From IMG/VR virus record IMGVR_UViG_3300043493_000025, positions 1-39,039 of that record: DNA of 39,039 nucleotides. The stretch is one strand, 5' to 3'. Shown here piece by piece: positions 1 to 39,039 of this stretch. A model generated the notes under the pieces. That model had not been told where the DNA came from. It did not search any database and worked only from the letters and a program-made list of their open reading frames with translations. Within the stretch, counting starts at the first letter, position 1, and every line of letters begins with the position of its first letter. The DNA is from a virus (taxonomy: Duplodnaviria > Caudoviricetes). A program made the translations under genes and the position numbers.

Positions 1-127
1 GTAGTTAGGGAGCGCGCGGCCATCGTGGCCGAGCCCGTGATCGAGATGAAGGGTCCGCCCATACCGGGCATCCGTCCGCGCGAATATCAGTTGCCGGTGT
101 TCAAGTACTGGGAGGGCAACAAGAAGC
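1..127. repeat. Terminal direct repeat (identical to 38913-39039), probably circular assembly overlap
   Basis: 1-127 is identical to 38913-39039; 127 is a typical assembler k-mer; terS-terL are contiguous across the join. Confidence 0.93.
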
Positions 128-1479
128 CCGACCAGCGCGCTGTGGAGTGCTGGGCGCGGCGACTGGGCAAGGACCTGACCTACATGTCGGTCGCAGCATC
201 GAAGGTGCAGTTCGAGCGCAAGGGGCTGTACGTGCATTTCCTGCCCGAGGCCGAGCACGCACGCCGCACCATCTGGGATGGCTTCACCAACGAGGGAGAC
301 CGGCTGATCGACGTGGCCTTCCCGCCTGTGATGCGCTCGAAGACGCTCGACCATGACATGCGTATCGAGTTCAAGGATGGCGGCGCGTGGCAGCTAGGCG
401 GCTCGGATCAGTACGACCGCTGGGTAGGCAGCAACCCCATCGGCATCGTGTACAGCGAGTTCGCGCTGGCGCACCCGAGAGGCTGGGACCTGATGCGCCC
501 GATCCTGAAGATCAACGGTGGCTGGGCCGCGTTCATCTCCACGCCGCGTGGCTATAACCACTTCTTCCAGATCCTGCAGCTAGCCAAGGAGAATCCGGGC
601 TGGCGCTGGTCGCACATCAACGCACTCGAAGCGATGCTCGACGATGGCAACCCCGTGATGACGCAGTTCGACATCGACGAGGAAGTGCGCCAAGGCATGC
701 CCGAGGAACTAGCTAGGCAGGAATACCTGTGCGACTTCAGCGCCGCCAACGTGGGCGCGATCCTCGGGCGACAGGTGGAGCGCGCCGACAAGGATGGCAG
801 GTTGCGAGACGAGGTGTACGACGCAGCAGGCGAGCGCATCGACGTGTCGCTTGACCTTGGATTCCGCGACACGGCGGCTGCGTGGTTCTGGCAACGCTGG
901 CATGACACGCACGGCCTCGTTGACTACGATGAGGACAACGGGCTCGACGCCGAGCAGTGGATACAACGCTTGGCGGACAAACCGTGGCACTACGGCACGA
1001 TCTATCTACCGCACGATGCACGTGCCAAGACCTTCCAGACTCGGCACACGGTACTGGAGCAGTTCGCCGCCGCCATCAAGGATGGACGTTTAAACGCCGA
1101 GCGCGCGGTGCTGGTGCCGATGACCAGCATTTCCGACCGCATCAACGCGGCGCGCACCGTGATGCCGTACTGCCGCTTTGACCGCGTGGCGTGCGCTCAG
1201 GGCCTGCTCACCCTGCGCGAATGGCAGTACAAGTACGACGATGCGCGCAAGACTTACAGCCGCGAGCCCGAGCACAACTGGGCGAGCCACGGCGGCGACG
1301 CCTTCAGCTACGGCGCGCAGATGATGCGCTTCAGCAGCAAGAGCCTAACTACCAAGCGCGTGCAAGGCCCGGTTAACTGGGCCGATGCGCGCGATCCCCG
1401 CCACATCATTCGCCCGACGCTCGCCGACATGTGGGCCGAGCGTGAGCACGAAGCCGAACAAAGGAATCGCATCCCATGA
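25..1479 (+). CDS. terL: Terminase large subunit
   Basis: Walker A-like WARRLGKD, Walker B-like IVYSEFA, FISTPRG coupling motif, nuclease DLGFRD and SHGGDAFSY; lies between terS and portal. Confidence 0.93.
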   Translation: MAEPVIEMKGPPIPGIRPREYQLPVFKYWEGNKKPDQRAVECWARRLGKDLTYMSVAASKVQFERKGLYVHFLPEAEHARRTIWDGFTNEGDRLIDVAFPPVMRSKTLDHDMRIEFKDGGAWQLGGSDQYDRWVGSNPIGIVYSEFALAHPRGWDLMRPILKINGGWAAFISTPRGYNHFFQILQLAKENPGWRWSHINALEAMLDDGNPVMTQFDIDEEVRQGMPEELARQEYLCDFSAANVGAILGRQVERADKDGRLRDEVYDAAGERIDVSLDLGFRDTAAAWFWQRWHDTHGLVDYDEDNGLDAEQWIQRLADKPWHYGTIYLPHDARAKTFQTRHTVLEQFAAAIKDGRLNAERAVLVPMTSISDRINAARTVMPYCRFDRVACAQGLLTLREWQYKYDDARKTYSREPEHNWASHGGDAFSYGAQMMRFSSKSLTTKRVQGPVNWADARDPRHIIRPTLADMWAEREHEAEQRNRIP

Positions 1480-3503
1480 GCGCACTGACGCCGACCCTAA
1501 CTAGCCGCTCCGACTTCGAGAAGACGCCGCAGGGCATCCAGCAGCTATGGATCACCGAGCTAGCGGCGGCCAAGAAGGATCAGGAGAAGTGGCGCAAGGC
1601 GGGCGAGCGCATCACCAAGGTGTTCCTCGATGAGCGCGGCGAGGAACAGAGCGTGATCGACATGCTGCGCTCTGGGACACGTTTAAACGTCTTCAGTGCC
1701 AACATCATCACGCTGCGCGCGCTCTTGTTCGGCAACGTGCCGCGCGTCGATGTCGGCAGGCGCTACCAAGACTCGGACGACGATGATGCGCGCGTTGCGA
1801 GCGAGATCATGGAGCGCAGTCTGAACGCCGACATCGGTGAGCAGTTCAGCTTCGGCATAGGGCAGGCGCTCGATGACAGGTTGTTAGTCGGCTTCGGCTG
1901 CGCTCGCGTGGCGTACGAGGCGGACTTCGAGACCATCCAGCATGAGGCGATCATGTTGGGGGAGCGCGAGGTGGCACCCGCGTTCGAGGAAGAAGTGAAG
2001 CACAACGAGGCCGCCCCTGTTTACTACTACAACTGGCGCGACGTGCTGTGGTCGCCCGCGCGTACGTGGGACGAGGTGCGCTGGATCGCGTTTCGCAACT
2101 ACCTCACCCGCGATGAGTGCAAGGCGCGCTTCGGCGACAAGATAGGCGAGGCCATGCCGCTCGGCACCTCCAAGCGCAAGGCCGCCGATGCGGGCATCCA
2201 GTTCGATCCGTGGCAGAAGTCCGAGGTGTGGGAGGTGTGGGACCGTACCATCAAGAAAGTCATCTGGATGTGCGAGGGCATGGACGTGATCTGCGACATG
2301 AAGCCCAACACGCTCTCGCTCAAGGGCTTCTTCCCGTGCCCCAAGTTCATGCTTGCCAACCCGACCAGCAAAGCCTATCTACCGCGCGCTGACTACATCT
2401 TGGCGCAGGACCAGTACAACGAGTTGAACGACTGCAGCCGCCGCATCACCATGCTGCAGAAGGCGCTCAAAGTCGTCGGTGTGTACGACAAGTCGGCGGA
2501 CGGCATCCAGCGCATGCTCAACGAGGCGACCGAGAACACGCTCATCCCGGTAGATAGCTGGGCGATGTTCGCCGAGAAGGGCGGCATCAAGGGGCAGGTC
2601 GACTGGTTGCCGCTCGATCAGGTGGTGGCGGCGTTGACGGCGCTGCGCGACTACCGCAGCGAGCTTGTGAACCTGCTCTATCAGGTCACGGGTATGAGCG
2701 ACATCCTGCGCGGTGCCACGCAGGCGGGCGAGACCGCGACCGCACAGTCGATCAAGGCCAAGTTTGCAAGCGTGCGCGTGCAGGCACAGCAGGACGAGTT
2801 CGCGCGCTTCGCGACCGATCTTCAGAAGCTGCGCGCCGAGGTGATGATCCTGCACTTCAGCGACGAGGCGCTGGTCAAGCAGGCCAACATGGAGTTCACG
2901 CCTGACCAGCAGCATGTGCCCGGAGCGCTCAAACTACTGCGCGAGAAGGATGTGTTCCGCATCGCCATCAAGTCCGAGCAGTTAGCCATGCAGGACATGG
3001 CGGCATTGCGGCAGGAGAAGACCGAGTTCGTTCAAGGGCTGTCGGGCTTCATCACTGCCGCCGCGCCGCTGGTGCAGGCGCATCCGGCCGCAGCCCCGAC
3101 GTTGCTCGAACTACTCAAGTGGGCGATGTCCGGCTTCAAGGGCGCGTCGACCGCCGAGTCGATCTTGGACTCTGCCATCGCATCGCTGCAGCAGAACCCG
3201 CCGCAGCAGCCGCCAGATCCGGCCAAGCAGAAGGCCGATGAGCAGCAGGCCAAGACGCAAGCCGGGATGCAGGTCGAGAAGATGAAGCAGCAGGGCAAGC
3301 AGGTGGAGATTGGTGCCAACTTGCAGGCCGACCTAACAAGGGTGCAGGCCGAGACCGGCGCGGAACTGCAGAAGCAAAAGGCGCAGTTCATCTTCGACAC
3401 GCACGCCGCCAATCGCGACGCCATCAACCAGTCGCAGGAAGCGCAGCGCACCGAGGGGGTGGCTGCGACCACGGCAGTCACATCCAAGAGGCCATCGCAA
3501 TGA
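1476..3503 (+). CDS. Portal protein (P22-like podovirus type)
   Basis: 675 aa directly after terL with ATGA overlap; QVTGMSDILRGATQAGETATAQ motif; Gln-rich helical C-terminus. Confidence 0.88.
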   Translation: MSALTPTLTSRSDFEKTPQGIQQLWITELAAAKKDQEKWRKAGERITKVFLDERGEEQSVIDMLRSGTRLNVFSANIITLRALLFGNVPRVDVGRRYQDSDDDDARVASEIMERSLNADIGEQFSFGIGQALDDRLLVGFGCARVAYEADFETIQHEAIMLGEREVAPAFEEEVKHNEAAPVYYYNWRDVLWSPARTWDEVRWIAFRNYLTRDECKARFGDKIGEAMPLGTSKRKAADAGIQFDPWQKSEVWEVWDRTIKKVIWMCEGMDVICDMKPNTLSLKGFFPCPKFMLANPTSKAYLPRADYILAQDQYNELNDCSRRITMLQKALKVVGVYDKSADGIQRMLNEATENTLIPVDSWAMFAEKGGIKGQVDWLPLDQVVAALTALRDYRSELVNLLYQVTGMSDILRGATQAGETATAQSIKAKFASVRVQAQQDEFARFATDLQKLRAEVMILHFSDEALVKQANMEFTPDQQHVPGALKLLREKDVFRIAIKSEQLAMQDMAALRQEKTEFVQGLSGFITAAAPLVQAHPAAAPTLLELLKWAMSGFKGASTAESILDSAIASLQQNPPQQPPDPAKQKADEQQAKTQAGMQVEKMKQQGKQVEIGANLQADLTRVQAETGAELQKQKAQFIFDTHAANRDAINQSQEAQRTEGVAATTAVTSKRPSQ

Positions 3504-3655
3504 TCGAGGTGCGCCAGCAAGTAGGTGGGCCGGTGGTATTCATCGGTGGCTGGGCCGTGGTGTTGCTGCCGTTCGTGATGCTCTACGCCAAGCTGTCGAG
3601 GGGCGCAGGTCTCGTCTGGTGTTGCTGGAAGCGCCGCGTCGAGGTGCGACTATGA
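3500..3655 (+). CDS. Small putative membrane protein (51 aa, not in ORF track)
   Basis: MIEVRQQVGGPVVFIGGWAVVLLPFVMLYAKL...; ATGA overlaps with both neighbours; one hydrophobic segment. Confidence 0.55.
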   Translation: MIEVRQQVGGPVVFIGGWAVVLLPFVMLYAKLSRGAGLVWCCWKRRVEVRL

Positions 3656-3978
3656 GGCGCACATGGCACTTCGATGAGAAGTTAGGCCGACTGGTCGAAG
3701 GTCCTGCCCCGCGCAAGGGGCACTCGGGTGACGGATGGATGTACTCCGACCGGCTGTACTCGGCGACGCCATTCCTTGGCAAGGACGGCAAGGTGATCGA
3801 CTCGCGCAAGAAGCACCGGCAGTACATGGCGCGCAACGGCCTAACTACTATGGACGACTTCAAGCAAACATGGGCTGACGCGGCCAAGCAGCGCGCCAAG
3901 CATTTCACGGACGGCTCGAACGACCGCAGCGCGCGGCGCGAGGCTATCGAGCGCACCATTCTCAAGCTGGAGAAATGA
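3652..3978 (+). CDS. Conserved-looking phage hypothetical protein
   Basis: ATG 3652 after GAGG; DGKVIDSRKKHRQYMARNGL motif seen in small post-portal proteins. Confidence 0.7.
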   Translation: MRRTWHFDEKLGRLVEGPAPRKGHSGDGWMYSDRLYSATPFLGKDGKVIDSRKKHRQYMARNGLTTMDDFKQTWADAAKQRAKHFTDGSNDRSARREAIERTILKLEK

Positions 3979-3979
3979 C

Positions 3980-6900
3980 ATGGGCAACCGCAGCACGTTC
4001 GTCCTGAATGCGCCTGACGAGATGCAGTCGCCGCAGCCCACGGGCGACCGCAACCTCTGGCTGACTGACAACGAGCGCAAGCGCCGCGCGCTGCGCCGCC
4101 AGTCGACCGACGCGGCCGAGTCGCTCGGCAATGATCTTGCGAGCGGCCAGCAGTTCATAGGCGACTTGGGGCGCAATGCGCTGGGCCTGCCCGAGGCTGC
4201 CATGACGGTCGGCACGGGGCTTGTCTCGCAGCTTGGCACGGGGCTCGGCACCGCTGCGGGCATGGTCGCCGACACGCTGCGCAATGGCATCTCTGGCGGG
4301 GTAGATAGGTCTGGCAATCCGGTGATGCGCGTGCGCCAGCCCGACATCGACTCCGCTGCCGAGACCATCGGCGACAACAGCGAGCGCTTCACCTACCAGC
4401 CCAAGACCGAGGGCGGGCAGGGCGCGCTGCGCGGCGTGGGCGAGGTGATGGCACCGCTCGATGAGGCCATGAAGGAGGGCGGTCAGCGTGTATCGCAGGC
4501 GACCGGCTCACCGCTCGCTGGAGCGCTCACCTACGGCGGGCTGAACTTCTTGGGGCCTGAGCATGGGGCACCGGTCGTCGCCGCGCTCCGGGGCTCCAAG
4601 GCGCTCACGGGGCTCATCGAACGGGCGGGTGCGTCGCGCGGCATCGCGAGCACTGGCCGCAGGGCGCGGCAGTCGGGGGCATGGGTGCCGGGTGACATCG
4701 CTGAGACGCCGGGCGACTTCTCGATGCGCTCGCCCACGGTCGATGCGTTTACACGCCTCAAGCCGCAGGAGCAGGTGAAGCTCCCCGGCAGGCAGTTGAT
4801 GAAGGCGTTGCAGCGCGAGGGTGCGAAGAAGGAGGAACTCACGTGGATGGGCCTCGACAAGGTGCTCGACACGGATGAGCCGCTCGCTGTTGCTGATGTC
4901 AAAAGGCTGGCCGAATCCAATGCGCCCAAGATCGAGCACGTGCAGGCGCGTGCTGGCGAGGATGGCGGCGAACTCGACGACGACAAGGTCCATGAAGCGG
5001 TCAGTGAAGCGGTCAGCAACGACGATGACCTGCGCTACCCGGTGACGTTGCAGCACCGTGCTCCCGGCACGCGCAGGTACGAGACATACGATCAGGCTCC
5101 CGGCAATTTCGATAGCCATGACGAGGCGATGGACTGGCTGGACGAGCACAAGAAGGAACTGGTCGAGCACGAGACTAACTACTATCTTGAAAATATCGGC
5201 GAGCATTTCGACGAGGAACAACTTGCCGAGATGAGCGACGAGCAGAAACAGGAGTGGGCTGAGAGTGCTGCGGAATCCTCTGTCGGGGATCAGTTAGGGG
5301 AGTTCGAGACGGAGAACGATTACGACAGCGGCGCGATCAACGAGGAAGAACTGCGCGACTACCACGAGCAGCGCATCCGTGAGAACCCTGCCGATTATGG
5401 CCTCGAAGGTACTGCCGATGCGCCTGACTACGGCGAATACACGGTCGGGCAGCACGGCCGCGAACCCGAGGCTAACTACACGGTGGCGACCGGCAAGCTC
5501 GCGGGTGAGAGTCGCTTCGGGCGCAACATGGGCGAGCCGTCGTTCTTGGAGCCGCATACGCGTGCTGAGAGGGCAGAAGCCAACGCGCGCAACCCGGATT
5601 TCATCGAGGGCGCGCGCGGCAATCCAGACATGGAAGCTGCGCTCGCGAAGGACTTGCAGGACAGTCAGGCGCAGTTGTCGTTGCTGCCCGAGGAAGCCAA
5701 GTCGAAGGCATACCAGCGCGAGGCGCTGCGCCGGGGGCAGGTGGCCGAGGACCCGAACGCCAGCAAGTACCGCAGCCAGTCGAACCTGTCTCACTACCGT
5801 GACATGGGCAAGAACCAGATGTATTTCACGCGCGAGACGCATCGGCCCGCGCCTGACTGGGGCACGGTGCAGAGGGGCGTTGGTCGTGTTGATGAGACTG
5901 GCTTGGGCACGAATGAAGGCGCGGCGCTGCCCGAGTCGAACGATGATAACCCGCTCGCATTCCTCGAAGAAGCGCAGAGCGACTGGTATCAGAAGGGCCG
6001 CAAGACCGGCTGGGCTGACCCCAAGGGCATCGGTGAGATCGAAAAGCAGAAGGTAGATAGGGAGGCGCAGCTAGGGGCGTTTAAACAGCAGGCCGTGGGA
6101 GAACTCAGCAACCTGTGGACTAACCCGCACGTGGCCGAGGTGATAAAGCACGGCATCGCGGCTGAAGGGAAGGACAGCTATCTAGCCTCAAAGCTCAAGG
6201 AATGGGCAGATCTGCAGCCGGGTGGTGAATTGGTGGGGCAGGTAGAGCCCAGTGAATTACAGGATGCGCGCCTCCGGGCGGGCAGAGCCGTTCTCCGCGA
6301 GATCGGCCCATACGCATACGAAAATCCCCCGGCGCAGCAGTTGATAGAACAAACGGCGCAGGGCTTGAGCCAGATGGAGAACATGTCCTCGATTCCCGGC
6401 ACGGAAGACCTGACGCCGACAGGTCCCATGCGCGAGACCCCGCAGTACACGCAGCTTGCAATGGCCGACGCGCTGCGCCGCGCGGTGCAGGAGGGCAAGC
6501 AGTACTTCGGATGGACACCGCCCGACGTGCACGCGCACCGCTGGGGTACGGAGTCGATGCAGTACGCGCCGAGCGCTGAGAATCCGCGCATGATGCGTGC
6601 ACGCTTCGGCACCCGTCGGCTTGAGCAAGACCCCGGCACGATGCTGGAGAAATTGCAGGGGCGTGCTGATGAGTTGTTAGGCGATGATGTACCGTCGGAG
6701 ATGTTCAACCTCGACGATCCGAATATCGACAAACTACTGCACGAAGCTGTCGAGGCCAATCTTGACTACGGCATGAGTGACTACCCGGACCCCAACGCGC
6801 AGCGCGCCAAGCGTGCGGCGGGCATCAAGAAGGACATGGAGCGCCTCTCGCAGCGCATGACGACGGAAGGACCGCTGCCAGATGAAGGCACCATTCCCCG

Positions 6901-7120
6901 GCGCGCAGCGACGCACAACTCACCGCGCGCCTACGGCTACGAATCGGCTTACGGCCCGATGGAAAAGCACATCATCGACATCTTGCGCAGGAGCGGCGTG
7001 AAGCCCCCGCAGATCCGCGACATCCCGATGCGCGGTGATCGTGGGCAGCCGATGCGCGGATTCGAGATTGATCCCGACTTGGCACGCGCCGCGAAGCGCG
7101 GCTTTATCCTGCCTTACTAA
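3980..7120 (+). CDS. Large protein resembling injected/polyvalent internal virion proteins
   Basis: 1046 aa; Gly/Ala-rich N-terminus with FTYQPKTEGGQ; GAKKEELTWMGL and FLEEAQSDWYQKGR motifs; acidic middle region. The ORF is solid, the function is inferred. Confidence 0.55.
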   Translation: MGNRSTFVLNAPDEMQSPQPTGDRNLWLTDNERKRRALRRQSTDAAESLGNDLASGQQFIGDLGRNALGLPEAAMTVGTGLVSQLGTGLGTAAGMVADTLRNGISGGVDRSGNPVMRVRQPDIDSAAETIGDNSERFTYQPKTEGGQGALRGVGEVMAPLDEAMKEGGQRVSQATGSPLAGALTYGGLNFLGPEHGAPVVAALRGSKALTGLIERAGASRGIASTGRRARQSGAWVPGDIAETPGDFSMRSPTVDAFTRLKPQEQVKLPGRQLMKALQREGAKKEELTWMGLDKVLDTDEPLAVADVKRLAESNAPKIEHVQARAGEDGGELDDDKVHEAVSEAVSNDDDLRYPVTLQHRAPGTRRYETYDQAPGNFDSHDEAMDWLDEHKKELVEHETNYYLENIGEHFDEEQLAEMSDEQKQEWAESAAESSVGDQLGEFETENDYDSGAINEEELRDYHEQRIRENPADYGLEGTADAPDYGEYTVGQHGREPEANYTVATGKLAGESRFGRNMGEPSFLEPHTRAERAEANARNPDFIEGARGNPDMEAALAKDLQDSQAQLSLLPEEAKSKAYQREALRRGQVAEDPNASKYRSQSNLSHYRDMGKNQMYFTRETHRPAPDWGTVQRGVGRVDETGLGTNEGAALPESNDDNPLAFLEEAQSDWYQKGRKTGWADPKGIGEIEKQKVDREAQLGAFKQQAVGELSNLWTNPHVAEVIKHGIAAEGKDSYLASKLKEWADLQPGGELVGQVEPSELQDARLRAGRAVLREIGPYAYENPPAQQLIEQTAQGLSQMENMSSIPGTEDLTPTGPMRETPQYTQLAMADALRRAVQEGKQYFGWTPPDVHAHRWGTESMQYAPSAENPRMMRARFGTRRLEQDPGTMLEKLQGRADELLGDDVPSEMFNLDDPNIDKLLHEAVEANLDYGMSDYPDPNAQRAKRAAGIKKDMERLSQRMTTEGPLPDEGTIPRRAATHNSPRAYGYESAYGPMEKHIIDILRRSGVKPPQIRDIPMRGDRGQPMRGFEIDPDLARAAKRGFILPY

Positions 7121-7135
7121 CTACTAGAGGTTTTT

Positions 7136-8212
7136 ATGCCCGGCGAATCATTACGAGAATCACTGGAGCTATCGTTCGACGAGCACGCTCCTGAAACACC
7201 CGAGACCCCTGCCCCTGCGTCGCCTGCCCCGCCGCCTGCGCCCGAGGATCAGCCGCCACCGGGCGACGAACCGCAGGAGCCTGTCACCGGCCGCCAGCGC
7301 GATTCGACCGGGCGCTTCGCCAAGGAGCGCGCCGACAGCACTCCGGTCGCAAAGCCGGTAGTTAGCCAGCAGCCACCGCAGGGCCAGCAGCAGCCCGACC
7401 CGTTCTCCAAGGCACCGCAGTCGTGGAAGCCCGGCGCGCGTGAAGCGTGGGCCAATGTGCCGCCCGACGTACGCGCCGAGGTGTACAGGCGCGAGCGCGA
7501 GAACGAGCGGATTGTCCAAGAGCATGCGCAGGCGCGGCAGGTGTCGACCTATGTGCAGCGCCTGCAGCAGCAGTACGCGCCCGCGCTGCATGCCGAAGGC
7601 GTCGATGCGTTGACCGCGTCGGCCAACCTCATGCAGCTAGCTAGTCGGCTGCGCTACGGCACGCCGGTCGAGAAGGCGCAGTTGGCCGCGCAGATCGTGC
7701 GTAACTACGGCGTTGACGTAGTGGCGCTCGCCGCCGCGCTCGACGGCCAGCAGTACGCGGGTGCGCAAGGACCGCAGCAAGCCGCGATGGCATACCAAGA
7801 TCCACGCGTCGACCAGTTGCTGTCGCAGCTTCAGAGTGCGCAGGCCAGCCGCGAGCAGCAGATGCAGTCACGGGCCGTCAGCGATGTGGAAACCTTCGGG
7901 CGCGGCAAGGAATTCTTCGAGGATGTGCGCGAGGACATGGGCGACCTGATGGAGTTAGCCGCCAAGCGCAAAATTGACATGTCACTCGACCAAGCGTATG
8001 AGCGAGCCTGTGCGATGAATCCTGATATCGCGAAGGTCGTCGCAGCGCGCGGATCGGCGCGGGCAGTTGGAAACGGTAACTCGTCCATCCAGCGGGCACG
8101 TGCAGCAGCTTCGAGCGTTCGGGGAACACCCAACCAAGGGATGTCCACTCCGGCACCGAACGACCTTCGCGGAGCTATCGAGGCAGCCATCGAACAAGTC
8201 GGCGGTAGGTAA
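7136..8212 (+). CDS. Capsid scaffolding protein
   Basis: Immediately upstream of the capsid gene; Pro-rich N-terminus, APQSWK...W..VPPDVRAEVYRRE motif, helical body. Confidence 0.8.
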   Translation: MPGESLRESLELSFDEHAPETPETPAPASPAPPPAPEDQPPPGDEPQEPVTGRQRDSTGRFAKERADSTPVAKPVVSQQPPQGQQQPDPFSKAPQSWKPGAREAWANVPPDVRAEVYRRERENERIVQEHAQARQVSTYVQRLQQQYAPALHAEGVDALTASANLMQLASRLRYGTPVEKAQLAAQIVRNYGVDVVALAAALDGQQYAGAQGPQQAAMAYQDPRVDQLLSQLQSAQASREQQMQSRAVSDVETFGRGKEFFEDVREDMGDLMELAAKRKIDMSLDQAYERACAMNPDIAKVVAARGSARAVGNGNSSIQRARAAASSVRGTPNQGMSTPAPNDLRGAIEAAIEQVGGR

Positions 8213-8334
8213 GAGCACGTGCGTGCCCACTTCTATCGAGACAGCCCCGGCACCGGGACAAGGCCGAAGCGTGTAAACGCTCCACGGGAAACGGTGTAAA
8301 CGCTAGGCTCAATCTCGAATAGTTAGGGGCTAAC

Positions 8335-9306
8335 ATGGCATTCCCAAATGTGTCCGATATCATCGCGACGACCATCGAGTCGCGAACTCGGTCCATCGCC
8401 GACAACGTCACCAAGAACAACGCGCTGCTGATGCGGCTCGAAGAACGCGGCAAGATCAAGACGGTCAGCGGCGGATCGAAAATCTTTCAGGAACTCTCGT
8501 TCGCGGAGAATGCGAACGCGGGCTGGTACTCCGGCTACGACCTGCTGCCCGTGGCGGCGCAGGATGTCATCAGCGCCGCCGAGTTCGACTTCAAGCAGGC
8601 CGCCTGCCCCATCGCGGTCAGCGGTCTCGACCAACTGAAGAACAGCGGACGCGAGCAGATGATCGACCTGCTCGAAGGTCGCGTGGGTGTTGGCGAAGCA
8701 ACGATGGCGAACCTCATCGCCGGTGGCTTGTACTCCGACGGCACCGGTGCTGGCGGCAAGCAGTTAGACGGTCTGAACAAGGCCGTGGTAGTTGACCCAA
8801 CTACCGGTGTTTACGGTGCCATCGACCCGAATACGTGGGTCTTCTGGCGCAACGCAACTCTCGATCTGACAGCAGCGGCGATGACGGCGGCTCTCATTCA
8901 GGGCCACTTCAATACGCTGTGGGGTCGACTCGTGCGTGGTTCGGATCGTCCCGATCTCATCATGCTCGACGCGCTGGTGTGGGGTGTGTATCTGGCAAGC
9001 CTGCAGGCGCAGCAGCGCTTCACGGGCACGGAGAAGGGCAAGCTCGGCTTCCCGACGATCCAGTACATGGACGCGGACGTGGTGCTCGACGGTGGCATCG
9101 GTGGCTTCTGCCCCGCTGGCACGGCCTTCTTCCTGAACACCAAGTACATCCACTACCGCCCGCACAAGGACCGCAATTTCGTGCCGCTGTCACCGGGAAA
9201 GCGCACGCCGGTCAATCAGGACGCTGAAGTGCAGATCCTCGCATGGGCTGGCAACCTGACCTGTTCGGGTCGCCAGTTCCAAGGCCGGATCGACTTCAAC
9301 CCCTAA
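8335..9306 (+). CDS. Major capsid protein
   Basis: 323 aa; IADNVTKNNALL..L, GWYSGYD, LYSDGTG..GKQLDGL and W.GNLTCS motifs; followed by a terminator. Confidence 0.9.
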   Translation: MAFPNVSDIIATTIESRTRSIADNVTKNNALLMRLEERGKIKTVSGGSKIFQELSFAENANAGWYSGYDLLPVAAQDVISAAEFDFKQAACPIAVSGLDQLKNSGREQMIDLLEGRVGVGEATMANLIAGGLYSDGTGAGGKQLDGLNKAVVVDPTTGVYGAIDPNTWVFWRNATLDLTAAAMTAALIQGHFNTLWGRLVRGSDRPDLIMLDALVWGVYLASLQAQQRFTGTEKGKLGFPTIQYMDADVVLDGGIGGFCPAGTAFFLNTKYIHYRPHKDRNFVPLSPGKRTPVNQDAEVQILAWAGNLTCSGRQFQGRIDFNP

Positions 9307-9340
9307 TCAGTAGTCGGGTGGCGTTTTATCGCGCCAATTT

Positions 9341-9373
9341 CGGAGCAGGGCTAACTACCCTGCTCCGTTTTTT
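9341..9373 (+). terminator. Rho-independent terminator after the capsid gene
   Basis: CGGAGCAGGG-ctaacta-CCCTGCTCCG perfect 10 bp stem followed by TTTTTT. Confidence 0.88.
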
Positions 9374-9387
9374 CAAAGGAGTTCGCA

Positions 9388-10080
9388 ATGCCTGCTTCCC
9401 TCCCCGGCTCGACCGTCGCGCAGAATCAGGGCAACCCGACCTTGGGGTCGATGGTGCTGTTCGATGCGGCGTCGGGTCCGAAGAATTCTCCGTTCGATGC
9501 ACAGAAGGTCGACTACGCGACAGCACCTCCAGCGGGCTTGCCTGCGGGTTGGACTGCAGCGCGCATCCTTCTCAAGGTCAACGATCCGCTCAATTTGTCT
9601 ACCGGGGGTCTATCTACCGGTGTGGGCTACGGTTCGCCACCGATCATTGGCGAGGCGGCTGTTGGCATTCGTTTCAAAGGTCCGGGCTTCACCGACGACT
9701 ACAAGCCCGGTATCTCGACGCTCGCCAGCCCCGTTGTTGATTCGACCAACTCGCGCTTCATGTACATCGGTGGCGGCAAGAGCGCCATCGTCAACGGCAC
9801 AGGACCCAACGGCAACGGCTACCCTCCGGGGTGGTTCACGAGCCAGCCCGTGCCCTATGTCGCGGGCTTTGGCATCGCGGCGGCTGGCAACGGCGGTTCG
9901 CGCGACGGTGGCGCGGGTCCTGCCTTCACCGGCTTCCCGTTGAAGTCCGTGACCGCAGTCGGCGCGGTCGCCAATGGTGCGGCGGTCGAGACCAACTGGA
10001 CCAATCGCTCAGGCGTCGGCATCGTCGCGGGGCAGTCGGTGTTCGGCAGCGGCACGGCGCAGCTTGCAGCTTTGTCGTAA
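9388..10080 (+). CDS. Gly-rich putative virion (capsid decoration) protein
   Basis: AAGGAG RBS; follows the capsid gene; Gly/Pro/Ala-rich. Confidence 0.55.
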   Translation: MPASLPGSTVAQNQGNPTLGSMVLFDAASGPKNSPFDAQKVDYATAPPAGLPAGWTAARILLKVNDPLNLSTGGLSTGVGYGSPPIIGEAAVGIRFKGPGFTDDYKPGISTLASPVVDSTNSRFMYIGGGKSAIVNGTGPNGNGYPPGWFTSQPVPYVAGFGIAAAGNGGSRDGGAGPAFTGFPLKSVTAVGAVANGAAVETNWTNRSGVGIVAGQSVFGSGTAQLAALS

Positions 10081-10091
10081 GGAGTAGTTAG

Positions 10092-10244
10092 ATGGAAACA
10101 CCGAAGAAAGAGTACCAGCCCGGCGAGGGCAGTGAGGTCGAGGTGCCGCCCGAGACTGTTGTCGAGGAAGGCTCGGGCGACTACGTCGAGGAAGGTGCCG
10201 ACGAGGATGATGAAGCGGTTGCCGACAACCGGAGCGATAACTGA
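10092..10244 (+). CDS. Small acidic protein (50 aa, not in ORF track)
   Basis: AAGGAG-TAGTTAG-ATG; METPKKEYQPGEGSEVEVPPETVVEEGSGDYVEEGADEDDEAVADNRSDN; TGATG coupling to next gene. Confidence 0.7.
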   Translation: METPKKEYQPGEGSEVEVPPETVVEEGSGDYVEEGADEDDEAVADNRSDN

Positions 10245-10642
10245 TGCTCACCGCTGGCTGCATGAAGTTAGACGCGGCCGGACGGGTAATCATTGCCATC
10301 GACGGGGTGCCGGTCGCCTTCAACGGCGGCACCCCGGTGACGGCGAGCGGCGCAATGGCGGCAGCAGCGGGTGCTCCCGATGTCTTCCTCGCCTCGTTCG
10401 GCTACGTGATCGACGGTGCGATCTGCGCTCGTAACATCGCGCCTGCAAATCCTTCGGGGCAGGGTGGCTTCGGGCGCGACTCGGCGGGTGGCCTGACGTT
10501 CGCGACGCTTGAGCCGATTGCCAGCTACATCGCGGGCATCCCGGTGACGAGCGACGGGCGCATCGCGGTGTCGCTCGAAGGGCCGCCGCCCGTTAATACC
10601 AGCGGCTTCGACAACGGCTTCGACGCAACTGCATTCCACTAA
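10244..10642 (+). CDS. Hypothetical virion protein
   Basis: Coupled start; internal repeat G.PVT.SG / GIPVTSDG; ends SGFDNGFD. Confidence 0.6.
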   Translation: MLTAGCMKLDAAGRVIIAIDGVPVAFNGGTPVTASGAMAAAAGAPDVFLASFGYVIDGAICARNIAPANPSGQGGFGRDSAGGLTFATLEPIASYIAGIPVTSDGRIAVSLEGPPPVNTSGFDNGFDATAFH

Positions 10643-10660
10643 GCAAGGGAGCGTTTAAAC

Positions 10661-11230
10661 ATGACGACCCGGTACACCGTCACCCAGTTGAATGCGGAGG
10701 CGGACGCCTTGCTGCCCGACAATACGACGCAGCAGATCTCTCCTGCCGATGTGCGCAATGTGTTGAAGCACATGCTATCTACCCTGCGGCTGTCAGTCGC
10801 GACGATGCGCCGCGACACCAACCTCGTGCTGCCGCTGTCGCCGACCCTGCAGACGATCAAGCCGTGGTCGGTCAATCCGTACGCCGACCCGCCCGAGAAT
10901 GTTGCCAACCTGACTACCGGGCAGATCACCAAGCAGGTCACGTCGCTCGGCAATGCGAAAGCGATGGACCGCATCACCTTCTACATCGGCGTGGCGGGCA
11001 CCGCAGGCGTCGAACTGACTTTCATCCTGTACCGCAACGGCGCGGCGACCGACATCATCGGGCGCGTGAGCACCGATGGCGCTGGCAACGTGCGCAACGC
11101 CGCGCTCTCCGGCGTGCTGGAGCACACCGACGACTCGGTGTACGAGATCAAGGTGAGTTCCACCAACACAGCTAACTACACGTTCACGAACGGCACGTTC
11201 CGTGTCGAGGACGTTTCGATCCCGACCTGA
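10661..11230 (+). CDS. Hypothetical virion protein
   Basis: AAGGGAG RBS; LLPDNTTQQISPADVR N-terminal motif; beta-rich C-terminal half. Confidence 0.65.
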   Translation: MTTRYTVTQLNAEADALLPDNTTQQISPADVRNVLKHMLSTLRLSVATMRRDTNLVLPLSPTLQTIKPWSVNPYADPPENVANLTTGQITKQVTSLGNAKAMDRITFYIGVAGTAGVELTFILYRNGAATDIIGRVSTDGAGNVRNAALSGVLEHTDDSVYEIKVSSTNTANYTFTNGTFRVEDVSIPT

Positions 11231-11246
11231 CTATAAAGAGACCACC

Positions 11247-11855
11247 ATGCGCGACGTATCACTCGAAGAACTTGCTGACAACATCAACAACCCGTCGTTT
11301 GGCGATGACCTGCTGGGCGTCGTGTTCTACAACCGCACCGTCGAAGACGCCACCAAGTCGGCCGAGGTCGGCCACCGTGTCTTCAAGACCCGCGACTATG
11401 TGAAGATCATGATTCCCGGCGACCGGCACAACATGATAGATAGGCCGGTGCAGCGCACTGGCACGCTGCCGACCGACGACATCATGCGCTTCCCCAAGCA
11501 GTGGCAGCGTTACCAGAACAAGCAGGAGCAGCAGGAGCACGAAGGCACGCCGCTCATGCTGTGGAACGTGATGCCTGCGCCGCTCGCCGAGGAACTGAAG
11601 CACCTCAACATCTTCACCGTCGAGCAGTTGGCGAACCTCGCCGACATCCACGCGCAGAAGATCCGGGGCGGCCCCACGTGGAAGCAGAAGGCGTCCGAGT
11701 TCATGAAAGCGCTCAAGGACACCGCGCTCGTTGGTAGGCTGCAGGTGGAACTCGCCGAGCGCGACAACACCATCGAGACGCAGGGCAAGGCGATTCGCGA
11801 TCAGGCCGACAAGATCGAGCGCATGTCGATGAGGCTCGCCAAGCTGGAGAAGTAA
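11247..11855 (+). CDS. Conserved-looking phage protein in the morphogenesis cluster
   Basis: YVKIMIPGD, RFPKQWQRY, EGTPL..W and IFTVEQLANLAD motifs; coiled-coil C-terminus; start taken at ATG 11247. Confidence 0.7.
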   Translation: MRDVSLEELADNINNPSFGDDLLGVVFYNRTVEDATKSAEVGHRVFKTRDYVKIMIPGDRHNMIDRPVQRTGTLPTDDIMRFPKQWQRYQNKQEQQEHEGTPLMLWNVMPAPLAEELKHLNIFTVEQLANLADIHAQKIRGGPTWKQKASEFMKALKDTALVGRLQVELAERDNTIETQGKAIRDQADKIERMSMRLAKLEK

Positions 11856-11858
11856 ACC

Positions 11859-12620
11859 ATGCCGCGCTTTTCGACCATTGGTGACATCGTCAACAGGACA
11901 GCGGTCGGGGTCGGCCTCGACCCTGTGGCAGACCCATTTGCGTCGGACGACCCGGCGCTGATCCAGCTACGCACGCTCGCCAATGAAGTCGGCGACACGC
12001 TGGTGATGACCGAGGATACGCAGTGGCAACAGTTGGAGCGCTCGGCCAATTTCACCACCGCGCTGGGTGACACGGGCATTTACGATCTACCGGTCGATTT
12101 CGGTTACATGATCGACCAGACCCAATGGCAGCAGGGAGCACCGGGCGCTGCCTACCCATTGCTAGGACCTGCGTCGAACCAGTGGTGGAGCTATCTCGAA
12201 GCGTCGGCTATCTATAGCGTTACTATCTACGCATGGTTTCAGGTGTCGAACGGCAAGCTGGCACTGTGGCCGCAGCCGCCCACGGTTGGCATCCCCATTG
12301 CCTACAAGTACACCAGCCGCTACTGGGTGCAGGACGGTACGAGTACGCCGCCGACGCTGGTCTACAAGGATCAGGTGCAGCAGCAGAGCGATGTGGTGCT
12401 GTTCGAGCCGATCCTGTTCGTCAAACTACTGAAGCAGGCTTTTCTCACCGCCAAGGGCTTCGACACCAGCAAGGTCGACGCCGAGGTGCTCAACGCGATG
12501 TCGGGAATCGGCGGGCGCGACAAGCCTGCGCCAGTGTTGTCGTTGAATGGTCCGCGTGCGTTCTCGCCGCGCCTGCTCGACAGCATTGTCAACGTGCCAG
12601 AGACCGGGATAGGTAGTTAG
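11859..12620 (+). CDS. Head-tail adaptor (tail tubular A-like)
   Basis: Size and position before the nozzle; YDLPVDF and LWPQP motifs. Confidence 0.7.
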   Translation: MPRFSTIGDIVNRTAVGVGLDPVADPFASDDPALIQLRTLANEVGDTLVMTEDTQWQQLERSANFTTALGDTGIYDLPVDFGYMIDQTQWQQGAPGAAYPLLGPASNQWWSYLEASAIYSVTIYAWFQVSNGKLALWPQPPTVGIPIAYKYTSRYWVQDGTSTPPTLVYKDQVQQQSDVVLFEPILFVKLLKQAFLTAKGFDTSKVDAEVLNAMSGIGGRDKPAPVLSLNGPRAFSPRLLDSIVNVPETGIGS

Positions 12621-14264
12621 GTGCTTCAGGCAGGCCAAAAATTTGCCGAGATTGCGCTGGGCAAGCGCAAGCCGCAGCGCCAGAACACCAAGCCCACGTT
12701 CTGGCCCGCAACGCAGGGCGGCATCAATGCCGTGTCCGCTGCGAGCGCGGTGCCGCCGCAGGATGCGCTGCTGCTCATCAACATGATCCCGTCCGAAAAG
12801 GGCGTGCGAATCAGGAAGGGCTGGATCGAGCATTGCCAGAAGGTGCCCATCGGTGATGGCGTCAAGACGCTCGTGCCGTTTACACACCAGAACGTCGACG
12901 CGCCGGTCGACAAGCTGTTTGCCCTAACTAGTGACGGCATCTACGATGCGACCACGGTGGGCGCGCTGCCGGTCAAGGTGATGGACTTTCCGACCAAGTC
13001 GGGCGAGGCTGGCTGGGCGCAGTGGACGCACTACACCACGATTGCCGGGCAGTTCATTCTGCTGTGCGACAAGGCTAACGGCTATTACGTCTACACTGCC
13101 GCAACCAATACATGGGCTATCGGCGTGGTAGTTAGCGCACCAGCGGGGCTGCTCGCTACCTCGCTGGTGTTTGTGATGGTGTGGAAGAACCGCGTCTGGT
13201 TCATAGAGAAGGACACCGGCACGGGCTGGTATCTGCCGGTGGGCGTGGTTGCGGGTACGTTGACGCCTTTCTACTTCGGCAACAAGTTCAAGTACGGCGG
13301 TTATCTCAAGTCGCTGTGGAACTGGACGCTCGATGGTGGTGAGGGTGTCGACGACTATCTAGTCGCCATCGGCAGCGCGGGCGACATGGTGGTCTACAAG
13401 GGCACTGATCCAGCCGCTGTTGCCACCTTCAACCAGAGTGGCTGGTGGTACATCGGCCGCCCCATGCAGGGCCGCAGACAAGGCGCGAGTATGGGCGGCG
13501 AGCTACTAATCGCGACCAACTTCGGCATCCTGCAAACGTCGAAGTTGGTCGCGGGGCAGCCCGCGACCGATGAAGCCGTGTCGATGAGCTACAAGATCAA
13601 CCCGGCGATCAATCAGGTGAGCGACCGGATGGCCGAGTTCTACGGCTGGGAGCCGGTGTTCATTCCGAAGGAACAGCTTCTGATGTTCATTACGCCGAAG
13701 GAAGCTGGTCAGACCTATCTACAGTTTGTGTTCAACACGGCAACACGCGGTTGGTGCGTGTTCGCGGATCTGCCGGTGAAGACCGGCGTGATGTGGAAGA
13801 ACAAGTTCTATTTCGGCACTGACGACAATCGGATAGCTAGTTACGAAGGTTTCCTCGACCACGTGATGCGCAACCCCATCGTTGACGGCACCTTCGAGCC
13901 TATTCAGTGGGAATCGCTCACCGGCTTTCAGGGATTCAACGAGCCCGCGATCTGGAAACGGGTGCAATTCATGCGCCCGCTGTTCATCGGGCAGTCGAAC
14001 CCGGTGTACAAGATCGTCGCGCGCTACGATTTCGACCTGACGCCTCCCGCAGGCTCTGCAGTCTTCCCCGCTACCTCGGGTGCGATCTGGGACCTTGGCA
14101 TCTGGGACTTCTCGTTGTGGGGTGGCGGCTACGTCACGACCAAGTCGCCGAAGGGCGGCAGCGGCATGGGTCGCTACGTGGCGCTGTACATGCGCGGGCG
14201 GGTGTCGTCGGAGTTGATTCACGTCGGCACCGATGTGCTCTACGACGTTGGTGGCATGCTATGA
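12621..14264 (+). CDS. Tail nozzle / packaged-DNA stabilisation protein (P22 gp10 / tubular B-like)
   Basis: 547 aa beta-propeller-like composition; GGIN, WKNRVWF, WTLDGGEGVDDYLV, VYKGTDP and WD...WD..LWGG motifs. Confidence 0.75.
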   Translation: MLQAGQKFAEIALGKRKPQRQNTKPTFWPATQGGINAVSAASAVPPQDALLLINMIPSEKGVRIRKGWIEHCQKVPIGDGVKTLVPFTHQNVDAPVDKLFALTSDGIYDATTVGALPVKVMDFPTKSGEAGWAQWTHYTTIAGQFILLCDKANGYYVYTAATNTWAIGVVVSAPAGLLATSLVFVMVWKNRVWFIEKDTGTGWYLPVGVVAGTLTPFYFGNKFKYGGYLKSLWNWTLDGGEGVDDYLVAIGSAGDMVVYKGTDPAAVATFNQSGWWYIGRPMQGRRQGASMGGELLIATNFGILQTSKLVAGQPATDEAVSMSYKINPAINQVSDRMAEFYGWEPVFIPKEQLLMFITPKEAGQTYLQFVFNTATRGWCVFADLPVKTGVMWKNKFYFGTDDNRIASYEGFLDHVMRNPIVDGTFEPIQWESLTGFQGFNEPAIWKRVQFMRPLFIGQSNPVYKIVARYDFDLTPPAGSAVFPATSGAIWDLGIWDFSLWGGGYVTTKSPKGGSGMGRYVALYMRGRVSSELIHVGTDVLYDVGGML

Positions 14265-14716
14265 GCACGCGGCCTATCCAGTTCCGCTCGATGAACTGCG
14301 AGGCAGACTTCCGCACGTTCACCGAGAAGACTAGCTACCATCCCGGCCCGCAGTTCGGCGGCATCGTGGCGTACATGATGCAGAGCGGACGCGAGCATGG
14401 CATGGGCATGGTCGGCTTCGATAGTTGGTCGCCACGTACCGTGATGGCGCACTGGTTCATTCGCTACCCGCGCTGCATCGAGCCGCTGTGGGCTGAAGCC
14501 GTGGACTACATCGCGCTCACGGGTCGCAAGGCGATCTTGGGCAGTACACCGTCTAACAATGACAAGGCCCTTCGCTCGATCCGCCACTTGGGGTGGGAAG
14601 AACTTTATCGAATCAAGGATGGCTGGGACGAAGGTGTTGATCTCGTAATCTCGGAGTACAAAATCCATGTCAGCAAATGCAATGCAGCCGTCGCCGTACG
14701 GCGGACAGCAGCCTAA
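14261..14716 (+). CDS. Putative GNAT-like acetyltransferase of the podovirus tail/ejection cluster
   Basis: ATGA-coupled start at 14261; TPSNNDKALRSIRHLGW motif; typical position between nozzle and ejection genes. Confidence 0.6.
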   Translation: MSTRPIQFRSMNCEADFRTFTEKTSYHPGPQFGGIVAYMMQSGREHGMGMVGFDSWSPRTVMAHWFIRYPRCIEPLWAEAVDYIALTGRKAILGSTPSNNDKALRSIRHLGWEELYRIKDGWDEGVDLVISEYKIHVSKCNAAVAVRRTAA

Positions 14717-15047
14717 CCAGCCGCCTAGCGGGCCGCCTAACAGAAGCATGTGGGGTGCGCCGCCGCCCATTGGTGGCGGAATGCCCGGCGGCATTCAAGC
14801 CGCGATGGGGCAGATGCGGCCACCGATGGGTGCGCCGCCGCAGGGTATGCAGCCCGGCATGCCGCCCCGACCGATGCAGCCGCAAATGCCGCAGGGACCG
14901 ACGCCGGGCGGGCCGCCTCCGGGCATGGGTGCGCCGCCGCCTCCGGGCATGGGTGCTCCCGGCCAGAGTGCTGGCATGCCGCCGCAACAGCAGCAGATGA
15001 TGGCGCAGGCGCAGGCGCTGCGCGGTCGCGGCGGTGGTCGTTACTAG
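14667..15047 (+). CDS. Pro/Gly/Gln/Met-rich low-complexity protein
   Basis: GGAG upstream of ATG; fills the gap to the next gene; repeated PPGMGAP. Confidence 0.6.
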   Translation: MSANAMQPSPYGGQQPNQPPSGPPNRSMWGAPPPIGGGMPGGIQAAMGQMRPPMGAPPQGMQPGMPPRPMQPQMPQGPTPGGPPPGMGAPPPPGMGAPGQSAGMPPQQQQMMAQAQALRGRGGGRY

Positions 15048-15058
15048 TTAGGTGCCAC

Positions 15059-16597
15059 ATGAGCAAGTCGACCCCCAAGGCTCCTGACTACGCTGCCGCT
15101 GCGCAGGAGCAAGCCAAGTCGTCCAAGGAAGTGACGGAGCAGCAGACGTGGGCGAACCGTCCCGATCAGGTGACTCCGTGGGGCACGGAGACGTGGTCTA
15201 ACGAGATGGTGTGGGACCCGGCGACCCAGCAGAACATCAACAAGTGGACGCAGAACACTTCGTTGAATGACCAGTCACAGCAGGCGCTCGACGCGCAGTT
15301 GGCCGTCACCAACCAGCGCAGCCAGCTTGCCCTCGGCGCGGGCAACCGGCTTGGCGATGAGTACGGGCAGGGGTTTGACTGGAACCAGTTCGGGCAGATG
15401 GCGCAGAATCCGAACGCGCCTATCTACCAGCAGCCGGGTGCGATGAAAGGACCTGCGCAGGGGCCGCAGTACGGCACGCAAGGTTTAAACGCATTCGGGC
15501 AGGCTCCAACGCAAGGCCAGTACTCAGCCGAAAATATCCAGCGCGGGCTCGACACCTCGGGCCTTCAGCAGTTAGACCCCTCGCAGCGCTACTATCAGCA
15601 GGCGGGCGATGCGGTCTACAACCAGTGGGCGAATCGCGCCATGCCTGCGCAGCAGATGGCGACCGACGCGATGCGCACGCAGTTGTACAACGCGGGCTTG
15701 AAAGAGGGCGATCAAGCCTACGACAACGAGATGGCGAAACTGCGCATGAGTCAGGGCGATGCGCAGCAGCAGGCGGCATTCCAAGCCACCCAAGCGGCAG
15801 GGGCTGAAGCCTCGCGCATGTACGGCATGGACCAATCTACCCGCCAGCAGCAGTTCGGCGAGCTACAGGGCGCGGGCAATTTCGCCAATCAAGCCTCGCA
15901 GCAGGCTCTGAACCAGCAGCTAGGCATCGGCGGCCAGCGCTACGACGAGTCGCTCGGCGGTGGCAACTATGCCAATCAGCTACGCCAACAGCAGTTAGGC
16001 GAGATGACGGGTCTCGGCCAGCAGAACTACCAGAACCAGCAAGCCTACATCGACGCGCAAAATGCGCAGCGCGCGCAGGGCCTGCAGGAGCAGATGGCGG
16101 TCGGCCAGCAGAACTACGCCAATCAAACTAGTCAGGCCAATGCGTTCAACACGCAGCGGCAGCAGCAAATCGCCGAGGCGATGCAACAGCGCGGCTTCAA
16201 CCTGAACGAGATCAACGCGCTCCTGACAGGTCAGCAGGTGAGCATGCCGCAGATGCCCGGTTTCCAGAACGCCGCTGCCTCGCAGGGGCTGCAGTCGTTG
16301 CAGGCTGCCGACATGACGGGGCAGGCAGCGCTCGACGCCTACAACGCCAAGCAGGCCGCGACCCAAGGGATGATGTCCGGCATCGGCTCGATTGCGGGCG
16401 GCTTCATGCCGTCGAGTCGTGCTGTCAAGCGTCGCGTGAGGCGCATCGGCACGACCCCCGGCGGCACGCCTATCTACTCGTTCCAGTACGTGTGGGGCGG
16501 ACCCAAGCAGATCGGCGTGATGGCCGACGAAGCGCCGCCAGAATCCGTTGTCAACATCGACGGGGCTATCTACGTCGACTACTCGAAGGTGACCTGA
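15059..16597 (+). CDS. Gln-rich ejection/pilot protein with C-terminal peptidase S74-like (intramolecular chaperone) domain
   Basis: Start MSKSTPKAPDY at 15059; ANRPDQVTPWG; C-terminal SSRAVK..IGT..G..IYSFQY...IGVMADE...VDYSKV. Confidence 0.7.
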   Translation: MSKSTPKAPDYAAAAQEQAKSSKEVTEQQTWANRPDQVTPWGTETWSNEMVWDPATQQNINKWTQNTSLNDQSQQALDAQLAVTNQRSQLALGAGNRLGDEYGQGFDWNQFGQMAQNPNAPIYQQPGAMKGPAQGPQYGTQGLNAFGQAPTQGQYSAENIQRGLDTSGLQQLDPSQRYYQQAGDAVYNQWANRAMPAQQMATDAMRTQLYNAGLKEGDQAYDNEMAKLRMSQGDAQQQAAFQATQAAGAEASRMYGMDQSTRQQQFGELQGAGNFANQASQQALNQQLGIGGQRYDESLGGGNYANQLRQQQLGEMTGLGQQNYQNQQAYIDAQNAQRAQGLQEQMAVGQQNYANQTSQANAFNTQRQQQIAEAMQQRGFNLNEINALLTGQQVSMPQMPGFQNAAASQGLQSLQAADMTGQAALDAYNAKQAATQGMMSGIGSIAGGFMPSSRAVKRRVRRIGTTPGGTPIYSFQYVWGGPKQIGVMADEAPPESVVNIDGAIYVDYSKVT

Positions 16598-16598
16598 C

Positions 16599-17255
16599 AT
16601 GACCCCGGAAGAATACAAGGCGCAGATGATGAGGCTGCATCCGGGTGCGTTCGGCATCAACGTGCCGGGTGCACCTGACGCGGCTCCGCAGGCTCCGGGC
16701 ATTTCTCCGGGGATGTTAGGCGGTGGCATGGGTGGGCCGCAGCCGCCACCTTCGCCGCTCGCTGCGCAGCCGCCGCAGATGGGACCGCCGCCGCAGATGC
16801 AGCCGCCTTCGATGGACGCCGCGCTCGCGCAGGGTCCGGGGCTGGAGCAGCAACTGCCGATGGTGGGACCGCCCAAGCCTGCCGTCGATCCGAATGCCAT
16901 CCCCGAGAGCGCGCTCGATGCACTCCTGCAGACTCCGGTCGATCAGGGCGAACTTACAGGCCTCATGGAGCAGCGCGAGCGCGCCAATGCGCTGCGCGAT
17001 ACGGCGCTGCCTGAAGGCAGGCAGGCGGGCCGCACGTTCGTCGCCGCGAATCCTCTGGAGTTCATCGGCGCGGGCATCAAGCAGTACCGGGGCGGCAAGC
17101 AGTCGAAGGCGCTCGACACCGAGATCGGCGGCAAGCGCGCCAAGATCGGCAAGCAGCAGGGTGAGTACACCAAGGAGGCCGCCAAGCAGGGCGGGCTATC
17201 TATTCTCTTTGACAAGATCAAGGGGAAGAAGAAAGACGATAACAGTTCGGACTAA
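16599..17255 (+). CDS. Putative internal virion/ejection protein
   Basis: Position in the ejection cluster; Pro/Gln/Met-rich N-half; PEGRQAGRTFVAANPLE motif. Confidence 0.55.
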   Translation: MTPEEYKAQMMRLHPGAFGINVPGAPDAAPQAPGISPGMLGGGMGGPQPPPSPLAAQPPQMGPPPQMQPPSMDAALAQGPGLEQQLPMVGPPKPAVDPNAIPESALDALLQTPVDQGELTGLMEQRERANALRDTALPEGRQAGRTFVAANPLEFIGAGIKQYRGGKQSKALDTEIGGKRAKIGKQQGEYTKEAAKQGGLSILFDKIKGKKKDDNSSD

Positions 17256-17260
17256 CTACC

Positions 17261-18211
17261 ATGCCTAGCATATTCGACCCGCTGATAAACGACCCCGAGG
17301 ACGAGGCGCAGAACAAGGCGCTGATCCAAGCGCTGCGCCAGCAGACCGCGCTCGGCATCGTGGGGCAGGGCATGGGACTTGAAGCCACCCAGCAGATAGG
17401 CCAAGGACTGCAGCGCGGCGCGCAGCAGTCCTTCGGTGAGGCGATGCAGGCGCGCGAGCGCGCCAAGCAGATGAAGATGCAGCAGCAGCAGATGGCTGCC
17501 GAGGCCGCGCAGCGAGCGCAGGCGCAGAAGAACTGGCAGGAGCAGATGGACGCGGGCAAGCGCCAGTTCAGCGCCATTGCCGATCCGATCACTGGTGCGA
17601 TGAAGATGTACAACACCTTCACGGGCGAGTGGCAAGACGGCACGGGCGGCACGCCTCCGGGCGCGAACGACAAGACACCGATGGGGCCGACCGGTTTTCC
17701 CAAGATTCCCGCTGGCATCAAACTACCCGAGAACGCCAGCAAGAATTACATCGGCTCGTCGATGCTGGCCGAGCACCTGCCTGCACTGGAGGGAATGATC
17801 GCGGGCGGCTATACGCCCAACCGCAAGGACCTGATGGCGGTTGGTCCGCCGATGCAGGGGGCTGCGGGCGCGGTGCAGAACATGACGCCGCGCGAGATGG
17901 CCGGACCCGAGGCGCAACAGTATTACGCCGTCGGCGGCAAGATCCTGACCGCCATCCTGCGGCCTGAGTCGGGCGGCGCGATCACCGAGGATGAATGGAA
18001 CCAGTACGGCCCGCTCTATCTACCGTGGCCGGGCGATGACGGCAAGACCGTGCAGACCAAGCTGACCGCGCTGCGCGAGTACATGCGCCGTCTGGCGGCG
18101 GCCTCGGGGCCTGCGGCGAGTTTCTTCGTCGAGCCGCCGCCGGGGCAGCCGGGCCAGACGGGTCGGGCCGAGCCGCGACCCGGCGACAAGTACTTGCCGC
18201 AGCAGCAGTAG
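17261..18211 (+). CDS. Putative internal virion/ejection protein
   Basis: Position; AILRPESGGAIT..E and YLPWPGDD motifs seen in ejection proteins. Confidence 0.6.
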   Translation: MPSIFDPLINDPEDEAQNKALIQALRQQTALGIVGQGMGLEATQQIGQGLQRGAQQSFGEAMQARERAKQMKMQQQQMAAEAAQRAQAQKNWQEQMDAGKRQFSAIADPITGAMKMYNTFTGEWQDGTGGTPPGANDKTPMGPTGFPKIPAGIKLPENASKNYIGSSMLAEHLPALEGMIAGGYTPNRKDLMAVGPPMQGAAGAVQNMTPREMAGPEAQQYYAVGGKILTAILRPESGGAITEDEWNQYGPLYLPWPGDDGKTVQTKLTALREYMRRLAAASGPAASFFVEPPPGQPGQTGRAEPRPGDKYLPQQQ

Positions 18212-18221
18212 GAGTAGTTAG

Positions 18222-19898
18222 ATGGCAGTGACACCGGAACAACTCCAGCAGGCCATGCGCGCCGCCCTGCAGGCGGGCGACCGGGAGGCGGTCGAGGATC
18301 TGCGCCAGCGCCTCGCCGAGTCGTACCGCTCCGAGTCGCAGAACGCGGCCATCGAGGGCACCGGCACCGGCCAGCGGTTGCGCGAGGGGATCGGGCAGGG
18401 CATGACCAATGTTGCCCGGCACATCGGAAACCTCACGGGGCAGGTGTCCGACGAGGATCTCGCCAGCGCCAAGCAGCGCGACGCTGCGCTGCTTTCAACC
18501 GGGGCGGGCAAGACGGGTGCCTTCTTGGGAGAAGTCGCCGCCACGGCCCCCGTGGGCGGTCTGGGCTTGGGTGCCGCACGGGCCGGGGCCGCCAAGCTCG
18601 GGGCGGGTGGCCTGACCCGTTTCCTTGCCTCGGCGGCCGGGGCTGGGGGCTCGCAGGGCGCAGCAGAAGGCGCTCTGCTGGCCGATCCCGGCGAGCGGCT
18701 ACGTGGGGCTGCCATCGGTGGCGCGGCAGGCGCTGCGATCCCGTGGCTCGGCGGCAAGGCATGGCGCGCGCTCACCCGAGGGGTGCAGGCGAGCGCCCCG
18801 GCCCGCTCCCTGATGCGCAAGGGGGTGGACTTGACCCCCGGCCAGATGAACCCCGAGGGGGTGCTCGGCCGCGCCGAGGAACTCACGGGGCGGATGTTCG
18901 GCGGTGTCGAGAAGGCGCGCGCTCGCGGCATGGGTGACTGGCGCACGCTTGCGCGGCAGGAGGGAGTCGCGCCACAGGTGCAGGGAGCCAATCGCGCGAG
19001 CAGTGCGCAGCGTGGCATGGCGAGCATGTTCGACGAGTTCGAGCAGGCTTACGATCCGGTGAAGGGCTTGCCCATCATGCCCAAGGTTTTCGGCAACGGG
19101 CCGCAGCCGACCTTGCAGGCGCTGTTTAAACAAGCTGCCGGTAACAGGGCCACGATGGCGACCGGGCAGTTACGCGGCGAGGTAGGTAGCTGGCTCGATA
19201 ACGCCGCGACCATGCTGCGCCGTGACGCGCAGGGCAACGTCCTGAGCGACGATCTGCTCAAGCTGCGCTCGCTCATCCGAAAGCAGGCGTTCGCGGCAGG
19301 CGACGATGAGGCGAAGCGTGTCATGTTGCACGAGGCCGAGCAGGCCGTGACCGACGTGCTGGAGTCGCAGGTGCATGGCAGCGCGGCGCAGGCGCTGCGC
19401 GCGGCGGATGCGAAATACGCGCAGTACAAACTACTCGAACAGGCTGGGTGGTTAGGGCGGCGCAATCAGGCCCCGACCGAGTTCACACCTTCGCAGTTGC
19501 TCTCGGCGGTCGGCCAGCAGACGGGCAAGGGAGCGTTCGTGCGCGGCGGTGGCGGGCCACTGCGCGCGCTTGCCGAGCAGGGCCGACAGGTGTTCGACGC
19601 ACGCGTCCCGCAGACCGGGTCTGCGATGGTGAGCGCCGCGCCGTACGTCGCCGCCTCGGCGCTGCTCGGCAAAGCTGGACTCGCCCTCGCCCCAGCGGTG
19701 GCGGGGCTCGCCATGACCCGCACCGGGCGCAGGATCGCAGCAGGCGTGACGCAGCCGCAGATGAAACTGCGCGCGCTCGCGGCGGCGCTGCGCAAGGCCA
19801 AGAAGCTCGCGGGCAGGAATGCCGGTGGCGTCACCGGGCGCGGACTCGGCACAGCGTATGGCGCGGCTGCTGGTGAGCGCTATTACAACGAGGACTAA
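18222..19898 (+). CDS. Putative internal virion/DNA transfer protein
   Basis: Ala/Gly-rich; GVDLTPGQ and FTPSQLLSAV motifs; last gene before the tail fibre. Confidence 0.6.
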   Translation: MAVTPEQLQQAMRAALQAGDREAVEDLRQRLAESYRSESQNAAIEGTGTGQRLREGIGQGMTNVARHIGNLTGQVSDEDLASAKQRDAALLSTGAGKTGAFLGEVAATAPVGGLGLGAARAGAAKLGAGGLTRFLASAAGAGGSQGAAEGALLADPGERLRGAAIGGAAGAAIPWLGGKAWRALTRGVQASAPARSLMRKGVDLTPGQMNPEGVLGRAEELTGRMFGGVEKARARGMGDWRTLARQEGVAPQVQGANRASSAQRGMASMFDEFEQAYDPVKGLPIMPKVFGNGPQPTLQALFKQAAGNRATMATGQLRGEVGSWLDNAATMLRRDAQGNVLSDDLLKLRSLIRKQAFAAGDDEAKRVMLHEAEQAVTDVLESQVHGSAAQALRAADAKYAQYKLLEQAGWLGRRNQAPTEFTPSQLLSAVGQQTGKGAFVRGGGGPLRALAEQGRQVFDARVPQTGSAMVSAAPYVAASALLGKAGLALAPAVAGLAMTRTGRRIAAGVTQPQMKLRALAAALRKAKKLAGRNAGGVTGRGLGTAYGAAAGERYYNED

Positions 19899-19902
19899 CT
19901 AA

Positions 19903-22215
19903 ATGCCACGCGATTCAAGCGGCAATTACACCCTGCCACCGGGCAACCCGGTGGTCGGCGGCACGACGGTCACGACCGCGTGGGCCAATCCGACGATGAC
20001 GGACATCGGGGCCGAGCTAACTAATTCGCTCGACCGTTCGGGGCGCGGCGGCATGCTGGCCCCCTTCAAGTTCGCAGACGGCACCGTCGGGGCTCCCGGC
20101 ATCACGTGGAACGCGGAGCCCACGTCCGGCATCTTCCGTGCGGCGGGCAACGACATGCAGGCCGTGATTGCAGGCGTCCCGCGCATGCGCTGGACGGCGT
20201 CGAGCGTCGATGTGTGGGACACCGGCACTTCGACGTGGCTACCCATCGTCGGCCCGTCCGGCTCGACTTACGCGCTGGTAGGTAGTCCTAACATCTTTAC
20301 CGCGATCAACACGTTCAACACGACGACCATTTTCAAGGGAAGCGGCAGCGCTTCGGGCACCTCGGCCATTTCGCTGCAGTCGATCCTGCCAGTGATCTAC
20401 TTCGTCGACACCGATGCGGCGGTAGATCGCAAGAAAATGCGGATCTACAACTCGGCGGGCGGCGCGGTCTGGGACTGGCAGAACGACGCCGAAAGCGTCA
20501 CGCGCGCGGCGTTCAACATCACGTTGAACGGCGGCGTCACGGCCATAGCCTTCGGCAATTCGACCGACAATACGACTTTCACCTTTAACGGCACGGGTCT
20601 AGCTACCTTCGGCGGTGCGGCTACCATCACCGGTATCCTCCAAGTCAACGGCGATCACATCAAGCTAGCCAATACCGACGTGTACTTCGAGTGGAACGAG
20701 ACCGACGTCGCGGCCGACGAGAAGATCTGGTGGGGGCGCGCGTCGAGCAGCCAGTGGAGTCTATCTACCCGTACCGATGCGGGCGCGGTCGGGCAGGACG
20801 CTTTCCGTGTGGCGCGTACCGGGGTCGCGGTCACGCAGGTCATCTTCGGCAACGCTACCAGCAATCCGACCTTCACCTTCTTGGGCACTGGCATCATCAC
20901 GCTCGGCGGCGCGGTGAGTTTAAACGCACCGCTCAACATCGCCTCGGCGCGGCCGGGCTTGAACTTTAACGAGACCGATCAGGCGCTCGACGAGAAGCGC
21001 TGGCGGCTCGACATTCAGAGCAAGACCTACTCGTGGCAGACCACCGATGATGCGATTAGCGTGGCGCGCGACTTCATCTCGGTGGCGCGCGGTACGGGCA
21101 TCGCAATCAGTGGCATCGCTTTTGGCAATGCGACCGACAACCCTAACTACAACTTCAACGGCACCGGGCCGGTGTTCGCGGCGGGGCCTTTCTTGGGACC
21201 TGCGGGTGCGGTCGGCACGCCGAGCCATTCGTTTTCGGGCGACACCAACACCGGCATGTTCAGCCTTGGCGCGGACTGGCTGGGGTTCGCGGCGGGCGGC
21301 TCGGTGACGCGCTTCAGCGTGTCAGCGGCGCTTGTCACCAACCAGTACGCCATCAACATCACCGGTGCCCTTGCAACCGGTCGCCTGTCAAGCGACGGGG
21401 CGAACAACCGCATCCAGACGATAGCCAGTTACTACGACGATTCGGTCATCGAGGTTGCAGTCGGCGTCACCGCAGGCTTCCAGACCGGCGTCGTGTTCGG
21501 CGCGCGCTCGACTACTAACAACTCTGGCGAGGGCGCTAACTTCTTCATCCGTGGCGTGAGCGCGTTCAAGATCGACAACGCGGCGATCACCAGCACCAAG
21601 GTGATCCTCGCGCCCGCAGGTGCGCTCGCAGGTCCCGGCCATGCTTTCTCGGCCGATGTCGATACGGGTTTGTTCCTCGCCTCAGCGGGGCAGATGCAGT
21701 TGGTGGCTGGTGGCGTTGCGCAGGCCGAGGCGCTCGGCACGCCATTCACCGCCGTCAATCGCTTGCGCGCTCTGACTGTGCTCTCGGTGCAGGACGGCAC
21801 GGCGGCCAATCCGTCGCTCGCCTTCGATTCGGACATCGACACGGGCTTCTACCACTTAGGCACCGATGCCATCGGCGCAGCCGAGGGTGGCGTGGGCTTT
21901 CGCATCGGCTACCGCAACGTGCCGCGCTCAAGCACCACGACCACGGCGGCCATCGGTGATGTCGGCAAGTGCATCCCGATCACGGCGACCATTGCCATCC
22001 CGGTCTCGACGTTCGCGGCAGGCGATGCGCTGTCTATCTACAACGACTCGGCGGGCGCGCTCACCGTTACCTGCACCACACCGACCTTGCGCCTTGCGGG
22101 TACGACCACGGCGGGCACCACGCGCACGCTTGCGGCGCGCGGCATGATGACGTTGTGGTTCAACACGGGTGGCTCGTCACCTGATGTCATCTGCTCGGGT
22201 CCCGGTGTCTCCTGA
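19903..22215 (+). CDS. Tail fibre protein
   Basis: MPRDSSGNYTLPPGNPVVGGT N-terminal anchor; Thr/Gly/Ala-rich; two families of internal repeats. Confidence 0.82.
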   Translation: MPRDSSGNYTLPPGNPVVGGTTVTTAWANPTMTDIGAELTNSLDRSGRGGMLAPFKFADGTVGAPGITWNAEPTSGIFRAAGNDMQAVIAGVPRMRWTASSVDVWDTGTSTWLPIVGPSGSTYALVGSPNIFTAINTFNTTTIFKGSGSASGTSAISLQSILPVIYFVDTDAAVDRKKMRIYNSAGGAVWDWQNDAESVTRAAFNITLNGGVTAIAFGNSTDNTTFTFNGTGLATFGGAATITGILQVNGDHIKLANTDVYFEWNETDVAADEKIWWGRASSSQWSLSTRTDAGAVGQDAFRVARTGVAVTQVIFGNATSNPTFTFLGTGIITLGGAVSLNAPLNIASARPGLNFNETDQALDEKRWRLDIQSKTYSWQTTDDAISVARDFISVARGTGIAISGIAFGNATDNPNYNFNGTGPVFAAGPFLGPAGAVGTPSHSFSGDTNTGMFSLGADWLGFAAGGSVTRFSVSAALVTNQYAINITGALATGRLSSDGANNRIQTIASYYDDSVIEVAVGVTAGFQTGVVFGARSTTNNSGEGANFFIRGVSAFKIDNAAITSTKVILAPAGALAGPGHAFSADVDTGLFLASAGQMQLVAGGVAQAEALGTPFTAVNRLRALTVLSVQDGTAANPSLAFDSDIDTGFYHLGTDAIGAAEGGVGFRIGYRNVPRSSTTTTAAIGDVGKCIPITATIAIPVSTFAAGDALSIYNDSAGALTVTCTTPTLRLAGTTTAGTTRTLAARGMMTLWFNTGGSSPDVICSGPGVS

Positions 22216-22625
22216 TGAGCGGTATCCAGCAGATGCTGATGGGCGCGGCCGGGGACCGGCTCGACATGACGTTCGTCGCGCCGACCAGCGCAGTCGTCGG
22301 CACGGCAATAGTTAGTTTCCAGCTTAATGCGGCTGGCGACATCATCGCCACCCAGACCAACAACACCACGGCAGACCGGGGCGACTGGATCGCGCCGAAG
22401 CAGAACGCCGCGCTCTACGAGGTGCAGGCGACGCTCCTGACGGGCGGGCCTCTAACTAGCGGCACGATGGGCGCGTACGTCGCGCTCAACATCAGCCGCA
22501 CGTGGACCTACAACGTGGTCGCGGTGCAGGATCTGACCGCGACCGTGCGCTACGACTTCCGCCGCATCGGCGACACTTTCATCGTCAACTCGCAGGTCGT
22601 TACGTTCCACGGCATAGGTAGTTAG
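22215..22625 (+). CDS. Tail fibre-associated small protein
   Basis: TGATG coupling to the fibre gene; MSGIQQMLMGAA start; beta-rich. Confidence 0.55.
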   Translation: MSGIQQMLMGAAGDRLDMTFVAPTSAVVGTAIVSFQLNAAGDIIATQTNNTTADRGDWIAPKQNAALYEVQATLLTGGPLTSGTMGAYVALNISRTWTYNVVAVQDLTATVRYDFRRIGDTFIVNSQVVTFHGIGS

Positions 22626-22634
22626 GAGAAGATC

Positions 22635-22823
22635 ATGGTATCCACATTGCTGACTCTGTTCATCATCCTCGCCATCGCAGCATTGCTCTGGTGGGGCATG
22701 TCGCAGCTTCCACTTCCGCCCGTGGTGAAGACCGTCCTCACGGTCATCTTCGGGGTGGTGATCCTCATTCTCATCTACAACATGTTCGTGGGTGGCGGGC
22801 ACACCATCAGGATCAATCCATGA
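22635..22823 (+). CDS. Two-TM small membrane protein (holin candidate)
   Basis: AGGAG RBS; two hydrophobic segments separated by QLPLPPVVK. Confidence 0.55.
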   Translation: MVSTLLTLFIILAIAALLWWGMSQLPLPPVVKTVLTVIFGVVILILIYNMFVGGGHTIRINP

Positions 22824-24343
22824 GGTGGCCGTACCAGCACACGCCCTATCTATCGGCGCTGCCGGGGCTCGCAGGTCCCGGCATGGACGTGACTGCGGGA
22901 GACCGGCCCAGCAAGCTGTACTTCGTTGACTCGCTGGAGAACGTCAAGACGGGTGGGCCAGCGCCGGAGCTAGGGCCTAACTGCTTCAAGGGCACGCTTT
23001 GGTGGTGCTGGTACGCCGATCAGGGCGAGGGCTTCCACAAGTGGATGATGCCGCTCAAGGGTGGCTACGCCTATCTGGGGCGCGGCATGAATGCCCCTGA
23101 TGGTGTCGGCAACTTCGATTACGTCGGCCACAGCGCGCCCGGTGCGGGGCTTTTCATCCAGACCGCTGCCATGTATGTACGGGGCAGCAACTCGCGCATC
23201 TGGCACATGCCAAGCTGGGTCGGCGACCTGCCCTCGGTAGATGGGCCTGACAAGTTCCGCGCAGATCAACGAGACGCGCTGCAAGGCAGCACGCCTAACT
23301 TCGACACGGGGCGCGTCGCGCACATCAACTGCGAAGGTCGCTGGTCGATGGATGAGACGGTGCAGTTCTGGTACGCGACCAACGGCATCGGCTGGCTGAG
23401 AGGGGCTATCTACGAGCCGCTGCACATCCCGCCTGACTTTGCGATGCCCGAAGGCAGCCATCACGAGGCGGGGGTCGACCACGGCTTCGGGCATCTGCTC
23501 TCGGGCCGTGCCGACCTTGCGCTGTCGATGCAGTCGCTCTACGCGCATACCACCGACCGCAATCCGTTGGTCGCAACGCCTAACTATTCGCATGTCAACT
23601 GCCTGCACTACAACCACGGACGCACCTACATCGGCCGGGGCGAGGCAGTCAACATCGACGACAATGGCGACCACAACGCAGCCGATGGTCGCACGATGCA
23701 GGCGAACATCGTCGGCAACGTCACGGTCAGGGGGCCGGAGCAGGGCGACTCGATGGTGCTGGCGCGCATCCGGGAAGTGACCGAGGGGTCGACGGGGCAC
23801 GCGGCATGGAACTCCTGCTTCGGCTGGCCGTCACCAGAGACGCAGGAGGGCTTCTACCATGACGGTGTGCCGACTAACTACTTGCGCCCGCTACCGCGCC
23901 GCCCGGCGTGGCCGCTCGGGCTTGCGTTTGACTATGACGGGGTGCTTAAACCGTGCGCCGACCCGCTCAACCCCAAGGTGCAGGAGGGGCTCGCGTTCGT
24001 CGATCTCATGCGACGCTCCGTTGGTTGCATGCCTGCGCGCCGCTATCTCTACAAGGGCGGCATCAACAAGGTCTGCGACCAGATCGAGGCGGCGCTGCGC
24101 GGGGTAGTTAGTCCGCCGCAGTACGTCAACACGGTCGAGGAAGCGGGCGGGTGGCCCGAGGTGCCGTCAGGCTCCATCGACCCTCTCAACCCGAGCGCCG
24201 ACTGGCACGCGCCATTCCCGCTCGGAGCCGACCGCGACGAGGTGTACGACTCCGGCTTCCTCGTCGACGGTAGCTCGCGGGCGGGACTCAACAAGATCCG
24301 GGAGTGGGTGGCTAATCAGTACCACTACACCACGGGGCGCTAG
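22820..24343 (+). CDS. Pectate lyase (PL1)-like beta-helix protein, putative depolymerase
   Basis: Start at ATGA overlap 22820; co-linear PL1-like motifs ALPGLAGPG, GHSAPGAG, RDAL, WSMDE, EPL..H...DHGFG, YAHTTDRNP, NIVGN...GP, EAGGWP. Confidence 0.68.
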   Translation: MRWPYQHTPYLSALPGLAGPGMDVTAGDRPSKLYFVDSLENVKTGGPAPELGPNCFKGTLWWCWYADQGEGFHKWMMPLKGGYAYLGRGMNAPDGVGNFDYVGHSAPGAGLFIQTAAMYVRGSNSRIWHMPSWVGDLPSVDGPDKFRADQRDALQGSTPNFDTGRVAHINCEGRWSMDETVQFWYATNGIGWLRGAIYEPLHIPPDFAMPEGSHHEAGVDHGFGHLLSGRADLALSMQSLYAHTTDRNPLVATPNYSHVNCLHYNHGRTYIGRGEAVNIDDNGDHNAADGRTMQANIVGNVTVRGPEQGDSMVLARIREVTEGSTGHAAWNSCFGWPSPETQEGFYHDGVPTNYLRPLPRRPAWPLGLAFDYDGVLKPCADPLNPKVQEGLAFVDLMRRSVGCMPARRYLYKGGINKVCDQIEAALRGVVSPPQYVNTVEEAGGWPEVPSGSIDPLNPSADWHAPFPLGADRDEVYDSGFLVDGSSRAGLNKIREWVANQYHYTTGR

Positions 24344-24537
24344 TTAGGCGTGCTCAGGACTTCTTCGGGGTCGATGGGCTGCGAGCCGTTGAGCTTCGGG
24401 GAGTTCGCCTGCTCGCGCAGCTTGGCGAGCAGGTGTGTCATGTTGGCGTTGGCGACGGTGCCGAATGATACGTTGGACAGCACGGTGCCGACGAAGTCGA
24501 GTTCCTGCGGGGTGAGTTCGATCCGAATGTCGCGCAT
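24340..24537 (-). CDS. Small hypothetical protein
   Basis: GGAG-T-GTTTAAAC-ATG start (MRDIRIELTPQELDF...); converges on the pectate-lyase-like gene. Confidence 0.7.
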   Translation of the reverse strand: MRDIRIELTPQELDFVGTVLSNVSFGTVANANMTHLLAKLREQANSPKLNGSQPIDPEEVLSTPN

Positions 24538-24550
24538 GTTTAAACACTCC

Positions 24551-24579
24551 AAAAGAAAAGGGGGCCTTGAAGGCCCCCT
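24551..24579 (-). terminator. Rho-independent terminator
   Basis: On - strand: AGGGGGCC-TTCAA-GGCCCCCT followed by TTTCTTTT. Confidence 0.8.
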
Positions 24580-24599
24580 GCGTATAACACCAACCTGAC

Positions 24600-25436
24600 T
24601 TACCAGCCAGCCTTGGCGAGGCAGATCGGGCCAATGCCGATCTCGATGCTCTGCGGATCAGTCAGCGGGCGCGAGCAGCACGAGCAGCGACCGGTCAGGA
24701 TGCCGCTTTCCTTCGCGGCCTTCGCCGGGTCGGCTTCGATGATGTCGAGCGTCTGGATGGCGCGCTTCGTGGCGTCGTCGGAGAGGCCACGCGGCAGGGC
24801 GCGGAAGGCGTGCGACGCGGTGTTGACCGAGCCAAACAGGGTGCCGTCGAACTTGAGCCAGATCACCGATCCGTCGTTCTTCAGCGAAGCCTTGAAGTCG
24901 CCGACCGAGAAGTGCGCGAAGGCGTCGAGGCTAACTACCTTGCACAGGTTCGGGTAGAGCTTGGCGGCGGGAGCGGCCGGGGCATCGCCGTCAGTGTGGA
25001 ACTGTGCGACCAAGCGGCCGACGTGCGGGCGCTGGCGGTCGGTGAACGAGCCGTAGCGTTTAAACCCTGCGAGCAGCGAGGTGGCGAAGTCCACGTCGCG
25101 GGCAGCGAGGCGCGGCAGGTAATCGCCGAGGCGCTCGGCAAGCTGCGCGTCGCTCACGCCGCTGGTCGGGCAGGCAGCGAGCGGGGTGTGCGGCACAATC
25201 GGGGCGGGAGCGGCGAGGCCAGCGAGGCGCGCAGCGTGCGGGCGCTGCTTGTCGGTGAAGCTGCCGTACTTGGTGAAGCCGTCGATGAGCGAGCGGGCGA
25301 ACTGCGTGTCGCGCTCGGCGATGTTCGGGTAGTTCTGCAGGAGCGCGCGGGCGATCTCCTGATCGTTCGAGGGAGCGGCGGCGACGGGTTCGTGCTTGAC
25401 GATCTGCTGCGCGGCCTGCTGTTTCCAATCTTTCAT
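24600..25436 (-). CDS. DUF6011-type Zn-finger protein with an N-terminal tandem repeat
   Basis: C-terminal GRCSCCSRPLTDPQSIEIGIGPIC; two copies of RD..FA.SL..GF..YGSFTD.QRPH..RL; GGAG RBS before ATG 25436. Confidence 0.72.
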   Translation of the reverse strand: MKDWKQQAAQQIVKHEPVAAAPSNDQEIARALLQNYPNIAERDTQFARSLIDGFTKYGSFTDKQRPHAARLAGLAAPAPIVPHTPLAACPTSGVSDAQLAERLGDYLPRLAARDVDFATSLLAGFKRYGSFTDRQRPHVGRLVAQFHTDGDAPAAPAAKLYPNLCKVVSLDAFAHFSVGDFKASLKNDGSVIWLKFDGTLFGSVNTASHAFRALPRGLSDDATKRAIQTLDIIEADPAKAAKESGILTGRCSCCSRPLTDPQSIEIGIGPICLAKAGW

Positions 25437-25480
25437 TCGAGGGTCTCCGTGAAGGGGCGCACCACGCGCCCACAACCCGG

Positions 25481-25511
25481 AGATTACAGACCCCTGTTGA
25501 CGATGTCAACA
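25481..25511 (-). promoter_or_regulatory. Sigma70-like promoter with overlapping palindromic operator
   Basis: TTGACA-17 nt-TAATCT on - strand; TGTTGAC-GAT-GTCAACA at 25495-25511. Confidence 0.75.
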
Positions 25512-25512
25512 C

Positions 25513-26034
25513 CTACCGGATGGGCTCGGTCGGATGGAACTGCGGATTCGGGGGTTCCTTCGGCCAGTCGGGGTCGGCCAGCTTGTCCGGGCCGCCCTTG
25601 AGCGGCCAGTCGGCAAGGCGCGGCCCCGCATCAGGCTGATTCTCAGGCCCTGTGGCAGGCGCTGGGGCTGGCTGGGGTGGTGGCAGCGCCCCCTCGGCCT
25701 GCGCCTCGCCGGGCCAGCCGGGCGGGGCCACGGCAGGGCTTTCGTAGTGCTCGCGCGGGGCGCGTCCCAGCATGAATTCCTCATGGCAGTAGCCGCGCGG
25801 GATGTTCACCACGCCGTACTGGTCGCGCGGCGGCACCAGCACCGCGCCGCTGACCGAGTGGTGACTGTGCAGGGTCATCTCGTCGAGCCGTTCGTTCAGC
25901 GTCTTGATCTCGGCGCACGCCTTGGCGAGTAGTTCGGCAACCACTTCGAGCTTCTCGTTGGCGTTCTTCTCGCGCCAGTACTTGTCGCGCATGGGGAAAG
26001 TGCTGCTGCCGATGTTTTGTCCTGTGTAGTTCAT
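25513..26034 (-). CDS. Hypothetical protein with Pro-rich C-terminus
   Basis: GGAG-AC-TAGTTAG-ATG start; fits operon tiling. Confidence 0.7.
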   Translation of the reverse strand: MNYTGQNIGSSTFPMRDKYWREKNANEKLEVVAELLAKACAEIKTLNERLDEMTLHSHHSVSGAVLVPPRDQYGVVNIPRGYCHEEFMLGRAPREHYESPAVAPPGWPGEAQAEGALPPPQPAPAPATGPENQPDAGPRLADWPLKGGPDKLADPDWPKEPPNPQFHPTEPIR

Positions 26035-26331
26035 CTAACTAGTCTCCTTGTCGATCTTCTTGGTGAGGTCGGTGATGGTCATGTTGCCGACGATATTGCT
26101 GCCGGTCAGGCGCTGCACCTCGTCGCGGAACGAGCGCGCCATCATCAGCTTCCAGCCCTGCCACAGGGTGTTGTCGGCCTCGGCGAGCGAGTGGCGCAGG
26201 GAGCCTAACAACACCGCGCCGATGAGGTTGTCCATCTCGGCGTAGTAGCAGTTGATGAACTCGCCCTCGATCTTGAAGGCGAGCCGGTACGGCGGCTTCT
26301 TCTCGGGGCGCACGTCGATCACGGTCTTCAC
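26035..26331 (-). CDS. Hypothetical protein
   Basis: GTGA-coupled start at 26331; RLAFKIEGEFINCYYAEMD..GAVLLGSL. Confidence 0.65.
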   Translation of the reverse strand: MKTVIDVRPEKKPPYRLAFKIEGEFINCYYAEMDNLIGAVLLGSLRHSLAEADNTLWQGWKLMMARSFRDEVQRLTGSNIVGNMTITDLTKKIDKETS

Positions 26332-26600
26332 GCAGGCAATTCCCAGTTGTGCAGGTACAGGTCGGGGCGGATCTCGGCGGGCTTGACGCCGAGCAGGCGG
26401 GCGAGCGGCAGCGCCCACTCGGCGGGCACCTTGGTCGAGGGCTTCTTGCGCGCCCGGATGATGTAGATAGCCACGGTCGAATGGTTGGCATGGCCGAGTG
26501 CCTTGCCTAGATCGACCCGCGAATGCTTGGCCGCCGCGTACACCAGAGGGTGTACGTGGCGACCGTCGAGCAGCAGGGTCTGGTTGAGGGATTTACTCAT
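26328..26600 (-). CDS. Cro/YdaS-like HTH transcriptional regulator
   Basis: HTH-like LGKALGHANHSTV and VPAEWALPLARLLGVKPAEIRPDLY signature. Confidence 0.75.
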   Translation of the reverse strand: MSKSLNQTLLLDGRHVHPLVYAAAKHSRVDLGKALGHANHSTVAIYIIRARKKPSTKVPAEWALPLARLLGVKPAEIRPDLYLHNWELPA

Positions 26601-27987
26601 GTCGTTTGTCCTTGAGTGCGTTCATCAGGGCGTTCTGGCCGCGCGCCTTGTGGCGCAGTGCGTCCAGCACATCTCCGTCGATGGTATCAACCGCGACGAT
26701 GTAATGGAAGGTGACGGGCTTGGTCTGGCCCTGACGCCACACGCGCGCGTTGAACTGGTCGAATTCCTCCAAGTTCCACGTGAGCGAGAACCAGCACACC
26801 GCGTTGCCACCGGCCTGAAGGTTTAAACCGTGCGCCACCGAGGTCGGGTGCGCGAGCAGCACCGGGATGGAACCAGCATTCCACTGGCTGACAATCTTGG
26901 CCGACTCGTTCGCCGACACGCCGCCGCCTAGATAGGGCACCGGCAGCCCTAACTTCTTGCGGATCGCGTCGACTTCGTGCTGGAAGGCGACGGCCACCAA
27001 GAGGGGCTGGCCTTCCTGCTCGTCGATCAGGTCGGCGAGCGCGTCGAGCTTGGCGTCGTGGACCGAGTGCGAGACCTGCGTCGCCGTGATGCCCATGTCG
27101 CCGCCGCTCGAACCGTACACGCCGCCGCTAGCTACCTGTCGCAGCTTCATGCCCTTGGCGGCAGCATTGGCAGCGGTCACGAGGCCCGAGCCGATCTCGC
27201 TGTAAAAGTCGTCCTCAAGATCCTTGTAGACCTTGCGCGCGGCGCTCGGCAGTTCGACCTTGATGAAGTTCTCGATCTTGCGCGGCATCTGTAGATAGTC
27301 CTCGACGCGCAGCGCGAGCGTCACGTCGGCGATCTTCTTCTGCACACGTTCCTGCGTGTCGCGGCGCGGGTGCCAGAGCGAATAACCGAACTGCTTTTCC
27401 TCGTAGAAGTATTCGCGGCGGAAGTGGGTGATGTACTTGCCGAGGCGCTCGCCGCCGTCGAGCATGAAGATCTGCCCGAAGACGTTCTCGATGCCGTTCG
27501 GGGCAGGCGTGCCGGTCAGAATCCACACGCGGCTGAAGCGGTCGCGCATGCGCTTCATGATTTTGTAGCGCAGGGTCTGCGTGTTCTTGATCTTGGTCGA
27601 CTCGTCGAGGCACAGCACGTCGAAGGGCATCGGCTTGCCCGCGAGTTCCGTCTCAAGCCACGACAGGCCCTCGTAGTTGATAACGTAAACGTCGGCCTTT
27701 TCCTTGAGGCGCTCGGCCTTCTTGGGGCCATGCAGCACGACATGCTTCAGGCCCGCGAAGTCGGTCCACTTGGCGATCTCGCCCGGCCACACGATGGACA
27801 TGGGGCGCAGGGGCGCGACGACCAGCATGGCCTTCGCGGCATTGTTTTCCTTCAGCACCGAGAACGCGGCCAAGGTGGTCGAGGTCTTGCCGAGACCGGG
27901 CTCGGCGAACAGGCCGTAACCGGGCTTGGAAAGCATGTCGCCGATGGCGCGCATCTGGTAGGGGTGGGGGGTCCAATTGATGGTCAT
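26593..27987 (-). CDS. SNF2-family (SF2) helicase
   Basis: EPGLGKT, LDEST, LTGTP, HGLNLQ and QFNARVWRQGQ motifs. Confidence 0.92.
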   Translation of the reverse strand: MTINWTPHPYQMRAIGDMLSKPGYGLFAEPGLGKTSTTLAAFSVLKENNAAKAMLVVAPLRPMSIVWPGEIAKWTDFAGLKHVVLHGPKKAERLKEKADVYVINYEGLSWLETELAGKPMPFDVLCLDESTKIKNTQTLRYKIMKRMRDRFSRVWILTGTPAPNGIENVFGQIFMLDGGERLGKYITHFRREYFYEEKQFGYSLWHPRRDTQERVQKKIADVTLALRVEDYLQMPRKIENFIKVELPSAARKVYKDLEDDFYSEIGSGLVTAANAAAKGMKLRQVASGGVYGSSGGDMGITATQVSHSVHDAKLDALADLIDEQEGQPLLVAVAFQHEVDAIRKKLGLPVPYLGGGVSANESAKIVSQWNAGSIPVLLAHPTSVAHGLNLQAGGNAVCWFSLTWNLEEFDQFNARVWRQGQTKPVTFHYIVAVDTIDGDVLDALRHKARGQNALMNALKDKRHE

Positions 27988-28457
27988 TCCGTTCTCCGTG
28001 AGGGCGCACCACGCGCCACGGATCGGAGCTTGACAGGTTGCGTTGATACTGTCAACAGGACGCGGAAGGCCTGCAGGTCGTCGATCTTCTCGGCCGGGAA
28101 GCCCATCTGGGTGAAGATGCCCATGAAGTGGCGCTGGATCTTCTCAAGGCCCCGCCCCCGGCGCTTCAGTTCCACCAGCACGGCGCGTCCACCGGGGCAC
28201 ATCAGGATGCGGTCAGGAAGCCCTACGACGCTGCCCTGCAGCTTGAGGAACAGGCAGCCTGCCTTGGTAGCCGCTGCCCGGCAGGACCGCTCCAGCGAAC
28301 TCTCAAGCGGCCTCCGGGCAGATTTTGCGGAAGGCGCACCAGCCGCAGTGGTTGCCGGGGCGGAAAGGGAAGATGGTCGCGCCCGTGAGGCGGCCCGCGC
28401 GCTGCTCCCACTTTTTGGCGAGCTTCGCCGCGCTCTCGCGTTTAAACGTCTTGTCAT
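27984..28457 (-). CDS. VRR-NUC domain nuclease (start uncertain)
   Basis: LESSLE, GLPDRILM and LVELKR..G....Q motifs; the domain begins near 28307 and the only in-frame ATG is at 28457. Confidence 0.78.
   Translation of the reverse strand: MTRRLNARARRSSPKSGSSARAASRARPSSLSAPATTAAGAPSAKSARRPLESSLERSCRAAATKAGCLFLKLQGSVVGLPDRILMCPGGRAVLVELKRRGRGLEKIQRHFMGIFTQMGFPAEKIDDLQAFRVLLTVSTQPVKLRSVARGAPSRRTE
28027..28056 (-). promoter_or_regulatory. Putative promoter/operator upstream of the helicase
   Basis: TTGACA-17 nt-CAAGCT; GTTGATACTGTCAAC near-palindrome; followed by the conserved leader hairpin. Confidence 0.55.
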
Positions 28458-28941
28458 GGGGTTCCTCGTGATCGAGATACCAGAGTTCGCCTAGCACGGC
28501 CTGCGCCTCGTCGTACATCGAGAAGGCCATGAGGGCGTACACCTCGACCTGCTCCATGTTGGCGCGGTACGGCTTGCCGGTCTTGAAGTCGATCACCCTA
28601 ACTACTCCGTTGGGCATCCGGTAGTGCGCGTCGATCTTGCCGCGCAGCCACAGGTCTTCTCCTACCTGCCGTGCGTGCCAGCCATCAGTGAACTCCCACG
28701 CCTGCTCCGGGGTGGCTTTGATGTCGCGCAGTAGTTCGATCTGGTGAGCCCACGCGGGGGTGATAACCGGCGGCAGCGAGTCGAGGGTGCCTAGCAGAAA
28801 CTTTTCAATCTGTTCGTGTATCTGCGTCCCCCGACTCGCTGCGGGTGCTTCGATGCCGGGCACCTTCTTGTTGTAAGCGTAATCATACTTGGCCGGGCAG
28901 GTTTCGAAGTCCTTGAGGCGCGAGACAGTCCAGTGAGTCAT
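28303..28941 (-). CDS. PD-(D/E)XK Cas4/RecB-like exonuclease
   Basis: SRLKDFETCP, RGKIDA, VIDFKTGK and C-terminal HCGWCAFRKIC Cys cluster. Confidence 0.88.
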   Translation of the reverse strand: MTHWTVSRLKDFETCPAKYDYAYNKKVPGIEAPAASRGTQIHEQIEKFLLGTLDSLPPVITPAWAHQIELLRDIKATPEQAWEFTDGWHARQVGEDLWLRGKIDAHYRMPNGVVRVIDFKTGKPYRANMEQVEVYALMAFSMYDEAQAVLGELWYLDHEEPHDKTFKRESAAKLAKKWEQRAGRLTGATIFPFRPGNHCGWCAFRKICPEAA

Positions 28942-29153
28942 TCGACCACCACCTTGATGCCGAGTAGATAGATTTCAAAAGGCGGCTCGGACTTGTCTCT
29001 CGGGTGCTTGGTTACGGGTTGCAGGGCCGCGACGACCTCGGCCAAGTCATCCCATTCTGTGCGCGTTACCGCGATGCGTATGCGCCCCAGATCTACTGCT
29101 GGCAGGAAGCGCCTGACGCTGTCGGCCAACGCGACGATGGCGTGCGGGGTCAT
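28938..29153 (-). CDS. Hypothetical protein
   Basis: ATGA-coupled on both sides; starts MTPHAIVALAD. Confidence 0.6.
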   Translation of the reverse strand: MTPHAIVALADSVRRFLPAVDLGRIRIAVTRTEWDDLAEVVAALQPVTKHPRDKSEPPFEIYLLGIKVVVE

Positions 29154-29242
29154 TTGCGCCGCGATCGCAGGATGGCCGTGACGACCAAGAACGAAGTCAC
29201 GAATGGGATCACGAAGACGGTAAGAATTCGTTCGATGGTCAC
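29150..29242 (-). CDS. 30-aa single-TM peptide (not in ORF track)
   Basis: GGAG RBS; GTGA overlap with the pol stop; MTIERILTVFVIPFVTSFLVVTAILRSRRK; ATGA overlap downstream. Confidence 0.55.
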   Translation of the reverse strand: MTIERILTVFVIPFVTSFLVVTAILRSRRK

Positions 29243-31083
29243 TTGGGTTTCTCCATGTTGCCGAAGTCAACGCCATAGGTCGGGTCGGTCTTGGTGGGCA
29301 CGTCGAGCTTGAACGCCTCGCGCATAGCTAGGTCGAGCAGCGCGCTCGCCGACTTCTCCTTGCCCTTCGGCGCGCAGCCGACTAACTGGTCGTGCACCGT
29401 GAGCAGGAAGCGCGTGTCGGTGCCCCGGATCTGCGGCCACCACAGGCGCATGGCTTCCTTGGTCTGGTCGGCGCTGGAGCCTTGGATGAGGTAGTTCAGG
29501 AGCACGTACTCGAAGGTCTGGGTGCTGCCCGTCGCCTTGTCGATGCGCGCGGCCGGGGAGAAGTACTGACGGCCACCAATCGTGGTGATGTTCTGCCCGG
29601 CGCGACCTATCGCGTTCACCTCCTGCTGCAGCGTCTTCACGCTGGGGAGCGCGTTGTCGTAGGCGGCGATGAGCCCCTGCGCATCCTCGTAGCTGATGCC
29701 TAACTTCAGCGCCAGAGCCCGCGCGCCCATGCCGTAGATCTTGCCGAAGTTGATGGTCTTGGTCTGCTTGCGCGACAGTTCGATGCCGATGTTCTTGTGG
29801 ATCAGTTCGGCGACGAACTCATGCACGTCGAGGCTCGGATCTTTCCGGTACGCCTGCGCGAGCACGCCGTCCTCGTAGTGGGCGAGGAACTTCAACTCCT
29901 GCTGGCTGTAGTCGCGCGAGAACAGCACGTGGCCCTTGGGCGCAACTAGATAGGAGCGCAGGTTCGGCAGCGTGAAGGACTTCGAGGTGAGGCGCTGCGT
30001 GCGCATGTACGCCAGTAGCTCGTCGTACTTCTCCGGGTTCGTCGTGTTCTGCATGTTAGGCGACGACGAGAGCCGCCCGGTCTTGGCCCCGTAGTCCGAG
30101 TAGTCGCGCACCTGATTCCAGTTGCAGTGAAGACTGGTGCCGTGCAGACCCCACGGCCGCATGTACATCGTCAGGCACTGGTTGAGCGCCGAGCGGTAGA
30201 GCAAGAGCCCCTTGACCTTGCCGTCCGGCAGCGCGCCCATCAGCGCTTCCTTGGCGGTAGATAGCTTGCCGGTCGGGGTGCGCGGAAGCCGGATGTGCTT
30301 GTTCTTCTCCAGCGCCTCGGCGAGTTCGTCGCCCGAGTCGAAGTTGGCAGGCGGGGTGCTGCCAATGTCGTGTTTCCAGACCGAGCGCAGATTGGCTTCG
30401 ACGCCTGCCAGCACGCTCTCGTAGTGCTCGGTGTCGGCGTACAGCTTCCTGTGATCGAGCGGGATGCCGTGCGCGGAGTTGTCGAGCAGCAACGGCATGA
30501 TCTCGCACTCGCGCCGATATGCCTGCCACAGGCCGCGCTCCTTCAGCATCGGCTTGAAGTGTTTAAACAGCTTGAGTGTTCGTTCGACATCGCCGCTCGC
30601 GTACGGTCCCACGACATCGCCGGGTGCCTGTGAGATGAACGCGCCACACTGCTTGTCAGTCGGAGCGCGGCCTGCCTCAGTCAGGTAGTTAGCTTTCAGC
30701 CAGTGCCTGACCGCGTCCTGTTCTTCGGGCGGCATCCCTAGGTAGCGCTCGGCGAGTGGCTTCAGGGACAGTTCGCCGTAGGGCTCCAGCAGGAAGGCCA
30801 TAATCATCGTGTCGTTGATCTGCTGGCCGTCGGGTAGTGAGAGGCCGAGCTTCTCGCAGGCGACCGCGATGTCGAACGCAGCGTTGTGGCACAGCATCGG
30901 GTCGGTCCACATGTCCTCCAGCGCGTCGATGCCGTCGACGATATGGGCGTTGTTGCCCTTGGGGTGGCCCCATGAGATGTAGCCCGGCCCCTTCTTCGCA
31001 TCGCCAATGGCGACACCGACCGGGGCGGGCGGGTAGTTAGGACGTGATTCAATCGCAGCGGTCTCGAAGTCAAAGCAACGCAT
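29239..31083 (-). CDS. DNA polymerase family A with 3'-5' exonuclease domain
   Basis: ExoI FDFET, ExoII HNAAFD, TGRLSSSPNMQN, motif A DYSQQE, motif B KTINFGKIYG, motif C VHDQL. Confidence 0.95.
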   Translation of the reverse strand: MRCFDFETAAIESRPNYPPAPVGVAIGDAKKGPGYISWGHPKGNNAHIVDGIDALEDMWTDPMLCHNAAFDIAVACEKLGLSLPDGQQINDTMIMAFLLEPYGELSLKPLAERYLGMPPEEQDAVRHWLKANYLTEAGRAPTDKQCGAFISQAPGDVVGPYASGDVERTLKLFKHFKPMLKERGLWQAYRRECEIMPLLLDNSAHGIPLDHRKLYADTEHYESVLAGVEANLRSVWKHDIGSTPPANFDSGDELAEALEKNKHIRLPRTPTGKLSTAKEALMGALPDGKVKGLLLYRSALNQCLTMYMRPWGLHGTSLHCNWNQVRDYSDYGAKTGRLSSSPNMQNTTNPEKYDELLAYMRTQRLTSKSFTLPNLRSYLVAPKGHVLFSRDYSQQELKFLAHYEDGVLAQAYRKDPSLDVHEFVAELIHKNIGIELSRKQTKTINFGKIYGMGARALALKLGISYEDAQGLIAAYDNALPSVKTLQQEVNAIGRAGQNITTIGGRQYFSPAARIDKATGSTQTFEYVLLNYLIQGSSADQTKEAMRLWWPQIRGTDTRFLLTVHDQLVGCAPKGKEKSASALLDLAMREAFKLDVPTKTDPTYGVDFGNMEKPK

Positions 31084-31095
31084 TTATTCCTCCCA

Positions 31096-31130
31096 GAAAA
31101 AAGCCCCGAATCAGAGCCACGCTCGGGGCC
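31096..31130 (-). terminator. Terminator-like hairpin directly upstream of the polymerase RBS
   Basis: On - strand: GCCCCGA...TCGGGGC followed by TTTTTT, then GGGAGG and ATG. Confidence 0.65.
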
Positions 31131-31187
31131 ACACGTGTTGGTGTCAGGCACGTACTGGACACACGAGCGCCAGCGTGCCGTCTCGCT

Positions 31188-31970
31188 CTAGAATTTCCGG
31201 CCGCGACGCGGGGGTGGGGGAGCCTTCGCGGCCGGAGCTTCATCGAACTCAGGATACGGCATGAGCATCAGGCGCTCGGCCTCGTCGACCCGTGCCGCGA
31301 TGGCATCGAGCAGCGCGTCGCCCTCGAAGACGCTCGCCACGAAGCTGACCGCGTACTGGGTCTTGGGGTCGGGGCGGTTCTCCAAAGTAGTTAGGCGCGA
31401 CCACGTCGGGTCCTCGTCGCCGAAGATGGCCTCGACGTAGGAGCGGAACGTCTTGGCGTTGAGCACCGAGAGCCGCGCCTGCCAGATGGTGGCCGCCGCT
31501 ATCGCGCTCGGCCCCTTGGCGAGCGTGTCGCCGTGGATGAACGCGAGCCGCGAGCCCTCGCGGCACGCCTTGCCCTTGCCGTTGGCGGCCGATCCGAACT
31601 CGGCAAGGCGGCAGGTGCCACAGGTGTCCGATTGCGGCACGGCGGACTTCTCGTGCGGCCTGACGCCATCGTAGCTGTAGCAGTCGGGCGACTCGGTGGC
31701 GTTCGGGTCGAAGGGCTTGCTGTAGTAAGTCCGCTCGAAGCCGTGCGCGAGCAGGATCAGCGGCAGGGGATTGGCGATCTGGTTGCCCCCGGCGCTGATG
31801 GCTCCGCCCCGGAACGAGAGGAAGTTGCCGCCCATCTGCGGCAGCTTCGCCAGAGTCTGGCGGCTGGTGTTGATCGACTGCTTGGCGCGCTCGCGCCACG
31901 ATCCGGGAGTGGCGAGCGTGGTCGGGGCGCGGGGTACAAGAGCTTTGCTGGCTGTCTTTTTGGCTGGCAT
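31188..31970 (-). CDS. Putative ssDNA-binding/annealing protein
   Basis: PDCYSYDG..P...PQSDTCGTC...FGSA..GKGKACR Cys motif; adjacent to the polymerase. Confidence 0.55.
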   Translation of the reverse strand: MPAKKTASKALVPRAPTTLATPGSWRERAKQSINTSRQTLAKLPQMGGNFLSFRGGAISAGGNQIANPLPLILLAHGFERTYYSKPFDPNATESPDCYSYDGVRPHEKSAVPQSDTCGTCRLAEFGSAANGKGKACREGSRLAFIHGDTLAKGPSAIAAATIWQARLSVLNAKTFRSYVEAIFGDEDPTWSRLTTLENRPDPKTQYAVSFVASVFEGDALLDAIAARVDEAERLMLMPYPEFDEAPAAKAPPPPRRGRKF

Positions 31971-32015
31971 GACGGGTTCCTTTGGTACGAGCTACGAGTT
32001 ACGAGCGGCGCGATC

Positions 32016-32276
32016 CTACGCCTTGCTGTTGGCGGCCTCAACTGTGCCGTTTAAACGCTCCGGGTATGACCCCATGTTGATAGTGCCGTCAGTGATCTCG
32101 GTGTAGAGATAGGGCTTCAGGTCGGCGCGGGTTCGCACCGAGGTGTGGCCTAACTTCTTGCCCTCGACCACGCGGCAGACCACGTGCGCCATGCCGGTGT
32201 CGGGGTGCTGCTCGTCGAGCCAGTAGACGCGGCCGTCGGCCTTGTCGGTGTGGAGAATGAGGCTCTGCGTTCTCAC
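32016..32276 (-). CDS. Hypothetical protein
   Basis: GTGA-coupled start at 32276. Confidence 0.6.
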   Translation of the reverse strand: MRTQSLILHTDKADGRVYWLDEQHPDTGMAHVVCRVVEGKKLGHTSVRTRADLKPYLYTEITDGTINMGSYPERLNGTVEAANSKA

Positions 32277-32689
32277 TTCTTGGTCCTCGTGGTGATCGAC
32301 AGTTCCATCTTGGTGCCGGGGCGCACGCCGGGGATCTGCACCTCGTCGTCCCAGCGTTCCTTGCACGCACTAACTACCGGCTGCTTGCGCACGAGGTCCC
32401 ATGCACGGTTCTTGCCGACGAACTCGAAGAACGCCTGATCGTCGAACAACTCGGCGAAGGTGTTGCGGCGGATCGAGATGGTGGCGGTCTTGGTCGAGAC
32501 GCTTTCGAGTTCCGCTTCGAGCATCGAGACCAGCAGCAGTTCCTCGGCATCGTTGCGCGCCTGCTTCAGCGGCTCCAGCTTGGCCTCCATCGCGCGGCGC
32601 TGCTTGTTGTAGGCGGCCTCGGCCTTGTGCAGGCTGTCGGCGAGAGCCGTCAGCGCGCCGGGAGCGTAGGTCTTGGGCTTAGTTTTCAT
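32273..32689 (-). CDS. Coiled-coil replication-cluster protein (Gam/Gp157-like)
   Basis: N-terminal coiled coil, D..AFFEFV, WDLVRK and IPGV motifs. Confidence 0.55.
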   Translation of the reverse strand: MKTKPKTYAPGALTALADSLHKAEAAYNKQRRAMEAKLEPLKQARNDAEELLLVSMLEAELESVSTKTATISIRRNTFAELFDDQAFFEFVGKNRAWDLVRKQPVVSACKERWDDEVQIPGVRPGTKMELSITTRTKK

Positions 32690-32942
32690 CGCATCTCTCC
32701 GTCGGGTGTCTGTTGATAATGTCAGCAGGGTACATGCGCGAGTTGACCAGAGTCAACAGCGCCTTGGCGATGTCGTCGCCCATCACGTTGTTCTTCACCG
32801 TGATGGGCGACACCGCGCCCTTGGCCCGTGCCTGCCAGTACTGAACGATGCGACGTTTACACGTCTCGATGTCGTTCCGCTGGAAGGCGAGCACGCCGTC
32901 AGTCAGGATCTGCTCGGCGGCAGGTTGCTGGATCACGGTCAT
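32679..32942 (-). CDS. Hypothetical protein
   Basis: GGAG RBS and ATGA overlap at 32942. Confidence 0.6.
   Translation of the reverse strand: MTVIQQPAAEQILTDGVLAFQRNDIETCKRRIVQYWQARAKGAVSPITVKNNVMGDDIAKALLTLVNSRMYPADIINRHPTERCDEN
32711..32757 (-). promoter_or_regulatory. Putative internal promoter with two operator-like palindromes
   Basis: TTGACT-18 nt-TACCCT; GTTGACCAGAGTCAAC (32742-32757) and TGTTGATAATGTCAGCA (32711-32727). Confidence 0.5.
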
Positions 32943-33196
32943 GCGTCTCCCTCCAAGGTAGCTAGGGCCAGTTGCACGTACAGCTTGGCAATGCCGGGCG
33001 AGCGCTTCTTCTCGACCGGCCACTTGCGCAGCGCGTGATGTAGATAGACAGCCGCGTCCTTGCCGTTCAGCATCTCGGCGCGGGGTGCAAGTACCTGCCC
33101 TTCGGCCTTGGCCGCTCGCAGCTTGGCGTTGCGTGCGCGGGTGGCGATGCGCTTGGCAATCGTTTCGGCCGATTGCCTGTGCCCCTTGGGAGGCAT
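32939..33196 (-). CDS. Small basic protein with a NUMOD3-like motif
   Basis: MPPKGHRQSAETIAKRIATR resembles the G.kHSeEt+.K+s DNA-binding motif. Confidence 0.55.
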   Translation of the reverse strand: MPPKGHRQSAETIAKRIATRARNAKLRAAKAEGQVLAPRAEMLNGKDAAVYLHHALRKWPVEKKRSPGIAKLYVQLALATLEGDA

Positions 33197-33399
33197 CAGC
33201 GCTTCTTCCCGTCGCCGTCGAACCACTCGACCAGTCGCGCCGAGAACACCTTCAGGCGGCCACGGCGGAAGACGACTTGTGCCGGGCGCTTCTTCTTCCA
33301 GTAGTAGCGTGCGCTCCTGCACGCTTGGCACAGCACGATCTCATCGCGCTGCGTCTCGAACTCGACGCAGCAGTCCTGCGTGTCGCAGATCTTCTTCAT
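33196..33399 (-). CDS. Small Cys-rich basic protein (possible Zn finger)
   Basis: C....C...CQAC pattern followed by a basic tract; coupled both sides. Confidence 0.6.
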   Translation of the reverse strand: MKKICDTQDCCVEFETQRDEIVLCQACRSARYYWKKKRPAQVVFRRGRLKVFSARLVEWFDGDGKKR

Positions 33400-33776
33400 T
33401 CCATCTCTCCCGTCCAAATGAAGGCATTGCCGACGATCAGCATGCCGGTAGCTAGGAGCACCGCGAGCGGCGGCGGTGGCTCCTGTGTCAGGTCGTTGTA
33501 GCGCAGCTTCTCAAGGCGTCCGCGCAGGTAGCGGTTGCCCGCGATGGCAGAGGCGCGGTCGTTAGGTTTCTTGGTCGCGTCGAGCAGCCCTTCCTCGTCG
33601 AAGAACATGTGCGCCACCTTGCCGTCGAGGATGCACGAGAGGTGTTCGACGGTTCGGCACTTGAGCGGGCCGCGCATGTACTCCAAGGTCGGCGAGCCGT
33701 ATTCGAGCTTGCCGTACTCGGTGGACGGCACCTCCTGATAGGTGCCGTCCTGATTCAGCAGATATAACTTGTGCAT
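33396..33776 (-). CDS. DUF3846-like protein
   Basis: MFFDEEGLL...PNDRAS...IVGNAFIW signature. Confidence 0.65.
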   Translation of the reverse strand: MHKLYLLNQDGTYQEVPSTEYGKLEYGSPTLEYMRGPLKCRTVEHLSCILDGKVAHMFFDEEGLLDATKKPNDRASAIAGNRYLRGRLEKLRYNDLTQEPPPPLAVLLATGMLIVGNAFIWTGEME

Positions 33777-33782
33777 GTCTAA

Positions 33783-34007
33783 CTATTCTCCGTGGTTCTG
33801 AAGGATGTCGAGCTTCTTCTCGATGCGGTGCAGGGCGGCGCGGGACTTCTGCCAGCGGTTGAGCGCGCGGGACAGTTCGGCCTCCATCTGGTGATGGCGG
33901 TCGAGCGCCTCGGCGTACTGCTTGCCGGGATCGCGGCGCACCTTGCTAGGTGCCTTCTTGGCGAACTCGGCGTTGCGGCCAGCGGCGGCCCATAGGTCGA
34001 TGTTCAT
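33783..34007 (-). CDS. Hypothetical protein
   Basis: ATGA coupling; basic helical protein. Confidence 0.65.
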   Translation of the reverse strand: MNIDLWAAAGRNAEFAKKAPSKVRRDPGKQYAEALDRHHQMEAELSRALNRWQKSRAALHRIEKKLDILQNHGE

Positions 34008-34318
34008 GAGTTGCCTACCTCGTCGAGCGCGTCGATGGCCTCGGTCAGGTCGTCCTTGAGGGTGGCGATGGCGGTCGCGATCTCGTCGAGCTTGGACGCG
34101 GCGGTGTCTAACTTCTCGATGAACTCGCCCATCTCGGTGCCCTTGTCGCCGTTCTGCGCGCCTTCGCTCATGCCATCGAGCGCTTCCTGCTCCGCGTCGC
34201 GCAGGTCCTCGGCTTCGTCCTTGAGCGCGTCAGCGTCCTTCAAGCCCTCGATCTGCGCGAGCAGCACCTGCGCCTGATTGACGAGGTCGCGGGCTTTCTG
34301 TCGTCTCTGCTTATTCAC
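34004..34318 (-). CDS. Acidic helical hypothetical protein
   Basis: AGGAG RBS with GTG start; MNKQRRQK and EQEALDGMSEG.Q.GDKG motifs. Confidence 0.72.
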   Translation of the reverse strand: MNKQRRQKARDLVNQAQVLLAQIEGLKDADALKDEAEDLRDAEQEALDGMSEGAQNGDKGTEMGEFIEKLDTAASKLDEIATAIATLKDDLTEAIDALDEVGNS

Positions 34319-34363
34319 TTTGGATCTCCTGCCCCGGCACCACGCCGGGGCTTCATGTTGATA

Positions 34364-34392
34364 ATTATACAGATGGGGTTGACGTTGTCAAC
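34364..34392 (-). promoter_or_regulatory. Consensus sigma70 promoter with operator palindrome
   Basis: TTGACA-16 nt-TATAAT; GTTGACGTTGTCAAC at 34378-34392. Confidence 0.8.
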
Positions 34393-34398
34393 GGATGT

Positions 34399-34578
34399 TT
34401 AAACGTGGTCGATCCCCTCACAGGCGGCCAAGAAGCGCACGCGGTCGAAGCGTTGGTTTTCGCGGGCGAACGTGTCGGCCAAGCGACTAGCTACCAGCGC
34501 GAGCGCAATGGGGTCCTTGGTGAAGCTGCGCGCGTCGGCGAAGATCGCCGCGATGGCGATGTAATGCTTGCGGCTCAT
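34399..34578 (-). CDS. Small early protein (59 aa, not in ORF track)
   Basis: MSRKHYIAIA...LADTFARENQRFDRVRFLAAC; ATGA coupled; its stop lies in a GTTTAAAC site. Confidence 0.7.
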   Translation of the reverse strand: MSRKHYIAIAAIFADARSFTKDPIALALVASRLADTFARENQRFDRVRFLAACEGIDHV

Positions 34579-34805
34579 CGGCGCACCTTGCCGTCGTACA
34601 GGCGGGCTTCGAGTTCGTAGCCCTCGGTGTCGATGGCGACGCGCGTCGAGGGCTTGAGGCCCTGCTCGCGCTGCTCGGTCATCACCAGCATGGTCTGGTA
34701 GTCGTTGCCCTCGGGGATGCGGTAGGCGTAGCGCGTGCGGAAGCGGAAGGCTTGCAGGTCGCGCAGCATCTGGCGTTCTTCGTGGTTCAGTGATTCGTAG
34801 TCCAT
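34575..34805 (-). CDS. Hypothetical early protein
   Basis: GAGGA RBS; operon tiling. Confidence 0.65.
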   Translation of the reverse strand: MDYESLNHEERQMLRDLQAFRFRTRYAYRIPEGNDYQTMLVMTEQREQGLKPSTRVAIDTEGYELEARLYDGKVRR

Positions 34806-34812
34806 ATAATCC

Positions 34813-34917
34813 TCAGTAGTTAGAGTCGTTGTCCAAGTCGGCGCGCTCGGCAGCGGCGGCCTCGTCGGCCGCCATCTCGTCTGCCGAATCGAAAGGGATC
34901 TCGTCGAAGTCGTACAT
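34813..34917 (-). CDS. 34-aa very acidic peptide (not in ORF track)
   Basis: MYDFDEIPFDSADEMAADEAAAAERADLDNDSNY; exactly fills the gap between two genes. Confidence 0.55.
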   Translation of the reverse strand: MYDFDEIPFDSADEMAADEAAAAERADLDNDSNY

Positions 34918-34919
34918 AG

Positions 34920-35267
34920 TTAGGCGCTCTGGGGGAACTGCTGCGAGAGGAACGCGATGCTCTGCTCAAGGCTCTCGATCTGCTCGTCGATGGCCTCGAC
35001 CGTGCGCTGCGGGACGCCGCGCGTGCCGCCGCCGTTCTGCACCCACTTGCCGATGCGATACGCCTCGCCGTGAGTGGCGAGTACCGTCGCCTGCTGCACG
35101 CCACAGGCGCGCGGGTTCTTGTAGCCGGGCATGTTGAAGGCGATCCACAGCGGGCCGACCTTGACCACGTAGCCCGTGGCGGTCTGCTTGAGCGCGGTCA
35201 GGTCCATGATCTGCGCGCGGAAGTCGGCGAGGGTCTTGGCGATCAGTTCTTGTTGGTCGGTGGTCAT
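34920..35267 (-). CDS. Hypothetical early protein
   Basis: GGAG RBS before ATG 35267 (MTTDQQELIAK); first gene after the leftward promoter. Confidence 0.7.
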   Translation of the reverse strand: MTTDQQELIAKTLADFRAQIMDLTALKQTATGYVVKVGPLWIAFNMPGYKNPRACGVQQATVLATHGEAYRIGKWVQNGGGTRGVPQRTVEAIDEQIESLEQSIAFLSQQFPQSA

Positions 35268-35301
35268 CTTGCGTCTCCAGTTCAGTGATTCGATGGAGTG
35301 C

Positions 35302-35404
35302 ACTCTACAGGCTCTGTTGACGATGTCAACGGATATTTGCATCCCCTGATTATTGTTTAAACGCGCGATACCTGTTGACATCGTCAAAGGGGCAGTGTTT
35401 AAAT
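35302..35404. promoter_or_regulatory. Divergent early promoters with paired operators
   Basis: - strand TTGACA-16-TAGAGT with TGTTGACGATGTCAAC (35315-35330); + strand TTGACA (35375)-18-TTAAAT with TGTTGACATCGTCAAA; GTTTAAAC (35355) lies between them. Confidence 0.72.
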
Positions 35405-35449
35405 GCACGCATCGAAAGGCGTGGTGCCTTTCATCAACGGAGTCTGGCA

Positions 35450-36025
35450 ATGAAAGCAATCAAGAGTCGCGAGGAATGGCTGAACGTGGTGCTGCACAAG
35501 CACATCGCCAAGCTGCTCAAGGTGAAGGCCGGTGTGGTGCTGCCTGCCGACGCCAAGGTGTCGGTCGGCTTCCCCGGTGGCGGCTCGGCGCGCAAGCGCA
35601 TCGGTGAGTGCTGGCCGCGCAGCCGCTCGTCGATCAAGGTCAACGAAATTTTCATCAACCCGTCGATCACCGCACCGACGCTGATGATCGACGTGCTGGT
35701 GCACGAAGCCATCCACGCGGTCGACGACTGCAAGAACGGCCACAAGGCCCCGTTCCGCCGCATGGCGCTCGCGGTCGGCCTTGAGGGCAAGATGAAATCG
35801 ACGCACGCAGGGGCTGAGTTGTCGAAGTGGATAGGCGAGGTACTCGCCGCGATGCCGAAGATCGACTACGGCTCGCTCGACCTGTCAGGCCGCAAGGTGC
35901 AGTCGACGCGCATGCTGAAGCTGAAATGCGACTCGTGCGGCTACGTGGTGCGTACCACGCAGAAGTGGGCCGAGTGCGGCATGCCCTCATGCTGCTGCGG
36001 CGGCGACTTCCACAAGGCGGGCTGA
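35450..36025 (+). CDS. SprT-like zinc metalloprotease with C-terminal Zn ribbon
   Basis: VLVHEAIHA (HExxH) then GHKAPF; CDSCGY..RTTQKW...G.P.CCCG. Confidence 0.8.
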   Translation: MKAIKSREEWLNVVLHKHIAKLLKVKAGVVLPADAKVSVGFPGGGSARKRIGECWPRSRSSIKVNEIFINPSITAPTLMIDVLVHEAIHAVDDCKNGHKAPFRRMALAVGLEGKMKSTHAGAELSKWIGEVLAAMPKIDYGSLDLSGRKVQSTRMLKLKCDSCGYVVRTTQKWAECGMPSCCCGGDFHKAG

Positions 36026-36156
36026 TGGAAGTGCTCGACGCCATCATCAACAAGGGGGCCGCGTTCTACGCGGCCCATCCTCTCATCAGTGCGCTGCTCG
36101 TTTATTGCGTGCTGGATGAATTCGCCGACTGGATGAACAAGAGGCCGCGCAAATGA
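36025..36156 (+). CDS. Small hydrophobic protein (43 aa)
   Basis: TGATG and ATGA coupling; MEVLDAIINKGAAFYAAHPLISALLVYCVL. Confidence 0.55.
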   Translation: MEVLDAIINKGAAFYAAHPLISALLVYCVLDEFADWMNKRPRK

Positions 36157-36353
36157 AGTTCCGCATCGTGCGTTTAAACGAGCAGACCCTCGATGTCGGC
36201 AGCTACGTGCTGGTGTGTGCGCGCCATGTTGCTAATGGCAACGTGCCCCGCTTCCCGGCGCAGCTTGAGGTCTCCGAGGATGGTGTCATCTGGCAGGCGG
36301 TGCCCTTCGTCAACGCCAGTCTCGTCGACGACGAGGATGAGACGCCCAAATAA
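36153..36353 (+). CDS. Hypothetical protein
   Basis: ATGA coupling; followed by a hairpin. Confidence 0.6.
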   Translation: MKFRIVRLNEQTLDVGSYVLVCARHVANGNVPRFPAQLEVSEDGVIWQAVPFVNASLVDDEDETPK

Positions 36354-36384
36354 AAACGGCGGGGCACAGATGTGTCCCGCCGTT
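36352..36384. terminator. GC-rich hairpin, possible terminator
   Basis: AACGGCGGGGCAC-AGAT-GTGTCCCGCCGTT; the T-run is on the - strand. Confidence 0.5.
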
Positions 36385-36511
36385 AACCACTGGGAGTCAG
36401 CGCTGGCAAAAGCGCACGCTTGTTCAGGGCGCGGCGCAAGAGTACCGTAGACCTGTTCTCCGTTGCAAGTACCAACGCGACGGGATGTTTAAACACCACT
36501 TGGAGCTACCG

Positions 36512-38434
36512 ATGTCTGCAGATCCTGCGCAGTTCGCCCTGCCATTCTCGCACTACGCGCGCCTTGGCTATCTACCTGTGCCGCTGCATGGCAAGGTGCC
36601 GTATTCAGTCGGTTGGCAAACTACCCGCTACGAGCAGACCGAACTCGACGTGCTCGACACTCAAGGCAATCTTAACGTCGGGCTCCTGTGCGAGAACATC
36701 GTCGGTCTCGACATCGACCTGACTGATGAGAGCCACGCGCGGAAAATCGAGGCGCTGATCCGGCGCACGTTGAAGCTACCGAAAGCGACGCCGCGCCGCG
36801 TCGGCAACGCACCCAAGGCGCTGCTCATCATGCGCGTGGAGACGCCGCTGCCCGGCTTCGACATTCGGCACGACAGGAAGGTCGTGCTGTTCCAGTTGCT
36901 GGGGGCTGGCAAGCAGTTCGTGGTGCATGGCATTCACCCCGACACCGGCAAGCCCTACACCCTGAACCGGCCCCTGCCACGGGTCGAGAAGCTGCCCCTC
37001 CTGACGGCTGCCGGGCTCGTGGCGCTACGCGAGGCGCTGACCCTTGGCCTGACCAAGCTGGGTTACTCGGTCGGCTCCCACGGCCCCTCCGTCGGCCGTA
37101 TAGGGGGTGGCTGGAGCGCCGCACGGTGGACGCCGACGGGGCAGCAACAAGCGGTCGATGCGCTGTGCCTGCTCGACCCTGACATGGCCCGTGCCGACTG
37201 GATCGAGTGCGGCATGGCGCTCGCCGATGGCACGCACGGCGACGATGACGGCTTCGCGCTCTGGGATACATGGTCGAGCACCTCGCCCAAGTACAACGCG
37301 CGCGAGATGCAGAAGCAGTGGAGATCGTTTAAACCCGGCGGCATCACTCGTGCGTCGCTGTTCAAGAACCAGTGGCTCAAGCGCGTACCAGTAGTTAGTA
37401 CGCCGCCCGTGCGCCATGACGACGATAGTGACGAGCGGCTCGCCGATCTGCTCGCACTCACGCCCGGAGCCGTGCCGTGGCTGGTGCAGGACATGCTGAC
37501 TCACGGCGCGCACCTGCTGGTCGGCCGTCCCAAGGGGGGCAAGTCGTGGGCCACGATGGACTTGGCCTATGCGGTAGCGAATGCGGGCAAGTTCGTGGGC
37601 AAGCAGGCACGCGCGGGCCGCGTGCTGTGGTTCGCGTCCGAGGATACACGCGAGGGACTAGCTAGGCGCTTGAAGGTACGTAACGAAGCAGTCGGTGACA
37701 ACGTCGTGGTGCTCGCGATGGAGAAGCTGCAGGCCGAGCGCGAGCAGTGGGATGACTGCACGTTCTGGGAGATGCTCGATGCGCGGCTCGAAGCCGATCA
37801 CTTCGATCTGGTGATCGTGGATACACAGAAGACCTGCGAGGCGGTATGGGCCAGCGAGCAGATAGACGAGCGGCGCAGCGCCAGCCCGGTCGATGTGGCC
37901 TACCAGAGCGTGCGGCTGTACGACGAGATCGGGCAGCGGCGCAAGACCTGTCTCGTGCTGGTGCATCACACCGGCAAGCTGAAGAACAACAAGGGCACGG
38001 ACTACCACGAGCGCATCAACATGCCAGCCACCGTGGTCGCAGGCGTGACGGGTTCGCTGGTGCTGGCTGATCCACCGGAGCGTGACCTGCACGCAGATGA
38101 TGACTTCCAGCGCATCCTAGCTATTCGTGGGCGGCACATGGCTCAAGGGGATGAGCAGTTGATGGTCGAGATCAAGATGGGCCGCTTGGAGTTGTTAGGC
38201 AAGTACAACGAGGTGGTGCAGACCCGTGCTCAGGCCGAGGTGTTCGCGGCTATCGAAGCATTGCTGCGCGATCAGGAGTCGACGAGCATTGCGCAAGTGG
38301 CCGAACACATGGGCAAGCACAAGAACTCGGTGCAGCGAGCGCTTGCGCGGGCGGCGAAGATGCCGGGCGGCATGGTGTGGAAGGGCAGACGGCTCGATGT
38401 GCGGTCGGGGCGGGGCATTCGGTGGCTGACGTAG
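36512..38434 (+). CDS. Primase-polymerase + PriCT-2 + RecA/AAA-type helicase fusion
   Basis: GYLPVPLHGKVP, VGLDID and GIHPDTGKPY (Prim-Pol); WIECGMAL, WDTWS..SPKY and WRSFK (PriCT-2); GRPKGGKS, VIVDT and LVHHTGK (helicase); GGAG before ATG 36512. Confidence 0.88.
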   Translation: MSADPAQFALPFSHYARLGYLPVPLHGKVPYSVGWQTTRYEQTELDVLDTQGNLNVGLLCENIVGLDIDLTDESHARKIEALIRRTLKLPKATPRRVGNAPKALLIMRVETPLPGFDIRHDRKVVLFQLLGAGKQFVVHGIHPDTGKPYTLNRPLPRVEKLPLLTAAGLVALREALTLGLTKLGYSVGSHGPSVGRIGGGWSAARWTPTGQQQAVDALCLLDPDMARADWIECGMALADGTHGDDDGFALWDTWSSTSPKYNAREMQKQWRSFKPGGITRASLFKNQWLKRVPVVSTPPVRHDDDSDERLADLLALTPGAVPWLVQDMLTHGAHLLVGRPKGGKSWATMDLAYAVANAGKFVGKQARAGRVLWFASEDTREGLARRLKVRNEAVGDNVVVLAMEKLQAEREQWDDCTFWEMLDARLEADHFDLVIVDTQKTCEAVWASEQIDERRSASPVDVAYQSVRLYDEIGQRRKTCLVLVHHTGKLKNNKGTDYHERINMPATVVAGVTGSLVLADPPERDLHADDDFQRILAIRGRHMAQGDEQLMVEIKMGRLELLGKYNEVVQTRAQAEVFAAIEALLRDQESTSIAQVAEHMGKHKNSVQRALARAAKMPGGMVWKGRRLDVRSGRGIRWLT

Positions 38435-38575
38435 GGGTGTGTGTTATGTGTGTTAATGGTCGGTGGGGGTCGCTGGAAAGCCCTATATAATACCTATTTA
38501 TACCTATTAACACCCATGTACATATATGTTCGCGCGCGCGAGGCATTAACACACGTGGGGTGGTGTTAATGCGGG
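38435..38575. other. AT-rich repeat region, candidate replication origin or packaging/late control site
   Basis: GTGTTAAT/ATTAACAC at 38450, 38506, 38545 and 38563; TACCTATT twice (38491, 38501); lies between primase-helicase and terS. Confidence 0.5.
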
Positions 38576-38617
38576 GGCAGGTGTATCAGGAGGCGCGGCT
38601 GGGAGGCTTAATCGCAA

Positions 38618-38911
38618 GTGACTGACGAGCCAGTGAAACGCGGGCGGGGTAGGCCCATCGGCACGTTTGCCGTGCAGACGCAGCGTGCGCGCGAGCGCAT
38701 TCGAGTAGCTAGGCTGGTGCAGATTGCCGACGACATCGCGACCGGGAAGTTAGGCGGTGATCCCAAGCGGCTCGCGGTCAAGCTGCAGGCCATCACGCTG
38801 CTGCTCAGGAAGACGCTGCCGGACCTCACCGCCACTGACCTAACTACCTCGGGGCAGCCACTGGCGGTGACGCAGGTGCTGTTCAACCATGACCCGCCGA
38901 AAGCCAAGTAA
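38618..38911 (+). CDS. terS: Terminase small subunit (putative)
   Basis: Directly upstream of terL across the join; KRGRGRP, RERIRVARLV..., LLRKTLPDL and DLTTSGQPL motifs. Confidence 0.7.
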   Translation: MTDEPVKRGRGRPIGTFAVQTQRARERIRVARLVQIADDIATGKLGGDPKRLAVKLQAITLLLRKTLPDLTATDLTTSGQPLAVTQVLFNHDPPKAK

Positions 38912-39039
38912 GGTAGTTAGGGAGCGCGCGGCCATCGTGGCCGAGCCCGTGATCGAGATGAAGGGTCCGCCCATACCGGGCATCCGTCCGCGCGAATATC
39001 AGTTGCCGGTGTTCAAGTACTGGGAGGGCAACAAGAAGC

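Follow-up and report, generated by a model that had tools for sequence, protein, structure and literature searches.

A genome-wide TAGNTAG grid in a small clade of uncultured phages, possibly a self-mark read by a phage protein

The DNA analysed here (hereinafter the window, i.e., the whole stretch of 39,039 nucleotides of one IMG/VR virus record) is the complete 38.9-kb genome of a podovirus-like phage, whose main features are collected in Table 1. In addition to the proteins listed there, the phage encodes its own exonuclease, a helicase and a VRR-NUC-type endonuclease. No integrase match was obtained in the ORFs scanned, and PHROGs, Pfam and NCBIfam gave no methyltransferase-like gene in the ORF sets scanned. 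The AT-rich block behind the primase gene is a putative replication origin, and its repeats differ between relatives that share the TAGNTAG word described below.

Table 1. Positions of the principal features in the window.
Feature	Position	Strand	Remarks
TAGNTAG/CTANCTA grid, 91 sites (86 loci)	2..38846	both orientations	optimum TAGTTAG; weak RG flank preference 5' of the word
Second grid: palindrome GTTTAAAC, 18 copies, plus 5 GTGTAAAC/GTTTACAC	1088..37334	.	separate from the TAGNTAG grid
98-aa clade-restricted protein	26035..26331	-	80% identical in G001; only 5 other close homologues
Cro-like protein	26328-26600		phrog_35, E 0.001
67-aa C4 zinc-finger protein, basic helix	33196..33399	-	82% identical in G001
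Four TTGAC-N3-GTCAA palindromes	25497, 34379 (34379..34391), 35317, 35375	.	34379 and 35317 overlap the -35 box of sigma-70-like promoters
Largest TAGNTAG-free gap, 1651 bp	34917..36568	.	spans divergent early promoters and the SprT-like gene
SprT-like metalloprotease, C-terminal zinc ribbon	35450..36025	+	Pfam SprT-like E 7e-5, below the curated cutoff; phrog_6361
Prim-Pol / PriCT-2 / AAA_25 primase-helicase	36512..38434	+	Prim-Pol E 2.8e-6, PriCT_2 E 2.6e-19; weak C-terminal HTH match; rival reader
AT-rich block, repeated GTGTTAAT-type words	38435..38600	.	putative origin, from sequence
127-nt duplicate of the window start	38913..39039	+	assembly overlap of a circular contig; contains the 92nd TAGNTAG match

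The word TAGNTAG matches the window 92 times, 43 times as TAGNTAG and 49 times as CTANCTA on the + strand, with T (41), A (30), C (16) or G (5) as the central base. When the copy in the terminal overlap is excluded, 91 sites remain, which make up 86 separate loci at a mean gap of 452 bp. The first-pass annotation had put the number at about 88, which was slightly low, but the dense motif that it described is real, and its expectation of about 8 copies agrees with the 8.7 recomputed from base composition. It had also described a strand ratio that flips with gene strand (36:21 and 7:16), and the recount gave 38 CTA to 23 TAG in the + arm and 7 CTA to 16 TAG in the - arm. The extended form GTAGWTAGG occurs 16 times, or about 410 per Mb, and overlapping double sites (CTAGCTAG) are conserved, at 3, 4 and 3 per genome. 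Fifteen of the sites lie at gene junctions or over stop codons, and every one of these is TAGTTAG; the other 76 lie in coding DNA, and the majority of the larger genes contain the word.

In called genes, those 76 sites compare with 3.7 expected from 500 synonymous-codon shuffles, and both orientations are enriched: the TAG sense occurs 23 times against 0.29 (shuffle maximum 4) and the CTA sense 53 times against 3.4 (shuffle maximum 9). Almost half of the CTA codons (35/74) lie inside the motif. It could be supposed that the word is a by-product of translation, that is, of stacked off-frame stop codons, codon bias or peptide repeats, since a coding-strand TAGNTAG places stops in both other frames and 10 of the 52 genes end inside such a site. 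However, no enrichment is seen for other stop pairs (TAGNTAA 1, TAANTAA 2 and TGANTGA 12, against 91), variants that are not stops are enriched, and the compatible tripeptides are barely in excess. As the shuffles, the variant enrichment and the stop-pair counts rule out stop codons, codon bias and peptides, a translational origin is hardly credible.

The grid is carried by a few related phages from soil and sediment, none of them cultured; runs with a small share were left aside for habitat. Two independent relatives, whose DNA is about 80% identical, carry TAGNTAG at the same density, while the nearest outgroups have zero copies; among 220 related loci of at least 5 kb, the only ones with CTANCTA as the top word are the window, G001, L001 and L115. 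The word is confined to one clade. Independent grid-bearing genomes number only three, L001 being identical to G001 at 7981/7983, and the P values given here are not independent, because the three carrier genomes share most sites. Some 475 differences were counted between the run contigs and window positions 1-19900. The word is mildly in excess in G411, a distant phage (21 against 10), and a paired-word scan of 3/64 parts of the viral collection gave 121 loci, none with a genome-wide excess by simple ratio, with shuffle tests on 4.

In G001, all six fixed bases are kept at 51 of 68 aligned sites, whereas the share kept is 34% among all 7-mers and 55% among those TAG triplets that lie outside the motif; among codon-aligned sites, 39/57 are kept, while four-fold sites are 63% identical. 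Where a site is present only in the window, a site present only in G001 lies within 30 nt at 4 of 17 loci, against 0.75 expected (P 0.006). Orientation is mostly retained in these close replacement pairs, several of which may represent alignment slippage. The one-mismatch variants are graded as in a binding matrix whose optimum is TAGTTAG: summed over the window, G001 and L115, TTGTTAG occurs 42 times against 1.5, CAGTTAG 26 against 3.6, AAGTTAG 20 against 3.6 and TAGTTTG 17 against 1.9; the transition variant TGGTTAG, however, reaches only 8 against 3.6. Therefore, the variants are weaker sites rather than products of decay, and the excess of one-mismatch copies noticed at first pass holds for some variant types and not for others. 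These variants also keep a distance from the perfect sites (P 0.02 and 0.007).

In terms of spacing, the pooled gap CV is 0.72 and 0.70, against 0.98 for random placement (P 0.0005 and 0 of 20,000), and the spacing is also even by comparison with the set of places where a site could arise synonymously (P 0.002 and 0.0007). The sites avoid one another within about 200 bp regardless of strand, an effect detected with modest power: opposite-strand pairs closer than 200 bp number 10 against 19 (P 0.012) and 14 against 24 (P 0.015), and the most depleted class in the window is that of opposite-strand pairs at 8-100 bp (1 against 9.3). Among lineage-specific sites, cross-strand pairs are marginally reduced (4.5 against 9.2, P about 0.05) and same-strand pairs stand at 8.5 against 9.2; for the perfect sites of L115, cross-strand avoidance was not seen (13 against 10.3, P 0.87). 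No periodicity was found from 5 to 300 bp. The word is non-polar (43 against 49), both orientations being enriched in both arms, and its orientation follows no transcription rule, with an occupancy of 23/98 against 21/97 in comparable frames and junction sites at 10 against 5. In summary, the codon shuffles, the conservation, the local replacement and the cross-strand spacing support the initial view of a density-selected, orientation-independent DNA signal.

It was also considered whether the phage Prim-Pol primase uses the word as its recognition site on the template, priming on either strand every 0.8-1 kb. The density on each strand is one site per 794-973 bp, which is in the Okazaki range, the phage encodes the Prim-Pol, PriCT-2 and AAA_25 domains, and, once near-cognate sites are added, the sites of the + strand taken alone show even spacing (P 0.04 and 0.015). 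However, the per-strand CV of the perfect sites is no lower than when these sites are relabelled at random (P 0.28 and 0.94), the maximum gaps on a single strand are 3.2-5.2 kb and not smaller than random, and avoidance acts below 200 bp and across strands. The primase of L154, which is 48% identical, belongs to a phage locus with zero TAGNTAG copies; no further primase relatives were found for a co-variation test. It has been reported that the NrS-1 primase-polymerase, another AEP primase encoded in the same genome as its 7-8 nt word, recognises an 8-nt word, and also that its more efficient site is a short GTG and that its site is single-stranded and strand-specific (PMC8718748), unlike the spacing of TAGNTAG. 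Taken together, a priming function is decidedly unlikely.

With modest power, TAGNTAG sites also keep a distance from early promoters. Their mean distance from the promoter palindromes is 348 against 172 bp (P 0.03) and 336 against 150 bp (P 0.006), in a post hoc test on 3 and 5 collapsed sites, and the largest gap of G001 (1701 bp) is the region orthologous to the largest gap of the window. This avoidance is not predicted if the word spread by molecular drive or as a nick or resolution site favoured by a phage nuclease or recombination step, with no stable binding lattice. Graded and spaced uptake-sequence words can arise by drive, as has been reported (PMC1939737), and the depletion of opposite-strand pairs at 8-100 bp would be expected if close opposite nicks were harmful; the presence and conservation of the overlapping double sites speak against it, and drive of this kind appears very unlikely.

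Another explanation is that a host protein, such as a nucleoid organiser, a repair or end-processing enzyme or a defence sensor, reads the word, and that the clade adapted to this protein as Chi-rich lambdoid phages did to RecBCD. In favour of it, Chi enrichment has been documented in phages that have no recombination module (PMC12315714), the search found no phage reader, and a host switch could explain the restriction to one clade. Nevertheless, the word is rare in all 614 sampled bacterial genomes: GTAGWTAGG stays at or below about 12 per Mb in 401/401 genomes of Dyella's phylum, and in three other phyla (121, 51 and 41 genomes) related patterns are likewise rare, the last two samples being weaker tests with a longer, rarer pattern. 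The tallies for Dyella's phylum and class include the unpublished genomes G393, G450, G549 and G696, and no claim is made on these alone. The sample covers four phyla, with Acidobacteriota, Actinomycetota, Chloroflexota and others outside it, and may miss the host. Moreover, three outgroups (G003, G412 and L002) share a similar site-avoidance profile, with CCWGG at 0, and are free of the word; the phage has nucleases and a helicase of its own; and Chi in phage LLS is reported to be polar (20/23 in one orientation) and end-clustered (PMC12315714), as TAGNTAG is not. A host reader is thus considered unlikely. As for host pointers, the portal aligned with 12 loci in GTDB, most of them on MAG contigs with 30-45% identity and one, in an archaeal MAG, with 66%; a 507-aa tail-region protein has 56 homologues and no match in phage or plasmid; the 301 genomes sampled from Dyella's class show no enrichment of CGTTTAAACG; and SAGCTS is uninformative, its published match being a Beggiatoa methylase.

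Candidate readers in the phage itself were sought among its proteins. The 67-aa zinc-finger protein, which has 41 homologues and was not found at the syntenic place in the outgroup G003, may be regarded as a lead only, and the 98-aa protein as a second lead, further clade-specific ORFs being 32679-32942, 32939-33196, 33396-33776 and 38618-38911; searches of Atlas, Foldseek, Pfam and PDB gave nothing significant for 33196-33399 or 25513-26034. Several other proteins were set aside: the HTH of the primase, whose origin repeats change between relatives; the DUF6011 protein (24600-25436), which has near-identical repeats in G003, a phage that has no TAGNTAG; the 1046-aa protein, whose C-terminal parts are swapped among grid carriers; the large terminase and portal, in which no G001-specific change occurs at invariant columns; and the Cro-like protein, which has palindromes of its own and more likely reads TTGAC-N3-GTCAA than TAGNTAG.

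The window contains a second grid, which the first-pass annotation missed. Its palindrome GTTTAAAC accounts for 18 of the 19 TTTAAA in the genome and occurs 13 times in genes against 0.08 in synonymous-codon shuffles. The word GTKTAAAC goes together with the SprT-like gene and the tail of its product: in the sister phage G001, the second word is CTTTAAAG instead of GTTTAAAC, and the zinc-ribbon tail has changed as well. G001 has 0 copies of the ancestral second word and encodes a GIY-YIG-like protein with the ancestral SprT tail. The SprT-like protein is therefore a likely candidate reader of the second grid, its tail changing with the word; no link was found between this gene and TAGNTAG. Among the hits listed from a literature mostly without subscription journals, no relevant paper was found on GTTTAAAC enrichment in phages or on TAGNTAG or its IUPAC forms.

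Several known systems resemble the TAGNTAG grid in part. HIP1 (GCGATCGC) of cyanobacteria is a many-fold over-represented short word with a proposed structural role, conserved in and between genes and, in that account, free of a gene-level function; it is a palindrome of cellular chromosomes with a periodicity of 10-90 kb (PMC5861425). TAGNTAG is likewise over-represented and conserved beyond codon effects, but whereas words of the HIP1 type are palindromic and linked to methylation, it is a non-palindromic direct repeat of a phage clade. DUS/USS are described as dispersed self-marks, often genic, with orientation-independent reading, graded mismatches and even spacing, as seen or proposed here; their reader is the competence machinery of a cell whose own chromosome is rich in them (PMC1939737), whereas no genome with such an abundance of TAGNTAG was found among the 614. 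Chi in the Rec-less lambdoid phages LLS and MD8 is also a short word enriched by selection on DNA, reported as host-abundant and, in LLS, at one per 1.86 kb (PMC12315714); TAGNTAG occurs uniformly and is about four times denser. The stoperators of Cluster A mycobacteriophages are asymmetric genome-wide words favoured at gene junctions, with a phage-encoded reader, but they are reported to have 13 bp and about 20-30 sites, oriented with transcription and including promoters, in temperate phages (PMC9283540), in contrast to a 7-bp word with 91 mostly coding sites in both orientations, away from promoters.

The reading preferred here is that selection keeps TAGNTAG at about every 450 bp as the putative binding site of a probably phage-encoded protein that would read double-stranded DNA. 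The avoidance within about 200 bp on either strand, the distance from promoters and the single-strand gaps of 3-5 kb fit such a reader better than a primase or Chi. Each bound site may act over roughly 100-200 bp; therefore, a second site nearby would add little and a site at an early promoter would be harmful. The bound protein would mark the genome as the phage's own, and perhaps, in the weakest step of the argument, it would serve self/non-self discrimination in the infected cell, where tagged DNA would recruit protection or processing and untagged host or rival DNA would be treated differently. The second word, which co-varies with a small phage protein, is a precedent within the same genome. 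Of the four options raised at first pass, that of a binding lattice or self-mark agrees best with the data; priming sites and a host Chi-like signal do so less well, because there is no per-strand gap limit, sites repel each other between strands, and the word is rare in the sampled bacteria. For the fourth option, a modification target, the scanned ORF sets yielded no methyltransferase-like gene. That TAGNTAG is a self-mark bound by a clade-specific phage protein is held here to be about evenly balanced. The phage still wholly avoids restriction-type sites (CCWGG 0 against 167, SAGCTS 0 against 67), which makes a general protective coat doubtful; any protection by the TAGNTAG system does not extend to restriction-type enzymes.

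In a broader and rather improbable version, the two grids would belong to a sequence-based identity system that works without base modification, in which host-rare private words are laid out as genome-wide grids, each read by a small phage protein, and used in conflict. G001 would have switched its second word and SprT tail, its GIY-YIG-like protein targeting the word purged there and kept by rivals, and TAGNTAG would be the denser, newer layer; such a system would be a phage counterpart of restriction-modification, working from sequence alone.

Selection on TAGNTAG has been strong enough to put rare codons at 76 positions of a genome of 39 kb, and the resulting density exceeds that of Chi-rich phages. 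The presence of two grids in a single genome, one of which switches with a protein tail, amounts to a natural specificity experiment. The finding bears on how a phage with apparently unmodified DNA may tell its own DNA from that of host or rival, and the word, the mismatch ranking, the spacing rule and the clade-specific candidate readers make this question directly testable.

The enrichment of TAGNTAG is solid: the window holds 92 matches to TAGNTAG/CTANCTA (91 without the terminal duplicate), which group into 86 loci lying 452 bp apart on average, against 8.7 expected from base composition. The density that the first-pass annotation had read as selected holds under codon-preserving comparison: genes contain 76 sites where 500 synonymous shuffles give 3.7, and each orientation is in excess (23 versus 0.29 and 53 versus 3.4). 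The same annotation had ascribed the strand flip between the arms (CTA:TAG 38:23 in the + arm, 7:16 in the − arm) to coding constraint, and this is borne out, since TAGNTAG fits just one sense frame. Synonymous opportunities are filled equally in the two comparable frames (23/98 and 21/97). Where sites are free of coding constraint, TAGTTAG is used in 15/15, and the density is about 8.7 per kb versus 2.0 per kb in genes. Hidden stop codons are excluded as an explanation, because other stop-codon pairs show no excess.

Among related phages the word is dense in G001 (39.5 kb, 78% identical where the DNA aligns, 103 sites) and L115 (14.6 kb, 42 sites); L001 is essentially G001, so the independent carriers are three. 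Zero sites are found in five outgroups, namely G003 (27.9 kb; aligned proteins 56% identical), L002, G414, L154 and G412, and the distant phage G411 has a twofold excess. Across 220 related loci TAGNTAG heads the enrichment list in the grid clade only, and the grid appears to have arisen on one branch. All six fixed bases are retained in G001 at 51/68 aligned sites, the baselines being 34% for all 7-mers and 55% for TAG triplets outside the motif. The site turnover that the first-pass annotation would look for is seen in part: 4/17 lost sites are replaced within 30 nt in the window–G001 comparison (0.75 expected, P 0.006; short shifts are possibly alignment slippage), and local replacement is not significant between the window and L115. 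In addition, one-mismatch forms are in excess, all but one with central T, the commonest being the transversion TTGTTAG (42 versus 1.5) and the transition TGGTTAG reaching 8 versus 3.6; of 28 aligned to G001, 17 are identical there and 1 is perfect. This conserved, transversion-led pattern seems better explained by a binding matrix than by decay or by an enzyme site of the all-or-none kind.

Pooled over both strands, the sites are spaced more evenly than expected at random, and also more evenly than sites drawn at random from the places where one could occur; the evenness consists in a shortage of pairs closer than about 200 bp. At 8–100 bp, with the window and G001 summed, same-strand pairs number 12 versus 21 and opposite-strand pairs 5 versus 21; at 400–800 bp there is no deficit. 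These two long genomes have most sites in common, so that their spacing tests overlap. When one strand is shifted against the other the evenness is lost (P 0.014, 0.010), and single-strand gaps reach 3.2–5.2 kb, not smaller than random. Cross-strand avoidance together with long single-strand gaps favours, on moderate evidence, a reader of duplex DNA. A single-strand signal, that is, the priming or Chi-like role offered by the first-pass annotation, predicts the opposite spacing, but the + strand by itself is even when weak sites are included, which counts against a duplex reader; the cross-strand deficit is also absent for perfect sites in L115 and only at P about 0.05 for lineage-specific sites. 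On balance, a duplex-DNA reader is probable.

The word is rare in every bacterial set sampled as candidate hosts. GTAGWTAGG, with 16 copies in the window (about 410 per Mb), does not exceed about 12 per Mb, generally below the reversed control, in 401 genomes of Dyella's phylum. Longer word forms are likewise scarce in sets of 121, 51 and 41 genomes chosen around deltaproteobacterial, Thermoguttaceae and Nitrospiraceae records respectively, so that the sample covers four phyla. The window itself lacks 24/64 six-base palindromes, CCWGG and SAGCTS; within genes, CCWGG is 0 versus 167, SAGCTS 0 versus 67 and CGATCG 0 versus 27. The outgroups have much of the same profile without TAGNTAG, the distant G412 partly, which suggests similar hosts and exposed DNA and sets a bound on the protection that a coat could give.

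The window is an entire assembly whose end repeats 127 nt of its start, and thus a circular contig of 38,912 bp, with 64% G+C and a coding share of 97% (gene calls from a self-trained codon model, cross-checked against relatives). Among its gene products are terminase, portal, major head and tail proteins, family A DNA polymerase, helicase, exonuclease, endonuclease and a Prim-Pol primase-helicase; no endolysin was recognised. Judged by capsid, the nearest cultured relatives are a Stenotrophomonas phage, BUCT555 (69%), and two Myxococcus phages, Mx8 and Mx9 (60%). At least half of the sampled words were found in each of 4 sequencing runs, one of which may be the source, the other 3 being labelled freshwater sediment, mine and sediment. 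The 1046-aa gene looks like a variable injected-protein cassette, with a common N-terminus and C-terminal parts swapped in G001 and L115, where a weak DUF7178 match lies.

Coordinates of features (window unless stated)
Feature	Position	Remark
1046-aa gene	3980-7120	between portal region and scaffold
507-aa protein	22820-24343	56 unnamed homologues; no family match
TTGAC-N3-GTCAA palindromes	25497, 34379, 35317, 35375	two overlap -35 boxes
Cro-like protein	26328-26600	
Candidate reader gene	33196-33399	
SprT-like gene	35450-36025	
GTTTAAAC copies	1088-37334 (span)	18 copies
AT-rich repeat block	38435-38600	behind primase gene; repeats different in each relative
Putative small terminase	38618-38911	AT-hook-like N-terminus
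GIY-YIG-like protein	G001 16374-16811 (L089, - strand)	weak LEM-3 GIY-YIG match (E 0.04)

The TTGAC-N3-GTCAA palindromes, six in G001, are probably operators of the Cro-like protein. By a post hoc test, TAGNTAG sites lie about twice the expected distance from them, and the largest grid gap spans the divergent early promoters in the window and G001 alike. Uptake sequences, the HIP1-type mark and the stoperator array come closest to the grid in working, but it fails tested features of each of these systems and of Chi; the literature searched yielded no description of the word. Several small genes are common to the window and G001 and absent among the other fetched loci, an absence that is not proof, no outgroup contig spanning the whole early region. 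The best conserved of them (82% identity with G001) is, as a lead only, a candidate reader: its protein falls in a family of 41 representatives, marked by a basic helix and by four cysteines that do not vary, and its predicted structure (pLDDT 96) gave no significant match in a structural search.

The palindrome GTTTAAAC forms a second grid, whose copies lie 17–38 bp from the early promoter palindromes; the comparison takes in the window, G001 and L399–L401. It tracks the SprT-like gene: G001 has no GTTTAAAC but 15 CTTTAAAG instead, and a changed zinc-ribbon tail reading TYLIK. Phages with a TRM(L/I)K-type tail carry the pattern GTKTAAAC (window 23, UtzChips 23, Tweety19 27, phage 4A 14; 3–5 per locus in the L222–L226 group). 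G411 has a different tail and 19 GTTTAAAC. G412 is a counter-example, with 33 GTKTAAAC in genes (21 + 12) and no detectable SprT-like gene. Another change seen in G001 only is in the small terminase N-terminus (the window and L115 agree over 27 residues, but G001 differs at 5 of 6 residues in a row), which varies widely among other carriers. Other related phages (L041, L198, L130, L053 and L270, the last being BUCT555) are enriched in words of their own, AACAGCC (17 versus 2), CTCGAGC, CGGATCC and CCAAAC/ATTTGG. The GIY-YIG-like protein, to which the ancestral zinc-ribbon tail is fused, is encoded by G001, where GTKTAAAC is absent, and may possibly be aimed at the mark of rival phages. The link between the second grid and the SprT-like gene gives no explanation of TAGNTAG; judging from these sequence comparisons, it makes it plausible that a word spread over the whole genome can belong to one small protein of the phage.

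What the first reader, a model, noticed from the sequence alone, without database searches (positions are those of the whole stretch)
1088..37334. Second dispersed signal: the AT-rich palindrome GTTTAAAC, roughly 100-fold over expectation
Seen: 18 perfect copies against a rough expectation below 1, plus GTTTACAC/GTGTAAAC at 4747, 8271, 8294, 12878 and 32855, and GTTTAAAT at 35397. Nearly every TTTAAA I saw lies in this context, often extended to CGTTTAAACG or TGTTTAAACA. Copies are densest around the early promoters (34397-37334). Established: this is the PmeI recognition sequence, and phages normally avoid palindromes, so enrichment runs against restriction avoidance. Inference: a site for a dimeric protein acting as roadblock, stoperator-like repressor, partition/organisation factor or methylation mark, possibly working with TAGNTAG as a two-motif system.
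Basis: partly seen in the sequence, partly recalled or inferred. Interest (0 to 1): 0.8.

Follow-up and report, generated by a model that had tools for sequence, protein, structure and literature searches.

The report
Phage DNA word with switchable reader
This phage writes the 8-letter palindrome GTTTAAAC 18 times across its genome, likely as docking sites for its own Spartan-like zinc protease; relatives change the word whenever a few residues of that protein change, and three of them carry a nuclease predicted to cut the old word, which would make the word both a control switch and a target in phage-versus-phage conflict.

Summary
Observation confirmed: 18 GTTTAAAC (shuffle mean 0.05; codon-aware mean 0.09) plus 5 GTGTAAAC-type variants, evenly spread in a complete 38.9-kb podophage. 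It is the SprT-like HExxH protease with a C-terminal zinc ribbon (35450-36025). The scan found this word-protein link before on other DNA, and I retested it: 23 of 24 word-less family members lack the gene. New here is a recognition code. The sister phage (SprT 86% identical) changed the ribbon strand QSTRML to QATYLI and replaced every GTTTAAAC with CTTTAAAG, also at the same promoter positions. Loss of the Arg goes with C-flanked words in three non-monophyletic lineages, and a Pro goes with ATTTAAAT. All three lineages that carry a GIY-YIG nuclease fused to an old-type ribbon have switched words and hold no GTKTAAAC (Fisher p about 0.009, kinship uncorrected). Best reading: an autoregulating, stoperator-like repressor array that rival phages attack with a stolen reader domain. 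Binding, repression and cutting are all untested. TAGNTAG is an independent signal. Seven paper searches on the word or the protein found no description.

The parts
35450..36025 (+). SprT-like protein, 191 aa: HExxH metalloprotease domain (H85 E86 H89) plus C-terminal four-Cys zinc ribbon; inferred reader of the word
   Evidence: PF10263 E 7.5e-5, below Pfam cut-off; AF2 pLDDT 89; best fold match human SPRTN 6MDW, E 0.02; covariation with the word
35900..35920 (+). Codons for strand Q151-S-T-R154-M-L-K157 entering the zinc ribbon; inferred specificity strand
34364..34391 (-). Leftward early sigma70 promoter, 12/12 consensus; site 34397 lies 5 bp upstream of its -35
35302..35405 (.). Divergent early promoter region (leftward -35 at 35329 and 35378; rightward TTGACA at 35375-35380 before the SprT gene) holding sites 35355 and 35397
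   Evidence: the rightward promoter was read from the sequence, not called by the scan
1088..1095 (.). GTTTAAAC in terL (Arg-Leu-Asn, rare TTA)
1681..1688 (.). GTTTAAAC in portal
4747..4754 (.). variant GTTTACAC in the 1046-aa ORF
6079..6086 (.). GTTTAAAC in the 1046-aa ORF (TTT AAA)
8271..8301 (.). two GTGTAAAC upstream of the major capsid gene; 8271 is kept in L092, G002, L002 and L098, and both are lost in G001
10653..10660 (.). GTTTAAAC between RBS and ATG
12878..12885 (.). variant GTTTACAC in tail gene
15483..15490 (.). GTTTAAAC, coding
19124..19131 (.). GTTTAAAC, coding
20918..20925 (.). GTTTAAAC in tail fibre gene
24538..24545 (.). GTTTAAAC in RBS spacer; CTTTAAAG at the same place in G001
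25058..25065 (.). GTTTAAAC in DUF6011 gene
26821..26828 (.). GTTTAAAC in helicase gene
28440..28447 (.). GTTTAAAC in exonuclease gene
30561..30568 (.). GTTTAAAC in DNA polymerase gene
32049..32056 (.). GTTTAAAC; G001 has CTTTAAAG at the homologous place, with its GIY-YIG-ribbon gene inserted right beside it
32855..32862 (.). variant GTTTACAC, coding
34397..34404 (.). GTTTAAAC next to the early -35; switched in place in G001
35355..35362 (.). GTTTAAAC between the back-to-back -35 boxes; switched in place in G001
35397..35404 (.). GTTTAAAT at the -10 position of the SprT gene's own promoter; CTTTAAAT in G001, GTGTACAC in G016
36172..36179 (.). GTTTAAAC, coding
36487..36494 (.). GTTTAAAC at the start region of primase-helicase; switched in place in G001
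37327..37334 (.). GTTTAAAC in primase-helicase gene

Best explanation
The 18 GTTTAAAC copies and their GTGTAAAC variants are kept by selection on the DNA and are likely binding sites for the phage's own SprT-like protein (35450-36025), whose zinc-ribbon strand QSTRMLK is inferred to read the word, probably as a dimer, and so would repress the early promoters, including its own. Shown: the excess, even spacing, use of rare codons, sites at early promoters kept in place while coding sites turn over, presence of the gene in word-bearing phages and absence in word-less kin, and covariation of strand and word. Inferred: direct binding; dimer symmetry (both outer bases swap together); repression at the fixed promoter sites; roadblock or 'this DNA is mine' marking at the dispersed sites; a SPRTN-like DNA-triggered self-cleavage as the off switch. 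Also inferred: word switches are driven at least partly by conflict, since three switched lineages carry a GIY-YIG nuclease with an old-type ribbon that would cut GTKTAAAC-bearing rivals such as this phage.
For: Presence and absence: 23 of 24 family members picked for lacking the word have no SprT and hold 0-3 GTKTAAAC each. The exception, G031, has strand QKTFMLK and C-flanked words (CTTTAAAG 2 vs 0.04, CTCTAAAG 5 vs 0.15). Of 44 SprT clusters, 27 had a significant word: 22 GTKTAAAC, 21 of them with Q[S/T/G/A/N][T/A]R, and all 5 with another word had an altered strand. Sister pair: protease part about 90% identical, strand VQSTRMLKLKC vs KQATYLIKLQC, 15 CTTTAAAG and 0 GTKTAAAC. Arg loss goes with a C-flanked word in G001, G015 and G031, which are not one clade on a protease-only tree (p-AU 3e-7). 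Pro goes with ATTTAAAT in G017, G019 and G022, also not one clade (p-AU 9e-4). The word occurs with this gene in phages of Microbacterium, Arthrobacter, Streptomyces, Achromobacter, Pseudomonas, Dinoroseobacter and Pseudanabaena, which argues against one host factor. A site lies just upstream of the SprT gene in 9 of 10 cultured phages. In the window, G001, G016 and G022 each phage's own word or a one-base variant sits in that promoter. Arthrobacter phage Liebe (SprT truncated) gives clear plaques and near-identical Maureen gives turbid ones (10.1101/2025.05.26.655371, section 14 read).
Against: No binding, repression or cleavage data. 17 of 44 SprT clusters reached no significant word; many are short contigs, but complete phages ep3 (4 vs 0.92) and Mano (4 vs 0.13, borderline in the pooled test) are weak. 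Only 7 of 35 IMG/VR SprT loci had a site within 300 bp upstream of the gene. G011 has an atypical strand yet 19 GTTTAAAC. G010 has 43 sites and no SprT in its 96%-complete contig, although the gap covers the spot where its relative G011 has the gene. No integrase was found among 52 ORFs scanned, so a lysogeny repressor has no obvious quiescent state here. Most sites are inside genes, unlike stoperators. Human SPRTN's zinc-binding domain reads DNA structure, not sequence (PMC7534798 passages). Liebe and Maureen differ at three more positions.
Confidence: 0.6

Rival explanations
1. Same reader, different job: SprT docks every 1.5-2.5 kb as a site-activated protease that clears host proteins (nucleoid silencers, stalled or crosslinked proteins, translocating defence motors) from phage DNA only. 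The sites at its own promoter are just autoregulation.
For: Even spacing in the window and in G001 (P 0.005 and 0.003) with free turnover of coding positions. HExxH is invariant in 19 aligned SprTs. Fold closest to SPRTN. No integrase seen.
Against: Early-promoter sites are fixed and were rewritten in place; early-arm bias; Liebe clear-plaque phenotype. No substrate is known.
Confidence: 0.25
2. A host protein (nucleoid, methylase or restriction-type factor) reads the word, and the SprT gene only travels with it.
For: GTTTAAAC is a restriction-type palindrome (PmeI site, recalled). The host of this phage is unknown (one search gave no usable host).
Against: Same word across several host phyla; word changes track phage-protein residues convergently; the sister with the same CGATCG avoidance switched word.
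Confidence: 0.05
3. Packaging or replication signal read by TerS or the Prim-Pol primase-helicase, or sites of programmed nicks.
For: The TerS N-terminus is identical in the window and L092 and differs in G001; the primase has a C-terminal HTH.
Against: TerS is very divergent among GTKTAAAC phages. G010 and G011 share the word but gave no match to this primase or TerS. Siphophages with unrelated packaging genes share word and SprT.
Confidence: 0.05

Closest known systems
Cluster A mycobacteriophage operators/stoperators and their immunity repressor (L5, TipsytheTRex; PMC9283540, passages read)
   Same: About 20 or more dispersed sites; some at promoters; phage-encoded reader; specificity diverges among relatives.
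   Different: Stoperators are asymmetric 13-mers, oriented with transcription, in short intergenic gaps, bound by a two-HTH monomer.
SPRTN/Spartan DNA-dependent metalloprotease (PDB 6MDW/6MDX; PMC7534798 passages)
   Same: HExxH protease followed by a small zinc-binding DNA-binding domain; best fold match (E 0.02).
   Different: SPRTN recognises ss/dsDNA structure without sequence preference. The phage protein's strand covaries with an exact 8-mer.
Cluster AZ 'SprT-like protease' (Lizalica gp46; 10.1101/2025.05.26.655371, section 14 read)
   Same: Same protein family (AZ phages match at 38-45%); proposed there as a DNA-binding lysogeny factor.
   Different: The paper names no binding site (TAAAC and TTTACAC: 0 hits in main text; its supplements were not seen), no specificity code and no nuclease fusion.
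Homing endonucleases used in phage interference competition (PhiPA3 gp210; PMC11620839, abstract only) and modular GIY-YIG enzymes such as I-TevI
   Same: A nuclease gene in one phage that would cut a relative lacking it; the G001 gene is inserted next to a word site.
   Different: The predicted target is a rival's own genome-wide regulatory word (about 20 cuts), read with a domain taken from the rival's reader. Protection would come from rewriting the whole array. Not in the window, and untested.
HIP1 highly iterated palindrome of cyanobacteria (recalled, not read)
   Same: Iterated 8-bp palindrome placed in coding sequence.
   Different: Chromosomal, GC-rich and methylase-linked; no methylase found here.

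Membership tests
Cluster A stoperator system | Asymmetric 13-bp site oriented with transcription | tested here: not met
   8-bp perfect palindrome
Cluster A stoperator system | Sites at promoters and short intergenic gaps | tested here: not met
   14 of 18 overlap annotated ORFs; promoter sites do exist
Cluster A stoperator system | HTH plus Stoperator-domain repressor | tested here: not met
   Covarying protein is SprT-like; the Cro-like helix does not covary
Cluster A stoperator system | Blocks initiation and elongation, gives immunity | not testable with these tools
   indirect only: Liebe/Maureen plaques
SprT/Spartan-like proteases | HExxH zincin domain | tested here: met
   H85 E86 H89 invariant in 19 sequences; PF10263 23 bits, cut-off 25.6
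SprT/Spartan-like proteases | Zinc-binding domain after the protease | tested here: met
   CxxC...CxC ribbon; fold match 6MDW weak, E 0.02
SprT/Spartan-like proteases | DNA-activated proteolysis and self-cleavage | not testable with these tools
   needs biochemistry
GIY-YIG nuclease (fusion in G001, G016, G022) | GIY-YIG fold | tested here: met
   Top Foldseek rows PD-T4-3, UvrC GIY-YIG, T4 EndoII, I-TevI, E 0.003-1, none below 0.001; PF22945 E 2.5e-5 for homologue P0004
GIY-YIG nuclease (fusion in G001, G016, G022) | Catalytic Tyr, Gly, Arg, Glu, Asn | tested here: inconclusive
   Y4 Y6 Y16 G18 N89 invariant in 7; the Arg and Glu columns are each changed in P0006, which is the G022 type
GIY-YIG nuclease (fusion in G001, G016, G022) | Cleavage at or near GTKTAAAC | not testable with these tools
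   -
Methylase-linked iterated palindrome (HIP1 type) | Cognate methyltransferase | tested here: not met
   none among 52 ORFs (PHROGs) or 30 ORFs (Pfam); host enzymes not testable

The most novel reading that the evidence does not exclude
A widespread, undescribed phage system in which a sequence-specific Spartan-type protease reads a genome-wide 8-bp tag through a short zinc-ribbon strand with a simple code (Arg = G-flanked, Arg lost = C-flanked, Pro = A-flanked).
Probability: 0.35. Interest if true: 0.92.

Novelty: categorically new. Interest (0 to 1): 0.8.

Why it matters
It assigns a DNA target to a protein family annotated only as 'SprT-like protease' in 163 public phage records, many of them culturable, including Cluster AZ phages whose immunity repressor is unidentified. 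It would be a Spartan-family protease that reads sequence rather than structure, with a small natural specificity code that can be tested at once. If the nuclease fusions cut the old word, they show a new form of phage-phage warfare and a cause for genome-wide recoding of a regulatory site.

Tried and rejected
Primase-recognition idea for the palindrome (NrS-1 analogy, recalled; the search gave no usable paper): dropped, because distant word-bearing phages lack this primase. TerS as reader: dropped. Cro-like protein: dropped. Two-motif system with TAGNTAG: rejected. Hairpin-only selection: rejected, because 18 of 19 TTTAAA have the same flanks rather than any complementary pair. Host search in GTDB gave only MAG-binned or distant contigs. 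Active avoidance of the old word by nuclease carriers: only weak support, with 0 one-mismatch neighbours vs 3.2-4.3 expected, and 3 of 64 AT-rich palindromes tested (this one included) also at 0. A half-site tally (0 of 5 vs 20 of 33, p 0.017) was dropped because carrier G022 has 6 GTGTAAAT with a G end. A rule for the residue after the Arg was dropped (Mano and Persinger have R-L with GTTTAAAC). The metagenome scan gave no further full-length fusion among 28 loci. No cultured phage among 50,697 records covers 80% of the G001 fusion. Complex prediction of a ribbon dimer was not available, so dimerisation is untested. Paper searches without a description of the word or its reader: plus 103 and 104 for stoperator and homing-nuclease context (search listings seen).
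Full report
The genome. The window is a whole circular assembly (127-bp terminal overlap) of a 63.6% GC podophage: terminase, portal, capsid and tail genes on the + strand (25-24343), DNA polymerase A, SNF2 helicase, exonuclease and small early genes on the - strand, then an SprT-like gene, a Prim-Pol/PriCT_2/AAA_25 primase-helicase and TerS. No integrase or methylase was found among the 52 ORFs scanned. The best cultured match to terL is only 37% identical. The host is unknown.

There are 18 GTTTAAAC against 0.05 by dinucleotide shuffle. In ORFs the count is 15 (14 distinct) against 0.09 by synonymous-codon permutation. The phage spends rare codons on the word: of 26 Phe-Lys pairs counted (25 listed) 7 are TTT AAA although TTT is 42 of 391 Phe codons, and 8 of 37 Leu-Asn pairs are TTA AAC. 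With the five GTGTAAAC-type variants the array is more even than random (CV 0.59, P=0.005).

Relatives keep the excess but not the places. Of the relatives with portal identity of 61% or more, L092, L002, L093, L094, L095, L098 and G002 carry GTKTAAAC; L096 and L097 (6.4 and 5.0 kb) carry none. The near-complete sister G001 and fragment L001 carry CTTTAAAG instead: G001 has 15, with 0 GTTTAAAC and 0 GTGTAAAC, again evenly spaced (P=0.003). Of 16 window sites in aligned regions, 3 have a full site at the same place in G001, all at promoters or gene starts. None of 10 coding sites does, though 1088 lines up with a CTTTAAAT variant, and G001 has 8 sites where the window has none. Local alignments add 32049, 34397 and the -10 variant 35397 as rewritten in place. 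So there are fixed operator-like sites at the early promoters and a dispersed set for which only density is kept. Both outer bases swap together, as expected for a symmetric dimer (inference). TAGNTAG (92 strand matches vs 3.1) is separate: absent from the outer clade, 52 of 69 kept in G001, and not linked by distance.

The word also fills distant family members (G010 28+15, G011 19). Earlier scan notes pointed to an SprT-like zinc-ribbon protein. That lead changed my reading, which until then favoured TerS or the primase, and I tested it. Of 24 family records picked for lacking the word, 23 have no SprT. Among 97 SprT loci in 44 clusters, 27 clusters have a significant word: 22 GTKTAAAC, 21 of them with Q[STGAN][TA]R on the strand that enters the ribbon, and 5 with other words, all with altered strands; 17 clusters gave no significant word (the window's own protein fell into the G001 cluster by chaining). 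The window and G001 proteins are about 90% identical in the protease part, but the strand reads QSTRML vs QATYLI. The code is recurrent. Arg loss goes with C-flanked words in G001 (Tyr), G015 (ESNGL; 16 CTTTAAAG vs 0.02) and G031 (QKTFM). Pro goes with ATTTAAAT in G017, G019 and G022. QKNRH goes with GTGTACAC in G016 (11 vs 0.21). G019 and G031 were examined after the rule was formed. On a tree of the protease part alone (20 rows chosen from the set, quick mode), the three C lineages are not one clade (p-AU 3e-7) and neither are the three A lineages (p-AU 9e-4). Cultured phages with the standard strand carry the word: Zeta1847 22, SuMoo 16, VroomVroom 18, Tweety19 26, Marky 35+2, GardenState 11 in 40 kb (GTGTAAAC); Pan1 9 and R5C 9 in 40 kb, Mano 4, Persinger 4; ep3 is weak. 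Nine of these ten have a site just upstream of the SprT gene, but only 7 of 35 IMG/VR loci do. The AlphaFold model (pLDDT 89) has human SPRTN as best, weak match (E 0.02).

The nuclease fusion. G001 carries a gene the window lacks (L166 16374-16811), inserted beside the site homologous to window 32049. It is a GIY-YIG-fold domain joined to the same ribbon, with the old-type strand QTTRMLK, close to the window's own ribbon. A profile search found about seven such fusion clusters at 50% identity. Three lineages have genomic context: G001 (CTTTAAAG), G016 (GTGTACAC) and G022/G023 (ATTTAAAT). All three have a switched SprT strand, an old-type fusion strand and no GTKTAAAC in the sequence examined. 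Against 4 switchers and 23 non-switchers without a detected fusion, Fisher p is 0.009. Against the weapon reading: the test ignores kinship (the G001 and G016 SprTs are near kin, though their fusions are 39% identical); most non-carriers are fragments; complete switchers G015 and G031 have no fusion; depletion of near-matches is weak; G022 holds 6 GTGTAAAT; and the G022-type fusion lacks the catalytic Arg and Glu columns. An alternative is that the fusion is a selfish homing gene, or a sensor, that can persist only in genomes that had already switched.

Mechanism. I commit to a repressor array: SprT binds the word through the ribbon strand, represses the early promoters and its own, and occupies the dispersed sites as roadblocks or ownership marks (0.6). 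The support for repression is positional, plus one published natural mutant: Liebe, with a truncated SprT, makes clear plaques and Maureen turbid ones (10.1101/2025.05.26.655371, find passages and section 14 read). That paper mentions unshown repeats in the region, and its supplements could not be seen and may bear on novelty. A site-activated clearing protease is the main rival (0.25). DNA-triggered self-cleavage as an induction switch is an analogy to SPRTN (PMC7534798, passages), not a result.

Comparison and novelty. It works like Cluster A stoperators but fails their defining features (PMC9283540, passages). The fusion resembles homing nucleases used in phage competition (PMC11620839, abstract) but would target a rival's regulatory word. 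My searches found no description of the word-SprT pairing in the held library. The scan has noted the pairing in other genomes (28 findings for the word). A search for the nuclease fusion among those notes returned none.

Noticed in passing
window, genome-wide: TAGNTAG (mostly GTAGWTAG) in about 86 places, evenly spaced (CV 0.72, P=0.001), on both strands, confined to the inner clade (window, G001, L001, L092). Reader unknown; a primase recognition site is one idea. G002 and L002 have ACGGGC over-represented instead.
   Followed up: partly
L166 16374-16811 (G001); L199 1588-2019; L272 9983-10450: GIY-YIG plus zinc-ribbon fusion genes in word-switched phages
   Followed up: yes
window, genome-wide: CGATCG nearly absent (1 site; about 55 expected by order-2 model), also in G001 and L092 but not G002 (24) or L098 (10): suggests a host restriction site and differing hosts within the clade
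   Followed up: no
window 3980-7120: 1046-aa ORF between portal and scaffold with no PHROG or Pfam match; closer to outer-clade G002 (42% over nearly full length) than to sisters G001 and L092 (N-terminus only): a swapped module
   Followed up: no
window 38434-38618: AT-rich non-coding stretch between primase and TerS with repeated TATACCTAT and TTAACAC elements; possible origin or late promoter
   Followed up: no
window 22820-24343: About 507-aa ORF after the tail fibre, no family match, shared only with G001 (63%)
   Followed up: no
P0086, P0096, P0053, P0009, P0021, P0062: The same zinc ribbon occurs on GNAT, WD40-like and GMC-oxidoreductase-like proteins and as stand-alone 50-90 aa proteins
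   Followed up: no
L130, L138, L144, L145, L158, L164, L172: Other family members have their own over-represented 8-mers (ACCGAAGC, AGTAAGTA, CCCAGTTA, AGACGCAG, ACCAATGG, CCCGAAGA, CCGTAGCC); L130 and L145 lack SprT
   Followed up: no
tree: The window's G-type SprT is nested among switched relatives (A, A, GTGTACAC, C), so it may be a reversion or a ribbon swap
   Followed up: no
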